This document shows positions 1-64,000 of a stretch of 64,000 bases of DNA, one piece after another. Within the stretch, counting starts at the first letter, position 1. Every line of letters begins with the position of its first letter. Source of the DNA: a plasmid. Made by a program: the position numbers and the translations under genes. The notes beneath the pieces were generated by a model. The model searched no databases and was not told where the DNA came from. It saw nothing but the letters and a program-made list of their open reading frames with translations. The DNA lies in sequence record NZ_CP011600.1. The stretch is one strand, 5' to 3'.

Positions 1-812
1 ACACCGACAATGTCACGGTTATCGACCAGCGGAGTGAGGATGGTGACCTGTCCCTGCGCGTTGAAAATGATGGAGCCCACCACACTCATCACAAGCTCTT
101 TAAGCTGCTGATTACCATCGAACAAATGATTGCGCCCCAGTGCGTCCCAGATGAGGTTTTTATTCTTGAGCACCTGGTCTTTTTGGGCATCGGACGCCTT
201 GCTCGTCACGTTGTCGCCCTGCCCTCCGACCGTGCACCCCTGACGCGATGCCGCCCAGTCAGCGAACATGTTGCTTTCGCCGGCGATGTCCTGGCAGATT
301 TTCTGGTTCGACACCTGTGAGACGGGCCACAGCCCGCCGATGATGCCTTGTGCCGCCTGACAGGAGCTCATGTTCATGGAATTAATATCACTGGCCAGTT
401 TCTGCAGAAAGTCTTTCGCCTGCTTGAGTTCCGGGACCATTGTCTGCAGGGCCAGATCAAAAGCATATCCGGCTGCGTTGGACATTATTTGCTTTGCAAA
501 GCGCTGGATTTCCTCTCCACTTATCATGGAGAACGCCCCGAGGTAGGCGTCAATACCGCCACAACCGGCATTGAGTGATGGTACCTGCATGGAAATAAGC
601 TGTACCTGTTTGACGGGATTTCGCAGGTACACTGAGCCACCGGTGAAATACCCGGCTGCCTGCCCCTGCCACGCCTGGGCTTTTGAAACATTCCCGTCAA
701 AACCGAGGCTGCCAAAATAGCCGTTAAGGTCGCCCTGTACATCGGCGAACGCCGGTGTACTGAGACCCAGCACCGTCACAGCAGAAAGAAGTAACTGACG
801 GAGTTTAATCAT
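1..812 (-). CDS. traH: TraH-like F-type pilus assembly protein, N-terminal part (gene runs off window start)
   Basis: Manual minus-strand translation from the ATG at 810-812 gives MIKLRQLLLSAVTVLGLSTPAFADVQGDLNGYFGSLGF...NAGCGGIDAYLGAFS... (signal peptide plus TraH-like motifs). Position after trbB matches F order. Absent from the ORF track because it is truncated by the window edge. Confidence 0.7.
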   Translation of the reverse strand, partial: MIKLRQLLLSAVTVLGLSTPAFADVQGDLNGYFGSLGFDGNVSKAQAWQGQAAGYFTGGSVYLRNPVKQVQLISMQVPSLNAGCGGIDAYLGAFSMISGEEIQRFAKQIMSNAAGYAFDLALQTMVPELKQAKDFLQKLASDINSMNMSSCQAAQGIIGGLWPVSQVSNQKICQDIAGESNMFADWAASRQGCTVGGQGDNVTSKASDAQKDQVLKNKNLIWDALGRNHLFDGNQQLKELVMSVVGSIIFNAQGQVTILTPLVDNRDIVG

Positions 813-1077
813 GCTGAACGCCTCCCCTGGCCGGTTCAGGTTTAAGACACTGGCGGACAACGTAGTGCCCCAGCGCGGTACTGATGAAGCCTGCACTCAG
901 GGATATCATCAGCAGGACCGGACAGTCCTGCAGAATAGTGACAAGTGTGTCAGCGCTCATGGCCCTGACAATCCGTCCGGCCAGCGTGCCGTATATCACC
1001 GCAGAGGTGAGAAAGGCGATGGCGAAAATCAGGCATACTTTTTCGGAACGCGATAACGCATACATGGATGTGCTCAT
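805..1077 (-). CDS. small hydrophobic membrane protein (TrbJ position in F order)
   Basis: 90-aa ORF with two hydrophobic segments, between trbB and traH, overlapping the traH start. Confidence 0.35.
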   Translation of the reverse strand: MSTSMYALSRSEKVCLIFAIAFLTSAVIYGTLAGRIVRAMSADTLVTILQDCPVLLMISLSAGFISTALGHYVVRQCLKPEPARGGVQHD

Positions 1078-1093
1078 TGTTAATCCGCCTGTA

Positions 1094-1738
1094 TTACTGA
1101 GTTGTCAGCGCGGCGCTGGCCGGAACCGGCCCCAGCGTGTCCGGGGAAAGATGATCAATATCCGCCTCAATCATCAGCGCGAGTCGCTGACGAAGCGTAT
1201 TCACATCGGTATCGCCCTGATAAAGCGGATAGGCCGTGTTGGTATGGACGTTGACCATAAACGTGGTGGGGGTGGCAATCGGCAGGCCATTGCCAAAGAA
1301 GGTCAGAATTTCACCAGCTATCGGCTCATTCGGTCCGGTTTTGCGCGGGATAAGTGCCACCGGGAAAGCGGTGTCACCGTAGCCATCCAGTGTATAGGGA
1401 TACACTTTGATCCCTTCCTGGTCTGCCCACGTTTTTAACTGAGGATCAAATTTCGCACTGTACTGACAGCCGCGCTGCATAAAGACCACGATGGCATAGT
1501 CATTCAGGTTCACCTGGCGACCATCGGTCAGCGTCATCATGTGCGGCGCTTTCACCGCTGCCGGTCGTGCAGGCTGTGTCCCCGGCAGACCAAAATCCAG
1601 CAGGGATGTTCCATGTTGGGCTTTCACCTGCTCCAGCCGGCTGATCTCATCAGCAACACTGGCCTGCACGGCCACCGGGCAGAGCAGTGCCAGCGCGGTA
1701 AGCAGTTCACTGTATCTCATGACTGGACCTCCGGTCAC
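1094..1738 (-). CDS. trbB: TrbB-like thioredoxin-fold periplasmic protein (F-type pilus assembly)
   Basis: Signal peptide and QRGCQYS thioredoxin-like active-site region. Position between traQ-like and traH as in F. Only one Cys in the motif (CXXS). Confidence 0.5.
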   Translation of the reverse strand: MTGGPVMRYSELLTALALLCPVAVQASVADEISRLEQVKAQHGTSLLDFGLPGTQPARPAAVKAPHMMTLTDGRQVNLNDYAIVVFMQRGCQYSAKFDPQLKTWADQEGIKVYPYTLDGYGDTAFPVALIPRKTGPNEPIAGEILTFFGNGLPIATPTTFMVNVHTNTAYPLYQGDTDVNTLRQRLALMIEADIDHLSPDTLGPVPASAALTTQ

Positions 1739-1922
1739 GACGGGCGCGTCGGTACGCGACCAGTTCCACTATCAATGCCAGTGCAACCAGTGAGAAGCAT
1801 ATTACACTCCCGACCACCAGGACTTCCCGTGTGAGGATGACAGACCAGGCCAGTAACTGGCGCAGGCAGTTCAAAATGATGCCGGTCATAAAGAGCATGG
1901 CGATAAGAGGGAGTCGTTTCAT
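1707..1922 (-). CDS. small inner-membrane protein (TraQ position)
   Basis: 71 aa, strongly hydrophobic, basic C-terminus. Located where traQ sits in F. Confidence 0.35.
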   Translation of the reverse strand: MKRLPLIAMLFMTGIILNCLRQLLAWSVILTREVLVVGSVICFSLVALALIVELVAYRRARRDRRSSHEIQ

Positions 1923-2374
1923 CTCTCACCTCGCATGGTGGGGAGTATTTTCCCGGCCTTTTCTTTTAGCCAGAGGACAATGACCAAAGATTCCTTCATG
2001 CCATTCCAGGACCACCATATGCCAGCGCCCAGAATGGCCAACCACAGATAAACATGCCTGATGAAGGTGTCTGTTGACCGCTGCCAGGTGTCAGCATCGA
2101 CAAGAACACGTTCACATACTGGTTTCACAGAAGGAACGGGGGGAAGGCTGTCTTCCGGCGAGGTGTTACGTGGTGGAACACAATCCCACACCTTACCGGG
2201 TGGCGCATCCGCAACCAGACTCCGGGCTTCCTCCATAAACTCCCCCGCGAGAGAGTTATTAAAGGAGAGAAAAACAAAGCCGACAAAAAAGAACAGTGCC
2301 GGCGCAGTGACAAAACTGAACCAGAGGGCGCGGCGGAATGTGCACACCACGCGCCAGGTGCTGATGTTATTCAT
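1919..2374 (-). CDS. membrane protein, unknown function (TrbA position)
   Basis: 151 aa with two TM segments, translationally coupled between traF and the traQ-like ORF. Confidence 0.4.
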   Translation of the reverse strand: MNNISTWRVVCTFRRALWFSFVTAPALFFFVGFVFLSFNNSLAGEFMEEARSLVADAPPGKVWDCVPPRNTSPEDSLPPVPSVKPVCERVLVDADTWQRSTDTFIRHVYLWLAILGAGIWWSWNGMKESLVIVLWLKEKAGKILPTMRGER

Positions 2375-2383
2375 GGGAACTCC

Positions 2384-3181
2384 TCAGAAATTAGGTCTGA
2401 ACCCGGTGGCCACATTCAGGAACCGTTTCGCCAGGTCATCCTGCGTCATGAAGCCGTACGCCAGTGGCCGGTAGTCCTTCGTGGCCGGGTCGACAAGGTA
2501 GAGTGCCGGGAAATGGCTGATGCCCATTCGCGCACTCTGCCCGGTATCCGGACGGCTGTCCGGCACCTGCGGGGACACGGTGCCATCCACACTGACCGGT
2601 ATCAGCGATATATGACGCAGGCGGGCAAAGTCCGCGACCACGCCCGCCATCTGCGCATCAATCGGGTTACTGCCCCGGTAGAAATAGAACAGGCCGTACT
2701 GCCCGGCCAGCTGGCTGATGGCCTGCGACTGTTTTTCCTGATCCCGTGCCTGCTGGAGCGGGGCGGTGCTGTTATAGTGCGGATGCTCCAGGTTGTAATC
2801 GAGATCCGGATGCGCAAGCTGCGCCACCGCGAATGACTGGCTGAACATTGATGCGCGGTCCGTCCAGAACTTCTGCCAGCGCAGAAAGGTGGCCGTATTC
2901 TCCGACGAGGGGTAGAGCATGGCGCGTGTCATCGCCTCTTTCGTATACCCCTTCAGCACCTCAGCCTGCTCAACCGGTGACAGTTTGCTGAAATCCGGAA
3001 CCTTCTGTGGCGCAGGCACTGATGCAGGTGCCTCTTTCGGTTTTTTCGGTTCGTTGTACCAGTGCCAGCCTGTAAAAGGATCGGCTGGCGTGACCACGGC
3101 ATCTGCGGGGGGAGGCTCATCGGCCAGCACCGGTGCGACACCGGATATCAGGAGACAGGCAAGCAGCAGTTTTTTCATCAT
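2384..3181 (-). CDS. traF: TraF-like thioredoxin-fold pilus assembly protein
   Basis: Signal peptide, 265 aa, TraF-like C-terminal domain without CXXC. Follows traN as in F. Confidence 0.7.
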   Translation of the reverse strand: MMKKLLLACLLISGVAPVLADEPPPADAVVTPADPFTGWHWYNEPKKPKEAPASVPAPQKVPDFSKLSPVEQAEVLKGYTKEAMTRAMLYPSSENTATFLRWQKFWTDRASMFSQSFAVAQLAHPDLDYNLEHPHYNSTAPLQQARDQEKQSQAISQLAGQYGLFYFYRGSNPIDAQMAGVVADFARLRHISLIPVSVDGTVSPQVPDSRPDTGQSARMGISHFPALYLVDPATKDYRPLAYGFMTQDDLAKRFLNVATGFRPNF

Positions 3182-5061
3182 TTCCCCCCCATCTGATTTA
3201 CCTGGGCGGCCACGCGGTCTTTCGCCAGTTGGGCCATCGTGGACGCATCCGGGATTTTCTGGTTATTCATCAGGTCTTCGTAGAAATCCGCGAAGTTAAT
3301 CAGATCGAAATTGATATCCTGCAGCTCCGGGACCGTAATACCCCGGCAGTCAGGGTTATCACCACTGCCAAAACTCACCCCCAACTGGTCACGGCGCCCC
3401 TGTTCCTGAATGATGCGCGCCAGCTTGCCCTGGAAAACGCAGTAGACCTGGCTTTTCTGGACGCAGGCCCCGAGGACTTTGTGATCACAACGCTCACCGA
3501 CACTGACCGTGACCTTTTTGGCTTTTGCCTTACCGATGGCCATCTCATCACTGTTGCAGGCCGCCAGTCCGGCATCCGCACCCCAGCCCGAGTCCTTACA
3601 ACAGTTGTTGAAGCCGGCGAACGCCTTGCGGCAGCTCATCGCCTGGCCGCTAAATGCCCTGACGTTGACCTGGTCATCCCGGACGTTTTCGCCCGCCGAG
3701 GCCAGCCCCGCCAGTTTGGCCACCGCCGTATCAAAGCCGCTGTCACCGGCCCCATTGGTATCGCTGCAGTCTCCGGTTTTGCAGAAATAATCCCCGCCAC
3801 AGACCAGGCCACTGGAGGAGTAGACCTTCTGGCACTGGTAGGTTTCTGTCTGATGGAGACACGTACCTGTTGCTGCATCTGTGTCAGTACAGGTATGAGC
3901 GGAAAGCGTACAACTGGGGTTGTTGATTAGAGAAGCACAATTACCGGTAGAATTTGTCCCCGTTACATAGGAATCAGTGTATCCCCAGCAATCGCTGTAC
4001 TGACTGTACTGGACACCGTCAACCGTAACAGTCCTTGTTCCGCCAGGGTCTGTGCAAATACTGCCAGCACTTGACTTCGCAGTAGCGGTATCAAAGCCGC
4101 AACTGCTACTCCAGGTGATCTGTGGAACATATTTTTGTGTCCCTGTACGGAACGTAAACACTATCTGGAAATGCCATATGGGCGACCCGCCGGGTGATGA
4201 AAATAAATCCTCGACCATGTAGGGAACGTTCTGTTTGTTATTCACTACAATTCGCAATAATTCATCTTTGTTAAAAGCATTGCCTGCAGGCAGTGTGTAG
4301 CTACCTGATGTGTCATACATATTCAGTGTTTGGCCCAGCAAAGTGAGATTCAGGAAATAAAGGTCATTGCTTTTTGCTGCTGACCGGTCAAAGGTATATG
4401 TCATAGTTGCTGAAATGACTTCACCAGAGGGCACCGGAACGTCGTAGTAATAAGGCCCTTTATCCCCGCTCCCCTGAAGAGGCAGAGTCTGCCCCCCGGC
4501 GCTTAATTTTCGGTTCGTAAAATCAATGGTGTAAGTGGTATACGCATAATCATCGACATATGACCCTGTAATGGATGCTGTTCGTCCGCACGTTTCGATG
4601 TCACCCACGTCACGGTCACACTGGAAGTTTTCAAATGTGGATTTGGACACTGCGGTACTGGTGCACTGCTGGCTGGTTCCGTTGAGTACGCTTTCTGAGC
4701 CACTCTCTGCCGCTTTGCCTGCCGTGATGAACGGCGCATTCGGATCAATGACCGGCGACGGGTTTTTGGTGCTGGCGTCAATGACGGCCTGACCGGCATT
4801 ACTGCCCAGCAGGGCAGACTGGCCTTTATCACTCAGCCCGCTGTCCCCGCCTCTGACACCCCCGTAGTAGTTTGTCTCGGACGGATTACTGGTGTATCCC
4901 GGGATAGCGCTGTTCACGGCATCGGTGTTCTTTAGTGCAGACGTCCCCTGTGATGCGCTGCCTTTCCCGAAACTGGACCCCGCCTTATAGGCATCGCTGT
5001 TCGCATCCGCAAAGGCCAGTCCGCTGAACAGCAGAACGAGAATAGCGAGAGACATTTTCAT
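3178..5061 (-). CDS. traN: TraN-like mating-pair stabilization outer-membrane protein
   Basis: 627 aa, signal peptide, more than 20 Cys in the C-terminal half (hallmark of TraN). Follows trbC as in F. Confidence 0.8.
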   Translation of the reverse strand: MKMSLAILVLLFSGLAFADANSDAYKAGSSFGKGSASQGTSALKNTDAVNSAIPGYTSNPSETNYYGGVRGGDSGLSDKGQSALLGSNAGQAVIDASTKNPSPVIDPNAPFITAGKAAESGSESVLNGTSQQCTSTAVSKSTFENFQCDRDVGDIETCGRTASITGSYVDDYAYTTYTIDFTNRKLSAGGQTLPLQGSGDKGPYYYDVPVPSGEVISATMTYTFDRSAAKSNDLYFLNLTLLGQTLNMYDTSGSYTLPAGNAFNKDELLRIVVNNKQNVPYMVEDLFSSPGGSPIWHFQIVFTFRTGTQKYVPQITWSSSCGFDTATAKSSAGSICTDPGGTRTVTVDGVQYSQYSDCWGYTDSYVTGTNSTGNCASLINNPSCTLSAHTCTDTDAATGTCLHQTETYQCQKVYSSSGLVCGGDYFCKTGDCSDTNGAGDSGFDTAVAKLAGLASAGENVRDDQVNVRAFSGQAMSCRKAFAGFNNCCKDSGWGADAGLAACNSDEMAIGKAKAKKVTVSVGERCDHKVLGACVQKSQVYCVFQGKLARIIQEQGRRDQLGVSFGSGDNPDCRGITVPELQDINFDLINFADFYEDLMNNQKIPDASTMAQLAKDRVAAQVNQMGGK

Positions 5062-5678
5062 CGGGCCGCCTCCAGCAGTTTGCGCGCCGTGGCGGCGCAG
5101 TCGCCCTGTTCTGCGATTTTACCCAGCGCATCGCGCAACGGCAGGCTGCCCCGGATAACGTCGTAATGCCCCGGGCAGGTGACAACCAGCGCCGGCACCG
5201 CCGTAATGTGGTAATCGCTGTACAGCGTCGGGTCTATCTGCACCCCGACATTTTTATCTTCCTTCGTCAGCTCAAACATCATGGCGGCCGTCTTGCGAAA
5301 ATCATTATCGACGAGGCCACGCAATGTGGCCGGTATCTTTAATCGCGCTGCATCCTGCAGCATGGGCAACAGACCTTCCCGGGGGATACCGAGGCTGACA
5401 AAGTAAATGGCATCCGGAGTGCGCTGTTCTCCCCCTCCCTGCGCAGTCTGGTCATTGCGAATGCCCTGCTGCAGTTTCTCCACCAGGTCCTGTTGCGCGG
5501 GCGGCAGGGTCATCGTCTGGCCCGCCAGTGAATTTTTAAACTCCTGCAGGGCATTCTGCTGCTGTTTCATCCATTCGCGGTCCCGGCCGTTAACGGCAAC
5601 CTGATCGCTGGCGAAAGAAACGGACATGCTTAAGAGCAGGCCACTGGCGAACAGGGCCTGAAAACGGCGTGTATTCAT
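5058..5678 (-). CDS. trbC: TrbC-like periplasmic pilus assembly protein
   Basis: 206 aa, signal peptide. Position between traU and traN. Family resemblance to F TrbC. Confidence 0.65.
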   Translation of the reverse strand: MNTRRFQALFASGLLLSMSVSFASDQVAVNGRDREWMKQQQNALQEFKNSLAGQTMTLPPAQQDLVEKLQQGIRNDQTAQGGGEQRTPDAIYFVSLGIPREGLLPMLQDAARLKIPATLRGLVDNDFRKTAAMMFELTKEDKNVGVQIDPTLYSDYHITAVPALVVTCPGHYDVIRGSLPLRDALGKIAEQGDCAATARKLLEAAR

Positions 5679-5687
5679 GATCGGTTC

Positions 5688-6680
5688 CTACAGAAAGACG
5701 CAGTTGCGTTTGCGCCACATCAGATAGCCAAAATTCTTTTTGGACTGCGGAGTGTTGTGCGTGGTGCCCCACAGCTGCGTACTGGCGCCGAAGGGGTGAC
5801 AGCTCGACGTCTCGGGATACATGTTCACCATCTGGTAGCGCCATCGCTCTTTCGGAATGATGGGCGACGGATATTGAAAACAGACGGCGGTGTCTGCCCC
5901 CACGGAATTCATCACCAGGCCTTCCCGGTGCAGTTTGTAGGCCATACGCTCACTGACCAGCAAGGAGGATTCGAGCGGCGAAAACTCACCACTGGTATAG
6001 CCCGTGAACGGGTACATCGAGCCCTGTGCACCGGCGCACCAGAACAGGGGAGACAGGGGCAAACCGGCAGAGCTGGCAGCGGCATCTGCGGCACAGGCAG
6101 CCTGAGCAATCAGGTTGCCAAACAGCGCGGCTTCCGGGTTGATGATCATCGAGAGCGTGGAGTCGTTCCACATCGGGTCGACCTCAGACAGATACGCAAT
6201 GTCCATGTCCCCGGTCTGCATGCAGCCGATACTGGTGATAATGTTCAGCCAGAAAATCAGCGGGTATTTATACCAGTGGACGTGGTAGAACGCGCCCGCA
6301 GCGGGCCGGTCACTCTGTCCTGCCGTGCCTGTACCGGTCCTTCCCAGGTCAATCTTGAAGCCCCCCATATTGACCATCACGCCCGGTTCCCGGGTTACGT
6401 CCGTCATGGCCATCGGTTCCCAGAATCCAATAGCCAGCCCGATGCGATAGAGAATACCGACCGGGCAAATCTGGATGGGTGACGCGGGGTTATTGGTATC
6501 CGGTTGCGGACCGGACGCCAGTTGGATACTGCCCAGCGTCATCGGGAACAGGCATTTCCAGCAGACGTCTGAAATGGGGTTCACCCAGCGGCCGTCACCG
6601 GCATTACTCCCCGCCGCCATCACCGGTTTTGCCAGCATGGCGGAGAAGAGCAGGCAGGTGATCAGCAAGAAACGCTTCAT
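5688..6680 (-). CDS. traU: TraU pilus assembly protein
   Basis: 330 aa (same length as F TraU). Motifs WVNPISDVCWKCLFPMTLGS and WRKRNC closely parallel F TraU. Confidence 0.85.
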   Translation of the reverse strand: MKRFLLITCLLFSAMLAKPVMAAGSNAGDGRWVNPISDVCWKCLFPMTLGSIQLASGPQPDTNNPASPIQICPVGILYRIGLAIGFWEPMAMTDVTREPGVMVNMGGFKIDLGRTGTGTAGQSDRPAAGAFYHVHWYKYPLIFWLNIITSIGCMQTGDMDIAYLSEVDPMWNDSTLSMIINPEAALFGNLIAQAACAADAAASSAGLPLSPLFWCAGAQGSMYPFTGYTSGEFSPLESSLLVSERMAYKLHREGLVMNSVGADTAVCFQYPSPIIPKERWRYQMVNMYPETSSCHPFGASTQLWGTTHNTPQSKKNFGYLMWRKRNCVFL

Positions 6681-7015
6681 GAGGCGGCCTCCTCCCGGCG
6701 GCGCAGCCAGATACAGACGGCTCCGTCATCCATATCGTGAATACTGCCGGTAAACCAGCCTCCACCGGCGGGAACAGAGGGCTGCCAGAGACTGCAGTTA
6801 CCGGTTTTCCAGAATGTGTCCATCATCCAGTCCGGTACATCGTTTTCCATCCAGACGGTTGCTGACTGCAGGTGGTGTTCTGCAAGCCAGGCTTCAAACT
6901 CACCCGGGCGCGGAAATTCACGCGAGTCAGACGGTGAAAAAAAGTCAGGGTGTGTCCAGCCGCCCCAGCGATCGCGCACGACCGGCTGAGCCGATATTTC
7001 AGCAGGTTTGGTCAT
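6677..7015 (-). CDS. hypothetical Trp-rich protein (no F counterpart)
   Basis: Internal ATG at 7013-7015 gives a 113-aa ORF (MTKPAEIS...) overlapping the traU start by ATGA. The upstream extension in the track is probably not translated. Confidence 0.4.
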   Translation of the reverse strand: MTKPAEISAQPVVRDRWGGWTHPDFFSPSDSREFPRPGEFEAWLAEHHLQSATVWMENDVPDWMMDTFWKTGNCSLWQPSVPAGGGWFTGSIHDMDDGAVCIWLRRREEAAS

Positions 7016-7080
7016 AATGGTGGATTCCGTAAAAACAGCAGAAGAGGGTAAGAATGGCTCTGGGTAAACGGCCTGTACCG

Positions 7081-7758
7081 TTATTGTCCGGTCAGCCCGT
7101 TCGTGGTGCAGGTGTTCACTTCCTGTCTGACGACATACCAGCCGGTCGATTCTGCCGCCTGGCAGCACCAGTCGGCCCAGCTTTCCGTATAGCCGTCATC
7201 AGCGGCCTGCTGCAGTATCTGTTCAAGGGCCTCGCCCCTGCGGGACGGCGAAACATACCGCTCACGTGCCCGTACTATGGTGGCCCCCACGCGCCTGCGG
7301 GCGTCAGGGGACAACACCACTTTGTCATGCGCCGTCCTGCGCAGCGCATAACCTTCCTCATCCAGCGCATCACTGAATGCGGACAGAAGTGACTGCCAGT
7401 AAGCGGCATTCTGATCTTCTGCTGCACGGACGGCCATCTCCCGGCTGCCAAACGTCAGGGCCACAGGGGCGGGCTTTCCATACTTCATATCAGCGGTTTT
7501 CCGGCGTCCGGTAACCACGCGACCAGTACGCAGGATAACAATGGCCAGTGCCAGAAGAACAACGAAAAGCCCGGCGGCCGGAAGATGCCCCATCAACTGA
7601 CTGAACGCGTTGATGCCGTCAGGAGAAAGAACGGTTTCGGCACGACACACCGGCGTTTGCGAAAACTCTGCCGGAACGGGCCGCAAAAGCGCTCCGTCAT
7701 CAGGCGGCTTCATGACCGTCTGCGTCGCGACCGGCAGCTCCGGGTATTCAGTTGACAT
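7081..7758 (-). CDS. hypothetical membrane-anchored protein (no F counterpart)
   Basis: 225 aa, one TM segment (LPAAGLFVVLLALAIVIL), inside the tra operon between traW and traU. Confidence 0.4.
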   Translation of the reverse strand: MSTEYPELPVATQTVMKPPDDGALLRPVPAEFSQTPVCRAETVLSPDGINAFSQLMGHLPAAGLFVVLLALAIVILRTGRVVTGRRKTADMKYGKPAPVALTFGSREMAVRAAEDQNAAYWQSLLSAFSDALDEEGYALRRTAHDKVVLSPDARRRVGATIVRARERYVSPSRRGEALEQILQQAADDGYTESWADWCCQAAESTGWYVVRQEVNTCTTNGLTGQ

Positions 7759-8038
7759 GCGATCCTCCCTGGCCCGTCAGGTATCCCATGCCGTGCCGGC
7801 GGATGACGTCGCTGACATCTTTCTCATTCAGCGAAGCGATAACGATGGCGGTTCTGACATCGCTGCTGCAGGCCAGCAGCACCTGCAGTGCCGCCCGGAT
7901 AATCACCGATTCAGTGTAGAGAGGATGTTCCTCCGTCATACTGCGCAGACCGTCTTTATCAGCATCATTAATGCGCACGGTAGTGGCATGACGCTTAACC
8001 TGCTCAGGGGCAAGTGGCCCCCGCGTGTTGTGACTCAT
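7748..8038 (-). CDS. hypothetical protein (no F counterpart)
   Basis: 96 aa, start overlaps the traW stop (ATGA), so it is coupled to the operon. Confidence 0.4.
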   Translation of the reverse strand: MSHNTRGPLAPEQVKRHATTVRINDADKDGLRSMTEEHPLYTESVIIRAALQVLLACSSDVRTAIVIASLNEKDVSDVIRRHGMGYLTGQGGSHVN

Positions 8039-8655
8039 TTCAGTGCCACCTCCTCCACCTTAAGCCAGCGGTCATCGCGTGTAATGCGGACCGGTGTATG
8101 CTCAAAGCCGAATTTTGTTGTTAGCGTGCCGTACTGATCGAAGTACACCGGCTCGTCCAGCGCCAGACTGGTATCCCGGATGTTTCCGTTCACCAGAATG
8201 ACTTTGAAATTTTGCTGCCCGGACAGCTGCTGCCTGATCCACGTCATCTGCACCGGATTGTCGCCATCAATGAAATACAACGTCTCACTGAACGGCACCT
8301 TATCCAGCGGATTCACCCGGTCACCTGCCCGTGCGATGACATTGCCGCGCATATCCCGGATGGTTTCATTTACCGTGAAAGTCGGGTCATAGCGGAATGC
8401 CCTGTCCTTTGTGGCGGGAGTGAGCCCTGCCACCGGTTCAGGACGCACCGCGTGGGCTTTCACCCGCGCCTCGGCTTCCCGCTGTATCCTGTCCAGCTCG
8501 CCACTTTCCTTCATTCCTTCCAGCCGCTGGCCGATAAAAGCCAGCAAATCAGGCTCTGTGACAGGAAACAGGTGGCCGAGGGTACCGAGGTCTTTCGCAC
8601 CGGCGGGCAGTGACAGCATCGCGGCAAGCACGATGGCCACAGGGCCGGCTCTCAT
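8035..8655 (-). CDS. traW: TraW-like pilus assembly protein
   Basis: True start taken as MRAGPVAIVLAAM (signal peptide) at 8653-8655. The 311-aa track ORF is an upstream read-through. 206 aa, similar size to F TraW. Confidence 0.7.
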   Translation of the reverse strand: MRAGPVAIVLAAMLSLPAGAKDLGTLGHLFPVTEPDLLAFIGQRLEGMKESGELDRIQREAEARVKAHAVRPEPVAGLTPATKDRAFRYDPTFTVNETIRDMRGNVIARAGDRVNPLDKVPFSETLYFIDGDNPVQMTWIRQQLSGQQNFKVILVNGNIRDTSLALDEPVYFDQYGTLTTKFGFEHTPVRITRDDRWLKVEEVALK

Positions 8656-9098
8656 GGTGCCCCCTGCATCTGACGTGCGATGTCCGCCTGTATTTCCGGC
8701 GTGATGTCCACCGCGCCCGATACCACCGCACCTTTTACCAGAATGATGCCCCCGTGCGTCGCCTGCCAGCGGGTCAGACTCGCATCCAGCGACGCCCCGA
8801 AGCGTTTTGTCAGCGCCTCTAGCGCTTCTTTTGTCAGCGAAGACTGTGCCGTCTGCTGCCTGAAGGTATCGATGGTGCCCTTCATATCGAACACCACATA
8901 CGCCGGCTGCATCATCGTTGTGACAAGCACGCTGATGCAGGCACTGAGCATAAGAACCAGCACAACACACGCGGCAATGTAAACGCTGCGCCTGCGCAGT
9001 AAGGAACGTTTACGCGGGCGGTTTTCGTCCGTGAGACGCTCTACAGCATCCGGCGCACTGTGCTCCGGCACTGAAACCTGAGTATTTTCGTCCTGCAT
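8652..9098 (-). CDS. trbI: TrbI-like inner-membrane protein
   Basis: 148 aa, single TM segment. Sits between traC and traW as trbI does in F. Confidence 0.5.
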   Translation of the reverse strand: MQDENTQVSVPEHSAPDAVERLTDENRPRKRSLLRRRSVYIAACVVLVLMLSACISVLVTTMMQPAYVVFDMKGTIDTFRQQTAQSSLTKEALEALTKRFGASLDASLTRWQATHGGIILVKGAVVSGAVDITPEIQADIARQMQGAP

Positions 9099-9112
9099 AT
9101 TGGGTACTCCTC

Positions 9113-11758
9113 TTATACGCTGGTCAGTCCGGCCCAGCGTTCCAGTTCCTGCATTTCGGTCTGATACATATGCGGCTCGCAGGCCAGCAGATAAGCCGCT
9201 TCCTCACTGGTTGCCCCCGCCGCCTGCGCATCACTCATGTACTGATAGTCTTCCCCACGGGTACTGAACATCGCGCGCGTGACCGGGTCCACAAACACCC
9301 GGTGGAACGAACTGTATTCCCCACTCGAGATCATGACTGAACTGAATCCCGTATCACGTGCTGGCTGGAAGCCACGGATAACCTGCGTTTCCATCTCGCT
9401 GAACTGGTCCGGGTTGGCGTTAAGGTAAGTTTTAAAGGCTTTGGCGTCCTGCAGGAGGGTGACTTTCGTTCCTGAGCAGTCCCACGCCGCTGCTGCTGCC
9501 GGCGGTGCGGCCTGATCTTTGGTACCGGTGAAATCCTTGATGCCCTGCGTGATAGTAATGAATGCCCCACGATGGCGGCGAACCGTCCGGTAGCCGGTTT
9601 CGATAAAGCGAGCGGCATGCGGGTTAGAACCACTGAACAGACGCCAGGCTTCGTCGATAATGGCCACTTTTTTCAGGCTGCGCGGCGAGTGGTACATCTT
9701 TTCCTGTATCGCCAGAATCAGCGAATAGAGGATAGCGGAGAGCAGGTGAGGCTGATTTTCCAGACTCAGCAGCTCCAGCACGGCAAAGCGGGTATCACCA
9801 TCGAGCGTCGGGCTGTCCGAATTGAAATAATCGCCATTTGCCCCCCAGGTACACCACCGGTCCAGTAGCAGCACCAGTTCGTTGATGCGGTTCATGATGG
9901 TCGGCTGGTCACCGTACTCTTCCCTGACGGCAGGAGACTTCATGTACAGCACCACGTCGTCGATACGGGCTTTGTTCTTTTTAGCCTCGAATGCCGCCAC
10001 CACGCCTTTAAGCAGGATGGTTTCACTGACTTTATCCAGCGGCTCATTAGGACTGGCCAGTACCGTCAGAAGCCCCTGAACCCCTTCTGCTGATTCTTTA
10101 ATGTCGCGTATGTTGGCAAACGGGTTAAAACGCAGCGTGGCCCCGTCCAGATAGGCACCGCCCGCCTGTTTACAGAAGTTGCGGTAACTGCCCCCCATGT
10201 CGATAACCCAGCCGAAGCCTCCGGCATTCAGTACCTGCCGCAGAATTTCCTGGATAAAGAAGCTCTTGCCCGCGCCGGTGGTCCCGGTGACCGCGATGTT
10301 AAAGTTGGTGGCACCGTTGCTTTCGCTGAACATGTCAAAGAACGCCAGCGCATTGCGATAGGTCGGTAGCGGACTGCCGGACGCCGCCATCTGCCGCTCT
10401 GCCACCACCGGCATCAGATTGACGGCATTGAAGCTTTTGCAGCGCAGCGTGGCATTCATGTGCTTCATATCGTCCCACAACCCTTCCTGCATCAGGAACG
10501 GGAACGTGGTGAGCCAGTTACGCAGTTGCTGATAGCGCGGAGCGGATATCTCCAGGTCATTTTTGCGGAACACGTTGATGGCCGAGAGTTCGCAGGCCTG
10601 TTGTTTGCTGTCATCATCCGGGCAGAACAGCGTCAGGTTCAGACCAAAACTGCACATTGCGATTTCGTTACTGGCCAGTCCCATACGCAGGTCGCGCCAC
10701 TCTTCGTAAGTACGCTGCGTATTGGGAAACAGTTTGCCGTAGGAAGAGTTGGCCTTTTTGCCCATATCCTGTTCCCTGCGGAACGCCTCGTTCTGGCTGC
10801 TGACCTGATCTTCAACACAGATGGTCCAGCTCAGCAGGAACGGACAGGGGATACCGAGGTCCGGGAAGCGCATGTTCTGCAGATTGTCTGCTGCCTGCCA
10901 GAGTGCAAACTTTTTCGGCACTTTGGTCAGTTGCATATTCACCACCCGCGTACTGGCAACGGTGGTATCGCCCTCGTCCCCCATGATCCTGTCACCGGGC
11001 TGGCGTGAAGTGGTCAGGCGCAGGTAACCCGGATGCACTTCCATTTCGGTACTGTGGTCCACGCACTGGCGGTGCAGCTCCTGATCCGGGTTCCAGTTTT
11101 CATCACCGGCATTGACCTGTCCGGGACGATAATTGATCTGCTCGCGCAGAACGGTCAGGAACTCCGCCGCACCGACACGGCGGGTGTCCATGTGGGCCGC
11201 CATCATCGACACGCGCAGGGTTTCACGTATCTGCGCCACTTCATCCATCACCTTTAATCCACCCGTTCCCGGATGGGCATACACCAGAAAGACTCGGTAA
11301 CTGCGCAGATAGAGCGGATATTCCCGGTTATTAACCAGCCCTTTCAGCGCTGAACGCTCCCAGTAGGCTTTGGTAATGGCGTTAAGGCGCGGGGCCATAT
11401 CGCCTTTCCACATATCGCGGCTGAGGCCGTTTTCCAGCATGTCACCCACGCACTTACTGGCCACCATTAGCACCGTGACCGGTGTTTTACGCGGCAGTTT
11501 CTTGCGCAGCAGATCATCCAGCGCCTGCACCACCTGCTGGTTGGCCCCGGCGAGGGGGGCCACTTCCATAATGAACCCAACCGATCGGCTGTTAATAAAC
11601 AGGTCGGATTTCTCATCATATTCGCGGTAGGGCAACAGACTGGTTATAGAAGGATAACTGAAGGTTTCCTCCAGCTTCTGACGCGCCGCTTTTGCGCCAC
11701 CCTCATCGCGACTGCTGCTGAGGATACCGGTGAGGTGTTCGATAACATTACTGAGCAT
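9113..11758 (-). CDS. traC: TraC (VirB4-family) conjugative ATPase
   Basis: 881 aa, Walker A GTTGAGKS. Size and position match F TraC (875 aa). Confidence 0.9.
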   Translation of the reverse strand: MLSNVIEHLTGILSSSRDEGGAKAARQKLEETFSYPSITSLLPYREYDEKSDLFINSRSVGFIMEVAPLAGANQQVVQALDDLLRKKLPRKTPVTVLMVASKCVGDMLENGLSRDMWKGDMAPRLNAITKAYWERSALKGLVNNREYPLYLRSYRVFLVYAHPGTGGLKVMDEVAQIRETLRVSMMAAHMDTRRVGAAEFLTVLREQINYRPGQVNAGDENWNPDQELHRQCVDHSTEMEVHPGYLRLTTSRQPGDRIMGDEGDTTVASTRVVNMQLTKVPKKFALWQAADNLQNMRFPDLGIPCPFLLSWTICVEDQVSSQNEAFRREQDMGKKANSSYGKLFPNTQRTYEEWRDLRMGLASNEIAMCSFGLNLTLFCPDDDSKQQACELSAINVFRKNDLEISAPRYQQLRNWLTTFPFLMQEGLWDDMKHMNATLRCKSFNAVNLMPVVAERQMAASGSPLPTYRNALAFFDMFSESNGATNFNIAVTGTTGAGKSFFIQEILRQVLNAGGFGWVIDMGGSYRNFCKQAGGAYLDGATLRFNPFANIRDIKESAEGVQGLLTVLASPNEPLDKVSETILLKGVVAAFEAKKNKARIDDVVLYMKSPAVREEYGDQPTIMNRINELVLLLDRWCTWGANGDYFNSDSPTLDGDTRFAVLELLSLENQPHLLSAILYSLILAIQEKMYHSPRSLKKVAIIDEAWRLFSGSNPHAARFIETGYRTVRRHRGAFITITQGIKDFTGTKDQAAPPAAAAAWDCSGTKVTLLQDAKAFKTYLNANPDQFSEMETQVIRGFQPARDTGFSSVMISSGEYSSFHRVFVDPVTRAMFSTRGEDYQYMSDAQAAGATSEEAAYLLACEPHMYQTEMQELERWAGLTSV

Positions 11759-12031
11759 CCTGTCCTCCCCGGCGCTGAGAGCACGGACCAGTCAGACCGT
11801 CAGCTAACACGCGTGTTTTTCCCATGCCGCAGCGGCCACAGATAACAACGTTGCTGTCAGCAGACTCACTGGCTGTGAGGTCTGCCCGGGACCGGTGATG
11901 ATGGTACAGCGCCTGTGCTGAGGCTTCGGTGACCAGAATGTGTGAAGACAATAACGCCCTTCTGCCCGTATCGGTTCCGGTACGTGATGGAACAGATACT
12001 GTTGTTCCCATACTGAGAATGCGCTTTTTCA

Positions 12032-12586
12032 TTATTCCCCCTCATGGATAACCCGGAAATCATCGTTCCAGCGTGATTTTTGTTTCACAAACTCCACAAC
12101 AGCGGGCTGATGGAAACTGTCCTGCTCATCCACCCAGGGGGCTATCCAGAGCCGTTGTGTGGTATCCGGGATACGCATGGCCTCGACCTGCCCCGGCCCG
12201 CTGTACCCGGAAGGGGTGATGCTGCCGTCGGGTATGGCTACCGGCCGTATCGGGGCGGTGGAGGTGGAGGTGTGAAGCCTGCCGGTATTCACTGCCTGTC
12301 CGGCAACGGGACGCGGCGCAAGGGTTGCCACACTGACGGGACGAGCGGGGTTAATGGCAGGCTTCACATTGCCGGGCGTCGCCAGTGCCTCAGCCGCAGG
12401 CTTTGGGTTGCTGCCCTTCGCCGTATTCAGATCGTCCAGACTCTGGTGTTTTGAGGCCAGATGGCTGGCGTCAGACATCGACAGGCACTGGTCGGTGGCG
12501 GTTTTGTTGCAGTCGAAATCAGAATTCATACCGGCGCAGCCGGTTAAAGCGCCGCACAGCAGTGCGGCACCCAGTAATTTGTACAT
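12032..12586 (-). CDS. traV: TraV-like outer-membrane lipoprotein
   Basis: Lipobox LTGCAG after a signal peptide, additional Cys, Pro-rich. Position before traC. Confidence 0.65.
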   Translation of the reverse strand: MYKLLGAALLCGALTGCAGMNSDFDCNKTATDQCLSMSDASHLASKHQSLDDLNTAKGSNPKPAAEALATPGNVKPAINPARPVSVATLAPRPVAGQAVNTGRLHTSTSTAPIRPVAIPDGSITPSGYSGPGQVEAMRIPDTTQRLWIAPWVDEQDSFHQPAVVEFVKQKSRWNDDFRVIHEGE

Positions 12587-12693
12587 GGGTGTCTCCGGGT
12601 GTTATGGGAGGAGTTAAAAAAGAAGATTGTCTCGGGGGGATTAATTAATGAAAAAATTCCTGCATGTCAGTTCGTAGTGAGATAAAGCCCGCC

Positions 12694-13173
12694 TCACCGG
12701 TGGCATTGTTCACGACCCGCCTCCCCGGTGGGCTCCGGAGCGTTGTCCAGAAAGCGCAACGGTCTTTTATCTGACGGAGACACGGTTCCACATTCTCTTT
12801 CATACCAGCATTCAAGATCCTGCAGTTCAAGGTGTCCCTTTTGTCGTGCGGTCTCCTGCAAATCATGCCAGGCCATCATGTTACGGGGCTGATACGCAGA
12901 CAGTCTGAAATCCAGCGTGTGACTCCATGTTTTCAAGGCAGTGGCTGGCAAATTCCAGGCGATAAGCCCTGACCCGAAAACGAAAAGCGACAAAAACAGA
13001 GCCGCGTTAACCGGGTGCACAGGTAACTTCATGGCAGTCCAGAAACCCATTGCAGCGAGCGTAATCAGGATAATCCAGAACCGCCTGATGCCGGGTGGGG
13101 AACCGCCTGCACGCCACTGTCTGATATCACTGCTTATCTGGCCCAGCGTTTGAGCGTTAGTCTTTTTTTTCAC
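12694..13173 (-). CDS. inner-membrane protein (TraP position)
   Basis: 159 aa with two TM segments, between the NusG-like gene and traV. Confidence 0.35.
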   Translation of the reverse strand: MKKKTNAQTLGQISSDIRQWRAGGSPPGIRRFWIILITLAAMGFWTAMKLPVHPVNAALFLSLFVFGSGLIAWNLPATALKTWSHTLDFRLSAYQPRNMMAWHDLQETARQKGHLELQDLECWYERECGTVSPSDKRPLRFLDNAPEPTGEAGREQCHR

Positions 13174-13207
13174 GACGTTCCCCCTCCGTTAATGTCAGTC
13201 AGCCGGT

Positions 13208-13723
13208 TCATGCTGCAGCCTCTCTCGCGACAATATGAAAGCGCATGCTGCTGTTTACCGGGACGCGCACCTGCTGATTCATCAGGTTCAGGAGGAGCAT
13301 GGCCCGCTTCATGCCGTCCGGTTCATACCACACGGCTTCGATACCTTCGAATGCACCATCACGGAGCATCACCCGGTCCCCGTGCTGTGGGGCGACTGTC
13401 TCCGGTGGCGCACTGCTCCAGCCCTGGCTGAGTTGTGTAATCACGCTGTCCGGTACCACGGAAGGCAGGCCACCGAAGCTGATGAGCGTCGAGATACCAC
13501 GCGTGGCTTTGATGGCCGTGGTGTGCACCACCTCCGGGTCAAAACGCACAAATATGTAGTTCGGGAACATCGGCTGCGGCGTTACCCCCCTGACCCTGCC
13601 ATTGTGCAGGCGGACCTCGGAGAGCATCGGCAGCAGGCACGTCACCCCCTGACTCTGCAGCTGTTGTTGCGCCCGCTTTTCCTGGGCGAACTTCGTCTGT
13701 GCCACATACCAGTTTTCCATCAC
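13208..13723 (-). CDS. NusG/RfaH-family transcription antitermination paralog (NGN plus KOW)
   Basis: N-terminus WYVAQTKFAQEKRAQQQLQSQGVTCLLP resembles the NGN domain. KOW-like C-terminal region GDRVMLRDGAFEGIEAVWYEPDG. 171 aa. Confidence 0.6.
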   Translation of the reverse strand: MMENWYVAQTKFAQEKRAQQQLQSQGVTCLLPMLSEVRLHNGRVRGVTPQPMFPNYIFVRFDPEVVHTTAIKATRGISTLISFGGLPSVVPDSVITQLSQGWSSAPPETVAPQHGDRVMLRDGAFEGIEAVWYEPDGMKRAMLLLNLMNQQVRVPVNSSMRFHIVAREAAA

Positions 13724-13731
13724 GTCCCCTG

Positions 13732-15135
13732 TCAGTTAATGGTGTCACCGAGACGAAGCTGGCTTGCCTGCCGCAACACTTCATCCGGATTCAGCACCGG
13801 TGCGTTGTTGCTGTTGCTGGCATTCGTCGCCGGGGTGGCCGCCGCGGTCTGCTGGGAGGCCGTCTGTGCACCGGTTTTCTTCTCTTTTTCTTCTTCCGCA
13901 TCCTCAATGGTTTCCAGGCGGAAGCCCTGCTGGAAGACCACCGTCACGGCATTACCAGCCCCGATATCAATCACCGGGTGATACTGCTCAGCACGTTTAA
14001 TCCAGTACTGGCTCAGTGTGTCAGCCGCCTTACTGGCCCCGCCGCCAAATCCCTGCTTGAGGATGTCGCCGGCACCGACGGAGGCAGAACCACCCAGCCC
14101 GACAGTCGGCGTGGCTGCAGACTTAATACCCTCGCCGAAGCCTGATAACAGCCCGGCCGCACCGGCGTTGGCGATGATGGCACCGTTACGCATCACCGGC
14201 TTGCCACGGATACCCTGTTTGCCCTGGAAGGAAACGTGCCCGTCAAACGCCATATCGATGTGCTTGCCATTTTTCAGGATGCAGCTGATGTTTTTTGTGC
14301 GGACTTCGCCGCGTTCGCTCGAGATATCGCCGTACATTTCCCCGGTCACGCGGCACTGGTCCATGTTGTACGTTTTGCCGTTGGGCATCGAGACATCACC
14401 GAGCAGGGTGATAACCACGGGTGAGGTATTTTGCTGACCGGTCACACTGGCATTGGCGTCTGCCCCTTCAATCAGCACTGCCTCAGAGAATGACCCTGAC
14501 GGTATCCAGGGGAGTTTTGTCTTTTTCGCGGAGAGTGAGGCGTAGGTGAATGTGTCCCGTTTCAGTCCTCCGGTACGCATCGTACCGGTGCCGGGATAAA
14601 AGCCCTGCCCCTGCCCCTGACCCTGCGGATAAAAATGACTGCCCTGCCCCGCAGCGGGTGCGCCGGACTGAGGCGTGACACTCCACTGTGCCGGACCGGA
14701 GGGGCCACCAGGAACCGGTCCGTTAGCGGGAGCACCGGGCGGAACAGCCGTACCCTGCCCCGGCCCGGTGGGGGTTTTACCGCCCTCTGTCTGCTGCTTC
14801 TGCAACTGACTCAACACTTCTCCCATTTTAGCCAGCTGGTTTCTCAGGTCATCGTTCTGGGTTTTCAGGGTGGCGGCCAGCGTGTTCATGTCTTTCTCCA
14901 GCCCGGCCGTCTTGTTCTGCTGTTGCTGCAGCGCCGATGTGGCCACTCCTTCGGTAAAGGAGGTATTCACCAGGCTCCCTGTCAGGTTCGGGGCCGCTTT
15001 GGGTGCAGGACGGTTAAGTTCTGCCTGATGATGTGACCAGGCCCAGATACCGCCGCCCGTCGCGAGCATGACCGCTGCGGAGATACCGGCAATCATCCAC
15101 TGACGGCGGCGCGTGGCGGTATTGATGTTACTCAT
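13732..15135 (-). CDS. traB: TraB (VirB10-like) envelope-spanning protein
   Basis: 467 aa, N-terminal TM, long Pro/Gly/Gln-rich linker, conserved C-terminal domain. Position after traK. Confidence 0.85.
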   Translation of the reverse strand: MSNINTATRRRQWMIAGISAAVMLATGGGIWAWSHHQAELNRPAPKAAPNLTGSLVNTSFTEGVATSALQQQQNKTAGLEKDMNTLAATLKTQNDDLRNQLAKMGEVLSQLQKQQTEGGKTPTGPGQGTAVPPGAPANGPVPGGPSGPAQWSVTPQSGAPAAGQGSHFYPQGQGQGQGFYPGTGTMRTGGLKRDTFTYASLSAKKTKLPWIPSGSFSEAVLIEGADANASVTGQQNTSPVVITLLGDVSMPNGKTYNMDQCRVTGEMYGDISSERGEVRTKNISCILKNGKHIDMAFDGHVSFQGKQGIRGKPVMRNGAIIANAGAAGLLSGFGEGIKSAATPTVGLGGSASVGAGDILKQGFGGGASKAADTLSQYWIKRAEQYHPVIDIGAGNAVTVVFQQGFRLETIEDAEEEKEKKTGAQTASQQTAAATPATNASNSNNAPVLNPDEVLRQASQLRLGDTIN

Positions 15136-15866
15136 GCCCCCTCCTCAGCCGTGGAAAAAATTACCCAGACAAAACCCTCACCGCCGGCGTACAGGGTCCG
15201 GGTGGAGAGCATCACCGCCCGCACCCCTTTCTGCCAGAACTGCTTTTCACTGAGCGGGCGGCTGATGTAGCCGGTGTTTTTCATGCGATACCGCACCACC
15301 TGCAGGTGCGAACCGACGAGCTGGCGCTCAGGCGTCAGCTGGACGCCGGCGGGCGGGTTATACGCCGGACCCCGTGCGACTTTCATGTCGGTGTACCCTT
15401 CCGGTACCTCGCCGTTGACGACGTGGCGGGCCACGCTGACCAGTGTTTTCTGAAACGGCTGGCTTTCTTCCCAGGCTTTTGCATCCGGATTGGGTTTGAG
15501 GGGGACGCTTGCGGGGATAAGGTGCAGGGTGCGCCCGTTCCCCGGTTTTGGCGACACATCAATTGAGACGCTGACGCCACCGGCGGTCTCCAGAAACAGC
15601 GTAAAGTCCTGACCGGTCAGCGGAGTAATCATCAGTGCGCCGTCGGCGGTATTGTCTTTCGTGTACGCGTTTTCCGGCCCCGTCACGCCGGTAATCAGTT
15701 CGCCGTCGATGATGATTTTATTGGGGCTGGTATTACTCATCTGCGCTTTGAGATGCGCATTATTTTCAAACGGAGTTCCGGCCGGGCCGGGTACCGCAGC
15801 CAGTGCAGTTGTGGACAGGCAGACCAGCGCGCCTGCCACAGCCAGTGCAGAAAGGGTTATCTTCAT
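15132..15866 (-). CDS. traK: TraK secretin-like periplasmic protein
   Basis: 244 aa, signal peptide. Size and position as F TraK (242 aa). Confidence 0.75.
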   Translation of the reverse strand: MKITLSALAVAGALVCLSTTALAAVPGPAGTPFENNAHLKAQMSNTSPNKIIIDGELITGVTGPENAYTKDNTADGALMITPLTGQDFTLFLETAGGVSVSIDVSPKPGNGRTLHLIPASVPLKPNPDAKAWEESQPFQKTLVSVARHVVNGEVPEGYTDMKVARGPAYNPPAGVQLTPERQLVGSHLQVVRYRMKNTGYISRPLSEKQFWQKGVRAVMLSTRTLYAGGEGFVWVIFSTAEEGA

Positions 15867-15869
15867 GGT

Positions 15870-16502
15870 TCAGTCCTGTTTCGGGTGGCTGGCGGGTTGC
15901 TGCCAGGGAACCTCAGTGAACGCCGTCAGGCGGATGAGACCATCCACGTAATGCACACTGAGCCGCCAGGCTTTGTGCGCATCCGGCAGCGAGATTTTCA
16001 GGTTACCGTTGGTGGTACTGGCACTCAGCGTGCCCTGCGCGATGATGTCACCGGTGGCCGTGTCGGTGATTTCATCATCGATACGGAACACAGAGGACAC
16101 ACCGTTCTTTTTGATGTACTCCGCCTCAGCAGCCAGTTGCTTTTTTATCTCGTCACGGTATTCGGCCGGAACCTGACGCAGCAGGGCAGCATGCTGGGCG
16201 TCCACGGTTTCGGGCGTGACGGAAAGACGGAGGTTAATGAAGGAACGAACCAGCATGCCGTTCAGCGCTGCATCGCCGGAGGCGGCATCGGAGATAAACG
16301 GCCGGTCAAATATCATGGGCGTGGTGAGTGTCTTCTGCGTTTTATAGAAGTGCCACGCCATTGCACCGTTAATGCTGATACCAATGGCCAGAATAAACAC
16401 AAGCAACACCAGTGATGAGATAACCAGGATGACCACCCGGTTACGCCCTTCCCGGACCTGATACTTCATATGCATTTTCCTTCTGAGGGAAATAAGCGCC
16501 AC
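15870..16502 (-). CDS. traE: TraE inner-membrane pilus assembly protein
   Basis: Single N-terminal TM (VVILVISSLVLLVFILAIGI), about 200 aa, between traL and traK. Exact start uncertain. Confidence 0.75.
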   Translation of the reverse strand: MALISLRRKMHMKYQVREGRNRVVILVISSLVLLVFILAIGISINGAMAWHFYKTQKTLTTPMIFDRPFISDAASGDAALNGMLVRSFINLRLSVTPETVDAQHAALLRQVPAEYRDEIKKQLAAEAEYIKKNGVSSVFRIDDEITDTATGDIIAQGTLSASTTNGNLKISLPDAHKAWRLSVHYVDGLIRLTAFTEVPWQQPASHPKQD

Positions 16503-16520
16503 CCGGAGGCGGCGCGCGGG

Positions 16521-16823
16521 TTACTGCATCCAGTGCCGGTTGCCCGAATCGGGCACCCGCCGGAACTGCAACCGGAGCAGTGCGGTCGGCAGATACCAGT
16601 AAAGGAGGTTCAGGAGCCACCAGGTGCCCTGCCCCTTCTTCAGATGGCGGATTAACAGCCAGAGCGCGGCAGCCACAAACAGCATCACAATGAACATGTC
16701 GCAGAGCAGACCGATACCGGCGCACACAACAATGACAAAGGCCTCCTCGGGCGGGAGTCCGATAAAACGTTTCTGCTGATTGAGGGTTTCCGGGAACTGG
16801 TACTGAAGGGAGTCCCTGTCCAT
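16521..16823 (-). CDS. traL: TraL pilus assembly protein
   Basis: Start placed at MDRDSLQYQFPETLNQQKRFIGLPPEE (ATG 16821-16823), matching the F TraL N-terminal pattern (..YKFP..L...R..GLP.DE). Hydrophobic remainder. Confidence 0.65.
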   Translation of the reverse strand: MDRDSLQYQFPETLNQQKRFIGLPPEEAFVIVVCAGIGLLCDMFIVMLFVAAALWLLIRHLKKGQGTWWLLNLLYWYLPTALLRLQFRRVPDSGNRHWMQ

Positions 16824-16830
16824 GACAGGA

Positions 16831-17223
16831 TTAGCCAGCGAGGGCGAAGAAGCTGCGGGTGATAACAATCAGGAATGCCAGGCCACCAACAAACAGCATC
16901 GGGTTACGGGTTTTCATATATGCGGCAGCGGAAATGAGGACCTCAGCAATATACAGACCCCACTCCACCGTACTCCCGTGCCCGAAGGTATCCTTCGCAT
17001 CCTGTTTCTGACCGGAGAGCAGGTCTTCCGCGTGTCCCAGATGGGGCAGCGCGATGAAAACCACCGCCAGACACAACAGCAACAGATTAATGCGATGGCG
17101 ATAAATCAGACTGAAGGCACCACGCAGCATGCCGATAAACAACGATGACGCACCAGTCCGGACTTCCGGGCAGGCTTCCGCAGCCCCCTCCGCCAGCGCC
17201 GGTTGAGTTAAGACGACTTTCAT
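16831..17223 (-). CDS. traA: TraA propilin
   Basis: 130 aa. C-terminal 70 aa ...DAKDTFGHGSTVEWGLYIAEVLISAAAYMKTRNPMLFVGGLAFLIV... aligns by eye with F pilin ...KATFGKDSSVVKWVVLAEVLVGAVMYMMTKNVKFLAGFAII... Long leader peptide. Confidence 0.7.
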   Translation of the reverse strand: MKVVLTQPALAEGAAEACPEVRTGASSLFIGMLRGAFSLIYRHRINLLLLCLAVVFIALPHLGHAEDLLSGQKQDAKDTFGHGSTVEWGLYIAEVLISAAAYMKTRNPMLFVGGLAFLIVITRSFFALAG

Positions 17224-17433
17224 GTCAGTTAGCCTCGATTTAAGTTAAGGAAATGTCATTGCGCGTAAACAGACGTAACGCGCGGTAAGTGTACATTTTC
17301 TCAAAAAAAAAAAATCTGTGACGCAAATCACGTTATTAGTGATTGTGATGCGATTTTTTAAGATTAATCCTGCAGCGGGGTGGAGTAGGCTTGCTGCCTG
17401 AACAGGGGATACCTCGTGAGGAGGTTTTTTTGT

Positions 17434-18054
17434 ATGAAAGTAAAAGAAAAAATGGGTGACGGTCGTGGCAGGCCGCGAAAATATGCCAGAGGAGAAATGC
17501 AGTACCGGAAATTATGGTTACCGGAAAATTTACTGATGGAGCTGCGAGTGGCAGCAAGGGTCAGAAATTTCACCACCAATGATGAAATCATCAGCCGTCT
17601 TATTGCTTCGTTAAACTTTTCGCCGCGCCGGCATATTATCAAAACGGATGAAGGACAACGTCTTGTAGCGCTTGCACGGTTATTTGATGAGTTTCTTCAG
17701 GCAAGACTCGATGTGATTCGCAAAAAATATCAGGCAGAGAAAATCAGTGACAACGGTAAAAAAACATTTGTCCCGGGAAAGAACCGCGCATTCAGCAGCA
17801 GTTTCCCGGAGAATTTACGCCGGGATATGGAAGTCAGCGCCCGGTTTAACCGGCGAAGTATGAACAGGGAAATCATGGAGCGGCTTCTGGATTCACTGAA
17901 TTATTTAACCGAACAGCAGTTACCCGAAAATGAGGAAGTCTGGCGACTGCGTGAACTGGCAATACTGTTTGATGAGTTTATTTCAGGGAAAGTGGTAAAA
18001 GCAGAAAATCCGCTCACGAAGGAAGTGGCAGGTGAAGAGAAAAAAGAAGAGTGA
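17434..18054 (+). CDS. tandem ribbon-helix-helix (Arc/MetJ-like) DNA-binding regulator, divergent from the tra operon
   Basis: RBS GAGGAGG 10 nt before the ATG at 17434. Two repeats of an RHH-like module (LPENLLMELRVAARVRNFTTNDEIISRLIASL and FPENLRRDMEVSARFNRRSMNREIMERLLDSL), each followed by a helical region. The track ORF starts at GTG 17416. Confidence 0.55.
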   Translation: MKVKEKMGDGRGRPRKYARGEMQYRKLWLPENLLMELRVAARVRNFTTNDEIISRLIASLNFSPRRHIIKTDEGQRLVALARLFDEFLQARLDVIRKKYQAEKISDNGKKTFVPGKNRAFSSSFPENLRRDMEVSARFNRRSMNREIMERLLDSLNYLTEQQLPENEEVWRLRELAILFDEFISGKVVKAENPLTKEVAGEEKKEE

Positions 18055-18550
18055 AGTTATAAGCAACCATTACGCATTATTAACGTTCTGAATCAGTACG
18101 GGCATTGTCTGTTTCACTCTGTAAATATACACACCGCAATAAGAATCCGTAATGTCACGGGGTAACGTCTCCCGATATTATTGCCATATCACAGCGACCT
18201 TTCACAGCGAATAAGGAAATCAGAAAGCGGGTGGCGTAAATGCCACCCGACACCGTCTGTAAAAACACACTTAAAAAATGCAAACGGGTCACCTCAGCCT
18301 CATGCATCGAAAAGCCTGTCCACAGCGTTATTTCGCGTATCTGTCCACCCACAACCATAACAGAATACACAGCCAGCCAGGACAGAACGCCAGAATCTTG
18401 CGACTTACAGAGCCCACTACAGAGATATCCTTCGCCGGGAAACCGGGCGGTAAATACGCTCCCGTTATTCGATATCAGCATCACGCATAAAAAACAGGGA
18501 GAGGAAACCGTCAGTGCTGAGAGGATACGTTCAGACCGGAAACATAAACA

Positions 18551-18580
18551 CGACCGGCACGCTTCCGGTCATGCTTTATT
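18551..18580. terminator. stem-loop (GACCGGCACGCTTCCGGTC) with adjacent T-run, candidate terminator just 3' of traM
   Basis: Seen in sequence. T-run on the + side, U-rich tract on the - side. Orientation ambiguous. Confidence 0.35.
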
Positions 18581-18597
18581 TTTTTAAAACAGGGTAT

Positions 18598-18987
18598 TTA
18601 TTCTTCCTGAATAAAGTGTTTACTTTCTGCCTTATCTTCCGCATCGGACATCCCGGTAAGATTCAGGTCCATAAGCGCTTCCAGTTTATCCTGAGTGTTC
18701 TCTCCCCTGATTTGCAGATACATTTCTGTCATCATGGCCATCATGATACTCGTACCTTCACGCGTACCGGCCACCCTGCGTATTAAGTCACGATTGAATC
18801 CTTCCATATCGAATTTATTCCCTTCGCTCTGATGCTTTTTGACCATCAGGCCAATGCCGACCAGTTCATTCACCACGGACGAGAAGTTAACCTCGCCATG
18901 CGTGGCGCCGTTCTGCATTTCAATCTGGACCAGCTCCAGCACTTCCCGCTCGGTCTTTTCCTTGAAGTAGATGTTTCTTCGGCCCAT
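18598..18987 (-). CDS. traM: TraM relaxosome accessory protein
   Basis: 129 aa. N-terminal region GRRNIYFKEKTEREVLELVQIEMQNGATHGEVNFSSVVNELVGIGLMV parallels F TraM KVNLYISNDAYEKINAIIEKRRQEGAREKDVSFSATASMLLELGLRV. Confidence 0.8.
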   Translation of the reverse strand: MGRRNIYFKEKTEREVLELVQIEMQNGATHGEVNFSSVVNELVGIGLMVKKHQSEGNKFDMEGFNRDLIRRVAGTREGTSIMMAMMTEMYLQIRGENTQDKLEALMDLNLTGMSDAEDKAESKHFIQEE

Positions 18988-19124
18988 TGTCCTGTCACCT
19001 CATGCCGCGCATAATGAAAACGCCCGGCAGTTATATGAATTAACGTAAATACGCTCACGCGGATGTAATATAAATTTGATGCGCGGGGATAACCTGTCCC
19101 GGATAATTATTCTCTCCGCATTCA

Positions 19125-19345
19125 GTGTGTGTCAATCCGGCACTGAGTAATATTTTTTTCAGGTGTGTGAATCCGGCACTGTTCACACCAAAAAGGTGTG
19201 TTAATTCAGCACTATGTATCAAAAACGTGTGTGTCAATCCGGCACTATACTGCGTTTTCGTGTGTGTTAATCCGGCACTGTGCCCTGTTTTTATGTGTGT
19301 TAATCCGGCACCATTCAGTATTTTAATGTGTGTCAATCCGGCACT
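19125..19345 (+). repeat. seven direct copies of a ~19-bp motif GTGTGT(Y)AATCCGGCACTG with ~33-bp period
   Basis: Copies start near 19125, 19163, 19196, 19229, 19261, 19294 and 19327. Upstream of traM, in the expected oriT/TraM-binding region. Confidence 0.8.
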
Positions 19346-19404
19346 GCACGCTGAAAATTTATCTATAATTCACTGATTTTAAATAATAGCCACAATAAAC
19401 ACAC

Positions 19405-19525
19405 ACCACAGTGCCGTTTACAGTGCCTGATTGACACACAATTAGGCACTGCATTGACACACAATCCGGCACTGCATTAACACACAATTAGGCACTGAAA
19501 CATGTGTTAATTAACACACACTTTG
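19405..19525 (-). repeat. four inverted-orientation copies of the same motif (CAGTGCC..ATTGACACACA)
   Basis: cagtgcctgattgacacaca, ttaggcactgcattgacacaca, atccggcactgcattaacacaca, ttaggcactgaaacatgtgttaattaacacaca. Opposite orientation to the 7 direct copies. Confidence 0.75.
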
Positions 19526-19584
19526 ATTTGAACAGGCTAAAAACAGGCAAAATATCAATGTAAGCAACTGTTTTAAAAAACAAA

Positions 19585-19620
19585 AACTGCAAGATGAAAT
19601 CTTGCGTGGGGTGTGATGAA
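19585..19620 (+). other. oriT: oriT core: inverted repeat GCAAGATGAAATCTTGC followed by F-like nic motif GCGTGGGGTGT|GATG
   Basis: F nic region is TTTGCGTGGGGTGT^GGTGCT preceded by an inverted repeat. Here it is 19604-19618 with predicted nick about 19614/19615 on the + strand, making the + strand the T-strand with the leading region to the right. Confidence 0.6.
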
Positions 19621-19791
19621 ACTAAAAGAAGAAAAAGCGGCTTGTGAAATAGATCGAAGTTGTTGGATTTATTATATCTCTGTCTCCTTTCAGGGATGTG
19701 CAGCAAGCGCCCCGTGCGCGTCTGTAACGAATTATCTTGCAACGGATGATCTGAACGCGTATTTTTCACAAAAAACCGTCAGGCACATTTT

Positions 19792-20361
19792 GTGCGCGCA
19801 TATGAGATTATCAGAATGAAATGGTTAGCTATCGCTGGCTTTGCTGCCGTATTCAGCGCACAGGCCGCGCCGGAATTATGTTTCGATGAAGCTGGTCGTG
19901 ACTATGGTATTGATCCCACGCTTCTGATGGCAATATCAATACAGGAGAGCCGGTTAAATCCGACAGCCATTAACAGCGCCAGTGCGGGCGGTACAGAAGA
20001 CGTCTGTGCGATGCAGCTCAACAGTAATAATTTCGGCAAGCTGAAAAACTTCAATATCACGCGTAAGGATCTGCTTAATAATCCCTGCATCTGCGTGTAC
20101 AGCGGCGCATGGATTTTAGCCAGAAACTTCCAGGCCTACGGCAGGAACTGGGACAGTGTGGGAATGTATAATACAGGACCGAATCCAAAACTGATAAAAG
20201 CAAGGCGTGAATATGCGAGGATCATAAAAAGCATCTACACGGTACTGCTCGCCAGAAAACAGTTACTTGAGAAAGGCACAGGCGATCCCGTTAAAACGTC
20301 GCCATTCAGTGAAAATGCTGACCAGAGAACACCGGTGAAAGACGAAAAAAAGCCCGGTTAA
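19792..20361 (+). CDS. lytic transglycosylase (SLT domain; F gene X/orf169 homolog)
   Basis: Signal peptide plus SLT motifs ESRLNPTAINS ... EDVCAMQLNSNNF ... YNTGP. Position next to oriT as orf169 in F. Confidence 0.8.
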   Translation: MRAYEIIRMKWLAIAGFAAVFSAQAAPELCFDEAGRDYGIDPTLLMAISIQESRLNPTAINSASAGGTEDVCAMQLNSNNFGKLKNFNITRKDLLNNPCICVYSGAWILARNFQAYGRNWDSVGMYNTGPNPKLIKARREYARIIKSIYTVLLARKQLLEKGTGDPVKTSPFSENADQRTPVKDEKKPG

Positions 20362-20377
20362 CCGGGCTTTTTATTTT

Positions 20378-21199
20378 CTAGCTCTTGAGCTTCGCAAACT
20401 CTTCGGCCATTTTCCACAATGCCTGATTAAGCTTTATGTCTCCGTCAATCCCTGTTACCGGGCGTGTGGTTGTATTTTTTCCTTTGGCCGTTCTGCCACG
20501 TAAACCACCCTTGATCAGGTTTTCCTGCACAGTGTTGTAGGTTGTCCAGAGGTCGGTTTGTTTATCTTCATAACGGCGCGGAACAAGAATTTTCTCTGCC
20601 GTGACGGGCGCTTCTTTGCCATCGTATTTAATATCGAGTGCGGTATTAGCGAGAAGGATTCTTTCGTCAGGAGAAACCGTGATCCCTTTCATCATCTCAA
20701 TATTTTCAGTGACATTATCAAATATCCCGAGCACCTCATATGCCCCTTCGATAACCTGCCCGACAATATCCCCTTTGTGAGGCACATTGATTTCCCCGAA
20801 TGACTTCCAGCAAACCAGACCATTCGTGCAGACCTGCCGATACATACCGGGGATCATTTTATAACTGCTGGACCCGTCGTGTGAGTTCAGTAAAAGAATC
20901 TCCGGCACTTCTTTACCCGAAAAATTATCGCCGCGACGTAAACGCAACATATGTTTCGTGAATTCCCGGCGGTCCGGATTACGTACACGTGACTGGCTGG
21001 CGTAATACGGCTGGAATCCCTCTTCACGCAGGCGATCCAGTAATGCGATGGTCGGAATATAGGTATATCTGTCAGAGCGTGATTCGTGTTTTTCCACTGA
21101 AAACGCGCTGGGAACAACACGCATCAGTTCATCATTCGTGAGAGGACGATTCTGGCGAATTGATGTCGGCGCAGCATAACGTGATGATAAACGGATCAT
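20378..21199 (-). CDS. DUF932-family leading-region protein (F orf273 equivalent)
   Basis: Start chosen at the ATG 21197-21199 with RBS AGGAGA, giving 273 aa, identical in length to F ORF273, which sits next to orf169. Confidence 0.55.
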   Translation of the reverse strand: MIRLSSRYAAPTSIRQNRPLTNDELMRVVPSAFSVEKHESRSDRYTYIPTIALLDRLREEGFQPYYASQSRVRNPDRREFTKHMLRLRRGDNFSGKEVPEILLLNSHDGSSSYKMIPGMYRQVCTNGLVCWKSFGEINVPHKGDIVGQVIEGAYEVLGIFDNVTENIEMMKGITVSPDERILLANTALDIKYDGKEAPVTAEKILVPRRYEDKQTDLWTTYNTVQENLIKGGLRGRTAKGKNTTTRPVTGIDGDIKLNQALWKMAEEFAKLKS

Positions 21200-21209
21200 G
21201 GTTATCTCC

Positions 21210-21512
21210 TTAAAAATAATTAGCAGGTACAACACGAAATAAAAAATCGAGTGGCAGAGCAGCTGCAACTGGCCAGCCGTTGCTGATCCAGACAGCGCAG
21301 TAATCCGGGATACCCTTTTCAAATACGTTGAGTTCTTCCGCATCTGCGGGTGGGGTGAAGTCGTGGCATTTCGCGCCCGGAATATCATCCGTCGCAGCAA
21401 AAACCCAGTTAAAGAGGTCGATGATCTGCCTGTCAGTCAGGCATGTGTTTTGATCACATCTTCCGGCGGTTTCTTCTCCGGCGCTTTTGACGTTGACGTT
21501 CTGTGTGTGCAT
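21210..21512 (-). CDS. hypothetical leading-region protein, paralog of 49228..49500, with conserved leader MHTQNVNVKSAGEETAGR
   Basis: 100 aa. Shares DLFNW...FTPPADAEEL...PDY..VWI.SGWPVAAA with the ORF at 49228..49500. RBS AAGGAGAA. Immediately downstream of Frpo-like element A. Confidence 0.5.
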   Translation of the reverse strand: MHTQNVNVKSAGEETAGRCDQNTCLTDRQIIDLFNWVFAATDDIPGAKCHDFTPPADAEELNVFEKGIPDYCAVWISNGWPVAAALPLDFLFRVVPANYF

Positions 21513-22045
21513 CCTGGTTTTCTCCTTCGGTGATGGTTAATCCATCTCCCTTGGCTGGTACTCTCGCGGCAACGGGCAGAGTAGCGACGGCAGACGAATG
21601 ACCGAATGGGCGTCACCGGAGGCCGCAGCGCAAGCGAGTCGTTTACGGCGAGTGCGAACGGGCGAGGAACGGCAACGCGTACCCATTCAGGGCAGGCGGA
21701 TGACGGTGCTACGAAATGCCCTCCGCGTGAGGACGGCAAGGGTGATGGCCTCACCGGACTGGCAGGATGCACACACCCGACCCGGCAACGTCATATCGCC
21801 GGGTCGCCCTTAAAGCGCCGGCGGCCACGTCGCCGGTGCGGTGAGAGCGGCGCGTCCCCCGGACGCAGCAAGCGCGCCCTAGACCTTGCCATCGGACACT
21901 AGCGAGCAGCCCGAAACCGCGCAGCGGGTTCGGCGGAGCTTAGCCGGCGGCCTGCCGCCGGGTTAGCGGAGTGTGGCCCTGACGACCCGGCCGGAACGGA
22001 CGGGGAGCCGAAGGGGGCCAGTGCCCTGAAGAGGTTTTTTGTGTT
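21513..22045 (+). promoter_or_regulatory. Frpo-like structured GC-rich repeat, copy A (putative single-stranded DNA promoter)
   Basis: About 530 bp, over 90 percent identical to copies at about 23788-24315, 25514-25995 (partly) and 43892-44350. Many internal hairpins, for example GCCCGAAACCGCGCAGCGGGTTCGGC. Lies on the predicted transferred strand directly upstream of a minus-strand gene. Confidence 0.5.
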
Positions 22046-22242
22046 CAGTGATCGGGAAAAGACGAATAACCAGGACAGGAATATGCGCCGGCACAGCAGC
22101 AAACATGTCAGGAATACGGGAGAGGGTAAGACACTATGTACCAGGCGTACGGGGAAAAGGGGGCGCGCCGCAGGCGCCCCCGTCCTGCCCGGTTCCCCGC
22201 AGGGGAACGCCCTTCCCGGCCGTGGCCGTTCCGGGCAGATGA

Positions 22243-22599
22243 TCAGCCGATTTCACCCTCTTCCATTTCAACGTACATCTCGGCAGCCATCATTAACGCC
22301 ATGAGTCCATTATGGTGCGGCGTGGTGATGCCAACCTGTTCACACAGGTGCATCAGATCGGCCAGGAAATCGATGATCACGGTCTCCATCTCTTCTGAAT
22401 CATTGGCCAGGCCAGTACGCTCAGCAAACAACCAGAGTGCCTCTGCCGCCAGGGCGGCGCGGTCTGCATTGTTCCAGACAACAGCCGGTGACGGGCGGCC
22501 GGAAACATTCGCCGCCAGATCGGCAAGCTCAGACGCAGGCAAGGATTCACCGCGACTCGCTCCCAACGCAGGCCCCATTTCTTCTTGTGCTTCTGACAT
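22243..22599 (-). CDS. highly acidic small protein (118 aa; about 25 D/E vs 6 K/R) - DNA-mimic-like candidate
   Basis: RBS AGGAGA before the ATG at 22597-22599. The antisense 162-aa track ORF has junk-like composition. Confidence 0.5.
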   Translation of the reverse strand: MSEAQEEMGPALGASRGESLPASELADLAANVSGRPSPAVVWNNADRAALAAEALWLFAERTGLANDSEEMETVIIDFLADLMHLCEQVGITTPHHNGLMALMMAAEMYVEMEEGEIG

Positions 22600-22654
22600 G
22601 ATGAGTTCTCCTGATGGTGGGTGATAAGGCCGCCATTACTGGCGGCCCCGTTTA

Positions 22655-22804
22655 TTACGCCTCAGCCTCCATCCGGGCATTTACGGTAGTCATGAACTGC
22701 TGCCAGAATTCAAAACGCAGCGCGGGCATATGCGCGCGTTTTCCTGCTTTCAGGGCATTTACAAACGCGTTTGCCTGTGCGACGATTTGCGGGTCAAATA
22801 TCAT
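22655..22804 (-). CDS. small ORF (49 aa) not in the ORF track
   Basis: Manual translation gives MIFDPQIVAQANAFVNALKAGKRAHMPALRFEFWQQFMTTVNARMEAEA with RBS GGAGG 7 nt upstream. Below the 60-aa track cutoff. Confidence 0.35.
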   Translation of the reverse strand: MIFDPQIVAQANAFVNALKAGKRAHMPALRFEFWQQFMTTVNARMEAEA

Positions 22805-22889
22805 GGATTAGTCCTCCATAGTGGTTTTGATGTGGACAGCACCTCGACCGTGCTGCCCGTTGATTAAGCAGGGTTGCCACCCTGCTTTT

Positions 22890-23354
22890 TTAATGCCCGG
22901 AATTCAGTTGCTTCTCCGGACAGAAACGGGTGATCACATCCTCGATCAGCGCTTTATGTTTCAGGGTGTGCAGGTCATGGCACTCAAAGAAACGCCCCTC
23001 CACACTCACAAAAATTGCGGTCACATCGCCGCCCGTAAATTCGCGCGACTTGAACGACTCCCCGCCAAATCCCCGGCACCAGTCCAGCGGCGGAAGAACT
23101 TCGAGCTGGTCGATGTACCGGGCTTCGGAAATCTCCACCCACGGACGGCGATAACCCAGGTTTTGCGCTTCCTTCACTTCGGAAAAAGACAGCAGTTCTG
23201 TGTCCGGGTAGATACGGCGCACGGCGTTCAGTGTTTTCGCACCATATTCGGTCACCCATTCGCCGTCCTGCTGCCTGGCCCAGGCATAGACGGTGTTGCA
23301 GGACGGGACATAAAACGCCATCGATGGGGTATTGAGAATTTCAGTTACGGACAT
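22890..23354 (-). CDS. hypothetical leading-region protein (154 aa)
   Basis: Strong RBS AAGGAGATAAGA-ATG. Protein-like composition. The antisense 228-aa ORF was rejected. Confidence 0.5.
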   Translation of the reverse strand: MSVTEILNTPSMAFYVPSCNTVYAWARQQDGEWVTEYGAKTLNAVRRIYPDTELLSFSEVKEAQNLGYRRPWVEISEARYIDQLEVLPPLDWCRGFGGESFKSREFTGGDVTAIFVSVEGRFFECHDLHTLKHKALIEDVITRFCPEKQLNSGH

Positions 23355-23415
23355 TCTTATCTCCTTAGTGATGGTGGCCGGTTACCCGGCCGGGTCGTTG
23401 CGGTTAACGTTCCGG

Positions 23416-23787
23416 TCAGTAATCAGCGGCCAGTTCAGACAACAGCAGGTCGCATTCATCCTGTGCCCGCGCCTCCTCTGACGCAGTTACCATGTAACCC
23501 CGTTTAGCCGCCGCACCGATGAAAGCAGGGCGGTCATTCAGCGGCAGTTTTGCCAGGTGAATCATCGCCATCGATAAGAGGCGGGCTTCATAAATCTCGT
23601 AGTACAGCCCACACCCACGGTTTGCCTGTTTTTCCATCCGTGCCAGAACCACATCGGCGCGAATAACGTCGAACGGGTTACGTGAATGAATGTTTGTGAT
23701 AAAGCCATCAGTACGCATTGGTTTTATCCCCCATCTTCCGGCGGTTTCCTCTCCGGCGGTTTTGACGTTGACGTTCTGTGTGTGCAT
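23416..23787 (-). CDS. hypothetical protein carrying the conserved leader MHTQNVNVKTAGEETAGR
   Basis: 123 aa, downstream of Frpo-like copy B. Body unrelated to the other leader-bearing ORFs. In-frame internal Met (MRTDGF...) is an alternative start. Confidence 0.45.
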   Translation of the reverse strand: MHTQNVNVKTAGEETAGRWGIKPMRTDGFITNIHSRNPFDVIRADVVLARMEKQANRGCGLYYEIYEARLLSMAMIHLAKLPLNDRPAFIGAAAKRGYMVTASEEARAQDECDLLLSELAADY

Positions 23788-24315
23788 CCTGGTTTTCTCC
23801 TTCGGTGATGGTTAATCCATCTCCCTGGCTGGTACTCTCGCGGCAACGGGCCGAGTAGCGACGGCAGACGAATGACCGAATGGGCGTCACCGGAGGCCGC
23901 AGCGCAAGCGAGCCGTTTACGGCGAGTGCGAACGGGCGAGGAACGGCAACGCGTACCCATTCAGGGCAGGCGGATGACGGTGCTACGAACAGCCCTCCGC
24001 GTGAGGACAGCAGGGGAGATGGCCTCACCGGACTGGCAGGATGCACACACCCGACCCGGCAACGTCATATCGCCGGGTCGCCCTTAAAGCGCCGGCGCCC
24101 GTCGCCGGTGCGGTGAGAGCGGCGCGTCCCCCGGACGCAGCAAGCGCGCCCCGGACCTTCGCCATCGGACACTAGCGAGCAGCCCGAAACCCGAAGGGGT
24201 TCGGCGGAGCTTAGCCGGCGGCCTGCCGCCGGGTTAGCGGAGTGTGGCCCTGACGACCCGGCCGGAACGGACGGGGAGCCGAAGGGGGCCAGTGCCCTGA
24301 AGAGGGTTTTGCTTT
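23788..24315 (+). promoter_or_regulatory. Frpo-like structured repeat, copy B
   Basis: Near-identical to copy A across about 520 bp. Internal track ORFs (23708..24046, 23872..24087, 24065..24658) are artefacts of the repeat. Confidence 0.5.
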
Positions 24316-24560
24316 GAATGCATCCTGGAACACCCGGTAACAGCACGCACACAGGCAGCCACCGGAAACCGCAGCACACCCGGACCCACTCACCGGATAT
24401 AATGATGAGAGTGACGCCGCGAAGGGGGAGGCCCGGTGCGTCAGCACCGGCTTCCCCCGGCACGCAGTGCCGGTGGTTTTCGGGCCGTGCGCCGGGGCAG
24501 GCCACCGGGCAGACGGCTCCCGGTCTGGTACGCACCAGGAGCCTGTGGTGATGAGCTGTC

Positions 24561-24863
24561 TCAGGCCGGTTGTTTTCTGTTAAACGTGACGGCGTAATCG
24601 TCATAACTGAGACAGCCCCGCAGCCGCGTGAGCCTGACCACATTCTCCGCCAGGCCATTCATCGTCAGTATCCGCTCGATACCTGCAAAGAGGTCTTCAC
24701 GCTCACCGAGCGGAAACCAGAGGTTGCTGTTGCTGCCGCTCAGGAGCGGATGGCCGCAAAAATGCACTCCCCTGCCCTGCCTGGTCAGGCAGACCGTAAC
24801 AGTGATATCAGCGCGGATATGCTCTGCTGATGTACTGAGACCAGGTTGTCCGGTCATTTCCAT
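24561..24863 (-). CDS. hypothetical protein (100 aa)
   Basis: RBS AGGAGAACATC-ATG. Follows the stop of 24935..25513. Confidence 0.4.
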   Translation of the reverse strand: MEMTGQPGLSTSAEHIRADITVTVCLTRQGRGVHFCGHPLLSGSNSNLWFPLGEREDLFAGIERILTMNGLAENVVRLTRLRGCLSYDDYAVTFNRKQPA

Positions 24864-24934
24864 GATGTTCTCCTTCCTGCGAATTCAGATGATGTGTCAC
24901 CCCGGCAAGGCCTGCCGGGGTGTGGCGCCGTGAT

Positions 24935-25513
24935 TCAGCGGACGTACTGCCAGTGACAGAAGGGACTCTCGTCGTCCCCTTTTTTCAGGTGTTCACGGGC
25001 GTACTTCTCCAGTCCCTTGTGTTCTGCCTCAAAAATCGCTCTCGCATCGTCGTTCATCACACCGGAAGCCATATAGACCTGCGTTGTTTCGTACTCGGCT
25101 GTTTCCGCGCACTCGTCATCGCCGATCCGGTTAGCACAATGCACCACCCTTGCTTCCCATGTTTCCGGCACGGCCTGCGGCTGCGGGCGGTATACAAACA
25201 CCGTGACCAGCAGTTTTTCCTGCGGTTTTATCAGCATCATCTCGATACCTGAACGGACACCCCTGTCGCCAAAAACCCACTCATCGAGCGCGAACCGCGC
25301 GGCTGACAGATACTCAATGCCCATGTCAAACGACGTGCGAATTGCAGCCGTATTCACTGCCGGGGATCCGGGAATAAACAGGCTGCGGCGATACGAACGC
25401 GCAGCACGTTCCCGGATGTCGTTAACATCACGGTTTAATGCCGTTGAATTCTGGTTTTCACCCCCTGTTTCGGCGGTTGTGGTTGCGGCGGTTTTGCTGT
25501 TCTGTGTTTTCAT
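24935..25513 (-). CDS. hypothetical leading-region protein (192 aa) with divergent leader MKTQNSKTAATTTAETGGENQ
   Basis: Downstream of Frpo-like copy C. The N-terminus is a diverged version of the conserved leader. Confidence 0.45.
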   Translation of the reverse strand: MKTQNSKTAATTTAETGGENQNSTALNRDVNDIRERAARSYRRSLFIPGSPAVNTAAIRTSFDMGIEYLSAARFALDEWVFGDRGVRSGIEMMLIKPQEKLLVTVFVYRPQPQAVPETWEARVVHCANRIGDDECAETAEYETTQVYMASGVMNDDARAIFEAEHKGLEKYAREHLKKGDDESPFCHWQYVR

Positions 25514-25995
25514 GCTGGTTCTCCTGTGTTGGTTACTGAAACCCTGTTTCGGTCGGAATGGCGCGGCAAAGGGCCAGGTAGCGACGGCAGACGAATGACC
25601 GAATGGGCGTCACCGGAGGCCGCAGCGCAAGCGAGCCGTTTACGGCGAGTGCGAACGGGCGAGGAACGGCGAGGCGAACCCATTCAGGGCAGGCGGATGA
25701 CGGTGCTACAGCAGCCTGACGCAGCCATCGCCCGGAACAGGCTGTACCGGCGGAGGATGAGCATGAAAACAGACAGAACAGTGCCCCTGCCCTGAGAGGC
25801 CGCGTGCGGCCGGTGAAAGCGGCGCGTCCCCCGGACGCAGCAAGCGCGCCCCGGACCTTTGCCATCGGACACCAGGAGCAGCCCGAAACCGCGCAGCGGG
25901 TTCGGCGGAGCTTAGCCGGCGGCCTGCCGCCGGGTTAGCGGAGTGTGGCCCTGACGCCCCGGCCGGAACGGACGGGGAGCCGAAGGGGGCCAGCT
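25514..25995 (+). promoter_or_regulatory. Frpo-like structured repeat, copy C (distal two-thirds conserved, gene-proximal part diverged)
   Basis: Shares ...GTAGCGACGGCAGACGAATGACCGAATGGGCGTCACCGGAGGCCGCAGCGCAAGCGAG... and ...GCGGCGCGTCCCCCGGACGCAGCAAGCGCGCCCCGGACC...GCCCGAAACCGCGCAGCGGGTTCGGCGGAGCTTAGCCGGCGGCCTGCCGCCGGGTTAGCGGAGTGTGGCCCTGACG... with copies A, B and D. Confidence 0.45.
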
Positions 25996-26078
25996 TTCAG
26001 ATGTTCATTTTTCTGTTTTTTGTGGTGCTCTGGCGTATGCTGGAATTGCGCAAAAAAAGCGCAACCGGAGGCGTTCTC

Positions 26079-26336
26079 ATGTCAGAAAATGAAGACGAAG
26101 ATGATGCTGAAGACGCGTTTTACGACGAGACGTGCAGGATAGTGGGCCAGTGCTGCCTGATGCTGGCCATCAACGATGCAGAAACCGACCGGGCGCAGCT
26201 GGTATACCAGTTGAAACGACTTCACTGGAAAATCATGCAGCTGACCAGTGAATCCCACAACGGGATACTGATGGCCATCGGGCAACTGGAGACGGCGGAG
26301 ATGTATGAGGAGAGGACGGGCAGGCGGCGGGAATAA
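26079..26336 (+). CDS. small protein with acidic N-terminus (85 aa), opposite orientation to its neighbours
   Basis: RBS GGAGG then ATG at 26079. MSENEDEDDAEDAFYDE.... Followed by hairpin-rich sequence. Confidence 0.4.
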   Translation: MSENEDEDDAEDAFYDETCRIVGQCCLMLAINDAETDRAQLVYQLKRLHWKIMQLTSESHNGILMAIGQLETAEMYEERTGRRRE

Positions 26337-26539
26337 AGCGGAAGCGCCGCGGGCGCATCCGCCCTTCCCCCCGTTCCCCGGAGGGGAACAGTGTTTCCGG
26401 GATGTTCATGCGTGCGGCCGCGCCCGGAACGAAAAGGGGGCTGCCAGTCGGACAACTGACAGCCCCTTGTAAAGGCGCTTTCGGCAGAACTGACCCCCTC
26501 AGCCCTGAAAAGGCGGGGTTTCCCCCGCCTCCAGGTAGC

Positions 26540-26698
26540 TTACTTACCGGATTCGTAAGCCATGAAAGCCGCCACCTCCCTGTTCGTGTCCCTGTACCGG
26601 ATTTCGCAGAGCGATTTACGGGTCAGGTAAGTGAATATCAGCAGTGTGAGACACACTATTAACACGCACCAGAGCAGGGTACTTCGTGGCAGTTTCAT
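26540..26698 (-). CDS. hok: Hok-family type I toxin (hok/flmA/srnB-like)
   Basis: Manual translation [52 protein letters not shown] (52 aa) is a near-canonical Hok. Below the track cutoff. Confidence 0.75.
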
Positions 26699-26769
26699 AG
26701 CTGACTTCTCCTGTCAACGCAAAGCAGAAGTGTCACCATCGGTGCGAAACAGAGATGTCATGCTTTGGT

Positions 26770-27057
26770 TCAGAGAATGCGTTTGACCGCCTCGCTATAT
26801 ACTTCCGAGCGTTCTCTTTTCCCAACAGAAATCACGAAAACGACAACTTTCTCGTCTATAACCTGGTATACAAGGCGATAGCCTGAAGACCGGAGCTTAA
26901 TCTTGTAACAATCAGGCATACCACGGAGCTTGTTTGCTTCAATCCGGGGTGACTCAAGTACTTCAACCAGCTTCTTTTTCAACTGTTCACGTACCGTCGA
27001 GCCCAGCTTTCGCCATTCCTTTAGTGCCCGCTCGTCAAAATCCAGAAAATACGCCAT
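26770..27057 (-). CDS. relE: RelE/ParE-family type II toxin
   Basis: 95 aa with the ...YRLVYQVIDEKVVVFVISVGKRERSEVY... RelE fold signature. Start overlaps the relB stop. Confidence 0.8.
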   Translation of the reverse strand: MAYFLDFDERALKEWRKLGSTVREQLKKKLVEVLESPRIEANKLRGMPDCYKIKLRSSGYRLVYQVIDEKVVVFVISVGKRERSEVYSEAVKRIL

Positions 27058-27296
27058 CAGAGTTCATCCAGCGTCACACGTACTGGCTTAGGATTACAAA
27101 GTCGTTCTTTCACTATCTCCACAAGTTCAGCATCTTCATCACTCAGGAGTGTCTGTTTGAACGGCAAGCGTTCATTGTCAGCGATATACTCGAGCATGAG
27201 ACGAAGCGCTTCAGAAGGAGTTACGCCCATTTTTTCAAGCGCGGCGTAAGAACGCGCTTTAAGTTCATCGTCAATACGTAGGTTAATGCTACCCAT
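27057..27296 (-). CDS. relB: RelB/DinJ-family antitoxin
   Basis: 79 aa. MGSINLRIDDELKARSYAALEKMGVTPSEALRLMLEYIA is typical of RelB RHH antitoxins. Confidence 0.75.
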   Translation of the reverse strand: MGSINLRIDDELKARSYAALEKMGVTPSEALRLMLEYIADNERLPFKQTLLSDEDAELVEIVKERLCNPKPVRVTLDEL

Positions 27297-27303
27297 GTCT
27301 TAC

Positions 27304-27345
27304 ACCCCTTGTAATTACAAATGTCATTACAAGTATCGCACTACA
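27304..27345. promoter_or_regulatory. relBE operator-like repeats (TTGTAATTACAA / ATGTCATTACAAG)
   Basis: Palindromic TTGTAAT/ATTACAA repeats immediately upstream of relB. Confidence 0.4.
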
Positions 27346-27534
27346 ACATGCTTAGGGCAAGTCACGAAGTAAGTCAGAAAGTAGTCGTAAGAACGGTGAT
27401 CACTGTCCGCTTTGTGCCAGAAGTGGACGGCAGGATTTGTTGAACATTTCAGACAAAACCAAACTCAAAACAACTATTGAAATCAAGCCAGCATAGCGGA
27501 TACATTACGCACGTTGTTACTTTGTATCATCAGG

Positions 27535-27912
27535 ATGCCGTTAACTGTGTTTATCAGCCGTGAAGTCATTTCCAGAATCGTGCTTATCATCATGGCTGTT
27601 GCCGTGCTGAGCAGTTCGTTTATGGCAAAGCCACAGGCTGCATACAGCGTTCAGGAAACAACGTCCATCAGTGACCATCAACACGACAGCGATGAACCAC
27701 TGAATGAGCACGATCCATTGTTGTTTCACTCCCACGGTAGCGTGCATCACCTCAATGCCGATCATTCCCACGATCTGAATAAACTCTTTGCTCTGCCTAC
27801 TCTGCACGCATGGAATCCGGGCATGCGGGTGATATATGCGTTGAGTTCAGAACAAATACTGCAAATGCCGCAGTCCACCCCCGAACGCCCTCCGAGAATC
27901 CTGTCTGCGTAA
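27535..27912 (+). CDS. secreted His-rich protein (paralog of 32084..32455)
   Basis: Signal/TM segment then HQHDSDEPLNEHDPLLFHSHGSVHHLNADHSHD. ATG at 27535. The track start 27514 is TTG. Confidence 0.45.
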   Translation: MPLTVFISREVISRIVLIIMAVAVLSSSFMAKPQAAYSVQETTSISDHQHDSDEPLNEHDPLLFHSHGSVHHLNADHSHDLNKLFALPTLHAWNPGMRVIYALSSEQILQMPQSTPERPPRILSA

Positions 27913-27955
27913 TAACTTCTGCTAATTCGTTATTATTCAACATGTAAGGATTTTT

Positions 27956-28693
27956 ATGTATACCAGCCTTGATACACAGGGCCGGTTGAGCGCTCGCCTG
28001 CTTTCAGCTCAGGCGCGTTCGGCTTGTCTGTTTTTCCTGTTGTTACTGCTTTTCTACAGCCAGGGCGCGTATGCGCACGGCGTGGCGGAAGGCGACAAAG
28101 GGTACATCCAGGAAATCACCGGGGTGAACATCATCCCGTTTATCTACCTTGGCGCGAAGCACATGGTGACCGGTTACGATCATCTGCTGTTTCTGTTCGG
28201 GGTGATTTTCTTTCTCTACAAAATGCGTGATATCGGGCTGTACGTTAGCCTGTTCGCTATCGGGCATTCAACGACGCTGCTCATCGGCACCTTCTTTGAT
28301 ATCAGCGTCAGTGCTTACCTTATTGACGCCATTATCGGGCTGTCCGTGGTCTATAAAGCGCTTGATAACCTCGGGGCATTCCAGCGCTGGTTTGGCGTTC
28401 AGCCCAACACGAAGCTTGCGACGCTCATCTTTGGATTCTTCCACGGTTTTGGTCTGGCAACCAAAATCCAGGAATTCGAAATCTCTCCCGATGGCCTGTT
28501 TGTCAACCTGATTGCCTTCAACATTGGCGTTGAGATCGGCCAGCTGCTCGCGCTGAGCGCCATCCTGATCGTTATGAGCTACTGGCGGCAAACGGCGAGC
28601 TTTTTCCGACACGCTTATACCGCCAATGTGGTGATGATGAGCGCGGGATTTCTGTTAATGAGTTACCAGCTTTGTGGCTACATTTTAGCCTGA
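27956..28693 (+). CDS. HupE/UreJ-family Ni/Co transporter-like membrane protein
   Basis: HupE/UreJ signature HMVTGYDHLLF plus second motif FGFFHGFG. Six predicted TM segments. Confidence 0.65.
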   Translation: MYTSLDTQGRLSARLLSAQARSACLFFLLLLLFYSQGAYAHGVAEGDKGYIQEITGVNIIPFIYLGAKHMVTGYDHLLFLFGVIFFLYKMRDIGLYVSLFAIGHSTTLLIGTFFDISVSAYLIDAIIGLSVVYKALDNLGAFQRWFGVQPNTKLATLIFGFFHGFGLATKIQEFEISPDGLFVNLIAFNIGVEIGQLLALSAILIVMSYWRQTASFFRHAYTANVVMMSAGFLLMSYQLCGYILA

Positions 28694-28706
28694 GGGAGAC
28701 AAAACA

Positions 28707-29396
28707 ATGTACAACACTGATTTACCAACACGCGCAGAATTACCTTCTGCCATCAAACTGATGCAGTCCACTATCCTCGCCGCCATCGTGGCGCTGACGC
28801 TGCTGATCACCGTCGTCATGCCTTCGGAATACGGCATTGATCCTACTGGCGTGGGTCGTTTACTGGGGCTTAAGCAGATGGGAGAAATCAAAACGCAGCT
28901 TGCCGAAGAAGCTGATGCCGATAATCAGGCCAGCGCTGTTCAGCAAGGACAGCTGGCTGCGCCAGTTAATGAGCGACCGATCCCGGATAATCCTCCGGCA
29001 ATAACGCAGAACACCTACCCGGAGCTGAGCGTTCCGGCGACCACGCGCGCGCCGGAAGTACCATCGGCTGGCTCGCAACGTCATCAGATGCTCATCACCC
29101 TGAAGCCTAACGAAGCTGCTGAAGTTAAACTGGAAATGCGCAAAGATGCCCGCGTGACCTATCAGTGGACAAGTTCCGGACCGGTAAACGTGGATGCGCA
29201 CGGCGATCCGGTCAACGCCCCGAAAGGCTTCTACCATGGCTATGGTAAAGCCCGGCAGATCACATCCGGAGACGGCGTTTTACAGGCCGCGTTCGAGGGT
29301 AAACATGGCTGGTTCTGGCGAAATCGTGGTTCTGAGACCATCACGATCCAGCTTGATACAACCGGCGACTACCTGAACATCAAACGGGTTATCTGA
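28707..29396 (+). CDS. membrane-anchored periplasmic protein, unknown function
   Basis: 229 aa, N-terminal TM, co-directional and adjacent to the HupE/UreJ gene. Confidence 0.45.
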   Translation: MYNTDLPTRAELPSAIKLMQSTILAAIVALTLLITVVMPSEYGIDPTGVGRLLGLKQMGEIKTQLAEEADADNQASAVQQGQLAAPVNERPIPDNPPAITQNTYPELSVPATTRAPEVPSAGSQRHQMLITLKPNEAAEVKLEMRKDARVTYQWTSSGPVNVDAHGDPVNAPKGFYHGYGKARQITSGDGVLQAAFEGKHGWFWRNRGSETITIQLDTTGDYLNIKRVI

Positions 29397-29401
29397 TAAA
29401 T

Positions 29402-29428
29402 CAGGGGCAGGATAACCTGCCCCTTTTC
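29402..29428 (+). terminator. rho-independent terminator (CAGGGGCAGGATAACCTGCCCCTTTT)
   Basis: Perfect hairpin followed by a T-run, between convergent genes. Confidence 0.6.
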
Positions 29429-30806
29429 ACACAGCTGACAGCCCGGTCAGGCGGAGTATCAGCCCGGCGAGAGCCGCCATGGCAATAACGTGCGTAACCT
29501 TCCATTTTAATCTGAAAAGCGCAAACGCAGCGGCGACGGCAATCAGGGCGGCAGGGATATCGATCCCTCCCTTTGCGCCTTCCGGCCATACGGTATGCCA
29601 GATAAAAAACAGCCCCAGATTAACAATGACGCCCACTACGGCCGCTGTGATGGCGGTTAAAGGTGCCGTGAAACCCGCCTTGTTGTGGGTCGTTTCGATA
29701 AACGGCCCGCCTGCCAGCACGAAAATGAAGGACGGGAGAAAGGTAAACCAGGTCACCATGCAGGCGGCAACGGCGCCGCCGACAAACAGCATATCCGCGC
29801 CAAAAACGGCATGGGTATACCCGCCCACAAATCCGACAAACGTGACCACCATAATCAGCGGGCCGGGCGTGGTTTCTCCCAGCGCCAGCCCGTCCATCAT
29901 CTGCCCGGCAGTCAGCCAGCCAAAATTGACGACAGCACCCTGATAAACGTATGGCAGGACGGCGTAGGCCCCACCGAAGGTAAGGAGCGCAGCCTTGGTA
30001 AAGAACCAGCCCATCTGCGTCACCGGATGCGCCCAGCCCAGCCCCAGCGTCAGCACCGTCATGGGAATAAGCCAGAGCAGTGCACCCGCTGCCACAATCC
30101 TTAACAGTTTCGCCCAGCTGAACAGGGCATGCGCCGGTACGGGCGTATGATCGTCAATAACCGCAGCATCAACGGCGGCTTTCTCCTGTTTGTTATGCCC
30201 GCTGCCGCTGTGAAATTTTTCCGGCGCGATGCGTCCGCCGATAAAGCCAGTTATCGCTGCTGAAATAACGATGACGGGAAAAGGAACGTTCAGGGCGAAA
30301 ACGGCCACAAAAGCCGCAGCAGCTATGGCCCAGTGGGCACCGTGTTTCAGCGCACGGGAGCCGATGCGATGCGCCGCCTGCAGCACGATTGCCGCCACGG
30401 CGGGTTTAATGCCGTAAAAGATACCGGCAATAATGGCAACGTCTCCCCAGGCGATATAGATCCACGACAACGCGATAAGAATAAAAAGTGAGGGAAGGAT
30501 AAATAACAAACCCGCTATCACTCCGCCCAAGGTCCTGTGCATCAGCCAGCCAATGTAGGTGGCAAGTTGCTGAGCTTCCGGACCGGGCAGCACCATACAG
30601 AAATTGAGTGCGTGGAGAAAACGGGACTCGGAAATCCAGCGCCGGTTCTCGACCAGTTCCTGATGCATGATCGCAATCTGTCCGGCAGGACCGCCAAAGC
30701 TGATAAAACCCAGCTTCATCCAGAACCAGAACGCCTCCTTCAGGGGGACCGGCTTGGGCTTAACGTTTTCCTCTGCCAGCGTCAGCAACTCCGTTTTGTT
30801 CATCAT
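29427..30806 (-). CDS. chrA: ChrA chromate efflux transporter (CHR family, two-domain long form)
   Basis: 459 aa. N-terminal WFWMKLGFISFGGPAGQIAIMHQELVENRRWISE motif typical of ChrA. Duplicated CHR domains. Confidence 0.85.
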   Translation of the reverse strand: MMNKTELLTLAEENVKPKPVPLKEAFWFWMKLGFISFGGPAGQIAIMHQELVENRRWISESRFLHALNFCMVLPGPEAQQLATYIGWLMHRTLGGVIAGLLFILPSLFILIALSWIYIAWGDVAIIAGIFYGIKPAVAAIVLQAAHRIGSRALKHGAHWAIAAAAFVAVFALNVPFPVIVISAAITGFIGGRIAPEKFHSGSGHNKQEKAAVDAAVIDDHTPVPAHALFSWAKLLRIVAAGALLWLIPMTVLTLGLGWAHPVTQMGWFFTKAALLTFGGAYAVLPYVYQGAVVNFGWLTAGQMMDGLALGETTPGPLIMVVTFVGFVGGYTHAVFGADMLFVGGAVAACMVTWFTFLPSFIFVLAGGPFIETTHNKAGFTAPLTAITAAVVGVIVNLGLFFIWHTVWPEGAKGGIDIPAALIAVAAAFALFRLKWKVTHVIAMAALAGLILRLTGLSAV

Positions 30807-31737
30807 GGCCGGACCTCATTTCAAACGTCGTTAACAGACCGTCAAACAGCGAACAGGCCGCTGTGAGTAATGTGTCATCATCCGTAATGCTTTCACGCAA
30901 TCCTGCCAGTACACTTTCAACGCCAGCGGCTTCGGGGGGCTGAACCCCGCCAACATCAAGGTAATGCACAAGCATCCCCAGACCATTCAGGGCATCCCCC
31001 GTCAGCCCGAAGCGGACCATCAGCACTTCAAAGGTCACACGATTGTCGATGTGGCTGAAGGTCGCGCCATCAAAATCAAACCCCACCGCCTCTTCCGGGC
31101 AATCGTTGCCATCCTTAAGCCAGAGAAACTGCGCATCCTGGTCGATAAAACGCCGTATAAGCCAGGCGCTGGCAAGCCTGTCAATCCATGGCCGGCGACG
31201 CGTAGCCCAGATCCTGTTATGAAAATCCTCAGGCTTCAGCCGTGTCAGCAAGCCACTGACGGCATGAGGCTCTCCGGGAGAGATGAACCTGTTAATGCCA
31301 GCTTCCAGTTCTGACAAGGCAAAAATGGCCTGCGCCTGCGCTTCACCAGGAAAGAAATCAATCGCCACAATCCGATCCAGCTCGCGACGAAGTTTTCTTA
31401 CCATCTTCAGTTGGCTGACCGCGGTTTCCTCATTAAGGTCGTTTTTACAAACCTGAAGGCTCTCCATCAGGATCAGGTACTGCTGAGAGCGATCGAATAA
31501 CGGGCGAATTTTCTCTTCGTCGGAAGTCTCTGCGTCAAAAACAAAGGCCGTTCCTCCCTCACCGCTGATTTCACGACTCATCTCGTTAAAAATCTCATGG
31601 CTCTGTTGCGCTTCAGGCAACAGATAAACGCCGTCGCGCAGCATGGCGGCACCGGTATTTTTTAATGCCCGCCAGACACGCATACGTAATGTGGCCTGCT
31701 CAGTGGGCAGTGTCAGAATAAGGATATGTAGTTTCAT
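30760..31737 (-). CDS. chrB: ChrB chromate resistance regulatory protein
   Basis: 325 aa, upstream of and overlapping chrA. ChrB-like N-terminal region and C-terminal rhodanese-like domain by family recall. Confidence 0.7.
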   Translation of the reverse strand: MKLHILILTLPTEQATLRMRVWRALKNTGAAMLRDGVYLLPEAQQSHEIFNEMSREISGEGGTAFVFDAETSDEEKIRPLFDRSQQYLILMESLQVCKNDLNEETAVSQLKMVRKLRRELDRIVAIDFFPGEAQAQAIFALSELEAGINRFISPGEPHAVSGLLTRLKPEDFHNRIWATRRRPWIDRLASAWLIRRFIDQDAQFLWLKDGNDCPEEAVGFDFDGATFSHIDNRVTFEVLMVRFGLTGDALNGLGMLVHYLDVGGVQPPEAAGVESVLAGLRESITDDDTLLTAACSLFDGLLTTFEMRSGHDEQNGVADAGRGKR

Positions 31738-31766
31738 AGTGTAGAGATTAATACATATGGTAGAGA

Positions 31767-31960
31767 TTGCTACATATTTTCAGTCTTTCTAACCGTACAT
31801 ATCGCTATCTTTTTATGGTGCTCATAATTGCTCTTATCGGTACCGGTCTTGCTACCGTTGCACTGGGCCTGCTGGCGGGCGACAGGGCAGGGGGAGTCGG
31901 GAACGGCGCTGGCAATGAAGATGCTTGCTTATATTCTGGTCGCCCCGGTCGCTGATGCAT
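31767..31960 (+). pseudogene. truncated/frameshifted duplicate of the N-terminus of the MFS transporter gene at 34484
   Basis: NRTYRYLFMVLIIALIGTGLATVALGLLAGDRAGG matches NRTYRHLFMAQVIALIGTGLATVALGLLAYDLAGDRAG. The next helix (AMKMLAYILVAPVA) appears in a different frame (31828..). No full ORF follows. Confidence 0.5.
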
Positions 31961-32035
31961 TATGCGGGCCTTTTTATTCATATCGCCAATACAAGACTTT
32001 ACATTCCAGCCCTTACATCCTCCCCGGGGGGATGC

Positions 32036-32054
32036 TAATCTTTTTATACCGTTG
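32036..32054. promoter_or_regulatory. G/C-tract palindrome CATCCTCCCCGGGGGGATG (RcnR/CsoR-type operator candidate)
   Basis: 30 bp upstream of the His-rich ORF at 32084. Same family as the palindromes at 34441, 37375 and 37434. Confidence 0.5.
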
Positions 32055-32083
32055 TCATTGTCTATTGAGGAAAGCAATCAGCG

Positions 32084-32455
32084 ATGTACCCGATGTTTAA
32101 ACGTTCGCCCCGTTATGTTCTGATGATCGTCATCATGGCCATTGGCATGATGATGTCGTCGATGGTGACGTTTGCGTCGCACGGTACAAACGGCCTGACA
32201 GGCTACGAGATGAATCTGCATGACGCAGAAGTCACCATGTCAATGCAGGATCACTCTCACGATTCGGATATCCCTCAGTCTGGCCACGCAGGCCATCATC
32301 AGACAGACCATTTCCATGAAACCCCTGAGCAGCCGCCCTCTGTAGAGATTTCCCTCTCTCCTGTAACAGACAGATGGTTGCCGCTTGCCGATCTTCGTAG
32401 CCCGGTTAAGGCCACGGACATCATTTACCGTCCTCCCAGCATCCGCCAGATCTGA
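32084..32455 (+). CDS. secreted His-rich protein (paralog of 27535..27912)
   Basis: TM/signal then MSMQDHSHDSDIPQSGHAGHHQTDHFHE. Same architecture as the 27535 ORF. Confidence 0.5.
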   Translation: MYPMFKRSPRYVLMIVIMAIGMMMSSMVTFASHGTNGLTGYEMNLHDAEVTMSMQDHSHDSDIPQSGHAGHHQTDHFHETPEQPPSVEISLSPVTDRWLPLADLRSPVKATDIIYRPPSIRQI

Positions 32456-32517
32456 TCGCTGTTACCGGCAGTTTTTGCTGCCCGGCTTTAATCAACTTCA
32501 GATTTAGCGGAGAGGCT

Positions 32518-33438
32518 ATGTATAAAGACTCTATCCAGGCGCGTCGAGAGATTGCGCGTAATTTCACTGCACTCAATTATCGTGTTGATCCCCTGCACTG
32601 GCAGACGCTCTGCATGGGCGTTAATCGCGACCTTCAGGCCAAAAAAATGCGTCCGAATGTCCCGGTTCCTTCACGGCGTAAAGTCATTCCGTTCCTGAAA
32701 ATGATGCATCAGGAAACGGGCTCGATGCTCAAAGCGATCCTTGCCTTTGGCTTTGATGGCCCCTGGACATCCAGCGGCGGTTCATTTCGCCTGGCGCGAG
32801 AAATTGGGTTCGACATCGCCCACTATGCGAAAAACATTCACCACAAAAACGGGAAAGTCACCTTCCTGGAAATTGGTGCCGCCTGGGCGGGTTTTCGCGC
32901 TGAGGAATGTGCCGGCCATCAGGCGACGATTTCCGGGCTTTCCGGGGAGTTCAGGGAGCAACTTGGGGAAAGCGTATTCCTGCACTTCACTAATCTCACA
33001 CCGTGGCATGCATCGCTGCCAAAAGGCGTGACTGAGCATCCTTACGTGACAGCAGCCGGGCTGGGAGCGCTGGAAAACAGAGGTGTTCAGGCAGGTGAGG
33101 TCGATATTATCTACTCCCAGGCAGCGGCCTATTTCGAACAGGATTACACGGCTTTCCTTCGCAGCGCTGCACGCCTGCTGAAAGAGGATGGCGTCCTGAT
33201 CTTCAACCATGACCCTGTTCTGGCGAGCGCGATGGATGAAGTCGCCTGGGAGCACGGACTGCGGCTGGTCAGACGTAAGCAAATGGGAGGAATGAATGGC
33301 GCGATTGCCCGTTATCACCGGCTTCGTTCGTCCCCGGTAAGTCAGATGGTCTTCCCCGGCGTAAAGCGGGCAGAGGATGAAGAAGTGGTCTGTGAATCAC
33401 TGGTTATGTCGGCGCTTCGTCGCAACGTAGAGGTGTAA
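32518..33438 (+). CDS. hypothetical protein with class-I methyltransferase-like fold motifs
   Basis: RBS GGAGAGG. Motifs VTFLEIGAAWAGF ... DIIYS ... LLKEDGVLIFNH resemble MTase motifs I, II and post-II. Assignment tentative. Confidence 0.4.
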   Translation: MYKDSIQARREIARNFTALNYRVDPLHWQTLCMGVNRDLQAKKMRPNVPVPSRRKVIPFLKMMHQETGSMLKAILAFGFDGPWTSSGGSFRLAREIGFDIAHYAKNIHHKNGKVTFLEIGAAWAGFRAEECAGHQATISGLSGEFREQLGESVFLHFTNLTPWHASLPKGVTEHPYVTAAGLGALENRGVQAGEVDIIYSQAAAYFEQDYTAFLRSAARLLKEDGVLIFNHDPVLASAMDEVAWEHGLRLVRRKQMGGMNGAIARYHRLRSSPVSQMVFPGVKRAEDEEVVCESLVMSALRRNVEV

Positions 33439-33446
33439 CGCCCGAT

Positions 33447-34250
33447 ATGTTGACGCGCAGACATTTTCTCACCACCACAGGAGCGTTGCTGATGACAACA
33501 TTACTGCCGGGGGAAACCCTGGCAGCCTCTCTGGCTGAAAAAGTCAGTGAAACATGGCAAAAAATAAACACCCGCCGCAATCAACAAGAGGCGATAACGC
33601 CGGGCTGGGTTTTGCAGTCGCTCGGGCTTAAACCTGGCTCAACTGAACTGCGAAGAGCCATTTTTGAGCTGGTCAGGCGGATACCCTATCAGCTCGGTGC
33701 ATGGAATGGCGAAAGCATGAGTCTGTTTCAGCAGGGCTTTGGCGACTGCCGTCATAAAGCCGCTGCTGCCGAACGACTGCTGACCGATGGTGGCATTACG
33801 GCAAAGCGAAAGCTGGTGCGGTTTGACTGGGCTGATTTGCCTGTACCTGCGGATATTCTGGCAATTTTGCCGCAAACACAGGGATTTCATGACACTGTGG
33901 CTTTTGAGCTACAGGGCAAAACATACCTGTTTGATGCCACCTGGGATATGGCCTTGCGCGGAGCGGGTTTCCCGGTGATGCCTTCCTGGGATGGCAACTC
34001 TGATACCTGGCCGGTGACTTCCCGGATGTCGACGCAGCAAACCGTACTAATGCCGCAGCCAGGGCAGGACATTTACAGCACTAACCAGATGAGCTGGCCG
34101 CAGCGCGAGAAAACCATGGCGTTTAATCAGGCACTGAATAACTGGCTGGAGGTCATTCGGGCTAACCGTGATGACTGGTGCACCATTATCCATAGTGATA
34201 TTGAAGCCACCCGGTTGAGCCTGAAAACCTGTCTGGGACAACTGAGTTAA
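33447..34250 (+). CDS. Tat-exported transglutaminase-like (Cys-His-Asp) protein
   Basis: Twin-arginine signal RRHFLTTTGALL. Core GFGDCRHKAAAAERLL resembles the transglutaminase-like catalytic Cys region. Confidence 0.45.
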   Translation: MLTRRHFLTTTGALLMTTLLPGETLAASLAEKVSETWQKINTRRNQQEAITPGWVLQSLGLKPGSTELRRAIFELVRRIPYQLGAWNGESMSLFQQGFGDCRHKAAAAERLLTDGGITAKRKLVRFDWADLPVPADILAILPQTQGFHDTVAFELQGKTYLFDATWDMALRGAGFPVMPSWDGNSDTWPVTSRMSTQQTVLMPQPGQDIYSTNQMSWPQREKTMAFNQALNNWLEVIRANRDDWCTIIHSDIEATRLSLKTCLGQLS

Positions 34251-34440
34251 TTCCCTTCTCGTCAGGAGGGGCTGCGCAGGGAAGCGGCGATAACACCTTC
34301 GACACTTTTTATGCTGCTTCAGGTATAACGCTGGGATACCTGAAGCTTTTTTATTTAACATCCAAGATAACAGACGAATCAGTATCCTCCTCACCCGGAT
34401 AAAGCTTGTCATTTTTTTCAGGTCCCTCTATGCTTTGAAT

Positions 34441-34457
34441 ATCCCCCTGGGGGGGAT
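34441..34457. promoter_or_regulatory. G/C-tract palindrome ATCCCCCTGGGGGGGAT (RcnR-type operator candidate) overlapping a TTGAAT -35-like hexamer
   Basis: 27 bp upstream of the MFS ATG at 34484. Confidence 0.5.
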
Positions 34458-34483
34458 GTGATTTCAAACCAAGAGATTTCCTG

Positions 34484-35782
34484 ATGCTCAACATTCTTTC
34501 TAATCGTACCTATCGCCACCTGTTTATGGCACAGGTTATCGCCCTTATTGGCACCGGTCTGGCGACCGTTGCGTTAGGGTTACTGGCCTACGATCTCGCA
34601 GGTGACAGAGCCGGGGCAGTGCTGGGTACCGCGCTGGCTATCAAAATGAGCGCCTATATTCTTGTTGCGCCCGTGGCGGCGGCTTTTGCCGATAAATTCC
34701 CGCGTCGCACCATGCTGGTAACACTGGACCTGGTTCGCGCTCTCGTGGCTATCACGCTGCCTTTTGTCACCCAGATATGGGAAATCTACATCCTGATCTT
34801 CATTCTTCAGGCTGCCTCGGCGGCGTTTACGCCTACTTTCCAGGCAACTATCCCGGATATTCTTCCTGACGAACGTGAATATACCCGGGCGCTGTCTCTG
34901 TCACGTCTGGCCTACGATCTTGAAAGCGTCATCAGCCCTATGCTGGCGGCTGCACTGCTGACGGTCATGAGTTTCCACAACCTGTTTGCCGGTACGGCAG
35001 TCGGGTTCCTTGCTTCAGCAGCTCTGGTTGTTTCCGTGACACTGCCGAAGATGAAAGCGTTAACGGTCAAACGCAGCATCTATGACAAAACTACACGAGG
35101 TATGCGCATCTTCCTGAAAACGCCCAGACTGCGCGGCCTGCTGGCACTCAACATGGCCGTAGCGGCAGCGAGTGCAATGGTTATCGTCAACACCGTCGTT
35201 CTGGTTCAGGCGGACTTTGGTTTCTCACAGCGGTCTACCGCTATTGCGCTGGCCTTCTTCGGCGTGGGGTCCATGGTATCGGCCCTGGTTCTCCCCAGAC
35301 TCCTCGACAACATGAGCGACCGTATGCCGATGCTTGCAGGTACGGCGCTTTTAGTCATTGGCCTGGGGTCAGGCATTTTCCTGAAGGATTACATCACGCT
35401 GGTTGTGCTCTGGGCACTGCTGGGGGTGGGCTATTCACTTTCTCAGACACCGGGTGGTCGCCTGCTGCGCCGTTCGTCAACAGCGGAAGACAGACCGGCG
35501 CTGTTTGCCGCCCAGTTTGCACTGTCACATTCATGCTGGCTGGTGACTTATCCGCTGGCCGGATGGGTTGGTGCGGCATGGGGGACACAGGCTTCATTCA
35601 TCGCCCTGACTGTTGTGGCAACATTGTCGCTGGTCACCGCCGTACTTATCTGGCGTCCTGAGCATGAAGTGTACGCTCAGGTTCACAGCCACAAAGACCC
35701 GGAAACAAACAACGAATCGACCCATGAGCATGATTTCGTCATTGACGATGAACATCCGTCCTGGCCGAAGAAAGAGAAGTAA
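34484..35782 (+). CDS. MFS transporter with His-rich C-terminal tail
   Basis: 432 aa, 12 predicted TM segments. C-terminus HSHKDPETNNESTHEHDFVIDDEH. Confidence 0.7.
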   Translation: MLNILSNRTYRHLFMAQVIALIGTGLATVALGLLAYDLAGDRAGAVLGTALAIKMSAYILVAPVAAAFADKFPRRTMLVTLDLVRALVAITLPFVTQIWEIYILIFILQAASAAFTPTFQATIPDILPDEREYTRALSLSRLAYDLESVISPMLAAALLTVMSFHNLFAGTAVGFLASAALVVSVTLPKMKALTVKRSIYDKTTRGMRIFLKTPRLRGLLALNMAVAAASAMVIVNTVVLVQADFGFSQRSTAIALAFFGVGSMVSALVLPRLLDNMSDRMPMLAGTALLVIGLGSGIFLKDYITLVVLWALLGVGYSLSQTPGGRLLRRSSTAEDRPALFAAQFALSHSCWLVTYPLAGWVGAAWGTQASFIALTVVATLSLVTAVLIWRPEHEVYAQVHSHKDPETNNESTHEHDFVIDDEHPSWPKKEK

Positions 35783-35887
35783 TTTCCCAAAAAAAGACAA
35801 CGTATCAGGAGAGGATAAGCCGATAAAAAGTGTGACCATGGCGTTGATACACATTATCTTATCCCTTCCACCTGGAGAGGATAAACC

Positions 35888-36157
35888 ATGACCGTTCATG
35901 CATCACACCCTGACATTATTAAAAGACTTAAACGTGCCGCAGGGCACCTGAAAAGTACCATCCAGATGCTCGAAGATGAGAAAGCATGTCTGGATATCGC
36001 CCAGCAACTGCACGCTGTGGAAAAGGCGATAACGAATGCGAAGCGTACCTTAATTCATGACCATCTGGATCACTGCCTGGAGGATGCCCTTCATGCTGAC
36101 CACACGGAGTCTGATAAGACGCTTAGCGAATTTAAAGAGATAACTAAATATCTTTAA
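35888..36157 (+). CDS. rcnR: RcnR/FrmR/CsoR-family metal-responsive repressor
   Basis: 89 aa. Conserved H-C-H-H fingerprint (His3..., Cys34, His59/His63 region) and overall similarity to E. coli RcnR (..LKSTIQMLEDEKACLDIAQQLHAV..). Imperfect palindrome TTATCCCTTCCACCTGGAGAGGATAA overlaps its RBS. Confidence 0.75.
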   Translation: MTVHASHPDIIKRLKRAAGHLKSTIQMLEDEKACLDIAQQLHAVEKAITNAKRTLIHDHLDHCLEDALHADHTESDKTLSEFKEITKYL

Positions 36158-36169
36158 GGCAAGCGAAAC

Positions 36170-37300
36170 ATGACTGATTTTTCCACTCTTTTACAGCAAG
36201 GCGTGGCCAATGCCTGGCTGTTCATCCCCAGCGCTATTTTGCTCGGTGCGCTTCACGGACTGGAGCCAGGGCATTCCAAAACGATGATGGCCGCCTTTAT
36301 TGTGGCCATCCGGGGAACGGTCAAGCAAGCGGTATTACTGGGGCTTGCCGCGACAATTTCTCATACGTCTGTTGTCTGGCTCATTGCGTTCGGCGGAATG
36401 TATATCAGTCAGAAATTCACTGCTGAATCAGCCGAACCCTGGTTTCAGCTGATTTCCGCCGTCATCATTCTCGGTACGGCGGCATGGATGTTCTGGCGAA
36501 CCTGGCGCGGCGAAAAGCTGTGGAAGATGGAGCAGGAAGAGGAACACAGCCACGGTCATCACGATCATGACGAAACCCGCATCATCGATACGGGCCATGG
36601 CAGCGTTGAACTCTCGATTTTCGAAGAAGGACAACCCCCTCACTGGCGTTTACGCTCGCTCAGCGGCAAGAAATGGGAAGCTCGCGACATTTCTCTGGTG
36701 ACCAACCGTGGTCCAGGGACATTTTCACAGGTATTTGATTTCGTCGAAAAAGACGGGTTTATGGAATCGGCCCTGGCGATCCCGGAGCCACACAGCTTTG
36801 ATGTTCGCCTGTCTTTAGGCCATCGCGGCCATGTGCATGATTATGATGTGGAATTCCGTGAACATGAACACGACCACGATCATTCCTCGCTGGAAGGTCT
36901 GGATGTTAATTCTCGCGAATATCAGGATGCTCACGAAAAAGCGCATGCGAACGACATCAAAAAACGTTTTGCGAATCGCAGCGTAACCACCGGACAAATA
37001 ATCCTGTTCGGCCTGACCGGCGGCCTTATTCCTTGCCCGGCAGCCATTACCGTTTTGCTGCTCTGCATCCAGGTGAAGGAATTTACGCTCGGTGCCGCGC
37101 TGGTACTGTGTTTCAGCATCGGTTTAGCGATCACGCTGGTTTCAGTGGGCGCAGCGGCGGCTTTCAGCGTTCGTCAGGCAACCAAACGCTGGAGTGGCCT
37201 GGATACGCTGGCGCGGCGGGCTCCATACTTCTCAAGCGTACTGATTGCACTTGTCGGCATTTACATGGGCTATCACGGCTGGATCGGCGTAACGAGCTGA
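36170..37300 (+). CDS. rcnA: RcnA-like Ni/Co efflux protein (NicO family) with expanded His-rich loop
   Basis: 376 aa. N-terminal LGALHGLEPGHSKTMM motif typical of RcnA/NicO. Central loop HSHGHHDHDE...HRGHVHDYDVEFREHEHDHDH. Confidence 0.8.
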   Translation: MTDFSTLLQQGVANAWLFIPSAILLGALHGLEPGHSKTMMAAFIVAIRGTVKQAVLLGLAATISHTSVVWLIAFGGMYISQKFTAESAEPWFQLISAVIILGTAAWMFWRTWRGEKLWKMEQEEEHSHGHHDHDETRIIDTGHGSVELSIFEEGQPPHWRLRSLSGKKWEARDISLVTNRGPGTFSQVFDFVEKDGFMESALAIPEPHSFDVRLSLGHRGHVHDYDVEFREHEHDHDHSSLEGLDVNSREYQDAHEKAHANDIKKRFANRSVTTGQIILFGLTGGLIPCPAAITVLLLCIQVKEFTLGAALVLCFSIGLAITLVSVGAAAAFSVRQATKRWSGLDTLARRAPYFSSVLIALVGIYMGYHGWIGVTS

Positions 37301-37329
37301 TTTTCTCCTGTATGAATCTCACGCCTGAA

Positions 37330-37355
37330 CCCACCAACCGGTGGGTTTTATATTT
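37330..37355 (+). terminator. rho-independent terminator CCCACCAACCGGTGGG-TTTTATATTT after rcnA
   Basis: Seen in sequence. Confidence 0.6.
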
Positions 37356-37374
37356 CTGAAGCCCATCATATTTT

Positions 37375-37449
37375 TATCCCCCTGCCGGGGATAGGAATTG
37401 AGCTTTTATAGCCGCTCATTTATCATCGACAATATCCCCCATGGGGGAT
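37375..37449. promoter_or_regulatory. two G/C-tract palindromes (TATCCCCCTGCCGGGGATA at 37375-37393 and ATCCCCCATGGGGGAT at 37434-37449). The second lies between a TCGACA -35 and a TAAAAT -10.
   Basis: Upstream of the ORF at 37462. Promoter elements inferred by eye. Confidence 0.5.
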
Positions 37450-37461
37450 GTAAAATTATAA

Positions 37462-37884
37462 ATGGAATCTGCTATGCAAAAACAATATTTCAGTCAGTTC
37501 GTCACCGGAGTGTTACTCACTTCGTTCATCGCCATTCCTGCTCTGGCAGCGCAAGGTGGCTTCTCCGCAGAGAAAGAGCCTGTCGTCACTGAGCACATGT
37601 ATGCCGGTCATAAAGTTCAGCAGGAGAATAGTCAAAGCCGGATTCAGATCGTATCGTCAATGCACGAAGGGGCGTGGATCACACTGGAAGGCAATGTTGT
37701 CAGCCAGCAGCAGGACGAGTGGTATACGTTCCGCGACCCAACCGGTACCATCAAAGTCCGCATCCCGCAGAAAGTCTGGAACGGGCAGCACTTCGATGCT
37801 CAGGACCTGGTACGGGTCAGTGGACCGGTAAGCCATGAAAATGATGGTTCAATTTTATATGTTGCAGTTATCAGCAAACCCTAA
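37462..37884 (+). CDS. YgiW/YdeI (BOF, bacterial OB-fold) family periplasmic protein
   Basis: Signal peptide. C-terminal ...ITLEGNVVSQQQDEWYTFRDPTGTIKVRIPQKVW... matches the BOF/DUF388 pattern. Confidence 0.5.
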   Translation: MESAMQKQYFSQFVTGVLLTSFIAIPALAAQGGFSAEKEPVVTEHMYAGHKVQQENSQSRIQIVSSMHEGAWITLEGNVVSQQQDEWYTFRDPTGTIKVRIPQKVWNGQHFDAQDLVRVSGPVSHENDGSILYVAVISKP

Positions 37885-38089
37885 AACACAATTCTGACGG
37901 GCTATGTTTTTTTATATATATAGTTCGTCAACCAAACGTCCGCTTCTCGCTCTTAGCGGACATTAGCATAGGCTATTTACCATAACGCCGCATTACGCGC
38001 ACCGCCCAGACTGACTCAGCGCGTTTCTGGCATATCCCCGGTAAAACAAGTAACAAACCACCCGAAAATGAACACCAGAAACGCGACTT

Positions 38090-39560
38090 AAGAATCTACC
38101 CTATGAATGGATATGCACTCAACCGAATCGATCTTGGTTTCAATCTTTTTTATCGGGATCAGGCTTCTTTTTAGGTAACTTCGGGGGCTTAACTTGCTGA
38201 TGACTTTGCGTTCGGCGCGTAAGCCAGGGATGGTCAGCTTTAGGTTTAACATAGTATTTTGAGCGTAAATCAATACGGGCATTATCCACTCGTTCATGGA
38301 CACTCTTTTCATCATCCAGTGGTATAGGCTCCGGGCCATCAACATACTTTTCCCAGCCCAGCGCTTTCCCGTCATACAGAACGTTAATTTCACCGTCAAA
38401 GTTCTCGCATACAGTAACAACCGAATGCCTAAGTCGATATCCCCGGCCCTCACTGCGTACCTGAAACGCACTGCTTTTGTACTGGAAAGTGAGATTTTTA
38501 GACAGAACGCGCTTCGCCTGTAGGCTGAAGATATAACCCAGTTCCTCTTCAGAATGGTGCACATCAAGATGAGCATTATCAGTAGTACGAGGCGACGTAG
38601 CGAACCGGTTGTTATAGGCTTCAATAAAGGTCGGCAACCATGCATTTGCTGTTTCAATATCACTGATATTCTGAAGCCGCATTTCTTTGACCAGCCTGTC
38701 CTGTAGTGTCTGATTGGCGCGCTCTACCCGCCCTTTTGCCTGCGGGCTGTTGGCATGGATTGGCTCGATGCCCAGTGTCTTTATCGCACGAGTGAACTGG
38801 GTCAGCTCACCTTCCCGCTCTGGGTTATTTACCCTGAATATACTGTGTCTATCAGAGTAGAGAGCGAGCGGTACGCCATGATCATTAAGGTAACCCCGGA
38901 GGGTTTCCATGTAAGCCCGGGTTGTTTCAGCAGGCACAAAACGCAACGCCATCAACGCACTGGTGGCATCATCAATGAAAACGATCAGTGTACATCTGGG
39001 GCCTCGATTTTCAAACCAGTCATGAGGTGAGCCATCAATCTGGATCAGTTCACCGTAAGATGGTCGTCGCATGCGGCGTTGATATATACGGGCAATTTTA
39101 CGACGGCGTTCACGCCATAACCCCTCTTCTATCATCCACTTTCTGAGAGTTTCAACGGATAAAGATAAACCGTGTATCTCGCGCAATTTTTCGCACGCAA
39201 ACGTAGGTCCAAAATCAGCGTAACGGCCTTTGAGGAGTGAAATTACTGTTGCTCTGAATTCAGTAGAAAAGGAATTATTAGGACGCTTTCCACGTCGGTG
39301 GGAAACCAGACCAGAAGGCCCTTCATTTCTATACCGTTGCACCAGACGTTTAACCTGCCGAATAGAAATGCCAATGCGTGCCGCAGCTTGTTCCTGAGTA
39401 ATATGTCGATTAATTGACTCCTGAATAATCTGAAGTCGGTGGAGTTCCTTATGACTCATCGTAACAGTCTCTTTGATCATGAAAAATCCCCCAGAGAATT
39501 GTCTGGGGACATTTTAGAATGGTTCAAAGGGGACATTACAGCTTGGTGTTAACACATAGC
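38090..39560 (-). mobile_element. insertion sequence (IS481/ISNCY-like); boundaries approximate
   Basis: Single transposase ORF 38140..39480. Inverted repeats could not be defined by eye. Confidence 0.4.
38140..39480 (-). CDS. DDE transposase (HTH plus rve integrase core), IS481/ISNCY (IS1202-group)-like
   Basis: 446 aa. N-terminal HTH (ITQEQAAARIGISIRQVKRLVQRY). Integrase-core region with D...D...E spacing. Basic C-terminal tail. Confidence 0.7.
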   Translation of the reverse strand: MIKETVTMSHKELHRLQIIQESINRHITQEQAAARIGISIRQVKRLVQRYRNEGPSGLVSHRRGKRPNNSFSTEFRATVISLLKGRYADFGPTFACEKLREIHGLSLSVETLRKWMIEEGLWRERRRKIARIYQRRMRRPSYGELIQIDGSPHDWFENRGPRCTLIVFIDDATSALMALRFVPAETTRAYMETLRGYLNDHGVPLALYSDRHSIFRVNNPEREGELTQFTRAIKTLGIEPIHANSPQAKGRVERANQTLQDRLVKEMRLQNISDIETANAWLPTFIEAYNNRFATSPRTTDNAHLDVHHSEEELGYIFSLQAKRVLSKNLTFQYKSSAFQVRSEGRGYRLRHSVVTVCENFDGEINVLYDGKALGWEKYVDGPEPIPLDDEKSVHERVDNARIDLRSKYYVKPKADHPWLTRRTQSHQQVKPPKLPKKKPDPDKKD

Positions 39561-39796
39561 TGACTTCTCCTTGCCTTTCGGCAGGTAAGCGGCTAATCTG
39601 TTGGTGTCTAGTCATACAGATTAAGCCTCGGGTTAATTGAAAAAATTACTCGGGGCTTTCTGCTTTTTGCCTCACAACACGGCAACAAACCACCTGAACA
39701 TCATGAGGCAAAAAGCCTCAAGCGCCACCGCCATTATACCCCGGAAGTGGGTATTTTCACCAGGACTCTCCCCGATTTTCAGGCAGTTATCTGCGA

Positions 39797-40114
39797 CTAT
39801 TTTCCACTGAAATAGTCCGGCCTCGCCTCCAGTTCCCGCGCGATCAGTTCGTCAGCAAACAACGGCGCCAGCCTGTTGACCCTGCGTTCCAGATTACGCT
39901 TCCGTGTCGCGGCCTTACGCTCCGGGGACCAGCGTTTTATCTCCTCATCAGACAAAAAATCGATGCAGACTGCATAGCCACTGTTGAACGTGTGTGCCGC
40001 CAGCACCTCCGGCGGTGCAACGGCTCCCGCCGGGACGATCATCCTGATAAGTTCTTTTTCGCCGGGACAGGGCAGATGCCGCAGGGTCCAGCGCACGGAG
40101 TACATCCACTGCAT
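39797..40114 (-). CDS. hypothetical protein, translationally coupled downstream of psiA
   Basis: 105 aa. Start overlaps the psiA stop. Confidence 0.45.
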   Translation of the reverse strand: MQWMYSVRWTLRHLPCPGEKELIRMIVPAGAVAPPEVLAAHTFNSGYAVCIDFLSDEEIKRWSPERKAATRKRNLERRVNRLAPLFADELIARELEARPDYFSGK

Positions 40115-40118
40115 AGCG

Positions 40119-40850
40119 TCATCCTCGTCTCATATCCCGGAGTTTATTGGGCAGGCTGAGAGAATCCAGCCAGTGTTCCGCCTCTGACCGGCCTGCCAGT
40201 GGCGCTTCCAGTTGTTTGATAATGGCCCACAGGGGTTGCCCGGAGTACAGGCAGTCATACGGCAGACCGCTGAACCGACTGCTCCAGGACTGAACCATGT
40301 CGATCAGGTCATCGTCATAAATCCCCTGTCGTTCCTGCCGCTGATACCACGCAACCAGTCCTGCGGGCGTGACAAACGCCAGATCAATTTCGGCCTGCGC
40401 CACCTGAGTCTGATAACGCCGGCGTTTCTGGTGCTGTTCTTTTTCCCGCTGTCGGCTGCGGCGCGATGCCGCCACATCGAAACGGCGATAATGCCGCTCA
40501 CGCTCCCGGAATCTGACCTCCGGGAAATACATATCCACGGTCGACCCGGACAACGGCATCGGACAGACATCCCCGCGCGTTTCAATCAGGCGGTCCAGGG
40601 CTTCAATGTATTTATCCTTGTTGTAGCCGTCCCGGCTACCCGGCTCATAACCTGACGTGGCGCACATAACATCTTTCGCGGTGATCCGGCCTGCCTGCTC
40701 CACACGCAAGCGTCTCAGTAACGCCATCGCCCAGGGAAAACGCCCCAGCCGTTTTCCTGCCATCAGGGAAGATTCAACGTCAATAATGGCAAGCTGTACG
40801 GCCTGCTGAAACGGATTAACAGCGACCAGGGAAAAGTGATTCGGGATCAT
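40119..40850 (-). CDS. psiA: PsiA (plasmid SOS inhibition protein A)
   Basis: 243 aa (F PsiA 239 aa), immediately downstream of psiB with ATGA overlap. Confidence 0.75.
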   Translation of the reverse strand: MIPNHFSLVAVNPFQQAVQLAIIDVESSLMAGKRLGRFPWAMALLRRLRVEQAGRITAKDVMCATSGYEPGSRDGYNKDKYIEALDRLIETRGDVCPMPLSGSTVDMYFPEVRFRERERHYRRFDVAASRRSRQREKEQHQKRRRYQTQVAQAEIDLAFVTPAGLVAWYQRQERQGIYDDDLIDMVQSWSSRFSGLPYDCLYSGQPLWAIIKQLEAPLAGRSEAEHWLDSLSLPNKLRDMRRG

Positions 40851-41275
40851 GCCACCGCCTCCGCATTCAGAAAATCCGCCACCGTGGCTGCGGTACAGTG
40901 AAAGCGGTGCATCCCCGCCACCTGAGAAAGCAGGTTCGCAACCGTATCAGGCGCAAGGACATCAGCCTGGTGCAGAACGCGTACCAGTGTGCCGTCGCCG
41001 GACAGCAGAAACAGCGTCCAGGCTGGCAGCGTCTCGCCGGGACTGCACAGGCAGAGAAAGTATTCGTTGTTTTCGTCCGGCGCGTAGCGCAGCTGCACGG
41101 GGAACAGACCGCCAAACTCGCCACGGTACTCGGCGTTAACGCGCCAGCCTGCCGGGACGTTAATCAGGCACACCACCGCATCACTCAGCTGGCGGCGTGG
41201 CTCGTCGCCCTGCTCGCGGACAGCTTCCAGCTCTGCGGGGATCATCAGATTCAGGTTCTCAAGTGTGTATTTCAT
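40847..41275 (-). CDS. psiB: PsiB (plasmid SOS inhibition protein B, RecA inhibitor)
   Basis: 142 aa. ...RVNAEYRGEFGGLFPVQLRYAPDENNEYFLCLCSPGE... parallels F PsiB ...[34 protein letters not shown].... Confidence 0.85.
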   Translation of the reverse strand: MKYTLENLNLMIPAELEAVREQGDEPRRQLSDAVVCLINVPAGWRVNAEYRGEFGGLFPVQLRYAPDENNEYFLCLCSPGETLPAWTLFLLSGDGTLVRVLHQADVLAPDTVANLLSQVAGMHRFHCTAATVADFLNAEAVA

Positions 41276-41319
41276 AGCTGTTCTCCGGGTTGCCCCCGAA
41301 GGGGCAACCGTCTCCTGAG

Positions 41320-43344
41320 TTATGCGGCGTGGTCAGTCGCGGACGGGGTGGCGGTCGTGTTGGTGCTGGCGTCGTCGGCAGCGGTCATCGGCTGCGGACG
41401 GGTCATCCAGTCCGGCACCCAGCGTGTATCAGTGAGAATGTCCTGCGCGAGCGTAGCGGCATCACCTTTTTTGAGTTTCAGGACGTCGCGGGAGCGTTCG
41501 GCAAATCCGGACTCCTGCACCGCATCGGCAATCTGATCTTTGCTGATTTTGCTGAAATAGTTCTCAGCGGTCGGTTGCCACCATTCGTACAAGTCGATAT
41601 CGAGCGCGGTTTCCAGCACGTCCAGTGGGCTGCGGTCTGTTTTGCCGTTTGCCCGTTTCTGCACCCCATTGACGGCAGAGGCCACGCAGAAGGCCAGCAG
41701 TGCCTGGACAGCCTGCTCGCTCCATTCGAGCAACCAGGTAAAATCCTGTTTCCAGTTCGCAGGAAGCATTGCCTGGAGTGCTGCCTGTTGTCCCTGAATC
41801 GCCAGCCATGCCGCCCCCTCCCTGCCTGACGGCGCATTACTTTGCAGTGTCCAGGTCTGCTGATGCAGATTGATACACAGTGGTGCCTGCACACCTGTAC
41901 ACCAGTCCCCTTCAAACACCTCGCGGCAGAATGTCCAGGTCAGGAGCGCCATCGACACTTTTGGGCTTGTTGCGAGGACGGCCTGAGTGACGAGAGAACG
42001 TTCAGCGGACAGCGTTTCGACCAGGTTTGCTGAAAATGCGTCTGCTTTGATGTCCGGCTGACGCAGGGTGATCACGCCGTTTTCATTTGTAACGTCTGCA
42101 TCCTGTGAACGGGTTTTCGGCAGGTCTTCCACTTTGCCGATGGCTCGCTGGATGTAAAAATCGCTGCCGTCACGACTCATGGAAACCACAATGCCCAGAC
42201 CCGCCTTAAATTCCGGTGTCAGCTGGCGATTAACTGCCGCCGCCTCCAGATCTTCCAGTTCCTGCTGGAACTGGTTTTCGTCGTCATAGTTATCGGATTC
42301 CTCAAGGGCAGCATCCAGTGCTTCAATGCGTTGCCGTTCGGCAGCGGTGTACTCCGGTTCAGGCATGGCGAAATACCAGGATTTATTATCCGGATGGTAA
42401 TTTTTGACAGGTTCAATACGGGCCAGGCTCCAGCCCCACCCTTCTTCCTGTTGCAGGCGCAGCGCCTCTGCATCAAGTTTGCTCTGAACAAGACGGTTAA
42501 CCAGCAGGGTGTCTGCCCATCCTTCCGTTTCTACCGAGAATAAATCGCGGCGCAGTGCTCCCCCTTCGGCTTCATAGGCTTCCGGGCCAACAAATCGGAA
42601 TGCCGGAGAGGCCATCGTCATTTCCCCGGATACGATCTGATTACGCAGCCAGGTCAGTTGAGGGACGCCGTTGCCATAATATTGTTTTGCCGCCGTCCAG
42701 ATTTGCACCTGACGGGCCTGATCAGGCTCCAGCGTCAGTACCTGGCACTGTTCCAGGGTGATGGCATCGTTTGCCAGTTCCTGAATCAGTTCCGGGGCAA
42801 GGTTTGCGAGTTTCAGACAGCGCTCCACGTGGCGTACCGTGTAGCCCAGCAGATCAGCAATCTGTGCGGCGGTCTGCCCTTCCTCTGAACGCATGCGGAA
42901 ACTGATAAGCTGTTCTGCCGGATGCATGGCCTTGCGCTTCATGTTCTCGATGTAGGATGCATCCTTTGCCAGTTCGACCGGGATGGCCTTTACCGGGACA
43001 AAAAGCTGGTCAGCGGCGATAAAACCTTCTTCAACCAGTTTTGCCGTGGCGGTCATGCGCCCACGTCCCCCGACCACACCCCGGCGGCCCCCCGGCAGAT
43101 TAATGACAATCAGGTTTTGCAGGATACCCACCGCTTTGATAGTCGCCGCCAGACTCGCAATCTCTTCCGGGGTGTGCGGGATAATACGGGCGTTATATTC
43201 CGTATCGACCAGATCAGAAAATGCCACCATTTCAAGCGGAGACTGTGCCAGTGCCGCCTCCACGCTGGCAGTCTGTACGGCAGTCGCTTTTCGTGCGCGG
43301 GTGGATTTGGCAGGTGCTTTTGCCTTAGTATTGGTGTCAGCCAT
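41320..43344 (-). CDS. ParB-like nuclease domain protein of plasmid leading regions (large, about 670 aa)
   Basis: N-terminal ParB/Srx-like motif LIVINLPGGRRGVVGGRGR. Long acidic/helical remainder. Position upstream of psiB as in F-like plasmids. Confidence 0.7.
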   Translation of the reverse strand: MADTNTKAKAPAKSTRARKATAVQTASVEAALAQSPLEMVAFSDLVDTEYNARIIPHTPEEIASLAATIKAVGILQNLIVINLPGGRRGVVGGRGRMTATAKLVEEGFIAADQLFVPVKAIPVELAKDASYIENMKRKAMHPAEQLISFRMRSEEGQTAAQIADLLGYTVRHVERCLKLANLAPELIQELANDAITLEQCQVLTLEPDQARQVQIWTAAKQYYGNGVPQLTWLRNQIVSGEMTMASPAFRFVGPEAYEAEGGALRRDLFSVETEGWADTLLVNRLVQSKLDAEALRLQQEEGWGWSLARIEPVKNYHPDNKSWYFAMPEPEYTAAERQRIEALDAALEESDNYDDENQFQQELEDLEAAAVNRQLTPEFKAGLGIVVSMSRDGSDFYIQRAIGKVEDLPKTRSQDADVTNENGVITLRQPDIKADAFSANLVETLSAERSLVTQAVLATSPKVSMALLTWTFCREVFEGDWCTGVQAPLCINLHQQTWTLQSNAPSGREGAAWLAIQGQQAALQAMLPANWKQDFTWLLEWSEQAVQALLAFCVASAVNGVQKRANGKTDRSPLDVLETALDIDLYEWWQPTAENYFSKISKDQIADAVQESGFAERSRDVLKLKKGDAATLAQDILTDTRWVPDWMTRPQPMTAADDASTNTTATPSATDHAA

Positions 43345-43576
43345 TAGTGTTTCCTCTACGTTACGTTGATGGTGATGCCGTGACCGGATAGCCCTCCGGT
43401 CACGGCGCTAATATTCAGTTATGCGTTATCGATTCGCGCCGGATGTACCGCCAGCTCTGCCAGGACGGTTACAGGGAGCTGAGTTTCAGTCGTCTGGATC
43501 AGTGAACTGTTTTCAGGTGTGGTCATAATGCTCTCCGGCGTTTCCTTTAAAAGCCGCCCCTGTGGGCGGCGGCGTG

Positions 43577-43891
43577 TTAAATGTTGATCCCATTGCGCGC
43601 GATCAGACGCACAAACTGTTTGAAATGGTCAGCCTCGACCACCGGAACGTGGCAAAAATCTTTATCCACACCCGCACTGACGATGTAGTGATAAGCCCTT
43701 TTCATTTTTTCCGGGGCGCGGCTGCGATAGCTTTTCAGCGACGCGAGGGAGTCGAACTCCAACACATCCATTTCCTCCGTTGAGTTTTTCTCGCCTTCGG
43801 CGATCAGAATGAGTAAAGGCGAGGGGTTTTTAATCCATCTTCCGGCGGTTTCTTCTCCGGCGCTTTTGACGTTGACGTTCTGTGTGTGCAT
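43577..43891 (-). CDS. hypothetical protein carrying the conserved leader MHTQNVNVKSAGEETAGR (sits where ssb is found in F)
   Basis: 104 aa, downstream of Frpo-like copy D. Internal GGAGG-ATG (MDVLEFDSL...) is an alternative start. Confidence 0.45.
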   Translation of the reverse strand: MHTQNVNVKSAGEETAGRWIKNPSPLLILIAEGEKNSTEEMDVLEFDSLASLKSYRSRAPEKMKRAYHYIVSAGVDKDFCHVPVVEADHFKQFVRLIARNGINI

Positions 43892-44350
43892 CCTGGTTTT
43901 CTCCTTCGGTGACGGTTAATCCATCTCCCTTGGCTGGTACTCTCGCGGCAACGGGCCAGGTAGCGACGGCGAACGGAAAAGACCAGGGCGCGCCTGCGCG
44001 TGCACTTCACCCTGGTGTTTTTCGGGCGAACGGTGCTACAGCAGCCCTCCGCGTGAGGACAGCAGTGGGAGATGGCCTCACCGGACTGACAGAATGCACA
44101 CACACGACCCGGCAACGTCACACCGCCGGGTCGCCCTTAAAGCGCCGGCGCCCGTCGCCGGCGCGGTGAGAGCGGCGCGTCCCCCGGACGCAGCAAGCGC
44201 GCCCCGGACGTTGCCATCGGACACTAGCGAGCAGCCCGAAACCCGAAGGGGTTCGGCGGAGCTTAGCCGGCGGCCTGCCGCCGGGTTAGCGGAGTGTGGC
44301 CCTGACGACCCGGCCGGCACGGACGGGAAGCCGAAGGGGGCCATGTTCAG
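43892..44350 (+). promoter_or_regulatory. Frpo-like structured repeat, copy D
   Basis: Gene-proximal 120 bp and distal about 230 bp match copies A and B. Central part differs. Confidence 0.45.
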
Positions 44351-44580
44351 GCTGTTTTCAGTGAAGCTGGCCGGGTGCCAGAGACAACGGCAGACCACAA
44401 CCCACCGGAACAGGACGCATAACGGCACTGTCTGCACGACATCCCGGCAGACCTGCATAACTGAACGATGTAAGGTGGGGAGAGACGCCGCGCCCGTGGC
44501 GCGGGGTTTCCCGCACCGCCGCGCAGCGGCAGGGTTTTCCGCCGTCCCAAAGGGGGGCACCGGGCTTCCCTGCCCGTCTC

Positions 44581-44991
44581 TTATTTGCCCAGCGTTTTTC
44601 TCAGAGCGTCCAGTGCCCGGGCCTCATCCGGGTAGTTGCGCGCGGCCGCCCCCTCTCCCCCCTGTATGTCCTCCAGTCGCATAAATTCACCTGCCAGCGC
44701 CAGCACATTTTTCAGCGCGGCGGCAGGCACACTGATTTGACGGTGCCAGGCTTCTTCCTCACGCAGGTTTTCCAGAATGCACACGAGGGTATCCTCCCCC
44801 ACGCCGCACACATGCTTGTCATCCAGACTGTCAATCAGCGCGACGATGCGCGCCGCCATAATCTCAGTCACGTGGTATTCAGCCAGGCAGTCCTGCACGT
44901 CCTCTTTTGTCCAGACAATCAGTGCCAGCGGCTCATCCGGTTTGTATTGCTCAGTCAGTGCGGCGCACAGCGCCTCAGTGGTTCCGTACAT
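44581..44991 (-). CDS. hypothetical leading-region protein, paralog of 46188..46604
   Basis: 136 aa. Shared LALIVWTKEDVQ / LLLFIWTQESIR region. Confidence 0.45.
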   Translation of the reverse strand: MYGTTEALCAALTEQYKPDEPLALIVWTKEDVQDCLAEYHVTEIMAARIVALIDSLDDKHVCGVGEDTLVCILENLREEEAWHRQISVPAAALKNVLALAGEFMRLEDIQGGEGAAARNYPDEARALDALRKTLGK

Positions 44992-45099
44992 ATTTTTTCT
45001 CTCTCAGGGGCGGCAACGCCGCCCGGTCAGACTATCGTGCTCATCAGGGCACGGCAGGTACTGGTGAACAAAAGCGGGAGTCCGCTTTTTTACGGTGTT

Positions 45100-45300
45100 C
45101 TATTCGCGTGGAACAGTCCGGCCACCCTGTATGATGAACTGGTTGCATAAATACACGCTGACCTGGCATGTCATGTATTCACACATCGAATCGAGGATTT
45201 TTGCGGTAGTGACGGGAGGCAGCTCCATGTCCCGGCGGCGTTGGTTAATCAGTTCCTTGTACTGCCTGAGAATATTGCGGGTATCAGTGCTGAGTTCCAT
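45100..45300 (-). CDS. small hypothetical protein (66 aa)
   Basis: RBS AGGAGATAAAC-ATG. Confidence 0.35.
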   Translation of the reverse strand: MELSTDTRNILRQYKELINQRRRDMELPPVTTAKILDSMCEYMTCQVSVYLCNQFIIQGGRTVPRE

Positions 45301-45344
45301 GTTTATCTCCTGGGGGGCGGCAGCGCCGCCCCGTTGTGATTCTG

Positions 45345-45776
45345 TCAGTCCAGCGCGCGCTGAATAACAGCGGCATCCGGGTGGGTTTCAATAAACGCCA
45401 TGAGCGCTGAAAAGCGGTTGCAGAAATGGGCGCACAACTCGTCATTGTCATGGTGACTGTGATAAAAACTGCGGTGATTGAGCACCAGTGCCGTCACGAT
45501 GATGCCCGCGACTTCGCCGCTCACCTCCTGCTCAAACCAGTTATCCGGGTTGCAGAACATGACAGTTTCCCTGTCCGGCACCATGAAACCTGCACCATCC
45601 GGCAGGCTGTAGTACTCCCAGAATCCCCCGTTGTAGCCGTCGATATACCGGCTGGCATAGGCATACACGGACAACTCGGACAACATGAAATCGCTGCTGA
45701 ACAGGGACGGCAAAAAAGTCAGGCGCTGTGCGCCGTCAAGACGTGTCGCATCGGTGTGGCTGAGTGTGGTGATCAT
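45345..45776 (-). CDS. klcA: KlcA/ArdB-family antirestriction protein
   Basis: 143 aa. ...VYAYASRYIDGYNGGFWEYYSLPDGAGFMVPD...HPDAAVIQRALD parallels RK2 KlcA ...YAWMRRLCERYNGAYWHYYALSDGGFYMAPD...HPEAAAIYRAID. Confidence 0.75.
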   Translation of the reverse strand: MITTLSHTDATRLDGAQRLTFLPSLFSSDFMLSELSVYAYASRYIDGYNGGFWEYYSLPDGAGFMVPDRETVMFCNPDNWFEQEVSGEVAGIIVTALVLNHRSFYHSHHDNDELCAHFCNRFSALMAFIETHPDAAVIQRALD

Positions 45777-45783
45777 AAATCCT

Positions 45784-46150
45784 CCGCTGGTTAAGTGGGT
45801 TACTGTTCCGGCTTGCGCCGTGCCGACACGACAGCCCGGCGGTCAGCGGAAGAATGCAAGGGCGACACCGGAAGCCGCACGCGCCGTTGTGAGCGGGCTG
45901 AATGCGCCGCGAACAACGGGGAACGGGTGAGGATGGCGAGCGCCAGCGTCCCTTGCAGGCGCCGCAGCCGGGCTACAGTGAAGGCACGGCGTTAGCCGTC
46001 ACCGCACGGAGGTCAGCATTATCAGTGGTCCGGTCGCAGCCCGCAGGGATACGGCCGGACATCAGGGAGGAGCAGCGCGACACCCTTTTTCCCGTAAGGC
46101 GTCGCCCGCCAGGGTGAAGCCGGGTAACAGCGGAGCCGGCGACAACCTTA
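45784..46150 (+). repeat. family-2 GC-rich structured intergenic repeat (GCCGTGCCGACAC...GGGCTGAATGC...GAACGGGTGAGGATG...GTGAAGGCACGGCG), copy 1
   Basis: Three clear copies (45784-46150, 47590-47880, 48140-48420), each directly upstream of a minus-strand gene. Termini are inverted (GCCGTGCC...GGCACGGC). Confidence 0.6.
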
Positions 46151-46187
46151 TGGGCTGCAAAAAGCCGGGGGAATCCCCCCGGCCTCA

Positions 46188-46604
46188 TCAGGCGGCCATC
46201 AGCGTTTTGATGGTGTCCACATCCTGCATGGCGCGTTTAATACTCACGGGTGTCGGATGCCCTTCTTCCCATGCAAGCCCTTCCTGGTGCACCAGTTCGG
46301 CTTCATGGCGGGCAATCAGGCGTTGCAGGACATCCACCGGGACCGGTACTGTCCGGGTTGCATCTTCCCGGATACGTGCCAGCAGGGTTCTCACCGTCTC
46401 ATGCGAAAATCCGTCTCGCTGGTAGTCCGCCATTGAAAGGCTTCCGGCCTGCAACATGAGTTGTTCTGTTTCCTGGTCTGACGGGTGCATACTGTTGCAG
46501 GCGGCCCGGATACTCTCTTGTGTCCAGATGAACAGCAGCAGGGGCTCTTTCGCTTTGAACATACGGACCAGTTCGTCACAGGCTTCTTTGCGGTTACGGT
46601 ACAT
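46188..46604 (-). CDS. hypothetical leading-region protein, paralog of 44581..44991
   Basis: Start placed at MYRNRKEACDEL (ATG 46602-46604, RBS AGAGGGA). Confidence 0.45.
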   Translation of the reverse strand: MYRNRKEACDELVRMFKAKEPLLLFIWTQESIRAACNSMHPSDQETEQLMLQAGSLSMADYQRDGFSHETVRTLLARIREDATRTVPVPVDVLQRLIARHEAELVHQEGLAWEEGHPTPVSIKRAMQDVDTIKTLMAA

Positions 46605-46659
46605 CGTGATTTCCCTCTTTTTTGTCAGTTGACCGGGCATGTCATGCCCGGCAGTGGTG

Positions 46660-46881
46660 TTAGTCCTGAAAACTCTCGTCCAGCTCCAGCATCTCCCGGT
46701 AGGCCTCCAGAAAACGGGCATTGATCCGTCTCAGGGTCTGAGCGGCCATGCGTCCGGCCAGCGTGGCCGAATCATGCCGGTGCTCTGATTCCAGACGGTT
46801 CAGCATCATCCGGACGTCACACATGGCGTTGCTGAGCGCTGCGACGTCGGCGCGCAATGCTTCCAGTCCCGGGTAATTCAT
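46660..46881 (-). CDS. small hypothetical protein (73 aa), coupled downstream of the methylase
   Basis: RBS GGAGG. Start overlaps the methylase stop. Confidence 0.4.
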   Translation of the reverse strand: MNYPGLEALRADVAALSNAMCDVRMMLNRLESEHRHDSATLAGRMAAQTLRRINARFLEAYREMLELDESFQD

Positions 46882-47570
46882 GCGGCCTCCGGCCAGTCAG
46901 GATGAAAGGCGCCATCGTTGGCCGCCGGCATCCGGCGCGCCCGTTCGACCTGCGCCAGACGGCGGACGCCGGCGGCGTGGTATTCCTCAAGCAGTTCGAT
47001 GCCGATATAACGACGGCTGGCTTCGGCGGCTGCCACGCAGGTCGATCCGGAACCCGCAAACGGGTCGAGGATGATCGCACCCGGGCGTGTGAGGGATTCG
47101 ATGAGCGGGCGAAGGCTCTGCACCGGTTTTTCCGTCGGGTGGTGGCGGTTGCCCGTGTATTTCCAGGGAATGACGTCAGGGATGGGGCAATCCGGTGTCT
47201 GCGGCCGCCCTTTGGCCAGCAGATAGGCACTTTCGTGGGTGTAGCCCACAAACGTGGATTTCGAGGCATACGTTTTGGCAAATACCACGTGCCCGACAAT
47301 CCGGAAGCCGGCCTGTTTCCAGGCGTTAATGAACAGATCGGCACGGTTCCACGCGTAGAAACTGACCATCAGGCTGTCCTGTTTCAGCACGCGGTACATC
47401 TGCTGGCAGGCAGGCTCCAGCCATTCCGGCGTGTTATCGCCGGCGAGCGTGCGGCCTGAACGGTCGCGGTAGCCGACGAGATACGGCGGATCGGTCAGAA
47501 TAAAATCGACGGCACGGGACGGAAAACGGGACATGACCTGCACACAGTCACCCAGGATAAAACGGGACAT
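46878..47570 (-). CDS. orphan DNA N6-adenine/N4-cytosine methyltransferase (DPPY motif)
   Basis: Start at MSRFILGDC (ATG 47568-47570, RBS GGAGAG). Motif IV ILTDPPY, motif I region DPFAGSGSTCVAA. No adjacent endonuclease. Confidence 0.75.
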   Translation of the reverse strand: MSRFILGDCVQVMSRFPSRAVDFILTDPPYLVGYRDRSGRTLAGDNTPEWLEPACQQMYRVLKQDSLMVSFYAWNRADLFINAWKQAGFRIVGHVVFAKTYASKSTFVGYTHESAYLLAKGRPQTPDCPIPDVIPWKYTGNRHHPTEKPVQSLRPLIESLTRPGAIILDPFAGSGSTCVAAAEASRRYIGIELLEEYHAAGVRRLAQVERARRMPAANDGAFHPDWPEAA

Positions 47571-47589
47571 AGCACTCTCCTCTCTCATA

Positions 47590-47880
47590 TGCGGCACCCT
47601 CTTGCGCCGTGCCGACACAAAAGCCCGGCTTTAAGCGGCAGGCGAAAAGGGCGTCACCGCAAGCCGCACGCGCCGCTGTGAGCGGGCTGAATGCACCGTG
47701 AACAGCGGGGAACGGGTGAGGATGACGGCGTCAGCGCACCCTTAGAGACGACGCGGCCGGGCTAGCGTGAAGGCACGGCGTGCAAACACACCGGCGCCCG
47801 TCACAACGGGGGACGGTTCTGTCGCGGAGCGCAGCGACCTCCTTTCGCAAAAGAGGCCGCCCGAAGGCGACCGGCAGGCT
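47590..47880 (+). repeat. family-2 structured intergenic repeat, copy 2
   Basis: See 45784..46150. Confidence 0.6.
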
Positions 47881-47882
47881 TA

Positions 47883-48116
47883 CTACTCCCGCATCCTTTC
47901 GATGGCCATCTCCAGTGTGTACCAGTTGAACCCCACCTCTGCATCATGCTGGTCGTCGGCGATTTCCATCGCCGCCTCAATGTCTTCATCTGTCAGCGAG
48001 GGATCGAGAGAAAGAAAATCCTCCGCCAGCCAGAACGTCCCCAGACAGAGGGCATCTTCCGGGTATCTCTGCAACCGCGCGATAAGGCCGGCAATGGTCA
48101 TTGGGGATCTGTGCAT
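47883..48116 (-). CDS. small acidic hypothetical protein (77 aa)
   Basis: Start at MHRSPMTIAGL (ATG 48114-48116). Confidence 0.35.
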   Translation of the reverse strand: MHRSPMTIAGLIARLQRYPEDALCLGTFWLAEDFLSLDPSLTDEDIEAAMEIADDQHDAEVGFNWYTLEMAIERMRE

Positions 48117-48139
48117 GTTTGTCTCCGGTATAGTGCGGC

Positions 48140-48420
48140 CAGACAGGATTGCCTGCGCCGTGCCGGCACACAAGCCCGGTGAAAAGCCGAAGTCGGAGGG
48201 GCGACACCGCAAGCCGCAGCGCAAAACCTTTACGGGCTGAATGCGCCGTAAAGGGTGCGAACGGGTGAGGATGGCGAGCGGCAGCGGTACCCGGATGACG
48301 ATGCGGCCGGGCTACCGTGAAGGCACGGTGCAGGTGGAAGCATATCCGGCTCCGGCTGGCGAATTTCGTCAGTCCGGAAAAAAGCGGGCCAGGCCCGCTT
48401 CGGATATCAGCAAAGCCGGG
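48140..48420 (+). repeat. family-2 structured intergenic repeat, copy 3
   Basis: See 45784..46150. Confidence 0.55.
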
Positions 48421-49228
48421 ACATAAATGCCCGCATGGCCTGGATGCGCTCATGCGACCGTATCCGTTCCTGCCAGTCATTGAAGAACCAGACTGGAGTA
48501 TGACGCGTCAGGTTCATCTGCAGTGTCAGGGTATTGCCGGTGTTCACCGTGGCCGGAATGCCCAGCAGGCTGAGTTGCACAAACGTCATGTCTGCCGCCA
48601 GTGGATCGATATCAATGGTGGTGACCAGAAGCTGTGTCGCGGGATTCAGCCCGGCCTGCAGCATAATCTCCGCAAATGCAATGACCATGCCCCCTGCCCC
48701 GCTTGTTGGCTCCTGCAGACTGATAAAGGGGCAGGATTTCAGCTGCGCCAGTAAGTCACCGGCGGCCAGCTGCGCCAGCAAAGATGAAACGGAATGCGGC
48801 GTGAAGTATTGCCCCATCTCATCGGCTCCCAGCTCAAGCTCCATGTAAACCGAACCCAGAAAATCCTGGTGCGCTTCTGAGAGCGCAGCGACCATGAGCG
48901 AAAACAGCGTATGCATCCGGTCGATATCCGACGCTTTATAGCGGGCGATAATCTGGCTGCAGCGCGCCCTGCTTTCCGGCGTGTGAATGCGGACCAGATC
49001 CAGTTCGCTGGCCGCCAGGGTGACAAAATCACGAAAGACCTCACTGCGCCGCAGATACGTCGCTGTCTGGCAGAATTCATCAATGAAGGCCTGCCGCGTT
49101 TGCCCCCGGACTTTGCGTGCAGGAACGCTAACAACTGCGGGCAGTGCCCGGGCAGCTGTCAGGTCTGAAACGGGTACTGATGGCGTGATGGCCATATCCG
49201 GTGCATCAAACATAGAGAGCTGAGACAT
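48407..49228 (-). CDS. HsdM-like N6-methyltransferase-domain protein, possibly degenerate
   Basis: GQYFTPHSVSSLLAQL...EPTSGAGGMVI matches HsdM motifs X and I. No convincing NPPF/Y motif IV was seen. Confidence 0.45.
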   Translation of the reverse strand: MSQLSMFDAPDMAITPSVPVSDLTAARALPAVVSVPARKVRGQTRQAFIDEFCQTATYLRRSEVFRDFVTLAASELDLVRIHTPESRARCSQIIARYKASDIDRMHTLFSLMVAALSEAHQDFLGSVYMELELGADEMGQYFTPHSVSSLLAQLAAGDLLAQLKSCPFISLQEPTSGAGGMVIAFAEIMLQAGLNPATQLLVTTIDIDPLAADMTFVQLSLLGIPATVNTGNTLTLQMNLTRHTPVWFFNDWQERIRSHERIQAMRAFMSRLC

Positions 49229-49500
49229 TACGCCCCCTCCCCTGGCAGCGTGATAAAAAGACCGTCCATGGGTGCAGCTGCAGCAACAGGATAGCCTGAG
49301 ACAATCCAGACCTGCAGATAATCCGGTCCCGCATCCCAGAAGGCCACAAGTTCTTCGCTGTCTGCCGGTGGGGTGAAATTATCCGGGAACTGCAGACCGG
49401 GCACAGTCATGATCCAGTCAAACAGGTCCAGGACCTGGTCTGTTGAAAGTGATGATTCTTTAGATTCTTTTGCTGCGGTGTTGACGTTTTTCTGTGACAT
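49228..49500 (-). CDS. hypothetical leading-region protein, paralog of 21210..21512
   Basis: Start MSQKNVNTAAKESKES (ATG 49498-49500, RBS GGAGGA). Start/stop overlap with the upstream gene. Confidence 0.5.
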   Translation of the reverse strand: MSQKNVNTAAKESKESSLSTDQVLDLFDWIMTVPGLQFPDNFTPPADSEELVAFWDAGPDYLQVWIVSGYPVAAAAPMDGLFITLPGEGA

Positions 49501-49820
49501 GTTGGATTTCCTCCGGGTTAAGTTGATGTTTCTCTGAGTTCCTTCGCCGCAGAAACAGGCAACCCACACGGAGACAAGGAGGATGCAGGGAGAACGACAA
49601 AGCCGCAGCCCGGAGCCTGCGAAGGGACCGGGTGCCGTCGTTCAGCTCTGCGGTCCTTGCAGCCGACGGCCGTGTGGGACAGTCCTGTGCGGTGAAGAAC
49701 GGGAGAGACATCAGTTCGGGGACAGAACAGGTCACAGTTCCGGAACGCAACGCGTGACGGGCTAAAGCGTGCCGGTACGGCACAGTGAAAGCGACATGGC
49801 CAGAGGCCATTGTCAGCGCA
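49501..49820 (+). promoter_or_regulatory. GC-rich structured element upstream of 49228..49500 (third, more diverged Frpo-like element)
   Basis: Hairpin-rich, for example GCAGCCCGGAGCCTGCGAAGGGACCGGGTGC and GCGTGCCGGTACGGCAC. Same position relative to its gene as the other elements. Confidence 0.35.
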
Positions 49821-49821
49821 T

Positions 49822-49845
49822 AAAAAAACCCGCGGAAGCGGGTTT
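49822..49845 (-). terminator. rho-independent terminator AAACCCGCTTCCGCGGGTTTTTTT (minus strand) ending the stb operon
   Basis: Perfect GC stem then a 7-T run on the minus strand. Confidence 0.65.
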
Positions 49846-49871
49846 ATGTGTCGCAATATGAGAAGGGTTGG

Positions 49872-50120
49872 TTACTTTTTCTTTTCTTCCACAGTCAGTA
49901 TCACCCCGCCGCAGATCAGCAGGGCATACACCAGTTGCAGTATGATTTTCACGGCAACCGACACATCATCAAACATTACAAGCGGGACGATCGCCAGAGT
50001 GCTGGCAAGAAGCATATTCTGCCCCACCGACTTCATGCGGGTCCGCAGCTGCTGTTCTGGCACACCGGCCTTAAGGAACATGGTTGCAGTAACGCTTTTA
50101 ACCCGGGAGGTGAATGTCAT
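49872..50120 (-). CDS. small membrane protein (82 aa)
   Basis: Two TM segments. Coupled after the ParR-like gene. Confidence 0.35.
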   Translation of the reverse strand: MTFTSRVKSVTATMFLKAGVPEQQLRTRMKSVGQNMLLASTLAIVPLVMFDDVSVAVKIILQLVYALLICGGVILTVEEKKK

Positions 50121-50537
50121 TTACATCCCCTTTTTAGACTGGCCAAACATCGCCCTGGCATTGTCGCGGGTCTCGTCATCAGACGGAGCCGGTAACCTGT
50201 CTTTTGAGTCGCGATCCTGAACCACTGTCGCTGCTGGCTTACGGTTAACCAGCCCCTTCATCTCTTCGGGAAATACAGCCTGCATCACCATCACCATTTC
50301 TTCGAAAGTGGTGTTTTCGTTCAGCAGCTCGGCCAGCATATTTGCCAGCCGGGGATCCTGTTTACGCAGCGCAAAACCAGCCAGCATCGTGGCACGCCAG
50401 ACACGGCCCCTTTCTCCCTGAGAGATTCTGTCTATTTCATCACAGACATAGCGCTCTGCCTCACTGCTCTCCGGGTTCAGGTAAAACATAATCTTGCGAC
50501 GGGTATCCGGTTTGTCCATGTTCTCAGCCAATTTCAT
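50121..50537 (-). CDS. parR: ParR/StbB-like centromere-binding partition protein
   Basis: Immediately downstream of parM. About 138 aa. Position and size as R1 ParR/StbB. Confidence 0.55.
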
Positions 50538-51480
50538 GCATGCCATTCACCAGGTCATATTGCGGACTCTCGCTGATGAAAAACCTGTCTTCACGTAGCC
50601 CACAATGTTTTTTGACCGCACCGGCGATGAGTTCAGCACCGCCACCAATAACCATAACATGAGAATACCCGTTAAAGCTGCTGATCGGCTCAAGAACACG
50701 TGTGATCAGGCGCTGATGTGAATCATGGAGTGCCGCCTTCACAAGCTCAAGACGGGAGAGATCATTAATACGCTTACTCAGGAATTCCTCATCATGGCGG
50801 TGGATAATGATTTCATCCGCAAGAAGGCTGCTGCTGCGGGTACGGGCCATACTCAGTGCAGCGCGCACGTCCTGGGTCATCAGCGAGACGCCCAGTTCCG
50901 GGTTGCCATAAATACGTGAAATACCGCGCATACGCGCCCTGACATGAGAGATATCGAGCGTGGTCCCGCCCAGGTCAATAATCAGCATTGAATCCAGATC
51001 ATCCAGGTCCTTCACCACGCTGTAGCCTGCCGGGATTGACTCAGGCATTACGTCGACGTTGCGGATAACAAAGGTTTTCCCGCCATTCAGCGTCACCGGC
51101 CGCATCAGGCTCTCCTGCTTGCGCCGGATATTTTCTTCGCAGGGCTGGTTGTCACGGTTGTAAAACTCGGCGAGCGGCAGCGTGACAACAATATCCACTT
51201 CCTGTGGTTCAATTCCCGTTTTCAGGAGGGCGTGGTGAACGGCCACCACATTCACGTCACTGTACTGCCAGGCCACATTGGTGGTCACCAGAGCGTCCGC
51301 GCTGATGGGATCGAAGGAATACTGCTCACCGTTAAAGGCGTAGTTAAACACCGGCTCTGAACCGAAGGTCACCGCCCACTCACGCTTAAAGCTGTTGGGG
51401 CTGATAAGCCGTTTGACTTCGTTGCCGTCCGTCCACTGCATTTTGATATTGGTGGAACCATCATCGATAAAGAACTTCAT
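50524..51480 (-). CDS. parM: ParM/StbA actin-like plasmid segregation ATPase
   Basis: 318 aa, highly similar to R1 ParM throughout ([16 protein letters not shown]...[13 protein letters not shown]...[11 protein letters not shown]...DERFF). Confidence 0.9.
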
Positions 51481-51529
51481 GCTGTGACTCCTGAGATTTT
51501 TTGGTATATGTAATAGTCATAAAAAGGTA

Positions 51530-51625
51530 ATTATATGAGATAAATAAGAGAACTATTTATACAGTACACCCTAAAAGGGACGTTATCAATACAAAAAAGA
51601 GATAAATTAGAGAACTATTAGTAAT
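51530..51625. repeat. parC-like centromere: two 23-bp direct repeats GAGATAAAT(A/T)AGAGAACTATT(T/A) upstream of parM
   Basis: Copies at about 51537 and 51599 in an AT-rich leader. Confidence 0.4.
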
Positions 51626-51892
51626 TAATTGGAGACTTCACAGAGAAAATTTGTGTAAGGCAATACTGATTTGTAGAGCTTGAGAACAGTGCATCGGCAA
51701 CGACAATGTCGCCGTGATGTGCCGGCACGCTGGATAAAAGAGGGCTGGAGAGCTGAGGGAATTTTCTATATGCACCGCAGAGAGAATTACCCCGGCCAGT
51801 TTGATCGTTTTCATCGCTTGAAATCGCGTGTTGCACCAGTAGTAGCGTTGGCTCTGGCCTGCTAAATAGAGCTTTCAACCGGAGGAAAATAC

Positions 51893-52150
51893 ATGAGACT
51901 TGAAGCTTTTCAGATAAACAATATAGTCAGGGATGATCTGGGTATTTTTACAGACGGGGTGATTATTCGCGACAACCATGTGTTAATTACGCTGAATCTC
52001 CCAGATGGCCAGAAAACCGCTATTGAGGGTGAATGGCGGCATATATCGGACGCCGATAGACTGTTAGATCGTATTGAAATGCTGCAATATGCGATTTATG
52101 AGCAGTATCAGGAATATAGAGCAATTATTCCTGCCAGATGGGCCAGATAA
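51893..52150 (+). CDS. hypothetical protein (85 aa)
   Basis: RBS GGAGG 8 nt before the ATG. Confidence 0.4.
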   Translation: MRLEAFQINNIVRDDLGIFTDGVIIRDNHVLITLNLPDGQKTAIEGEWRHISDADRLLDRIEMLQYAIYEQYQEYRAIIPARWAR

Positions 52151-52528
52151 AATCACCGGCGAGCAGGACGTTCGCCAGTGGCCTTTTTTAATCCCTCTCA
52201 TTTATCCCCGCTTCCCGTGGTCAGCCCGCTGATGCAGTACACCATTCATTACCCACATGGTTATCCCCCGTTTCTGTGGATAATCAACCTCTAGCAATGC
52301 GGACTGACTACCGGAACAACGCATCCTGTGTCATCCCCAAAAGCCGTACAGTCCTCCCCTGACCCGCTGCCCCCCCTAAAAATTCTTTCACACCTGGACA
52401 GTCCGGCACTATCGGAAAAAATGACCAGACAAAGAGCCCCTGAGACTCTATTTATTTTTGATGAAAATACAGCCAATTAAACTCCGGACGCACGATTGAT
52501 CTTGAAACCTCAGTAAAACAAGAAATAA

Positions 52529-52548
52529 TACTGTATATAAATACAGTA
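52529..52548. promoter_or_regulatory. LexA (SOS) box TACTGTATATAAATACAGTA
   Basis: Perfect CTGT-N8-ACAG palindrome 16 bp upstream of the umuD-like ATG. RBS AAGGAGG. Confidence 0.8.
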
Positions 52549-52563
52549 TAAAAAGGAGGTTTT

Positions 52564-52992
52564 ATGTTTCATTTTACTCGCCCGGCTATCAACCCGGAGC
52601 CATTCACAGCCCCTTTGTTTACGGAACGGTGCCAGGCCGGGTTCCCCAGTCCAGCCCAGGACTATGTTGAAGCAGAACTGGACCTGAATGAGTTTTGTAT
52701 CCAGCGACGCAGTTCAACCTATTTTGTCCACGCAATAGGTAACTCCATGACCGATATAGGATTACACTCGGGGGATTTACTCATTGTCGATAAGGCTGAA
52801 CGGGCACGTCACGGCGACATTGTCATTGCCGAGGTGGATGGAGAATTTACAGTAAAACGTCTGCTTTTAACTCCCCGCCCTGGCCTGCAGCCCATGAATC
52901 CTTCTTACCCTACTCTCTGGCCAGACCCGGAACACCTTCAGATATTCGGTGTGGTGATGGCATTCGTGCACAAAACCCGGGGACATGACTGA
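52564..52992 (+). CDS. umuD: UmuD/MucA-like LexA-family (S24) self-cleaving accessory protein
   Basis: 142 aa. Cleavage site and catalytic GNSM...K motifs. Overlaps the umuC start. Confidence 0.85.
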
Positions 52993-54266
52993 TGTTCGCC
53001 CTTGCTGACGTCAATTCATTCTATGCAAGCTGTGAAAAGGTATTCCGGCCCGATCTTCGCACTGTTCCGGTAGTGGTTCTCAGCAATAACGATGGTTGTG
53101 TAATTGCAAGGTCGAAGGAAGCCAAGCAGTTAGGTATAAAAATGGGGATTCCCTGGTTCCAGCTGAAGAATATGCAATTTAGTGAAAAAGTGTACGCGTT
53201 TTCAAGCAATTATGAGCTCTACGCGAGCATGAGCAATCGTGTTATGAGCCATCTGGAAGAACTGGCTGTCCGGGTGGAAGCCTACAGTATTGATGAAATG
53301 TTCCTGGATATTCGCGGCATCGATGCCTGTATGAGCTTCGAGGATTTCGGCCGTCAGCTGCGCGAACATGTCAGGAACGGTACCGGCCTGACCATTGGTG
53401 TCGGTATGGGGCCTACCAAAACGCTGGCGAAGAGCGCTCAGTGGGCCTCAAAGGAGTGGACGCAGTTCGGGGGCGTTCTGGCCCTGACTCCCGGAAACCC
53501 TAAGCGAACGGAAAAAGTACTCTCTCTGCAGCCGGTCGAAGAAGTCTGGGGAGTCGGGAACAGAATTGCCAAAAAGCTCAGCATCATGGGCATTAAATCT
53601 GCACTACAGCTCGCACGCTCCAATACAGCTTTTATCCGGAAAAATTTCAGCGTCGTCCTCGAGCGCACTGTTCGGGAACTTAACGGAGAGAGCTGTATCG
53701 CGCTTGAAGAAGCACCACCGGCTAAACAACAGATTGTCTGTAGCCGGTCCTTCGGTGAAAGGATCGTTACGCTTGAGGGCATGAGGCAGGCAATATGTCA
53801 GTACGCTGAGCGTGCAGCAGAAAAATTACGCGGAGAACGTCAATTCTGCAGTCACATCTCAGTCTTTGTTAAATCATCCCCGTTCGCCGTAAACGAGCCG
53901 TATTACAGCAACGTAGCCTGCGAAAAACTACTTACCCCTACTCAGGATACCCGTGACATCATTGCCGCATCCCAGAGAGCGCTGGAGCGTATCTGGCGTG
54001 ACGGCGTGCGGTTTGCCAAAGCAGGTATCATGTTGAATGATTTCACTTCGTCAGGGGTAGCTCAACTGAATCTGTTCGATGAACAATCGCCCCGGCCACA
54101 CAGTCAGGAGCTAATGGCTGTTCTGGACAGTATCAACCAGTCGCGACTCGGACAACTGTGGTTTGCCGGCAGAGGTACTGCTCCTGAATGGCAAATGAAA
54201 CGAGGAATGCTTTCGCCAGCTTATACCACGCGCTGGAAGGAAATTCCGAAAGCCAGGATCGGTTAA
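52992..54266 (+). CDS. umuC: UmuC/MucB-like Y-family DNA polymerase V catalytic subunit
   Basis: 424 aa. N-terminal [15 protein letters not shown], which is the characteristic Y-family start. Confidence 0.9.
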
Positions 54267-54407
54267 GCCCTGAGAATGCAGGCAGTGCTCGCCGCAGCCG
54301 AGTGACCGGGCAAAGCACGCGAGTGAGCGAGGAAGCACCAGGGCGCTGAGCTATATTTTACCTCTTACGCTCTGAGTACAGTTGAAAGCAAAGCTATAGG
54401 TTTAAAA

Positions 54408-54483
54408 TCATGGCGATTTCACTATGAAATTCTATCGGAAAACGATAGTAAAACATGATGTTACAGTTGAAATCGCCATGGCG
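54408..54483. repeat. parS: P1/P7-type parS centromere (heptamer ATTTCAC/TGAAAT and hexamer TCGCCA boxes in an inverted arrangement)
   Basis: CATGGCGATTTCACTATGAAAT...GTTGAAATCGCCATGGCGA, immediately downstream of parB. Confidence 0.55.
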
Positions 54484-54486
54484 AAT

Positions 54487-55452
54487 TTAACTTGAAAAAT
54501 GCTTTTTAAGGATTGATTCGATCGCATTATCTATATCGTTTTGAACCTCTTTAGACATACGGTTGAATTCATAGGTAAGGTTGCGACCTTTGATTTTCTT
54601 GCGCGCGAATTTATCCTTTTCATCAAAATCCCAAAGAGGTGTAACTACTGCTTTATCTTTCAAAGGTGGCGAAACTAAAGATAGAGAAGTTTTAGATATC
54701 AACTTGAGCACTGCGTTTTTTTGTTCATCCTCAGCAAAACTGTCATCAGCGATAATGCTGTCCAGCTGGCTGGCTATATTCTCTACCAACACTTGGTAAG
54801 AGATTTGTTTTTGGCTTAATGACAGATCAATATCAAGTAGCGCTTTATAGTCACTAAATGATAGCTCTGATTGGATTGGAAAAAGCGAAATCAACTCTTG
54901 TGGTACCGCCGCCGCCTGCATCGCTCTTGTTACTTTAGCTTGAGAGAGTCCTTCCTGTTCAGCGATCTGTTTCTGACTCAAACCTGTTTCTTTCATAGCC
55001 AAAAGTCTGAGACCTATTTCACGAAGGTTATGTTCTTTGGCAGTCTGAATATCTTTGGCAAGTTGTCTTGCTTCTTCGTACGTTAACGACTCCGTTGTCG
55101 TCATCACATCGAGTGGAGCATGCACAAATATCGCAGCAGCCCGCCTGCGAGAACCATCGAGTATTTCAATTTTTTCTCGTTCTGTTACCCCTATACATGG
55201 GAAGAACTGCTGTAACTTGATGGTCTTGATAATATCTTTAAGAGATTCTTTTGTAAGAGCAGCCTGATCTCTTCCATTTGTTTCTTGTTTAACAAATGTT
55301 TGAGTAGAAACATCCGAAGCTGGAACTGTCATAAAACTAAATTTTACTTTACGCCCGGTTTTGAGTGTAAATATTTGCGTTCTTCCTTCTGCTGCCGTTG
55401 GCTCAACTGACAGCTGGGTATTTAATTGCCTTCCTATAGTTTTTCTCGACAT
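54487..55452 (-). CDS. parB: ParB (type Ia partition, centromere-binding)
   Basis: 321 aa. ParB-box region (...GSRRRAAAIFVHAPL...). HTH. Downstream of parA. Confidence 0.8.
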   Translation of the reverse strand: MSRKTIGRQLNTQLSVEPTAAEGRTQIFTLKTGRKVKFSFMTVPASDVSTQTFVKQETNGRDQAALTKESLKDIIKTIKLQQFFPCIGVTEREKIEILDGSRRRAAAIFVHAPLDVMTTTESLTYEEARQLAKDIQTAKEHNLREIGLRLLAMKETGLSQKQIAEQEGLSQAKVTRAMQAAAVPQELISLFPIQSELSFSDYKALLDIDLSLSQKQISYQVLVENIASQLDSIIADDSFAEDEQKNAVLKLISKTSLSLVSPPLKDKAVVTPLWDFDEKDKFARKKIKGRNLTYEFNRMSKEVQNDIDNAIESILKKHFSS

Positions 55453-56705
55453 TATTTACCTCCGTTTGAACGAACAAACTCAATCCGATCGAAGACTGCT
55501 TTAGCAAAGTCCTCAGCTGCTAATTTCGCATTCTTGAGTGCATCACTGCTTCCATCATATGTGACCGGATTGGCTGATATAACAGTATCAAATGTCTCCC
55601 CACTTCGTTCAAAACCATCCAGCCTGGGTAGAACCGCATCCAGCATGTCAGCACCAAAAACTTCCTTTGCCTGACTTAAACAAATTTTATGGTCAGGTTT
55701 ATTCAGTATTTTTGACATGTAACCTATGTTTCCGATAAGCCGACATTCATGCCCTTCGGCCTCAATGCTTCCAATTAGATCAGGAAGACTCGCAACGAAT
55801 TTCAGTGAAGAATGAAAATCGATGGTGGCAGGGGGAAGCGGGGTGAGGAGGATGTCAGCCGCTCCAATGCCATTTTTAAGGAAAGCATCAAGATGGGGAC
55901 CAGTATCAATAAAAATAAAATCGTAATCTTTTTCTAACTTATCGATGATATTTTCTCTGAGCACCGCATGTATGTTTTGACCTGGCAAATTATCGTTGCA
56001 CAGTTCTTTCCACCGTTCAGCCAAAAAAGCATCATCAATTGAAGCCGGAATAATATCGACTCCTGGAATCGTGGTTGGAACGATAAATTCTGACATCAGT
56101 TCTTCACGGCTTACATTCTGAAGCATTGCCTGAGCAGCCGTCTCTTCAACCAGGCCAACTGAAGATTCATGGCGAAGTAACATTGTCAGAGAAGCCTGAG
56201 GATCAAAATCGAGTGCTAAGACTCTGATATCTTCATAGAGAAGATGCGGGTGAGCCCTGAATGCATGTGCAAGCGTGGCTGTAGAAACAGATTTAGACCC
56301 ACCACCTTTAAGATTCGCAACAAAAATTGTGAAAGCTTTTGGATGACGATCTCTGTACTTTGGTACTCCACGGTGTCGATATAAATCGATGACGTTTTGT
56401 AACGTCATCGCATACTTGACGGTATTCCCAGATGGTTTTTTATTGAATTCATAGCCATCTGATTCCATTTCATTCACAGCGTATTCAACACTGCCTTTGC
56501 TTAGCTTGGGTAATTTATAGAGAGATGCTTTGCTGTATACCTGGTAAAATTCATTTTGTTTTAATTCCTGTTTTTCTTCACGAACGTGTTCACTCAATGA
56601 AGTCAACATTTTGTGTGCTCTTGATGCTACCTTCTTCAACTGATCTAAGTTTCGCATGATGTTTACCTGATGACGTTTTTTGTCATTTTGACCAAAAAGC
56701 TTCAT
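55452..56705 (-). CDS. parA: ParA (type Ia Walker-type partition ATPase with N-terminal HTH extension)
   Basis: 417 aa. Deviant Walker A KGGGSKS. Confidence 0.85.
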   Translation of the reverse strand: MKLFGQNDKKRHQVNIMRNLDQLKKVASRAHKMLTSLSEHVREEKQELKQNEFYQVYSKASLYKLPKLSKGSVEYAVNEMESDGYEFNKKPSGNTVKYAMTLQNVIDLYRHRGVPKYRDRHPKAFTIFVANLKGGGSKSVSTATLAHAFRAHPHLLYEDIRVLALDFDPQASLTMLLRHESSVGLVEETAAQAMLQNVSREELMSEFIVPTTIPGVDIIPASIDDAFLAERWKELCNDNLPGQNIHAVLRENIIDKLEKDYDFIFIDTGPHLDAFLKNGIGAADILLTPLPPATIDFHSSLKFVASLPDLIGSIEAEGHECRLIGNIGYMSKILNKPDHKICLSQAKEVFGADMLDAVLPRLDGFERSGETFDTVISANPVTYDGSSDALKNAKLAAEDFAKAVFDRIEFVRSNGGK

Positions 56706-56789
56706 GTTGCAAGATATTATTCATGAGATTTTGGTATTTAGCACATTTCTTTCGAGGTAGTGTTCAACGGGGCATGTCTTTGGTTTAAG

Positions 56790-57410
56790 CATGTGGGAAA
56801 TACCCCAACTTGGAATGCAATTTAATTACTATGGGAAAGAGGCCAAGTTCTTGTAAGGGTTATTTGTGGGAAACACCCCAAGTAAACAAGTTGTGGTACA
56901 AAGTTCCGTCTATCCAGTCAACGAACAGTATCCTGTACTTCCAAGCAGATAATCAGCTCCGTTGACTAATTATGGGAAACTGGCCAACTTATAAGTCAAA
57001 CATTTATACCGCTCGCCGCAGACAAATGACCGAGCAGAGCGAGCGAATGGTCGAGGAAGCGGAATATCCACGGAGTATCAAAATGCTCTTACGCACAAGT
57101 AGAAGACTGACTGGATCATGTAAAATATGGGGAATACCCCAAGTTCTCTTTTAGTTTGTTCACATATCCACAGGCTTATTTTTAAAGGCATTTTTATTCT
57201 TTTTCATTTTTTTATAATTTTTCTACTTTTTAGCATTGCTGCAAGCCTTGGTATTACAGGCCTCAGGAGGGGGATCTATGGGAACGGGGGCAAGTAACTA
57301 TGGGAAAAGCACCGAGTTTATATGGGATTTACACCAAGTTTATATGGGGAACACCCCAAGTTATCATGGGAGATACCCCAAGTTACTATGGGAAACACCC
57401 CAAGTTTTTC
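56790..57410. repeat. about 11 RepFIB-type iterons (consensus TATGGGAAACACCCCAAGTT): 4 dispersed, 1 isolated and a tandem block of 6 at 22-bp spacing
   Basis: Starts near 56792, 56831, 56864, 56971, 57126, 57279, 57299, 57320, 57341, 57365 and 57387. AT-rich tract at 57170-57240 and a DnaA-box-like ATATCCACA at 57156-57164. Confidence 0.75.
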
Positions 57411-57507
57411 ACTCCATGTCACTCTGTGGATAACTCGTTGTTAAAACTTGTCGAATCACAACTATCATGCCATGATATGGGTACTTCAAATCTTACCCAT
57501 ACAGAAA

Positions 57508-58218
57508 ATGACAACTTCAACTGCTATAACTGCTCAAGCAAAAAAAGCAGTAAACATCAGTCAATCCAATGAATTGACTGAGGCTGCTTATCATCTTCCG
57601 TTACAGGCAAAACGAGTTTTATGGTTATGCCTTATGCAATGCTATTTCAACAAGGAGAACCCTGAAGAGGAGTCTCCAGTCTTCACTATTACTGTTGCCG
57701 ATTATCAAAAGTATTTTAAAGTCGGTGTTGATACGGCATCTGGCGATGTTAAAAAGGGAGTGAATCTTCTCGCGGAAAGCAACGTAACTTTTTATCCAAA
57801 AGAAGGGGAATTTGAAGAGCTTAAACGTCCCTGGCTTGCGGAAGCGGGTCTAAAACGGGGTAGGGGAAAATGGCAAATCGAATTCAACTATAAAGTCATG
57901 CCATATCTTATGGGGCTAACCAGCCAATTTACAACCTATTCCCTGTATGATTGCGGCAAGCTTAAGAGCGTTAAGGTAATTCGTTTATACGAAAGCCTTT
58001 GCCAGTATCGTCAGTCTGGAATATGGATAACTACACCAGAATGGCTTTCTGAAAGGTTCATGTTACCAGCTTCGCAAAGGACAAATATGGCGGAGATGAA
58101 ACGAACTTTTCTTAATCCGGCGCTTAAGAATATTAACGAAAGTACTCCCCTTAAGGCATCAATGTCTCAGGATGACAACGGGAAGCTGATTTTTACAATC
58201 TTGGATAAATCGGCCTGA
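57508..58218 (+). CDS. repA: Rep_3-family iteron-binding replication initiator (RepFIB/RepE-like)
   Basis: Start at MTTSTAITAQ (ATG 57508). ...ISQSNELTEAAYHLPLQAKRVL... and RLYESLCQYR match F RepE (VQSNDLTEAAYSL, RLYESLCQYR). Confidence 0.85.
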   Translation: MTTSTAITAQAKKAVNISQSNELTEAAYHLPLQAKRVLWLCLMQCYFNKENPEEESPVFTITVADYQKYFKVGVDTASGDVKKGVNLLAESNVTFYPKEGEFEELKRPWLAEAGLKRGRGKWQIEFNYKVMPYLMGLTSQFTTYSLYDCGKLKSVKVIRLYESLCQYRQSGIWITTPEWLSERFMLPASQRTNMAEMKRTFLNPALKNINESTPLKASMSQDDNGKLIFTILDKSA

Positions 58219-58219
58219 A

Positions 58220-58280
58220 CTTGGGGTATTTCCCATCAGGGCATCGAGAAAGAGAAGTAAAGTTGGGGTGTTTCCCATAA
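58220..58280. repeat. two inverted-orientation iterons downstream of rep (AACTTGGGGTATTTCCCAT, AAGTTGGGGTGTTTCCCATA)
   Basis: Seen in sequence. Confidence 0.6.
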
Positions 58281-58284
58281 ACAC

Positions 58285-58513
58285 TCATCTGTCGTTAAGG
58301 TGATTCAACACCCCAAAAATATGCCGACTAAACGGTTTGGCACTGTGTGTCGGAGGGTCGGTCTGTAGTTTTCCCAGCGTCCTCATTCCCTTATGCTGTT
58401 CAGCTTTACGAAGACAGTACTCTTCATCCGTATATCCCATAGTCTCGATCACTACCTGATGGATGCTTCCAGTAAGGTCCCGGGCGGTGACAATAAAGTC
58501 AGGTAGTACAAAC
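58285..58513 (-). pseudogene. 3' part (76 codons) of the IS-interrupted 444-aa ORF
   Basis: See 59743..60851. Confidence 0.6.
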
Positions 58514-58576
58514 TGAATCGCCACGGGTTTAACAGACACCTCAGAGTCATTTAAGATGGCTTAAAGAGAGGTGCCC

Positions 58577-58855
58577 ATGAGCGGTAAGCGTTATCCCGAA
58601 GAGTTTAAAACTGAAGCAGTCAAACAGGTTGTTGATCGCGGTTATTCTGTTGCCAGCGTTGCAACACGTCTCGATATCACCACCCACAGCCTTTATGCCT
58701 GGATAAAGAAGTACGGTCCGGATTCTTCCACTAATAAAGAACAGTCAGATGCTCAGGCCGAGATCCGCCGTCTCCAGAAAGAGCTGAAACGGGTTACCGA
58801 CGAACGGGACATATTAAAAAAAGCCGCGGCGTACTTCGCAAAGCTGTCCGACTGA
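58577..58855 (+). CDS. IS3-family transposase OrfA (HTH)
   Basis: MSGKRYPEEFKTEAVKQVV...LKKAAAYFAK typical of IS3 OrfA. A7G slippery run at 58816-58823 in the orfA/orfB overlap. Confidence 0.8.
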   Translation: MSGKRYPEEFKTEAVKQVVDRGYSVASVATRLDITTHSLYAWIKKYGPDSSTNKEQSDAQAEIRRLQKELKRVTDERDILKKAAAYFAKLSD

Positions 58856-58911
58856 GGTACGCCTTTATCCGTGACAACTCCTGTTGCTGGCCTGTTCGCC
58901 TGCTCTGTCGG

Positions 58912-59724
58912 GTGCTGGATGTTCATCCCAGTGGTTTTTACGCCTGGCTTCAGCAGCCGCATTCACAACGCCATCAGGCAGACCTGAGACTGACAGGACA
59001 GATTAAACAGTTCTGGCTGGAGTCGGGATGCGTCTATGGTTATCGCAAAATCCATCTGGATCTGCGTGACAGCGGGCAACAGTGCGGAGTAAACAGAGTC
59101 TGGAGACTGATGAAACGTGTCGGAATAAAGGCTCAGGTCGGATACCGAAGCCCGCGGGCACGTAAAGGCGAGGCCAGTATCGTGTCACCCAACAGGCTCC
59201 AGCGACAGTTCAATCCGGATGCTCCTGATGAGCGTTGGGTAACGGACATAACCTACATCAGGACCCACGAAGGCTGGCTGTATCTTGCCGTTGTTGTTGA
59301 TCTGTTCTCACGCAAAATTATCGGCTGGTCCATGCAATCCCGGATGACAAAGGACATTGTCCTGAACGCACTGCTGATGGCTGTATGGCGGCGTAATCCC
59401 GAAAAACAGGTGCTGGTTCATTCGGATCAGGGCAGTCAGTACACAAGCCATGAGTGGCAGTCGTTCCTGAAATCACACGGCCTGGAGGGTAGCATGAGCC
59501 GTCGCGGTAACTGCCATGATAATGCGGTTGCAGAAAGTTTTTTCCAGTTGTTGAAACGTGAACGGATAAAGAAAAAGATCTACGGAACGCGGGAAGAAGC
59601 CCGCAGTGATATTTTTGATTACATCGAAATGTTTTATAACAGTAAGCGTCGGCATGGTTCTAGCGAACAGATGTCACCGACAGAATATGAAAACCAGTAT
59701 TATCAACGGCTCGGAAGTGTCTAG
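58912..59724 (+). CDS. IS3-family transposase OrfB (DDE integrase core), in -1 frame relative to OrfA
   Basis: DDE core ...VTDITYI...HSDQGSQYTS...NCHDNAVAESFF.... Frame is -1 to orfA, consistent with programmed frameshifting. Confidence 0.8.
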   Translation: MLDVHPSGFYAWLQQPHSQRHQADLRLTGQIKQFWLESGCVYGYRKIHLDLRDSGQQCGVNRVWRLMKRVGIKAQVGYRSPRARKGEASIVSPNRLQRQFNPDAPDERWVTDITYIRTHEGWLYLAVVVDLFSRKIIGWSMQSRMTKDIVLNALLMAVWRRNPEKQVLVHSDQGSQYTSHEWQSFLKSHGLEGSMSRRGNCHDNAVAESFFQLLKRERIKKKIYGTREEARSDIFDYIEMFYNSKRRHGSSEQMSPTEYENQYYQRLGSV

Positions 59725-59742
59725 ATTATCCGTGGCGATTCA

Positions 59743-60851
59743 AACCCTTTTTCACCTTCAAGATCCACCTCGATATCAAAAAGAGGCTTTACCAGGCTTA
59801 ACGCCGGCGCATCCGATTTTTTTGACAGCCATTCAGCCGCTTCGGAGAGGCTTTCAAGCGTGCCGCGTTCCAGGCCACTGTCAACTGGCACCGGGCATCC
59901 GCGCCTGAACAGGGCATGCGCATAACCTTCGCTGCAGATCACAGAGCCATCCATACCTCTGCGAAATGCCAGGATCACCCAATAGGGTGGCCGGGCACCA
60001 TCCTGTGCTTCGCCGTTAATACTCAACCCTCGCTCAGGGCGGAAAACCAGCTCACCGTCCGGCCATATGAACGAGACTTCGTCCCGGGAGACCTTTGTGG
60101 ATGTAAAAATCTGAAAGAACATCCGCGTTTTATTGGCGGGCCAGTGTGCATCCGGACGTTCAAGCGTCTTCATCAGTTGTTCCCTGCCGTTTTCGCTAAT
60201 ACCGGGAGAAAATCTTACGATCTCTGACAGCAGACGCCCCCGAATAAATTCATTTTGTTCCGTAACGTTCCTGAGCATGTTTACGGATTCCGAGACACTC
60301 CGGGACGGAATCGGAAACAGAGAGTCAATACGGTTAAGGCCTGCGTCCTCAATAAGAGTTAGCAGCAGCCGCGCTATACGCGGACGGCGGGTACGGCGGG
60401 TGCGATCGTCTTCCGGTTTGGTGGGACGTCCCGGAGCTTTAATGGTGGTACCGGCATCATCCGGAGGCAGGAAATCTCGGTAGCTTATTCGCCTGCTTCC
60501 TGCCGTTTTTCGTGTGCCGACCCGAGTTGCTCCTTCATCACCGCAGAAAGGGCGGTACATACGGCAAGACATATCATGTTCGTGACTGAATCCTGCCAAG
60601 AAGAGAGTGCCAGTATCCTTCATCAGGTTAGCGCTGTTCCGGGCTGGGTGTTCACCATGTACGCAGTCACATTCAAGCCAGGCCTCTTTTTGCCGCATTT
60701 CCTGAAGTACCGAACTGGCGAGTGTCAGTTCGCCAGTAGTTAGCGGCGCGCGAGCGCTGTAGTAAGCCTTGACGGCGTCTTCCTCATCGGGACGCAGCCA
60801 ACGAATTGATCCGCCGGTTGGATTTTTCTTACGAACTAGCTGCATGGCCAT
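59743..60851 (-). pseudogene. 5' part (369 codons) of a 444-aa ORF interrupted by the IS3-family element; 3' part is at 58285..58513
   Basis: Removing the IS plus one AAC copy joins ...DLEGEKGF to VLPDFIVTARDLTG... in frame. The track ORFs 59721..60851 and 58285..58539 borrow their stop and start from IS sequence. Confidence 0.65.
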
Positions 60852-60869
60852 GGATATGTCCTCAGAATG

Positions 60870-61658
60870 TTAGTTACGGGGTTTGTCCTGTGAGTGTTGT
60901 CGGAGCAGGGAAACGGCATCACTTTCGGGCATAGAGAACTGGACGCGATGGCGGGCGGCGACATCAAGCGCAAACACCTTCGTGTAGACTTCCGTTGAGC
61001 TGATTGACTTGTGGCCCATCAGGCTCTGCAGCACCTTGAGTGGAATACCGGCGTACAGCATGTGCATGGCGTAGGAGTGACGAAACGTGTGCAGGGTCAC
61101 CGGTACCGAGAACGACACCCCGTCAGCCGCAGCGGCGTCAGTGGCTTCATTCAGCCACGTCCTCGCCGTCCGGTCGGTAATGTTCCAGAGGCGCGCCTTT
61201 TCGGTCCGGCCGGTGCGTTTGTTTTTGCGCTCGAGCGGAATTTTCAGGGTGGCCACCATCATCTCCAGCTGGCGGACATAGAGGTTATCTGACAGCGGGA
61301 CCAGACGGTGGGGCGTGGCACCGGCGGGCGTACGGCCGGCACTGCGGGCCGCTTTTTCTTCACGTTGTTTGAGGGTGGCCAACTGCACAAACGGATACGG
61401 TGATACCAGCGAAAAATCCCCCCGCGTCAGGGCCAGCGCTTCGTTGATACGTGCGCCGGTGTTCCACAGGGTGGCCAGTAACATCCTGCGGTGCAGATCC
61501 GGGACATAGTGGAGCAGGGCATTGATTTCCGGCGCCAGCAGGTATTTTGGCAGTTCATCCTGTACCAGAGCCATCTGGCGCAGTGCCAGTGCCGCCGGAT
61601 AATCGATGGCCACCGGCAGCTGCGCCGGTGCCGAACCGTAATTCACAAGCTGGGTCAT
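60870..61658 (-). CDS. tyrosine site-specific recombinase (phage-integrase family; ResD/Rsd-like resolvase candidate)
   Basis: C-terminal catalytic region HTFRHSYAMHML...LMGHKSISSTEVYTKV (R-H-R-Y signature). Confidence 0.8.
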   Translation of the reverse strand: MTQLVNYGSAPAQLPVAIDYPAALALRQMALVQDELPKYLLAPEINALLHYVPDLHRRMLLATLWNTGARINEALALTRGDFSLVSPYPFVQLATLKQREEKAARSAGRTPAGATPHRLVPLSDNLYVRQLEMMVATLKIPLERKNKRTGRTEKARLWNITDRTARTWLNEATDAAAADGVSFSVPVTLHTFRHSYAMHMLYAGIPLKVLQSLMGHKSISSTEVYTKVFALDVAARHRVQFSMPESDAVSLLRQHSQDKPRN

Positions 61659-61682
61659 GTTATGTTCCTGTCGGAAGCGGAA

Positions 61683-62192
61683 TTATTCATCCAGGGACCA
61701 GGGGGACGGCAGAGCACACAGCGTGCTGAGTTCCTGAATGATACCGTCACACTCACCGACCAGTTTCTGGTATACGTCAGAGGCGGTTTCACGGTATTCG
61801 TGACCATCCGTATATTCTTCAAATACAGCATCCAGCCGCGCCTCGTGCTGAGTGCGCAGAAAAGCCAACCTGTGAATTCTCAGCTGCAGCACACCATCCA
61901 GGACAGTCCAGTCTCCCTTTACCCTGCTGAAATCCGGCGCCTTGGGCCGTGGCAGAATACCATCGTCCTTAACCGGGAAGCGTGAAAACTCATGACACTG
62001 CACCCGGAATCCTGCCAGGATTATCATCAGCTGGCTGCCGATGTATGCGCGCTCTGAAGCCAGCTTTTTATCTGCAGCCTTTTTTTCGCGTCTGGCGGCG
62101 AAATAATGTGAGAGAAACTGGCTGCCCAGCGCACCACCCATTCCAGCCAGTGCTGTAGCCACCGGCACCCACAACGGAACGACAGCGGTCAT
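61683..62192 (-). CDS. hypothetical membrane-anchored protein (169 aa)
   Basis: N-terminal TM segment. Preferred over the antisense 164-aa ORF by composition. Confidence 0.35.
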   Translation of the reverse strand: MTAVVPLWVPVATALAGMGGALGSQFLSHYFAARREKKAADKKLASERAYIGSQLMIILAGFRVQCHEFSRFPVKDDGILPRPKAPDFSRVKGDWTVLDGVLQLRIHRLAFLRTQHEARLDAVFEEYTDGHEYRETASDVYQKLVGECDGIIQELSTLCALPSPWSLDE

Positions 62193-62229
62193 GGCGTCCG
62201 CTCCGGTTCAGGCCGTAATCTGCTGTTGA

Positions 62230-62640
62230 TCACCATGACCTGCCGCCCGTGTTCTGATACAGCAGTGGCACCTCATCAGACATCATTACATGACGCGTGC
62301 TTTTTCCGTGAAAAATGCGGCGCATCATCGGTGTAAAATCTGCAGGCTCCCAGCCATAGGGCCACGTACAGTAAATCCCGTCCTTAAGCGTGTTATCCCG
62401 TCGCTCAGGGCCGGCAACGATGCGTCTGACCTCAAGGTTCAGCGCTTCACCGCGCAGGCCGTACTGCCCCAGGTAGCGGCGCAGCCGCGTTCGCGGCATC
62501 CGGGGGTCTGATTTTTCGCCGGCATTAACATCCGTAAACTGTGTGATGGTCATAATTCCCGCGCCAAACTTGCGCATGGTTCTTAAGGCGGCAGCCATAT
62601 CGTTCATTCCTGTCTCCGGTGAGTAATCGACTCTGTACAC
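62230..62640 (-). CDS. hypothetical protein (136 aa)
   Basis: ORF only. Confidence 0.3.
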   Translation of the reverse strand: MYRVDYSPETGMNDMAAALRTMRKFGAGIMTITQFTDVNAGEKSDPRMPRTRLRRYLGQYGLRGEALNLEVRRIVAGPERRDNTLKDGIYCTWPYGWEPADFTPMMRRIFHGKSTRHVMMSDEVPLLYQNTGGRSW

Positions 62641-62664
62641 CCTGTTACCTGGCGGCAGGGCGGG

Positions 62665-63156
62665 TCAGTAAATCCCGCCTTGACCGACAGCCTCAGCCAC
62701 GGTGTGCCTGTTTTGTTGCACGAACGCGTAAGTGCGCTCACGTACCCCGGTATCACAGAACCCCCAGGAAAGTGCAGCACCAATAATGTCGGCCGGAAGC
62801 GCCATGAAGAACGCCCTGATCTGCTCCGGGGTGGGTTCTTGTGCGACGCCAGACGCAACCAGCAGATCATGAAGCAGCTCCCGGTCGTGATGCCCCTCTG
62901 GTGTGTTGTGCCAGAAGGCTTCACGGACCGCATTCAGGCGCTGATCTTCGGCCCTGTCTTCCGCTTCCTGGCGCATCGTCTCCTGCTCCTGCTGTTCCTC
63001 TGTGGGTGTTGTCTGCTTAAGCAATTCTTCGCAGGAGATACCAGGTCGCCGTGCGGCTGCCTGCAGCAGGACACTCTTCCCCGGGCCGGATGGGCCGGGC
63101 ATCACCGTGTGCACAGGTATCGCCATCTCTGCGGCGGTAAATTTCGAACTGGTCAT
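62665..63156 (-). CDS. small P-loop NTPase/kinase-like protein (Walker A GPSGPGKS)
   Basis: MPGPSGPGKSVLL N-terminal P-loop resembling guanylate/nucleotide-kinase-like folds. Acidic Gln/Glu-rich middle. Confidence 0.35.
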   Translation of the reverse strand: MTSSKFTAAEMAIPVHTVMPGPSGPGKSVLLQAAARRPGISCEELLKQTTPTEEQQEQETMRQEAEDRAEDQRLNAVREAFWHNTPEGHHDRELLHDLLVASGVAQEPTPEQIRAFFMALPADIIGAALSWGFCDTGVRERTYAFVQQNRHTVAEAVGQGGIY

Positions 63157-63292
63157 GGTTGCCTTCCTTCACTATTGTGACTGCGGATGCTGTCCGCTTT
63201 CTGTGACGATAAACGCGCCCGCCCTTGTTCCTTCGCCTGTTGAGAAATCCTGTCAGCACGGGTCAGCCAGAGCACGGAATGACGGTCAACCC

Positions 63293-63637
63293 TCAGCGTG
63301 GCCGGGGTGTTTTCGGCTTCTTTCTGTCCTCTGCCACACTGAGCTTTTCTTTATATTTGCGGATCCTTCCCCCCAGAGAAGAGAGGGAAGCCGGATGATT
63401 TAAGGTGTACCGAGGTTGTCCTGTACAGTGGATTTTCAGTAAGCCTTTACCCTCATCAATCCAGATAAAAAGGCAGCGCCCTATTTTTACCGGCTCCGGA
63501 CTGGCATCAAGCACTTTTTGCGCATCCTCGAGAGTAAACTCGTGAGGAAATTTCCCGGCATCAGCCGCGCGCAGGACATCCTGTGCGGTATGTTTCATTA
63601 TTTGCCCCTTAAAAAACGGATGGAATGTCGGATTCAT
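63293..63637 (-). CDS. hypothetical protein (114 aa)
   Basis: ORF only. Basic C-terminus. Confidence 0.3.
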   Translation of the reverse strand: MNPTFHPFFKGQIMKHTAQDVLRAADAGKFPHEFTLEDAQKVLDASPEPVKIGRCLFIWIDEGKGLLKIHCTGQPRYTLNHPASLSSLGGRIRKYKEKLSVAEDRKKPKTPRPR

Positions 63638-63655
63638 TGTTGTCTGGAAATCCCG

Positions 63656-63991
63656 TCAGCCGCTATAGCAGTCACCCCTGCATTCGTCCTCTGGTGAAAA
63701 CAAACCGTTATCATCAATATAAGGATGAACAAGCATTGTCATCCAGAACCATACATCCTTAAGGAACGCTTCAGAAACAGCGGTATCCTCATCTGGTTCA
63801 TCAATAATCAATCCCGTATCATGTTCGTGATAGAAGATTGTGTACTCCCATTCATCCGGATGACCGACTTGCATGGCGAGCGTTCTTCCTCCTGTTGAAC
63901 GAATCTCACTGCCTCGCCATTTGTCACAATGCGATAGTTCATCGAGATCTGTCTTAGTAGAAAACCAGAGTTCCTGATGAATCAGTTTCAA
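63656..63991 (-). CDS. hypothetical acidic protein (111 aa)
   Basis: ORF only. Confidence 0.3.
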   Translation of the reverse strand: MKLIHQELWFSTKTDLDELSHCDKWRGSEIRSTGGRTLAMQVGHPDEWEYTIFYHEHDTGLIIDEPDEDTAVSEAFLKDVWFWMTMLVHPYIDDNGLFSPEDECRGDCYSG

Positions 63992-64000
63992 TTCAAAAAT

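Follow-up and report, generated by a model that had tools for sequence, protein, structure and literature searches.

An F-type plasmid encodes a paralogue of the elongation factor RfaH inside its own transfer (tra) operon, and the evidence assembled here makes it quite probable that this protein is an operon-specific antiterminator that uses a private loading site and is wired for positive feedback. RfaH is the textbook example of a sequence-specific elongation factor. The DNA that we analysed (the window) is a stretch of 64,000 nucleotides of the plasmid in sequence record NZ_CP011600.1; it is 99.9% identical to the Phytobacter plasmid pMRY16-398_1 and its siblings (IncFIB/FIC, MPF_F, MOBF), in which rfaH is annotated. 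Comparison with related plasmids suggests that the plasmid RfaH loads at a plasmid-specific variant of the ops signal at the start of the operon. The main evidence for recruitment at this element, which lies in traA, is covariation between base 6 of the element and the base-reading pocket of the protein.

Plasmid-resident RfaH paralogues are known as a kind. Resident NusG paralogues encoded in plasmid tra operons have been proposed to be antiterminators, ‘as we await experimental assessment’ (Wang et al. 2020, PMC7593976), and PrfaH (ActX) of IncX plasmids was shown experimentally in 2025 to be essential for conjugation and to use an ops-like site that is private to it and lies in its 5′ untranslated region (UTR) (PMC11880322). 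Our literature search found no paper on the traB–rfaH–traV lineage itself. The matched variants of protein and signal, the position of the loading site inside traA, and the series in which T, A or G is read by residues 20, 23 and 68 appear not to have been described previously.

The open reading frame at 13208–13723 (minus strand) had been read, from the sequence alone, as a 171-amino-acid NusG- or RfaH-like antiterminator with NGN-like and KOW-like domains. The frame is present, RefSeq already names its product RfaH (WP_047368806.1), and only the length is adjusted: a start at the ATG at 13720 (170 amino acids; gene 13208–13720, minus strand) is more likely than one at the GTG at 13723 (171 amino acids), as the homologues all open with ME(N/Q/H)WY, RefSeq uses the same ATG and a Shine–Dalgarno sequence (AGGGGA) can be read at 13725–13730. 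This sequence is nearly adjacent to the traB stop codon (TGA, 13732–13734), from which rfaH is separated by a gap of 11 nucleotides (nt), so the gene is tightly packed in the operon.

The protein is a true member of the RfaH family and a plasmid-resident paralogue. Its residues 4–98 match the Pfam NusG NGN domain (PF02357; E = 4e-21), and it passes both NCBIfam RfaH equivalog models, with 168 bits against a cut-off of 124 for NF006534 and 156.6 bits against 144.5 for TIGR01955. Scores were below the cut-offs of the models for housekeeping NusG (TIGR00922; 29.3 against 135.7 bits), UpxY (74.5 against 100) and LoaP (36 against 125). Structures of E. coli RfaH (2oug, 8pen and others) align with residues 2–158, spanning NGN and KOW, at E ~1e-43, and identity to E. 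coli RfaH is approximately 45–48%. The NGN residues that bind RNA polymerase, the loss of which had been named as grounds for abandoning the assignment, are present: the contact motifs of E. coli RfaH, FPNYIFV on the clamp-helix surface and HTT (H65-T66-T67) in the gate loop, are both kept, and K10, Q13, R16, Q24, T72 and R73 are also conserved. With dN/dS values of 0.07–0.21 against its relatives, at dS of 0.6–2.5, the gene is by this measure under purifying selection.

Within the window, the tra operon runs from traA to traH on the minus strand (1–17223); past the window start it continues for approximately 18 kb more through traG, traT, a YadA-like adhesin gene, traD and the relaxase gene, and the whole operon is about 35 kb in length. 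Reading along the minus strand, the order is traM, a divergent Arc-family gene, traA, traL, traE, traK, traB, rfaH, an open reading frame of 159 amino acids, traV, an open reading frame of 94 amino acids, traC, trbI, traW and onward to traH. The first gene, traA (16831–17223, minus strand; Pfam TraA), encodes the propilin, and its variable 5′ leader-peptide region holds the ops-like element. The placement of rfaH inside the operon, between traB (13732–15135, minus strand), directly upstream, and traV (12032–12586, minus strand), had been recognized correctly; between traB and rfaH we found no terminator or promoter signal. The F plasmid, as had also been stated, has traP, trbD and trbG at the traB–traV position.

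Upstream of traA lies a conserved control region (17224–17335, minus strand) that comprises an inverted repeat, a run of 12 T residues, the motif TTGAGA and a GCGTTACGTCTGTTTACGC block. The inverted repeat, GTGATTTGCGTCAC at 17318–17331 (minus strand; read as GTGAYATGCGTCAC within the stretch 17299–17335, which also includes the T run and TTGAGA), is strongly conserved and is found at the same place in loci L003–L031, in which a run of 12–13 T residues with TTGAGA or TTGACT also stands just upstream of traA (in the window, the T run is at 17303–17314 and TTGAGA at 17299–17304). The divergent gene for an Arc-family (ribbon-helix-helix) protein (17416–18054, plus strand) faces the inverted repeat, which looks like the operator of the transcriptional regulator of the operon. 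Neither TraJ nor TraY is encoded at the F positions in these plasmids, and a sigma-70 scan of the traA upstream region gave no strong consensus match and located neither the promoter nor the transcription start.

Other features of the plasmid are recorded here as observations. Approximately seven copies of TGTGTGTYAATCCGGCACT at an exact 33-bp spacing lie between a lytic transglycosylase gene and traM (19125–19358), with three further copies of the motif in reverse orientation at a 23-bp spacing at 19430–19498; these arrays are presumably oriT or relaxosome (TraM-type) binding sites. Just beyond the window, on the same plasmid, the YadA-like gene encodes a trimeric autotransporter adhesin of 985 amino acids (positions 6310–9264 of locus L038), between traT and traD and in the tra sense orientation. 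From the annotation of loci L001 and L037, the region at about 25000–37000 holds a metal-resistance block (chromate chrBA; nickel/cobalt ncrABCY) with an IS1202-like element alongside, next to a leading region with psiB, psiA, ParB-like, antirestriction and DNA methylase genes and a type II restriction–modification pair.

A search of the early operon for an ops-like element had been suggested by the sequence-only reading. Canonical ops (GGCGGTAGnnTG) has no match with one or no mismatch in the tra region of the window, whereas a variant with two mismatches, TGCGGAAGCCTG, is present on the non-template (sense) strand approximately 40 nt into traA, at 17171–17182 (minus strand), covering codons 14–18 of the annotated gene. 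The variant differs from canonical ops by G1 to T and T6 to A and keeps the other 10 of 12 positions, including the mini-hairpin pairs G2:C9 and C3:G8, the GGNA loop (the four loop bases of the hairpin in the published RfaH:ops9 structure), and T11 and G12 of the pause. Twelve-base sequences with two mismatches to ops are no more common in the window than expected (53 observed against about 58), so the significance of TGCGGAAGCCTG derives entirely from comparative data; the exact sequence GCGGAAGCCTG is unique in the 64 kb. No second copy that could act as a loading site was found on the sense strand of the distal operon. A placement of ops near traV, as in F, was considered and rejected: the junctions between the 159-amino-acid frame and traV and between traV and traC have no ops-like sequence. 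An Rfam scan of positions 11500–19500, with E values of up to 10, returned neither a JUMPstart/ops motif nor any other credible family. Folding of the 21-nt single-stranded site gave the expected mini-hairpin, yet the result was indistinguishable from that of shuffled sequences.

For the comparison we assembled 33 additional plasmid loci, drawn from PLSDB, GTDB genomes and metagenome assemblies, which with the window make 34. A contig scan of genomes gave six loci, and PLSDB and protein-to-contig look-ups gave more. The window itself is from Phytobacter; the set otherwise covers plasmids of Pantoea, Erwinia, Cedecea, Ewingella, Rahnella, Brenneria/Prodigiosinella and Providencia. The RfaH proteins are between 100% and approximately 42% identical to that of the window, and the order traA-L-E-K-B-rfaH-[cargo]-traV-traC is kept in all 34. 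Across PLSDB as a whole, 1,568 of 72,556 plasmids encode a NusG-family relative of the plasmid RfaH, 1,255 of them conjugative. One PLSDB entry (L019; Salmonella Senftenberg NCTC10384 ‘plasmid 4’) was left out, as its rfaH stands in the chromosomal context ubiD–rfaH–tatDCBA–ubiB; the entry probably represents a piece of chromosome or a replicon that was wrongly assigned.

In all Erwiniaceae-type relatives the element sits at a fixed offset, with GCGG starting 42 nt after the ATG of traA. It is the only conserved nucleotide island within a 5′ coding stretch that otherwise varies strongly, in the encoded protein as well. Positions 2–5, 7–9 and 11–12 of ops are kept across the variants, and position 6 alone varies systematically. 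The window (17171–17182, minus strand) and its clade have CTGCGGAAGCCTG, two other lineages have CTGCGGGAGCCTG, the Ewingella, Erwinia and Rahnella types have GCGGTAGCTTTG, and a more distant Pantoea/Erwinia clade has GGCGGTAGCATTG; the near-canonical GGCGGTAGCTTTG of Providencia is intergenic, between traY and traA. The codon that includes position 6 switches between GAA, GGA and GTA (Glu, Gly and Val) among relatives, which argues against a constraint at the protein level, and the codons on either side do not vary at their synonymous positions, at a dS of around 1. An in-frame stop codon in Ewingella was dropped as proof of a non-coding signal when a close relative (L040) proved to have an intact frame. 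That stop results from a 1-nt deletion in the G-run before the element, in the traA leader of Ewingella americana plasmid pB61b (L013, approximately 3470–3523), a plasmid that is typed as non-mobilizable, has no traC annotated in its record and appears to be decaying.

The base that varies is the one that E. coli RfaH flips. In the structure of E. coli RfaH with ops9, T6 is flipped into a pocket formed by H20, R23, Q24 and R73, with T68 also touching the loop, and T6A ranks with the most severe ops defects in vivo (PMC5995543). The side chains that read ops have been given as K10, H20, R23 and R73 (Zuber 2018), and the structural study of 2018 took the recognition mechanism to be single and conserved. 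The RfaH of the window keeps K10 and R73, as well as Q24 and T72, and has Q in place of H20, S in place of R23 and A in place of T68.

We compared pocket residues (E. coli numbering; MAFFT alignment) with the base at ops position 6 across the 34 loci. All 14 loci with A6 have Q20 with A68; all 4 with G6, which belong to two lineages, have H20 with E23 or D23; and all 16 with T6 have H20 or N20, N, R or S at position 23, and T68. The other contact positions are otherwise stable across the loci: K10 (or R, Q or L), Q13, Q24, T72, R73 and HTT. On the RfaH tree, switches of site and pocket coincide on at least four branches; many of the 34 loci are closely related, so independent events are few (approximately four). 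For two loci the base was predicted from the protein alone before the DNA was retrieved, and both predictions, T6 for P0020 (H20/N23) and G6 for P0013 (H20/D23), were correct. The RfaH proteins of L021 (T6) and L004 (G6) are near-identical overall, with differences that include residues 23 and 68, which indicates point changes and not the exchange of a block.

The base-flipping mode of E. coli RfaH thus looks conserved in these plasmids, with altered specificity. We see an even chance that the F-type plasmids of Erwiniaceae and their relatives hold RfaH:ops pairs that form a natural series and are orthogonal to one another, in which base 6 would be read by a three-residue code (T by H/N20, N/R/S23 and T68; A by Q20 and A68; G by H20 and E/D23) that has switched repeatedly among RfaH proteins otherwise 75–90% identical; each plasmid would thus have a private, self-amplifying switch that is closed to the RfaH of the host and to differently coded plasmids. 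Insulation between co-resident plasmids is no general rule, as Pantoea sp. At-9b carries two plasmids that are both of the A6/Q20 type.

How strictly recruitment depends on the element is also a matter of autoinhibition, for which E48, I93 and F130 are reported as required in RfaH (PMC7593976). The plasmid protein keeps I93, as well as R138 and the leucine-rich LLLNL helix face, and has Q for E48 and W for F130; AlphaFold2, run on a shallow alignment of 26 sequences (pLDDT 78), models the KOW domain as a β-barrel and not as the autoinhibited α-hairpin. Given both substitutions and the modelled barrel, ops-dependence of recruitment is not assured. The change of two of the three autoinhibition residues and the barrel are what would be seen in a non-autoinhibited, sequence-independent NusG-like factor, one that would join any elongation complex nearby or anywhere in the cell, compete with NusG and Rho and need no loading site, leaving the traA element to serve something else. 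Such a factor is unlikely, because the DNA-contact surface is either conserved or covaries with one base of the element, which is hard to explain without sequence-specific recognition; moreover, I93, R138 and the LLLNL face are retained, and the model from so few sequences is of moderate confidence.

The pocket also bears on whether the gene is a back-up RfaH of host-like specificity, a spare copy that serves hosts without rfaH through the chromosomal ops code. The plasmid protein does pass the RfaH equivalog models, the Providencia relatives combine an E. coli-like pocket (K10, H20, R23) with near-canonical GGCGGTAGCTTTG, and host-independence has been proposed as an advantage of resident paralogues (Wang 2020, PMC7593976). 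A spare copy is nevertheless distinctly unlikely: the window has no canonical ops and a Q20/S23/A68 pocket, the T6A change cripples E. coli RfaH in vivo, and close relatives fall into three specificity classes.

It is very unlikely that the traA element is not an RfaH site but reflects a constraint on the leader peptide of the propilin, the structure of the mRNA or another regulator (for example, the divergent Arc-family protein), with the covariation a product of hitch-hiking and RfaH loading elsewhere or acting on host operons, because, although the element lies inside an open reading frame, goes unmatched by the Rfam JUMPstart model and is close enough to rfaH (3.5 kb) for co-inheritance by recombination, its variable codon encodes Glu, Gly or Val while flanking synonymous positions are invariant at a dS of around 1, it is intergenic in Providencia, it matches ops at 10 of 12 positions, with the hairpin and T11/G12 among those kept, and the near-identical RfaH proteins of L021 and L004, which differ at residues that include 23 and 68, point to point changes.

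An operon-specific RfaH that loads in traA would meet several plausible targets for antitermination downstream: a hairpin, a slot for cargo genes and the length of the operon itself. The intergenic region between traL and traE holds a GC-rich 8-bp hairpin (GCGCCGCC-TCCG-GGTGGCGC) followed by TTATTT, at 16496–16515 (minus strand). The Erwiniaceae-type relatives conserve it; it is kept in 14 loci, with compensatory changes at two pairs, and the F-like Providencia plasmid lacks it. By its sequence it resembles a terminator- or attenuator-like signal placed between the ops-like site and rfaH; the T-rich tails are weak in several relatives, so the hairpin may instead stabilize RNA.

The interval between rfaH and traV, after which traV is the first of the conserved tra genes, is a variable slot that holds from 0 to 9 unrelated genes in relatives, which fits the idea that the factor keeps RNA polymerase elongating over horizontally acquired inserts. 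In Pantoea stewartii pCN102 (L012, 7528–12507), for example, the slot contains approximately 5 kb with nine extra genes, including one for a DNA adenine methylase, all in the tra orientation. The slot of the window has the gene for the 159-amino-acid hypothetical membrane protein (12694–13173, minus strand; no Pfam match), homologues of which occur in some related plasmids and not in others. The genes that follow rfaH in the window and in L009–L035 encode small proteins, predicted to be membrane proteins, of two families unrelated to each other, neither with a Pfam match: one of approximately 130 amino acids with a W-x-x-W-R motif, which usually overlaps the rfaH stop codon by 4 nt, and one of approximately 160 amino acids, the only one of the two in the window. 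An UpxZ-like partner encoded after rfaH was considered and rejected, as there are two unrelated families there and the one that is usually rfaH-coupled is missing from the window, giving no evidence of a partner.

The interpretation put forward in the sequence-only reading, a dedicated processivity factor that suppresses polarity across the long operon, is supported as far as sequence analysis reaches, and the following mechanism would account for it. Polymerase that starts at the traA promoter would, approximately 40–55 nt into traA, expose TGCGGAAGCCTG on the non-template strand, which by analogy with E. coli ops may form a two-base-pair hairpin, GC[GGAA]GC, while keeping the pause-associated G2, T11 and G12. 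As the covariation suggests, the plasmid RfaH would read the flipped A6 with a remodelled pocket, Q20/S23/A68 in place of H20/R23/T68, and its conserved residues imply that it would then bind polymerase through the FPNYIFV and HTT surfaces. The modified polymerase would be processive over about 35 kb, passing the putative traL–traE attenuator, resisting Rho-dependent polarity and crossing the cargo between rfaH and traV. The gene order would create a positive feedback loop, as polymerase has to travel 3.5 kb from the loading site, past the attenuator, before it reaches rfaH itself. Through its A6 site the plasmid would be largely independent of, and insulated from, the RfaH of the host, since E. 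coli-type RfaH is published to work poorly on T6A ops.

Set beside known systems, the proposed arrangement combines familiar parts in a different layout. Chromosomal RfaH (E. coli/Salmonella, TIGR01955) is alike in its two domains, its polymerase-binding motifs and its F-type tra operon target, and its sites share GCGG-AGC-nTG, the mini-hairpin and the pause bases with the plasmid element. Chromosomal rfaH, however, is a stand-alone cistron, whereas the plasmid gene lies inside its target operon; canonical ops sites are in 5′ UTRs and the plasmid element is inside a translated region; the chromosomal pocket is H20/R23/T68 and that of the plasmid protein Q20/S23/A68, with a site that has A6 and T1; and E48 and F130 of the chromosomal protein are both replaced. 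The F plasmid has its perfect ops in the middle of the operon, between traV and traR, whereas the site in the window is at the operon start, within the traA coding region; on F, loading of the host RfaH would thus take place 5 kb inside the operon and not at its start. In this part of F (L002, 9240–9334), the perfect ops (GGCGGTAGCGTG) is preceded by a terminator-like hairpin (GCCGGCAATGCCGGC) with a T-rich tail.

PrfaH/ActX of IncX plasmids (R6K, IncX3) is alike in its co-transcription with the T4SS operon that it activates, its private ops-like non-template hairpin and its self-reinforcing layout, but its identity to the plasmid RfaH is only about 31% and is confined to the NGN domain (residues 3–97). 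We take matches of approximately 31% on plasmids of around 43–54 kb to be of the IncX class, as many of these plasmids are 46,161 bp in length, the size of IncX3 blaNDM-5 plasmids. The gene for PrfaH is the first of a P-type (VirB) operon and has its site, with a longer stem-loop, in its own 5′ UTR; the plasmid rfaH is the sixth gene of an F-type (MPF_F) operon and its candidate site lies in traA, 3.5 kb before the gene. PrfaH function has been shown by experiment, whereas the plasmid RfaH is known here from its sequence. UpxY of Bacteroides capsule operons and LoaP of Bacillus polyketide operons are also operon-embedded NusG paralogues that act in locus-specific processive antitermination, and the UpxY families likewise comprise many locus-specific variants. 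Unlike the plasmid rfaH, their genes are at the head of the operon, and their RNA or DNA leader signals are unrelated to ops; no inhibitor resembling UpxZ was identified for the plasmid protein.

If this reading is correct, the transfer of a large group of F-type plasmids, found in plant-associated and clinical Enterobacterales, depends on a plasmid antiterminator with its own loading code, and conjugation is independent of the RfaH of the host. Resident RfaH paralogues control the conjugation of clinically important plasmids, as has been shown for IncX. The natural T/A/G series with matched pockets offers a direct test of how RfaH reads a flipped base, and it would supply ready-made orthogonal pairs of antiterminator and site for engineering. 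The model also accounts for the tolerance of foreign cargo in the middle of a 35-kb operon.

Follow-up and report, generated by a model that had tools for sequence, protein, structure and literature searches.

Which protein assembles on the long series of short repeats that separates traM from the predicted transfer nick site of the plasmid in sequence record NZ_CP011600.1, and is such an origin of transfer a peculiarity of this plasmid? An earlier note on a stretch of 64,000 nucleotides of this record (referred to as the window hereafter) had described the locus as an unusually elaborate oriT. The repeats are real, and yet they are not peculiar to one plasmid, as they recur throughout a lineage in which their geometry is conserved. 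We propose, with a probability of about 0.7, that the region from 19100 to 19620 is the oriT of a MOBF12 plasmid of group D and that its two repeat clusters are TraM-binding sites, that is, counterparts of sbmA, sbmB and sbmC of F in a tandem, phased arrangement.

Predicted position of nic and direction of transfer

The repeat region is flanked by traM on one side and by a gene for a lytic transglycosylase (SLT) on the other, which are encoded on the - and the + strand, respectively (Table 1). Close to the SLT gene, the window contains the sequence GCGTGGGGTGT|GATG, whose T|G junction corresponds to positions 19614/19615. On the 5' side of this predicted nick 13 nt, and on its 3' side the first nt, are the same as in the TraI site of F (locus L011 of our comparison), which has been defined experimentally including the cleavage position as 5'-TTTGCGTGGGGTGT^GGT (PMC2504302). 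Thus, the nic core of the window represents the F-type TraI recognition and cleavage sequence GCGTGGGGTGT^GG, and by homology to F the cut would fall after T19614, within the nic-region sequence AAATCTTGCGTGGGGTGTGATGAAAC. This agrees with the F-like nic that the earlier note had placed at about this position on the + strand. The core is invariant across all relatives compared; position +2 is A in the window and G in F, and also G in the distant relatives L023 and L025.

The inverted repeat that had been noticed beside nic is found directly 5' of the relaxase site (Table 1). Its arms of 7 bp are predicted to fold into a hairpin (DNA fold -6.1 kcal/mol, z = -4.65). Among the relatives the loop varies in sequence between invariant arms, and the hairpin of plasmid pKPC-c606 exhibits the compensatory pair GCAAGAC/GTCTTGC. 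F has GCAAAAAC-TTG-TTTTTGC at the equal position. As the nic core is identical to that of F and adjoins a conserved hairpin, the + strand is the predicted T-strand and the leading region is placed at higher coordinates. The gene orientation is in line with this direction, as had been claimed before: the block comprising DUF932, hok, psiA, psiB and ardA is located at higher coordinates than oriT and on the - strand.

Upstream of the hairpin, alignment with F reveals a TAAG/TAAC element that begins 54 nt 5' of nic in the window plasmid and F alike. In F, IHF-A extends from +23 to +60 from nic (PMC12117103). The exact IHF consensus WATCAANNNNTTR has no match in the window, so that the putative IHF site in the nic-proximal segment is assigned only through its collinearity with F. 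As to the relaxase, the traI gene of the window plasmid lies outside the window. BLAST identified the window DNA as a close relative of pENT-812c (CP026189.1) with extra segments, and the oriT of pENT-812c is 100 % identical to that of the window. The TraI protein of pENT-812c matches the F relaxase domain TraI36 (1p4d) with E = 3.3e-90, and the Tyr pairs and the His triad align, which argues indirectly for an F-type relaxase of the window plasmid as well. Taken together, these data support the view that the 19100-19620 region is the oriT of an F-like plasmid, positioned between traM and an SLT/orf169-like gene.

Table 1. Features of the oriT region and its flanks in the window
Feature	Coordinates	Strand	Remarks
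EntFR, Arc-family protein with two RHH repeats	17434..18054	+	Pfam Arc E = 3.5e-6; opposite strand to tra genes; position of the F traJ locus
traM, relaxosome accessory protein with N-terminal RHH domain	18598..18987	-	PF05261 Tra_M, E = 3.6e-12
Predicted sigma-70 promoter of traM	19106..19135	-	-35 TTGACA 19135-19130; 18-bp spacer; -10 AATAAT 19111-19106
Array 1 copy 1	19127..19145	+	GTGTGTCAATCCGGCACTG; overlaps traM -35 box
Array 1 copy 2	19163..19181	+	GTGTGTGAATCCGGCACTG
Array 1 copy 3	19196..19214	+	GTGTGTTAATTCAGCACTA; weakest of the seven
Array 1 copy 4	19229..19247	+	GTGTGTCAATCCGGCACTA
Array 1 copy 5	19262..19280	+	GTGTGTTAATCCGGCACTG
Array 1 copy 6	19295..19313	+	GTGTGTTAATCCGGCACCA
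Array 1 copy 7	19328..19346	+	GTGTGTCAATCCGGCACTG
AT-rich spacer between the clusters	19347..19396		Length conserved; candidate bending (IHF-type) site
Degenerate element AAACACACAC-ca-CAGTGCCG	19397..19416	-	Flipped GTGTG-type half, then flipped GGCAC half; kept in relatives
Sole complete inverted 19-mer	19421..19439	-	+ strand sequence CAGTGCCTGATTGACACAC
Cluster 2, three direct 23-bp units ATTRACACACAATYMGGCACTGM	19430..19498	+	Unit starts 19430, 19453, 19476; from repeat search and half-site mapping
Palindrome ATGTGTTAAT/TAACACAC	19501..19519		Two GTGTGTTAAT halves head to head
AT-rich nic-proximal segment	19555..19588		Collinear without gaps with the F segment holding IHF-A; putative IHF site
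Inverted repeat GCAAGAT-GAA-ATCTTGC	19589..19605	+	T-strand hairpin directly 5' of the relaxase site
nic core TTGCGTGGGGTGT|G	19602..19615	+	Predicted nick 19614/19615, by homology to F only
Lytic transglycosylase (SLT), counterpart of F orf169	19816..20361	+	Pfam SLT E = 3.2e-20; first gene on the leading side; position matches F

Architecture of the two repeat clusters

The first cluster, termed array 1, consists of seven direct copies of GTGTGT(Y)AATCCGGCACTG at 19127-19346, with GTGTGTYAATCMGGCAC(TG) as the form of the motif (Table 1). The copies follow one another at 36 bp once and then five times at 33 bp, which bears out the regular period of ~33 bp reported for seven direct copies in the earlier note. 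The units are discrete, share one orientation and are parted by T-tract spacers of 14-17 bp. When the 64-kb window was searched for the 17-mer GTGTGTYAATCMGGCAC with at most two mismatches, 8 matches were obtained, all of them inside 19127-19439, as compared to a chance expectation of 0.02; at least 8 matches were reached in none of 100 dinucleotide-preserving shuffles. An isolated perfect 13-bp core, TAATCAGGCACTG, at 34124-34136 was judged a chance match; it is situated inside an unrelated ORF of 267 aa. If each unit is divided into the GTGTG and GGCAC sub-sites defined by our model, their centres are 12 bp apart in six of the seven units, and in copy 2 as well if the distance is counted from the motif start.

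Four inverted copies at ~22-bp spacing had been described for the second cluster, an assignment that proved wrong: there is one full inverted 19-mer, followed by three direct units of 23 bp and a palindrome. Likewise, the gap between the clusters is not ~60 bp but measures 74 bp to the full inverted copy and 50 bp to the degenerate element that begins at 19397. In the 23-bp units the GTGTGTYAAT half is flipped, and the 13-bp core CAATnnGGCACTG is direct and oriented as in array 1. Half-site mapping located inverted GTGTGTYAAT halves at 19430, 19453, 19476 and 19510 (spacing 23, 23 and 34), and GGCACTG halves in direct orientation at 19445, 19468 and 19491 and in inverted orientation only at 19409 and 19421. 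In terms of the model-defined GTGTG/GGCAC sub-sites, one is encountered every 10-13 bp in cluster 2. Palindromic parts of the repeat region are restricted to 19421-19451 and 19501-19519. The latter palindrome is altered symmetrically in relatives (GTGTGCTAATTAGCACAC), which points to a binding site for a symmetric dimer. Both clusters together span 393 bp.

Conservation of the layout in related plasmids

The layout of this oriT recurs, with spacing that is identical nearly to the base pair, in 18 repeat-bearing loci, which stem from Phytobacter, Pantoea, Erwinia and Rahnella, from a plasmid of the Pectobacteriaceae and from a Citrobacter MAG. That is, a period of 33 bp with gaps that are multiples of 33 is followed by steps of 95, 11, 23 and 23 bp. 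Counted from start to start, 95 bp separate the last direct copy from the inverted one in 17 of the 18 loci; in the distant relative L023 cluster 2 is arranged otherwise, and the repeat units of this locus are packed at alternating 24 and 31 bp. The last unit is located 134 bp from nic, again in 17 of 18 cases. Between four and eight copies are detectable per locus at the 33-bp period, and L023 has ten. The genes next to the array are traM and the SLT gene in every locus, and its distance to nic is fixed.

Conservation is concentrated in the motif. As calculated from 52 array 1 copies of nine plasmids (window plus eight relatives), the information content averages 1.71 bits at motif positions 1-19 and 0.43 bits in the spacers. 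In all of these copies G1, T2, T4-T6, A8-T10 and G14-C17 are invariant. The central CCGG of the motif is not invariant (CMGG, or TA in L025).

TraM and its promoter

The window TraM scores 46.8 bits against the Pfam profile PF05261 (cutoff 27.7), which covers residues 1-89, and the same domain is carried by 79 of 79 database homologues of this protein. A search of the PDB with the single sequence was marginal (E = 0.27). A profile of the TraM family aligned at residues 1-85 with TraM of pED208 (3on0, E = 4e-4) and at residues 3-53 and 5-55 with the N-terminal domains of the F (4qpo) and R1 (1dp3) proteins, respectively. In an AF2 monomer model of low confidence (pLDDT 64.7) the C-terminal part forms two long helices (61-93 and 99-124); Foldseek comparison of this low-confidence model with the PDB returned no match at E <= 0.001.

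Residues 3, 5 and 7 set the DNA-binding specificity of TraM in F, R100 and pED208 (Wong 2011, PMC3159463). In the window protein these positions are occupied by R3, N5 and Y7, which are predicted to be the DNA-reading residues. They are invariant in 20 of 20 aligned homologues, down to 50 % identity, in each case where the DNA motif is invariant too, and their combination is unlike any of the four TraM alleles compared previously (Wong 2011, PMC3159463).

The predicted traM promoter is the top promoter match within 17150-19850 and agrees with the consensus at 11 of 12 positions. Its -35 and -10 boxes and their spacing are invariant in nine plasmids, and the 5'UTR downstream is free to diverge. 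The -35 box is located inside repeat copy 1, which always carries C at position 7 and therefore provides the sequence TTGACA. Owing to this overlap, occupancy of copy 1 should repress traM, comparable to the role of sbmA and sbmB in autoregulation of traM in F. An Rfam scan of 16500-27000 yielded no family above threshold and no FinP-like RNA.

Which protein binds the repeats?

No traJ-like ORF was found; between traA and traM the window harbours the Arc-family gene with two RHH repeats instead. Its product has been named EntFR and proposed to be an analogue of TraY or TraJ (PMC5102898), and such a role is probable. The earlier note had considered a TraM-like protein or another binder such as this RHH protein encoded at 17434. 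TraM is the most likely binder of the repeats, while the comparative evidence disfavours EntFR. It is quite improbable, in our estimate, that EntFR binds them as a TraY analogue, even though it has two RHH repeats like TraY (PMC5102898), a pseudo-dimeric protein with tandem RHH repeats would read asymmetric sites, and the units of the array are asymmetric direct repeats. An 11-bp core copy, CAATCAGGCAC, is even found just upstream of the EntFR start codon in the loci L005 (Pectobacteriaceae) and L010 (Rahnella). Apart from these two cases, however, no motif common to the EntFR/traA promoter region and oriT is conserved across plasmids: the region contains no copy of the 19-mer in the window, and in the window and most relatives the divergent promoter carries another conserved palindrome and no copy of the motif. 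Moreover, the first RHH beta-strand of EntFR varies (RKLWLP, RVLWAP, RNIRAP, WRLRAP) from plasmid to plasmid although their DNA motif is invariant. Plasmid pEB170 (169,778 bp) combines traM and a complete tra operon with an intact array of the exact geometry, and yet tblastn detected no homologue of EntFR in all of its 169,778 bp (best E-value 0.2); conversely, in pKPC-c606 EntFR is intact, traM is a pseudogene and the repeats are degenerate and irregular. In F, finally, the TraY sites adjoin IHF-A near nic rather than covering the traM promoter (PMC12117103). Both proteins are well conserved overall, so that overall conservation does not discriminate between them and only the beta-strand residues and the cases of pEB170 and pKPC-c606 do. 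The latter two are single natural experiments, which could also be explained by a host-encoded EntFR or by decay of the transfer system.

The orientation of the half-sites raises the further question of whether one protein reads the entire unit. The halves are oriented to each other in one way in array 1 and in another in cluster 2, and they also occur singly, as exemplified by CAGTGCCG at 19409 and by the head-to-head palindrome of GTGTGTTAAT at 19501-19519. This speaks against the TraM reading and would be as natural if GTGTGTYAAT and GGCAC(TG) were recognized by different proteins in a mixed complex, for instance by TraM plus EntFR or by TraM plus a host factor like ArcA or IHF. The palindrome also contains TGTTAATTAA, which we take to resemble the ArcA box WGTTAATTAW. 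Nevertheless, we consider such composite sites unlikely. Both halves are equally invariant in all relatives and keep a fixed centre distance of 12 bp in array 1, which would accord with a single tetramer and its pair of RHH dimers, and a symmetric RHH dimer that is flexibly linked could accept a flipped sub-site. An ArcA box is disfavoured because the changes in the palindrome of relatives are symmetrical and argue for a symmetric dimer rather than for direct-repeat recognition by ArcA, and a mixed complex with EntFR is difficult to reconcile with pEB170, which lacks EntFR. That the arrays are not relaxosome sites at all appears hardly credible. Direct repeats of ~20 bp in regular tandem order are characteristic of replication iterons and of centromeres of the parC and parS type, but there is no adjacent rep or par gene, and the array always has traM on one side and nic on the other, the latter at a fixed distance. 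A functionless minisatellite in the traM-SLT intergenic region would be in line with the nearly identical spacers in the two plasmids of Pantoea sp. At-9b, which reveal recent duplication or homogenisation of units. Neutral duplication is incompatible, however, with a motif that is conserved while the spacers are not and with a geometry that is kept across genera; in addition, copy 1 at the same time supplies the traM promoter with its -35 box.

A model for phased TraM tetramers at oriT

In the structure of pED208 TraM bound to sbmA (3ON0), one RHH tetramer spans two motifs 12 bp apart, and the DNA is underwound to ~12 bp/turn (PMC3159463). This span is consistent with the distance between the model-defined sub-sites in the window, and we propose one tetramer per unit: each unit of 17-19 bp would offer a GTGTG and a GGCAC sub-site, with centres 12 bp apart, so that both RHH dimers of the tetramer are accommodated. 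The division into these sub-sites is a model, as the motif is unlike A(G/C)CG(G/C)T of F and GANTC of pED208 and R1. On this basis, array 1 may seat up to seven tetramers at intervals of 33 bp, and cluster 2, as a dense run of ~11 sub-sites 10-13 bp apart, could have room for ~5 more. At the other end of the region, TraI would nick the + strand at TTGCGTGGGGTGT|G.

The earlier note had equated 33 bp with three helical turns and placed all sites on the same face. In B-DNA 33 bp amount to 3.14 turns, and the sites share one face only if the DNA is underwound to ~11 bp/turn. Underwinding by TraM to ~11-11.5 bp/turn, as known from pED208, would convert 33 bp into three turns and 23 bp into two, so that all tetramers may line up on one face of the DNA and leave their C-terminal domains accessible for recruitment of TraD, the coupling protein. 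The number of tetramers also puts the elaborate appearance of this oriT into perspective. It had been noted that F has only three TraM sites. This understates the F system, in which sbmA comprises four hexamer motifs and sbmA and sbmB bind two tetramers each (Wong 2011, PMC3159463). As its three sites already seat ~6 tetramers, compared to ~11-12 possible in the window, the latter is roughly a two-fold elaboration of the F oriT rather than a qualitative jump.

More tentatively, the array may act as a phased scaffold on which ~12 TraM tetramers form a continuous filament, one-faced or gently superhelical, as a centromere-like 'transfer-some' reminiscent of ParR-parC. Although this is a possibility that we would not favour at present, it would have several consequences. 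The sub-sites would be modular and readable either way round by flexibly tethered RHH dimers, the fixed distance of 134 bp would place a multivalent platform for recruitment of TraD relative to the relaxase, and the number and packing of units would tune transfer frequency or plasmid specificity.

Significance and comparison with known systems

The locus is thus a conserved and apparently undescribed variant of the well-known F-like oriT system and not a new kind of element; a known mechanism is elaborated and no new mechanism is involved. In the searchable literature we found no account of the oriT architecture of group D plasmids or of EntFR function beyond the article on this group, in which the words oriT and repeats have 0 occurrences each (PMC5102898), and no binding, footprinting or nicking data on group D plasmids. 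TraM, which connects the relaxosome with TraD as the coupling protein, is among the factors that decide which plasmid is moved by a given transfer apparatus. To our knowledge, DNA recognition is understood for the TraM alleles of F, R1, R100 and pED208 only. The group D lineage would offer a fifth specificity, namely R3-N5-Y7 reading GTGTGTYAATCMGGCAC in the pairing proposed here. As these sites are separable, unusually clean and arranged in tandem, with spacing conserved to the base pair across genera, the lineage provides a convenient natural system to learn how many tetramers are needed per oriT, how phasing and unwinding generate cooperativity, and how autoregulation of TraM relates to relaxosome assembly. 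The hosts include Pantoea, Erwinia, Phytobacter and hospital-associated Enterobacteriaceae that also carry KPC plasmids; because the plasmids circulate in such hosts, a defined oriT and nic may help to predict mobilisation.

Tandem, helically phased short repeats on which RHH or accessory proteins nucleate cooperative complexes of several dimers are known from the ParR-parC iterons of R1, the omega and ParG operators and the 11-bp direct repeats in the oriT of IncN plasmids (R46/pCU1), and such arrays often overlap the promoter of the gene for the binding protein itself. The likeness to the window arrays is a mechanistic analogy only; these systems have their role in partition or are part of other MOB families. 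The lineage as such corresponds to the group D plasmids with the prototype pENT01, whose hosts are Enterobacter, Pantoea, Erwinia, Rahnella and relatives (Fernandez-Lopez et al. 2016, PMC5102898): TraM is present, TraJ is absent and the double-RHH protein EntFR is encoded at the traJ locus.

Compared to pED208, the 12-bp distance between GTGTG and GGCAC and the cluster 2 sub-sites every 10-13 bp, both as defined by our model, would be consistent with the reach of one tetramer. In sbmA of pED208, four interleaved motifs make up a compact palindrome, and its two tetramers are bound on opposite faces, whereas array 1 is composed of discrete direct units at 33 bp and lacks such a palindromic layout per site. 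The pED208 motif GANTC is read by K3-Q5-Y7, and in the window only copy 2 contains GAATC. Neither GANTC, which also applies to R1, nor the F motif A(G/C)CG(G/C)T is represented by GTGTGTYAATCMGGCAC, indicating another allele specificity.

The oriT of F comprises, in this order, nic, IHF-A, sbyA/C, IHF-B, sbmC, sbmB, sbmA and the traM promoter. With F the window shares the gene order SLT/orf169, oriT, traM, the core recognized by TraI, TTGCGTGGGGTGT|G, which is identical, an inverted repeat with TTGC at its end directly 5' of this core, the AT-rich segment collinear with IHF-A and, as predicted for the window, several sites for accessory proteins on the way from nic to the traM promoter, one of which overlaps the promoter and fits the known autoregulation of F TraM. 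The differences concern scale and specificity. From the start of traM to nic there are 627 bp in the window as compared to 323 bp in F. The TraM sites of F form three palindromic clusters, in which A(G/C)CG(G/C)T hexamers abut, over ~200 bp, whereas the window has seven tandem direct 19-bp units at 33 bp and a second cluster at 23 bp within 393 bp, and the motif sequence is unrelated. At the specificity residues of TraM, R3-N5-Y7 replaces K3-N5-Y7 of F. Finally, traJ and traY of F are lacking, and the divergently oriented gene for the double-RHH protein EntFR is found in their stead.

Architecture of the oriT repeats

The 828-bp intergenic region between traM and the lytic-transglycosylase gene holds two groups of repeats as well as the nick region (see table). 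The seven direct copies described upstream of traM in the earlier note were confirmed: their starts are separated by one step of 36 bp and five steps of 33 bp, and the 17-mer GTGTGTYAATCMGGCAC occurs, with at most two mismatches, eight times in the 64-kb window, always within this intergenic region, as compared to 0.02 occurrences expected from shuffles. Read as pentamer sub-sites (GTGTG/CACAC and GGCAC/GTGCC), the direct array is a succession of sub-site pairs, 12 bp from centre to centre, with a period of 33 bp. A perfect 13-bp repeat core (TAATCAGGCACTG) at 34124-34136 was judged coincidental; it is isolated and lies inside an unrelated 267-aa ORF (33447-34250).

The second group, located between the direct array and nic, does not comprise the four inverted 19-bp copies proposed previously. 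Separate mapping of the two unit halves placed GTGTGTYAAT in inverted orientation at 19430, 19453, 19476 and 19510, and GGCACTG in direct orientation at 19445, 19468 and 19491 but inverted only at 19409 and 19421. Thus, just one complete inverted 19-mer remains, followed by three 23-bp direct units and a palindrome. In the 23-bp units the 13-bp core CAATnnGGCACTG has the same orientation as in the direct array, and the GT/AC-alternating flank alone is flipped. As pentamer sub-sites, this group forms an unbroken run with a spacing of 10-13 bp.

Features of the oriT region and neighbouring genes (^, nick position)
Feature	Position	Strand or orientation	Remark
EntFR gene	17434-18054	opposite to tra genes	
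traM	18598-18987	-	Pfam Tra_M, E = 3.6e-12
Predicted traM promoter	-35 TTGACA, 19135-19130; -10 AATAAT, 19111-19106	-	sigma-70 match; 18-bp spacer
Direct array, GTGTGT(Y)AATCCGGCACTG	starts 19127, 19163, 19196, 19229, 19262, 19295, 19328	direct	
Complete 19-mer	19421-19439	inverted	single instance
Three 23-bp units, ATTRACACACAATYMGGCACTGM	19430-19498	direct	repeat search, family D3
Palindrome, two GTGTGTTAAT halves	19501-19519		after the 23-bp units
Inverted repeat GCAAGAT-GAA-ATCTTGC	19589-19605		directly 5' of nic core
nic core TTGCGTGGGGTGT^G	19602-19615	+	
Lytic-transglycosylase gene	19816-20361	+	

Conservation of the array in related plasmids

This oriT had been considered unusual, but its two-part architecture is common to the whole lineage. 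It was found in every relative examined, i.e. Phytobacter plasmids, two plasmids of Pantoea sp. At-9b, P. agglomerans, a Pectobacteriaceae plasmid, Erwiniaceae PD-1, E. billingiae pEB170 and Rahnella plasmids, plus nine further stretches, retrieved by a pattern scan across 185,579 species-representative genomes and belonging exclusively to Pantoea, Rahnella or a Citrobacter MAG. In 18 repeat-bearing loci, the geometry is conserved nearly to the base pair: four to eight detectable direct copies follow the 33-bp period, with gaps of ~64-66 or 97 bp at decayed copies; the last direct copy is followed by the inverted copy after 95 bp and by further steps of 11, 23 and 23 bp; and the last repeat unit lies 134 bp from nic in 17 of the 18. 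Mean information in 52 copies of the direct array amounts to 1.71 bits at motif positions versus 0.43 bits in the spacers, which retain only a weak T-tract. In the At-9b plasmids the array spacers are nearly identical, indicating that the array expands by unit duplication, too.

Two more distant relatives were recovered through their TraM homologues. In L025 (TraM 65 % identical), motif and geometry are both kept. In L023 (TraM 50 % identical; contig from Logan SRR22103695, positions 1640-1990, - strand), the motif is present in 10 direct copies with spacing alternating between ~24 and 31 bp, the sum of 55 bp corresponding to five turns of 11 bp; its second cluster is differently arranged and its nic core matches F exactly (GTGT^GGT).

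The lineage corresponds to MOBF12 group D (Fernandez-Lopez et al. 2016), whose F-like members occur in Enterobacter, Pantoea, Erwinia and Rahnella, possess TraM, lack TraJ and carry the double-RHH protein EntFR at the traJ locus (PMC5102898). That study does not mention oriT or repeats, a literature search returned no description of this oriT architecture, and the variant is apparently undescribed. Throughout oriT, the window shows 100 % identity with pENT-812c (CP026189.1; Enterobacteriaceae bacterium ENNIH2; MOBF/MPF_F), a close relative overall, from which the window differs as a molecule by extra leading-region segments. Although pENT-812c is the best database match, collinearity with it is broken by two segments that it lacks: 22040-23707, a duplicated leading-region module, and 26713-39554 (~12.8 kb), which contains unrelated genes, e.g. 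for an MFS-type transporter (34484-35782). Window positions 1-756 share only 93 % identity with the traH region of pENT-812c. The leading region also carries three GC-rich elements of ~0.5 kb (21457-22045, 23732-24316 and ~25546-26017), each situated beyond small - strand ORFs as seen from oriT. Copies 1 and 2 share sub-blocks of 278, 142, 65 and 95 nt at 85-98 % identity; in copy 3 the 278-nt block reaches only 63 % and the 95-nt block is missing. These elements may be repeated single-strand promoters or ssi-type elements (Frpo-like).

Nick region and direction of transfer

The nic core is identical to that of F at each of the 13 nt preceding nic and at the nt that follows it, and cleavage of F at 5'-TTTGCGTGGGGTGT^GGT is experimentally established (PMC2504302). 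The adjoining inverted repeat folds into a T-strand hairpin (-6.1 kcal/mol, z = -4.65). Both sequence elements noted previously were borne out. F has GCAAAAAC-TTG-TTTTTGC at the hairpin position. Among relatives the hairpin arms are invariant and the loop is variable, with a compensatory pair (GCAAGAC/GTCTTGC) in pKPC-c606. Over the 54 nt preceding nic the alignment to F has no gaps; this stretch includes the segment that contains IHF-A in F, a site located there at +23 to +60 (PMC12117103). The relaxase gene is not part of the window; the relaxase domain of TraI from pENT-812c, whose oriT is identical, matches F TraI36 with E = 3e-90. Homology therefore gives good support to the predicted + strand nick at 19614/19615, a position that is very likely correct. 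At higher coordinates than oriT, the - strand carries the leading-region genes DUF932, hok, psiA, psiB and ardA, an arrangement that fits the proposed role of the + strand as T-strand and template for early genes.

TraM as the probable reader of the repeats

Two RHH proteins of the plasmid, TraM and EntFR, are candidate readers, and neither stands out by overall conservation. The specificity of TraM from F, R100 and pED208 is determined by β-strand residues 3, 5 and 7, which are K-N-Y in F and K-Q-Y in pED208 and R1, R100 having R-I at 3 and 5 (PMC3159463). The triad of the window's TraM, R3-N5-Y7, occurs in none of these alleles; it is invariant in all aligned TraM homologues down to 50 % identity, as is the DNA motif in each. 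The first RHH β-strand of EntFR, in contrast, varies among plasmids sharing the motif (RKLWLP, RVLWAP, RNIRAP, WRLRAP). In pEB170, moreover, the tra operon is complete and traM is present, as is an intact array of standard geometry, yet no EntFR homologue was detectable across its 169,778 bp; its slot between traM and traA (NC_014305.1, 132837-135778) holds genes for a histidine kinase, an oxidoreductase, a GNAT protein and a response regulator, which looks like a regulatory-module swap for a two-component system. Conversely, in pKPC-c606 (CP026198.1, 2260-2960) traM is a pseudogene with a stop after 16 codons and the repeats are degenerate and irregularly spaced, although EntFR, with 39 % identity to the protein of the window, is intact, as is the nic/hairpin region. 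These observations favour TraM, and we consider it likely (probability roughly 0.7) that the repeats are sites of this relaxosome accessory protein.

For EntFR speaks, if faintly, an 11-bp core copy (CAATCAGGCAC) ~10 bp upstream of its start codon in the Pectobacteriaceae C111 (1215-1235) and Rahnella (987-1007) plasmids, a possible sign of cross-regulation involving EntFR and the repeat-binding protein. This copy is absent from the window; there the divergent EntFR/traA promoter region lacks the motif and carries its own conserved palindrome, a further point in favour of TraM. Finally, the half-sites are oriented independently of each other, which would suit two different proteins each reading one half and lends this idea slight weight. 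TraM remains the preferred reader.

The traA/EntFR promoter region (17224-17433) is conserved in eight plasmids and contains an A12 tract (~17301-17312), a CRP-site-like palindrome (TGTGAC-n4-GTCACA, 17318-17333, TGTGACGCAAATCACG; compare TGTGA-N6-TCACA) and the imperfect inverted repeat GCGCGTAAACAGACGTAACGCG, none of which is found in oriT. EntFR and traM converge, and the 540-bp gap that separates their 3' ends (18055-18597) yielded no Pfam-positive ORF and no Rfam hit; it contains terminator-like hairpins at 18228-18249 (-) and 18552-18570 (+), and its length varies greatly among relatives, being only ~40 bp in L023, L025 and the two plasmids with the core copy upstream of EntFR.

The best sigma-70 match of the region (11/12 positions) lies on the traM strand, and its -35 hexamer is formed by TGTCAA of the traM-proximal repeat copy, read as the reverse complement. 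Nine plasmids share the same two hexamers at the same spacing, whereas the 5'UTR downstream is highly variable. The traM-proximal copy invariably has the C that generates TTGACA; the other copies alternate C/T. Occupancy of this copy should thus occlude the traM promoter; in F, sbmA and sbmB are likewise arranged over it (PMC3159463).

Model and comparison with F and pED208

In the pED208 TraM-sbmA structure, the DNA is unwound to ~12 bp/turn and the two flexibly tethered RHH dimers of a tetramer contact motifs at a distance of 12 bp (PMC3159463). By analogy, one TraM tetramer may bind per 19-bp unit, its two dimers contacting GTGTG and GGCAC, respectively; the direct array would accommodate up to seven tetramers and the second group about five more. 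The proposed same-face binding would hold at 11-11.5 bp/turn, where 33 bp equal three turns and 23 bp two, but not on relaxed B-DNA, where 33 bp make 3.14 turns and would generate a slow spiral. That the distances to nic are fixed implies a relaxosome of defined three-dimensional structure, in which the TraM C-terminal domains would be left free to recruit TraD.

F does possess three TraM sites, as stated earlier, but sbmA and sbmB bind two tetramers each, in addition to sbmC (PMC3159463). Hence, the difference in valency is about two-fold, and the window is further distinguished by tandem phased arrays in place of the palindromic clusters of F and by a new recognition sequence. It would serve well as a model of TraM cooperativity and specificity and leaves current concepts unchanged: this functional-looking oriT with its probable TraM sites is a lineage-wide variant of the F type rather than a new kind of system.

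Follow-up and report, generated by a model that had tools for sequence, protein, structure and literature searches.

Genes of the backbone and of the inserted cargo

The window, a stretch of 64,000 nucleotides from the plasmid record NZ_CP011600.1, belongs to an F-like plasmid (MOBF/MPF_F, IncFIB/FIC by plasmid typing). The Phytobacter plasmid pMRY16-398_1 matches it at 98.8-99.6% identity, and CP026189 is 100% identical to positions 39556-52000. The oriT nick region (19598..19620, + strand) is flanked by TraM (18598-18987) and by gene X, a lytic transglycosylase gene (19792..20361, + strand; Pfam SLT, E 2.9e-20) that is syntenic with F and that, as in F, is not templated by the T-strand. The nick-site match reads TTGCGTGGGGTGT/GATG at 19602-19618 versus TTTGCGTGGGGTGT/GGTG in F, and nic is predicted at 19614/19615 from the established nick position in F. 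Because this sequence matches that of F, the + strand is read as the T-strand. The backbone, which extends over 19.6-26.7 kb and 39.6-49.9 kb, comprises eight - strand operons, and 23 of its 25 genes lie on the - strand, that is, are templated by the T-strand (one-sided binomial, ~1e-5 by our own arithmetic).

Many of the backbone genes have counterparts in the F leading region. The gene next to gene X (20378..21202, - strand) encodes a DUF932 protein homologous to YgeB (Pfam, E 1.3e-48; 65% identity to F 64435-65256). The - strand also carries psiA (40119..40850; Pfam PsiA, E 6.2e-23; 35% protein identity to F), the SOS inhibitor gene psiB (40847..41275; Pfam PsiB, E 2.1e-39; 36%), the anti-restriction gene klcA/ardB (45345..45776; Pfam Antirestrict PF03230, E 1.3e-22; 41%) and the gene of an orphan DPPY N6/N4 DNA methyltransferase (46878..47570; PF01555, E 3e-36; PRK13699, E 1.7e-127; 71%). 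Family profiles thus bear out all five of the names originally given to PsiA, PsiB, KlcA/ArdB, the methylase and Hok. A ParB-like protein (41320..43344, - strand) matches NCBIfam ParB models and is the homologue of F YfjB/HerB (F 59538-61478; 41% identity over 662 aa, E 8e-146). The protein described as HsdM-like (48407..49228, - strand; phrog_5696, E 3e-67) does match N6_Mtase (E 3e-6), but the match is confined to positions 22-116 of the 311-position profile, and inspection of its sequence found no NPPY/F motif; it is a SAM-binding-domain protein without catalytic motif IV. Neither ssb nor DUF905 was found within the window, a difference from F, where ssb stimulates Frpo.

The original prediction took the whole interval 19792-49870 for a dense early island, nearly all of it templated by the T-strand. 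This describes the backbone well, but 12,843 bp of the interval (43%; 26712..39554, both strands) are cargo, with only 5 of 15 genes on the - strand. According to the annotation of a near-identical record, this island carries relBE, HupE/UreJ, chrAB, ncrABCY and ISEsa1. The RelBE, chromate and nickel resistance and ISEsa1 island is cargo, outside the leading-region backbone and the early-gene system. A 16-nt direct repeat, CATAGCTGACTTCTCC, borders it on both sides (26696-26711 and 39555-39570), and its insertion point is the start codon of hok, so that an F-like hok/sok locus is split. On one side lies the hok toxin ORF (26540..26698, - strand; Pfam HOK_GEF, E 2.3e-19; 95% identical to F Hok), severed from its sok/mok leader, within a stretch (26322-26712) that matches F 62962-63347. 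On the other side lies the sok/hok-mRNA leader fragment (39555..39727, - strand; Rfam RF01794, 112.5 bits, E 5e-25), which matches F 62808-62969.

T-strand hairpins at the operon heads

Each of the eight operons is headed by one long hairpin (A1-A4, B1-B3 and H8). The hairpins are imperfect, 180-345 nt long and formable only in the transferred single strand. The A-type elements, all on the + strand, are A1 (21440..22110; hairpin 21465-21808, z -4.9), A2 (23715..24385; hairpin 23763-24067, z -6.8), which is 96% identical to A1, A3 (25485..25993; hairpin 25485-25790, z -4.2) and A4 (43828..44343; hairpin 43842-44148, z -4.4). The B-type elements, also on the + strand, are the ssp2/class-2-like B1 (45780..46000; hairpin 45809-45998, z -4.6), B2 (47601..47781; hairpin 47604-47781, z -4.5) and B3 (48151..48334; hairpin 48152-48334, z -4.9). 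H8 (49467..49767, + strand; z -6.0) is, of all eight, the one most like Frpo1/2 of F. All eight span their element end to end (z -4.2 to -6.8); none of 50 dinucleotide shuffles was as stable, and for six coding controls z ranged from +0.85 to -2.1.

Relatives of these elements occur in F and among published candidates for ssDNA promoters. H8 is 66-68% identical to F ssiD/Frpo1/2 over 84-97 nt. The B-type repeats have two homologous stretches in F, namely 56488-56736, which is ssp2 and lies upstream of klcA (described in PMC13478746), and 52660-52844; they also match Frpo' 4 and Frpo* 1/3 of Samuel et al. at 71-74% identity (E 1e-27 to 1e-36). B1 is homologous to the klcA-upstream segment F 56488-56558 and to Frpo* 1/3. 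The A-type repeats match Frpo* 5/7 at 62-70% identity (E to 1e-30; A1 versus Frpo* 5, 62%, E 3e-26), Frpo* 5-7 having been graded as low-certainty candidates (PMC11541004). An A+T-rich loop-proximal segment, present in F Frpo and in Frpo* 5, is lacking in A1-A3, and a search of the A-type hairpins for -35, -10 or UP elements placed none convincingly. Among eight aligned B-type/ssp2-like elements, 19 of 43 consensus pairs show compensatory changes and a TAnnnT motif in the 3' arm is invariant; in the B-type elements the spacing from TTGCAx to TAnnnT is 15 nt, shorter than canonical.

In the class-1-like hairpins (A1-A4 and H8), the basal stem includes the Shine-Dalgarno (SD) sequence, the ATG and the first 9-16 codons of the first gene (16 codons for A1 and the ORF at 21210; the leader codons of the ORF at 49228 for H8). 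The five first genes share the N-terminus M-x-T-Q-N-V-N-V/T-, which a six-frame scan found on these genes only, and the leader codons are paired in the stem in all five cases. Otherwise unrelated genes thus have a common leader because their first codons are part of the hairpin.

The repeats might instead be mainly recombination substrates or selfish elements that shuffle cassettes, with their upstream position a by-product. A1 and A2 exactly bracket a 2.27-kb segment with four ORFs (~21591-23977). The two closest relatives lack this segment and have only one repeat at that site; in pMRY16-398_1 this repeat resembles A4 most, not A1. Segments of the A repeat are present at no fewer than 14,076 places in at least 5,000 plasmids, and Couturier et al. 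describe Frpo1 and Frpo2 as recombination substrates too (PMC9849209). However, all the repeats have one orientation with respect to the downstream gene and end at or inside its translation start, compensatory changes preserve the hairpin structure, and start sites have been mapped, and deletion phenotypes described, for homologues in F and pESBL (PMC9849209, PMC12672017). Recombination as the main role is therefore improbable, and the two roles are compatible.

Small ORFs

Fifteen ORFs had originally been listed as having no assignable family, most with good ribosome-binding sites (RBSs) and a structured repeat immediately upstream. Six can now be assigned (all - strand). The ORF at 43577..43891, first after hairpin A4 and with the shared leader, encodes a homologue of F YgeA (45% identity, E 1.5e-26) and heads the parB-psiB-psiA operon, at a place where F has ssb. 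The 66-aa ORF at 45100..45300 and the 73-aa ORF at 46660..46881 (phrog_4830, E 2e-25) have homologues at F 57646-57837 (49% identity, E 1e-19) and F 54850-55071 (55%), respectively. DUF1380 proteins are encoded at 44581..44991 (Pfam, E 1e-10; phrog_9024) and at 46188..46604 (Pfam, E 3.3e-13), the latter with its start revised to the ATG at 46604 (138 aa), and a DUF1419 protein of 154 aa at 22890..23354 (Pfam PF07215, 27.9 bits versus a cutoff of 23). Both DUFs are among the leading-region-enriched unknowns in the supplementary tables of Samuel et al. 2024, DUF1419 in Supplementary Table 1 (PMC11541004).

The small ORFs of unassigned function (- strand) range from widespread to rare. The 105-aa basic ORF downstream of psiA (39797..40114; phrog_27524, E 1.7e-14) occurs in 3,630 plasmid records, usually adjacent to psiA; databases misname it 'theronine dehydrogenase'. 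The 123-aa ORF at 23416..23787, first after A2 and with the shared leader, is found in 3,215 records at 58-74% identity, mostly Klebsiella conjugative plasmids, and the 100-aa second gene of the A3 operon (24561..24863) in 1,818 (96% conjugative, 63.6-kb plasmids among them). The acidic 78-aa ORF at 47883..48119 (start revised to 48119; phrog_10258, E 3.7e-5), the only gene after B3, has 692 records. Another acidic ORF of 100 aa (21210..21512), first after A1 and with the shared leader, occurs in 225 records without a match in Pfam, NCBIfam or PHROG; its paralogue, at 42% identity, is the acidic 90-aa ORF at 49228..49500, first after H8 and with a leader variant. The very acidic 118-aa ORF at 22243..22599 (phrog_3963, E 3.5e-10) has 18 protein clusters and occurs in 110 plasmid records. 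The 192-aa ORF at 24935..25513, first after A3 and with a leader variant, belongs to a rare family.

Some of the listed ORFs could be chance reading frames in GC-rich DNA. One is: '26079' (TTG start, no RBS) was rejected as the antisense shadow of a + strand DUF2767-family gene (26082..26336; GGAGGAG RBS), which is annotated in pMRY16-398_1 and has a weak Pfam match (E 0.01). The repeats also create long spurious ORFs (e.g. 21437-21772, 23708-24046 and 44078-44560), and the weakest gene call of the set, at 22655..22804 (- strand; GGAGG RBS), has only 49 aa and gave no match in Pfam, NCBIfam or PHROGs. Against this, a clear GGAG-type RBS precedes 12 of the 14 real ORFs, in line with the original description, the ORFs have conserved homologues (45-75% protein identity) that number hundreds to thousands of plasmids, or belong to PHROG or Pfam families, and the ORF at 24935 has a confident predicted fold and conserved motifs. 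It is thus very unlikely that several of them are spurious. The structured repeat lies directly upstream of only five of the 15 (21210, 23416, 24935, 43577 and 47883); the others are downstream operon members.

Predicted early expression and possible roles

Nick-site homology, strand bias, F synteny and the eight T-strand hairpins agree in identifying the interval as a leading region, the part of an F-like conjugative plasmid that enters the recipient first, here with genes for establishment and anti-defence that are templated by the incoming T-strand. The best explanation is very probably such a region, with eight early operons headed by single-stranded DNA (ssDNA) hairpins and a cargo insertion. 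The anatomy, homologies and folding statistics come from this plasmid itself; ssDNA-dependent early transcription of the operons is suggested by published homologues. In F, Frpo1/2 are required for early expression (PMC9849209). Early induction of the F operons with klcA and with the methylase gene is reported as well, and 5' RACE in pESBL supports ssDNA promoters of classes 1-3 (PMC12672017). By homology to F Frpo1/Frpo2/ssp2 and IncI1 ssi, the hairpins may restore, within ssDNA, a sigma-70 promoter in double-stranded form. The operons would then be read by host RNA polymerase within minutes of entry, ahead of complementary-strand synthesis, and conversion to double-stranded DNA would switch them off. 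Points that weigh against this scheme are the missing ssb, the short TTGCAx-to-TAnnnT spacing of the B-type elements and, for the A-type hairpins, the lack of convincingly placed promoter elements and of the A+T-rich segment in A1-A3. The early products would include PsiB and PsiA for SOS suppression, KlcA/ArdB and the orphan methylase against restriction, and the YfjB/HerB-like ParB protein for host reprogramming, together with the YgeA and YgeB homologues.

The original prediction proposed, from position, that the ~15 small ORFs are candidates for anti-restriction, anti-CRISPR or anti-SOS factors. The general idea of anti-defence islands in leading regions, a concept of 2023-2026, has already been published, with statistical enrichment of anti-defence genes there (Samuel et al. 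2024, PMC11541004). That most of the small ORFs encode genuine anti-defence proteins, which would reach the recipient early and disable its immunity, fits with their sharing hairpin-headed operons with klcA, the orphan methylase and psiB, with the phage relatives of unassigned function that several have in PHROGs, and with the small, strongly acidic, DNA-mimic-like character of some (net charge -17 for 22243, -12 for 47883, -10.5 for 49228 and -8 for 21210), although acidity by itself is weak evidence. The proposed profile and structure checks do not lend it weight: searches of Pfam, NCBIfam and PHROGs linked none of the small ORFs to a known anti-defence family, PDB sequence searches with five proteins (including 24935, 43577 and 22890) gave nothing significant, the one confident model (24935) has no relative among solved or viral structures, and the AF2 model of 22243 (pLDDT 60) is too low for use. 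In F, deletion of ygeA lowers conjugation, YgeA being without known function (PMC9849209), and YfjB/HerB, whose homologue is the best-studied of the neighbouring genes, was reported in 2026 to reprogramme host transcription and offset the acquisition cost rather than to act against defence (PMC13370423). Such a role of HerB is of the sort that the original prediction had named as speaking against it. An anti-defence role for most of the small ORFs thus appears rather unlikely, and the ~13 real small proteins are most plausibly factors of early establishment, only some of which are likely to be anti-defence.

Plasmid identity and the putative early-gene backbone

The interval 19792-49870 belongs to a kind already known, the leading-region islands that Samuel et al. 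reported in 2024 (PMC11541004). As in those islands, anti-restriction, SOS-inhibitor, methylase and toxin-antitoxin genes lie just after oriT and are read from the T-strand (the transferred strand), Frpo-like hairpins stand upstream of ORFs, many genes are uncharacterised, and a umuDC-like operon (52564-54266, + strand) flanks the locus, as often happens with such islands. Their tables also list DUF1380, DUF905 and DUF1419 among the enriched unknowns (PMC11541004). A difference from those islands is that no anti-CRISPR was detected in the window.

The sequence identifies the window as part of an F-like conjugative plasmid. The Phytobacter plasmid pMRY16-398_1 (MOBF, MPF_F, IncFIB/FIC) matches 19792-44000 at 98.8% identity over 85% of the length, and CP026189 is 100% identical to 39556-52000. 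The - strand tra genes end with traM (18598-18987; Pfam Tra_M), and an oriT-like stretch separates it from gene X (SLT; 19792-20361, + strand) and then the DUF932 gene. Within this stretch, the + strand at 19602-19618 reads TTGCGTGGGGTGT/GATG, where F has TTTGCGTGGGGTGT/GGTGCTTT. By correspondence with the established F nick site, we take the nick to lie at 19614/19615 on the + strand. The + strand would therefore be the T-strand, entering 5' end first with coordinates rising and serving as template for the - strand genes. Both the F-homologous motif and its flanks, traM on one side and gene X and DUF932 on the other, place the interval directly on the leading side of the predicted nick. Between traM and the nick, at least six direct copies of GTGTGT(T/C)AATCCGGCACT with 33-nt spacing (19119-19353) are followed by inverted copies (AGTGCC...GACACAC; 19400-19520); these are probably relaxosome (TraM/TraY-type) binding sites. 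Beyond the island (49872-58218) lie parMR-like partition genes (50121-51480), the umuDC-like operon, sopAB-like partition genes (54487-56705) and a Rep3 initiator gene (57448-58218).

The original prediction held that nearly all genes downstream of the nick are templated by the T-strand. This is true of the backbone, where 23 of 25 genes between the nick and 49870 lie on the - strand (only gene X and a DUF2767 gene do not), but not of a cargo island at 26712-39554, where only 5 of 15 do. Most of the proposed early functions are borne out by profile matches: PsiA (E 6e-23), PsiB (E 2e-39), Hok (E 2e-19), KlcA/ArdB (E 1e-22) and a DPPY N6/N4 orphan methylase (PRK13699, E 2e-127). A cluster for anti-restriction (KlcA/ArdB), SOS inhibition (PsiA, PsiB) and orphan methylation is thus present. 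The ParB-like gene (41320-43344) matches NCBIfam ParB models (E 5e-12 to 3e-6), with a Pfam ParB_N match under the cutoff, and its product resembles F YfjB along its full length (41% identity over 662 aa, E 8e-146), which identifies it, at the level of sequence, as a YfjB/HerB homologue. A 2026 report describes YfjB/HerB as a protein that reprograms host transcription and offsets the cost of plasmid acquisition (PMC13370423). With a HerB homologue as neighbour, "early establishment" is a safer label for these genes than "anti-defence".

The ORF at 48407-49228, which had been read as HsdM-like, lacks a feature that defines a methylase. Its match to Pfam N6_Mtase covers only profile positions 22-116 of 311, short of a complete catalytic domain; motifs X, I and II are present (YFTP, EPTSGAGG, DIDP) and the sequence contains no NPP[YFW] motif IV. 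With motif IV missing and the profile only partly covered, the name methylase is not appropriate for this protein. Along its whole length it matches phrog_5696; instead of being an enzyme, it may bind SAM or serve as an HsdM decoy.

Fifteen small ORFs, named here by their lower coordinate, had been listed without an assignable family. Six have one: 43577 is a full-length homologue of F YgeA (45% identity over 104 aa, E 1.5e-26), 45100 and 46660 correspond to F 57646-57837 and F 54850-55071, 44581 and 46188 are DUF1380 proteins (42.3 and 50.3 bits; Pfam gathering cutoff 26), and 22890 belongs to DUF1419 (27.9 bits; cutoff 23). One of the others, 26079, was called on the wrong strand: it has a TTG start and no RBS, and lies antisense to the + strand DUF2767 gene (26082-26336). 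That gene is preceded by a strong RBS, and the annotation of the near-identical plasmid includes it.

Synteny with F is strong. There the order is oriT - geneX - ygeB - ygeA - Frpo1 - flm - psiA - psiB - yfjB/herB - yfjA - ssb - Frpo2 - ... - klcA - ssp2 - ... - methylase, and the window agrees in nick sequence, gene order and orientation. Homologues of DUF932/YgeB, YgeA, PsiA, PsiB, YfjB/HerB, KlcA, two DUF1380 proteins, the methylase and two small ORFs are shared (tblastn identities to F: methylase 71%, DUF932/YgeB 65%, KlcA 41%, PsiB 36%, PsiA 35%), hok/sok adjoins psiA, and long T-strand hairpins head the operons. The window differs from F in lacking ssb and yfjA (DUF905), homologues of which were found nowhere in the 64 kb. 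F Ssb stimulates Frpo. In F, ssb heads the parB-psiB-psiA operon; in the window that place (near 43.5-44.5 kb) is held by the YgeA homologue, whereas YgeA of F precedes DUF932. Nine real ORFs of the list have no F homologue (21210, 22243, 22655, 22890, 23416, 24561, 24935, 39797 and 47883), and the same is true of 48407 and 49228.

Hairpin repeats and predicted operons

Self-comparison of the window defined two repeat families. Family A (~580 nt) occurs at 21440-22110 (A1), 23715-24385 (A2), 25485-25993 (A3) and 43828-44343 (A4), and family B (~180 nt) at 45780-46000 (B1), 47601-47781 (B2) and 48151-48334 (B3); an eighth element, H8, occupies 49467-49767. Folded as + strand DNA, each element forms one end-to-end imperfect hairpin with a z-score of -4.2 to -6.8 (B1-B3, -4.5 to -4.9), and for every element none of 50 dinucleotide shuffles was as stable. 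Six coding stretches of the same region, used as controls, gave z-scores of +0.85 to -2.1.

A - strand gene lies directly downstream of every hairpin, so that the 23 - strand backbone genes, except hok (orphaned by the cargo island), fall into eight operons. H8 precedes 49228 and the "HsdM-like" gene; B3 precedes 47883 alone; B2 is followed by the methylase gene, 46660 and a DUF1380 gene, and B1 by klcA, 45100 and the other DUF1380 gene. The operon after A4 comprises ygeA-like, parB/herB-like, psiB, psiA and 39797; A3 heads 24935 and 24561, A2 heads 23416, the DUF1419 gene, 22655 and 22243, and A1 heads 21210 and the DUF932 gene.

Frpo1 and Frpo2 of F fold in the incoming single strand and rebuild a promoter, and early transient F expression needs them (PMC9849209). 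Three classes of ssDNA promoter, with start sites mapped by 5' RACE, are known from pESBL; the F klcA and methylase operons are induced early (PMC12672017), and ssp2 is the current name of the element that precedes F ardB/klcA (PMC13478746, section 15). Early, transient, ssDNA-dependent expression is known only for homologous operons of F and pESBL (PMC9849209, PMC12672017). Because the published homologous elements act in this way, the eight hairpins are taken as putative ssDNA promoters, more securely for B1-B3 than for A1-A4.

B1-B3, which are ssp2-like (class 2), match F 56488-56736, upstream of klcA, at 67-73% over blocks of 65-89 nt (E 1e-4 to 1e-6), and family B also matches F 52660-52844. 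An alignment of eight B-type/ssp2-like elements yielded 43 consensus pairs, 19 of them compensatory. The 3' arm, which would be the non-template strand, carries TTGCAx and an invariant TAnnnT at a spacing of 15 nt, which is unusually short. Both repeat types match Supplementary Table 2 of Samuel et al.: family B resembles Frpo' 4 and Frpo* 1/3 at 66-74% (E to 5e-36) and family A the low-certainty Frpo* 5/7 at 62-70% (E down to 1e-30). In contrast to validated Frpo, these relatives are graded there as "candidate" (Frpo' 4) or "low-certainty" (Frpo* 1, 3, 5, 7).

H8, which like the A repeats is class-1-like, shares 66-68% identity over 84-97 nt with ssiD/Frpo1/2 of F. BLAST of A1-A4 against F Frpo1/2 gave no match at E<0.01, and in a MAFFT alignment of the A repeats with F Frpo only short islands of similarity appeared. 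Candidate -35/-10 boxes in the A hairpins, picked by eye and by a consensus scan, were dropped as unconvincing. The case for A1-A4 is the weaker one because -35, -10 and UP elements could not be placed and A1-A3 lack the A+T-rich UP-like segment of canonical Frpo.

Several hairpin-headed operons, klcA and methylase operons among them, and more than one hairpin class per plasmid are also found in IncI1 pESBL/ColIb-P9 (PMC12672017). These belong to another plasmid family, their start sites rest on 5' RACE whereas none is mapped here, and their ardA and ssb are absent from the window.

The distal ~230 nt of the A repeat (21810-22045 and the equivalents in A2-A4) are made up of several short GC-rich hairpins and carry no annotation. 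No other part is as widespread: thousands of Klebsiella plasmids have it at ~75% identity. It could act in termination, in priming or as a roadblock to replication.

A shared N-terminal leader and possible cassette turnover

Three first genes, 21210, 23416 and 43577, encode the same first 18 residues, MHTQNVNVK[S/T]AGEETAGR, and variants of this leader begin 24935 and 49228 (five-gene consensus M-x-T-Q-N-V-N-V/T-). The bodies of the proteins are unrelated, save for the pair 21210/49228. In a six-frame scan, no genes of the window carried the leader except the five that come first behind A1-A4 and H8; outside the window, F YgeA has it, as do two further ORFs of an Enterobacter plasmid. In homologues of 24935 and 21210 taken from elsewhere, the leader variants are swapped.

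When a wider span is folded, the SD, the ATG and the first 9-16 codons pair with sequence 3' of the main hairpin to form its basal stem, e.g. 21465-21512 with 21767-21808. The RBS, start and leader codons involved lie at 21465-21512, 23763-23787, 25485-25513, 43842-43891 and 49467-49500. The leader codons contain TTGACGTT, which is present too in the non-coding base of F Frpo. In F Frpo1/2, the gene-proximal part is colinear with the leader DNA and mostly non-coding. Starts lie inside the hairpin base in the window, but ~20-80 nt downstream in F. In the structural model of 24935, the leader is disordered (pLDDT below 50, residues 1-27). Unrelated proteins would share an N-terminus because the RBS, start and leader codons form the basal stem, and, read most simply, the peptide reflects a constraint of DNA structure and not of protein function. 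Such embedded starts have to be taken into account in cloning or annotating these genes, and explain puzzling shared N-termini.

A more speculative proposal, to which we give a rather low probability, is that the class-1-like hairpins are portable 5' modules, each comprising a promoter hairpin, RBS, start codon and leader of 9-18 codons within the basal stem. Recombination within the conserved module would fuse the leader in frame to unrelated gene bodies, whole cassettes would be swapped between plasmids, and the leading region would form an integron-like exchange array of early genes; the shared peptide would then be a passive by-product or a functional tag, e.g. for fast translation or rapid turnover. 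Four or more unrelated protein families of the window bear the leader, and so do the Enterobacter plasmid ORFs; such exchange would fit this distribution, as well as the fact that homologues within one family differ in leader variant, the variants resembling the leaders of other families. It would also fit a gap in the two closest relatives, which lack ~21591-23977 (compared with 11941-12001 of pMRY16-398_1). In place of A1, A2 and the four genes enclosed by them (22243, 22655, 22890 and 23416), these relatives have one repeat. The single repeat of pMRY16-398_1 is closer to A4 than to A1. The absence of the four-gene unit is consistent with recombination between hairpin repeats.

Turnover also affects family B. 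At window position 47719/47720, exactly in B2, pMRY16-398_1 has a 4.5-kb insertion (35745-40247) that the window lacks; it carries a type II RM system (cytosine methylase and type II endonuclease) and an IS110-family transposase. At least 5,000 plasmids contain parts of the A repeat, and these parts map to no fewer than 14,076 places.

The cargo island and the remaining small ORFs

The cargo island (26712-39554) takes up 12,843 bp, or 43% of the interval, and contains relBE, HupE/UreJ, chrAB, ncrABCY and ISEsa1 genes in mixed orientation, which shows how much of such an "island" may be unrelated cargo. The cargo is inserted in an F-like hok/sok locus, precisely at the start codon of hok. The F stretch 62808-62969 corresponds to window 39564-39726, in which Rfam sok scores 112 bits, and F 62962-63347 to window 26322-26712. 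Whereas hok/sok of F is undivided, the hok ORF (26540-26698) and the sok leader (39555-39727) here stand 12.8 kb apart and form no contiguous locus. The ORF itself is intact; parted from its sok/mok leader, it now has relE, on the same strand, as its immediate upstream neighbour.

The island is bordered by a 16-nt direct repeat, CATAGCTGACTTCTCC (26696-26711 and 39555-39570), which is the SD-ATG of hok. The island could have arisen by transposition or by recombination between two hok loci. The repeat was considered as an ISEsa1 target duplication; an inverted-repeat search found no left end of ISEsa1. The same island ends recur in many Enterobacter plasmids, in one of which they stand in a different hok context.

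Whether a resistance plasmid survives its first minutes in a new host is decided by its leading region, and a search for new proteins of counter-defence or host manipulation can reasonably start from the unknown genes there. The contribution of this locus is practical rather than conceptual: it adds ~13 real candidates, cleaned and set in eight predicted early operons, with abundance figures for most of them. None of the unknown ORFs matched an anti-defence family in Pfam, NCBIfam or PHROGs, and several fall into phage-shared PHROGs families of undefined role. Sequence searches of the PDB with 24935, 46188, 43577, 22890 and 48407 gave nothing significant. A Pfam match of 24935 to lambda Ea8.5 was weak (E 0.01, below cutoff) and was set aside. 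The AF2 model of 22243 reached a pLDDT of 60 and was for that reason left out of the fold search. Several of the unknown proteins are strongly acidic, which fits DNA mimicry, although acidity is weak evidence.

Abundance was taken as the number of PLSDB records matched by tblastn. It ranges from 3,630 records for 39797, nearly always beside psiA, and 3,215 for 23416, through 1,818 for 24561 (96% conjugative) and 692 for 47883, to 225 for 21210 and 110 for 22243; 24935 occurs in very few plasmids. The most abundant of these ORFs, 39797-40114 on the - strand, carries the public label "theronine dehydrogenase" without having such a domain, and encodes a basic protein of 105 aa.
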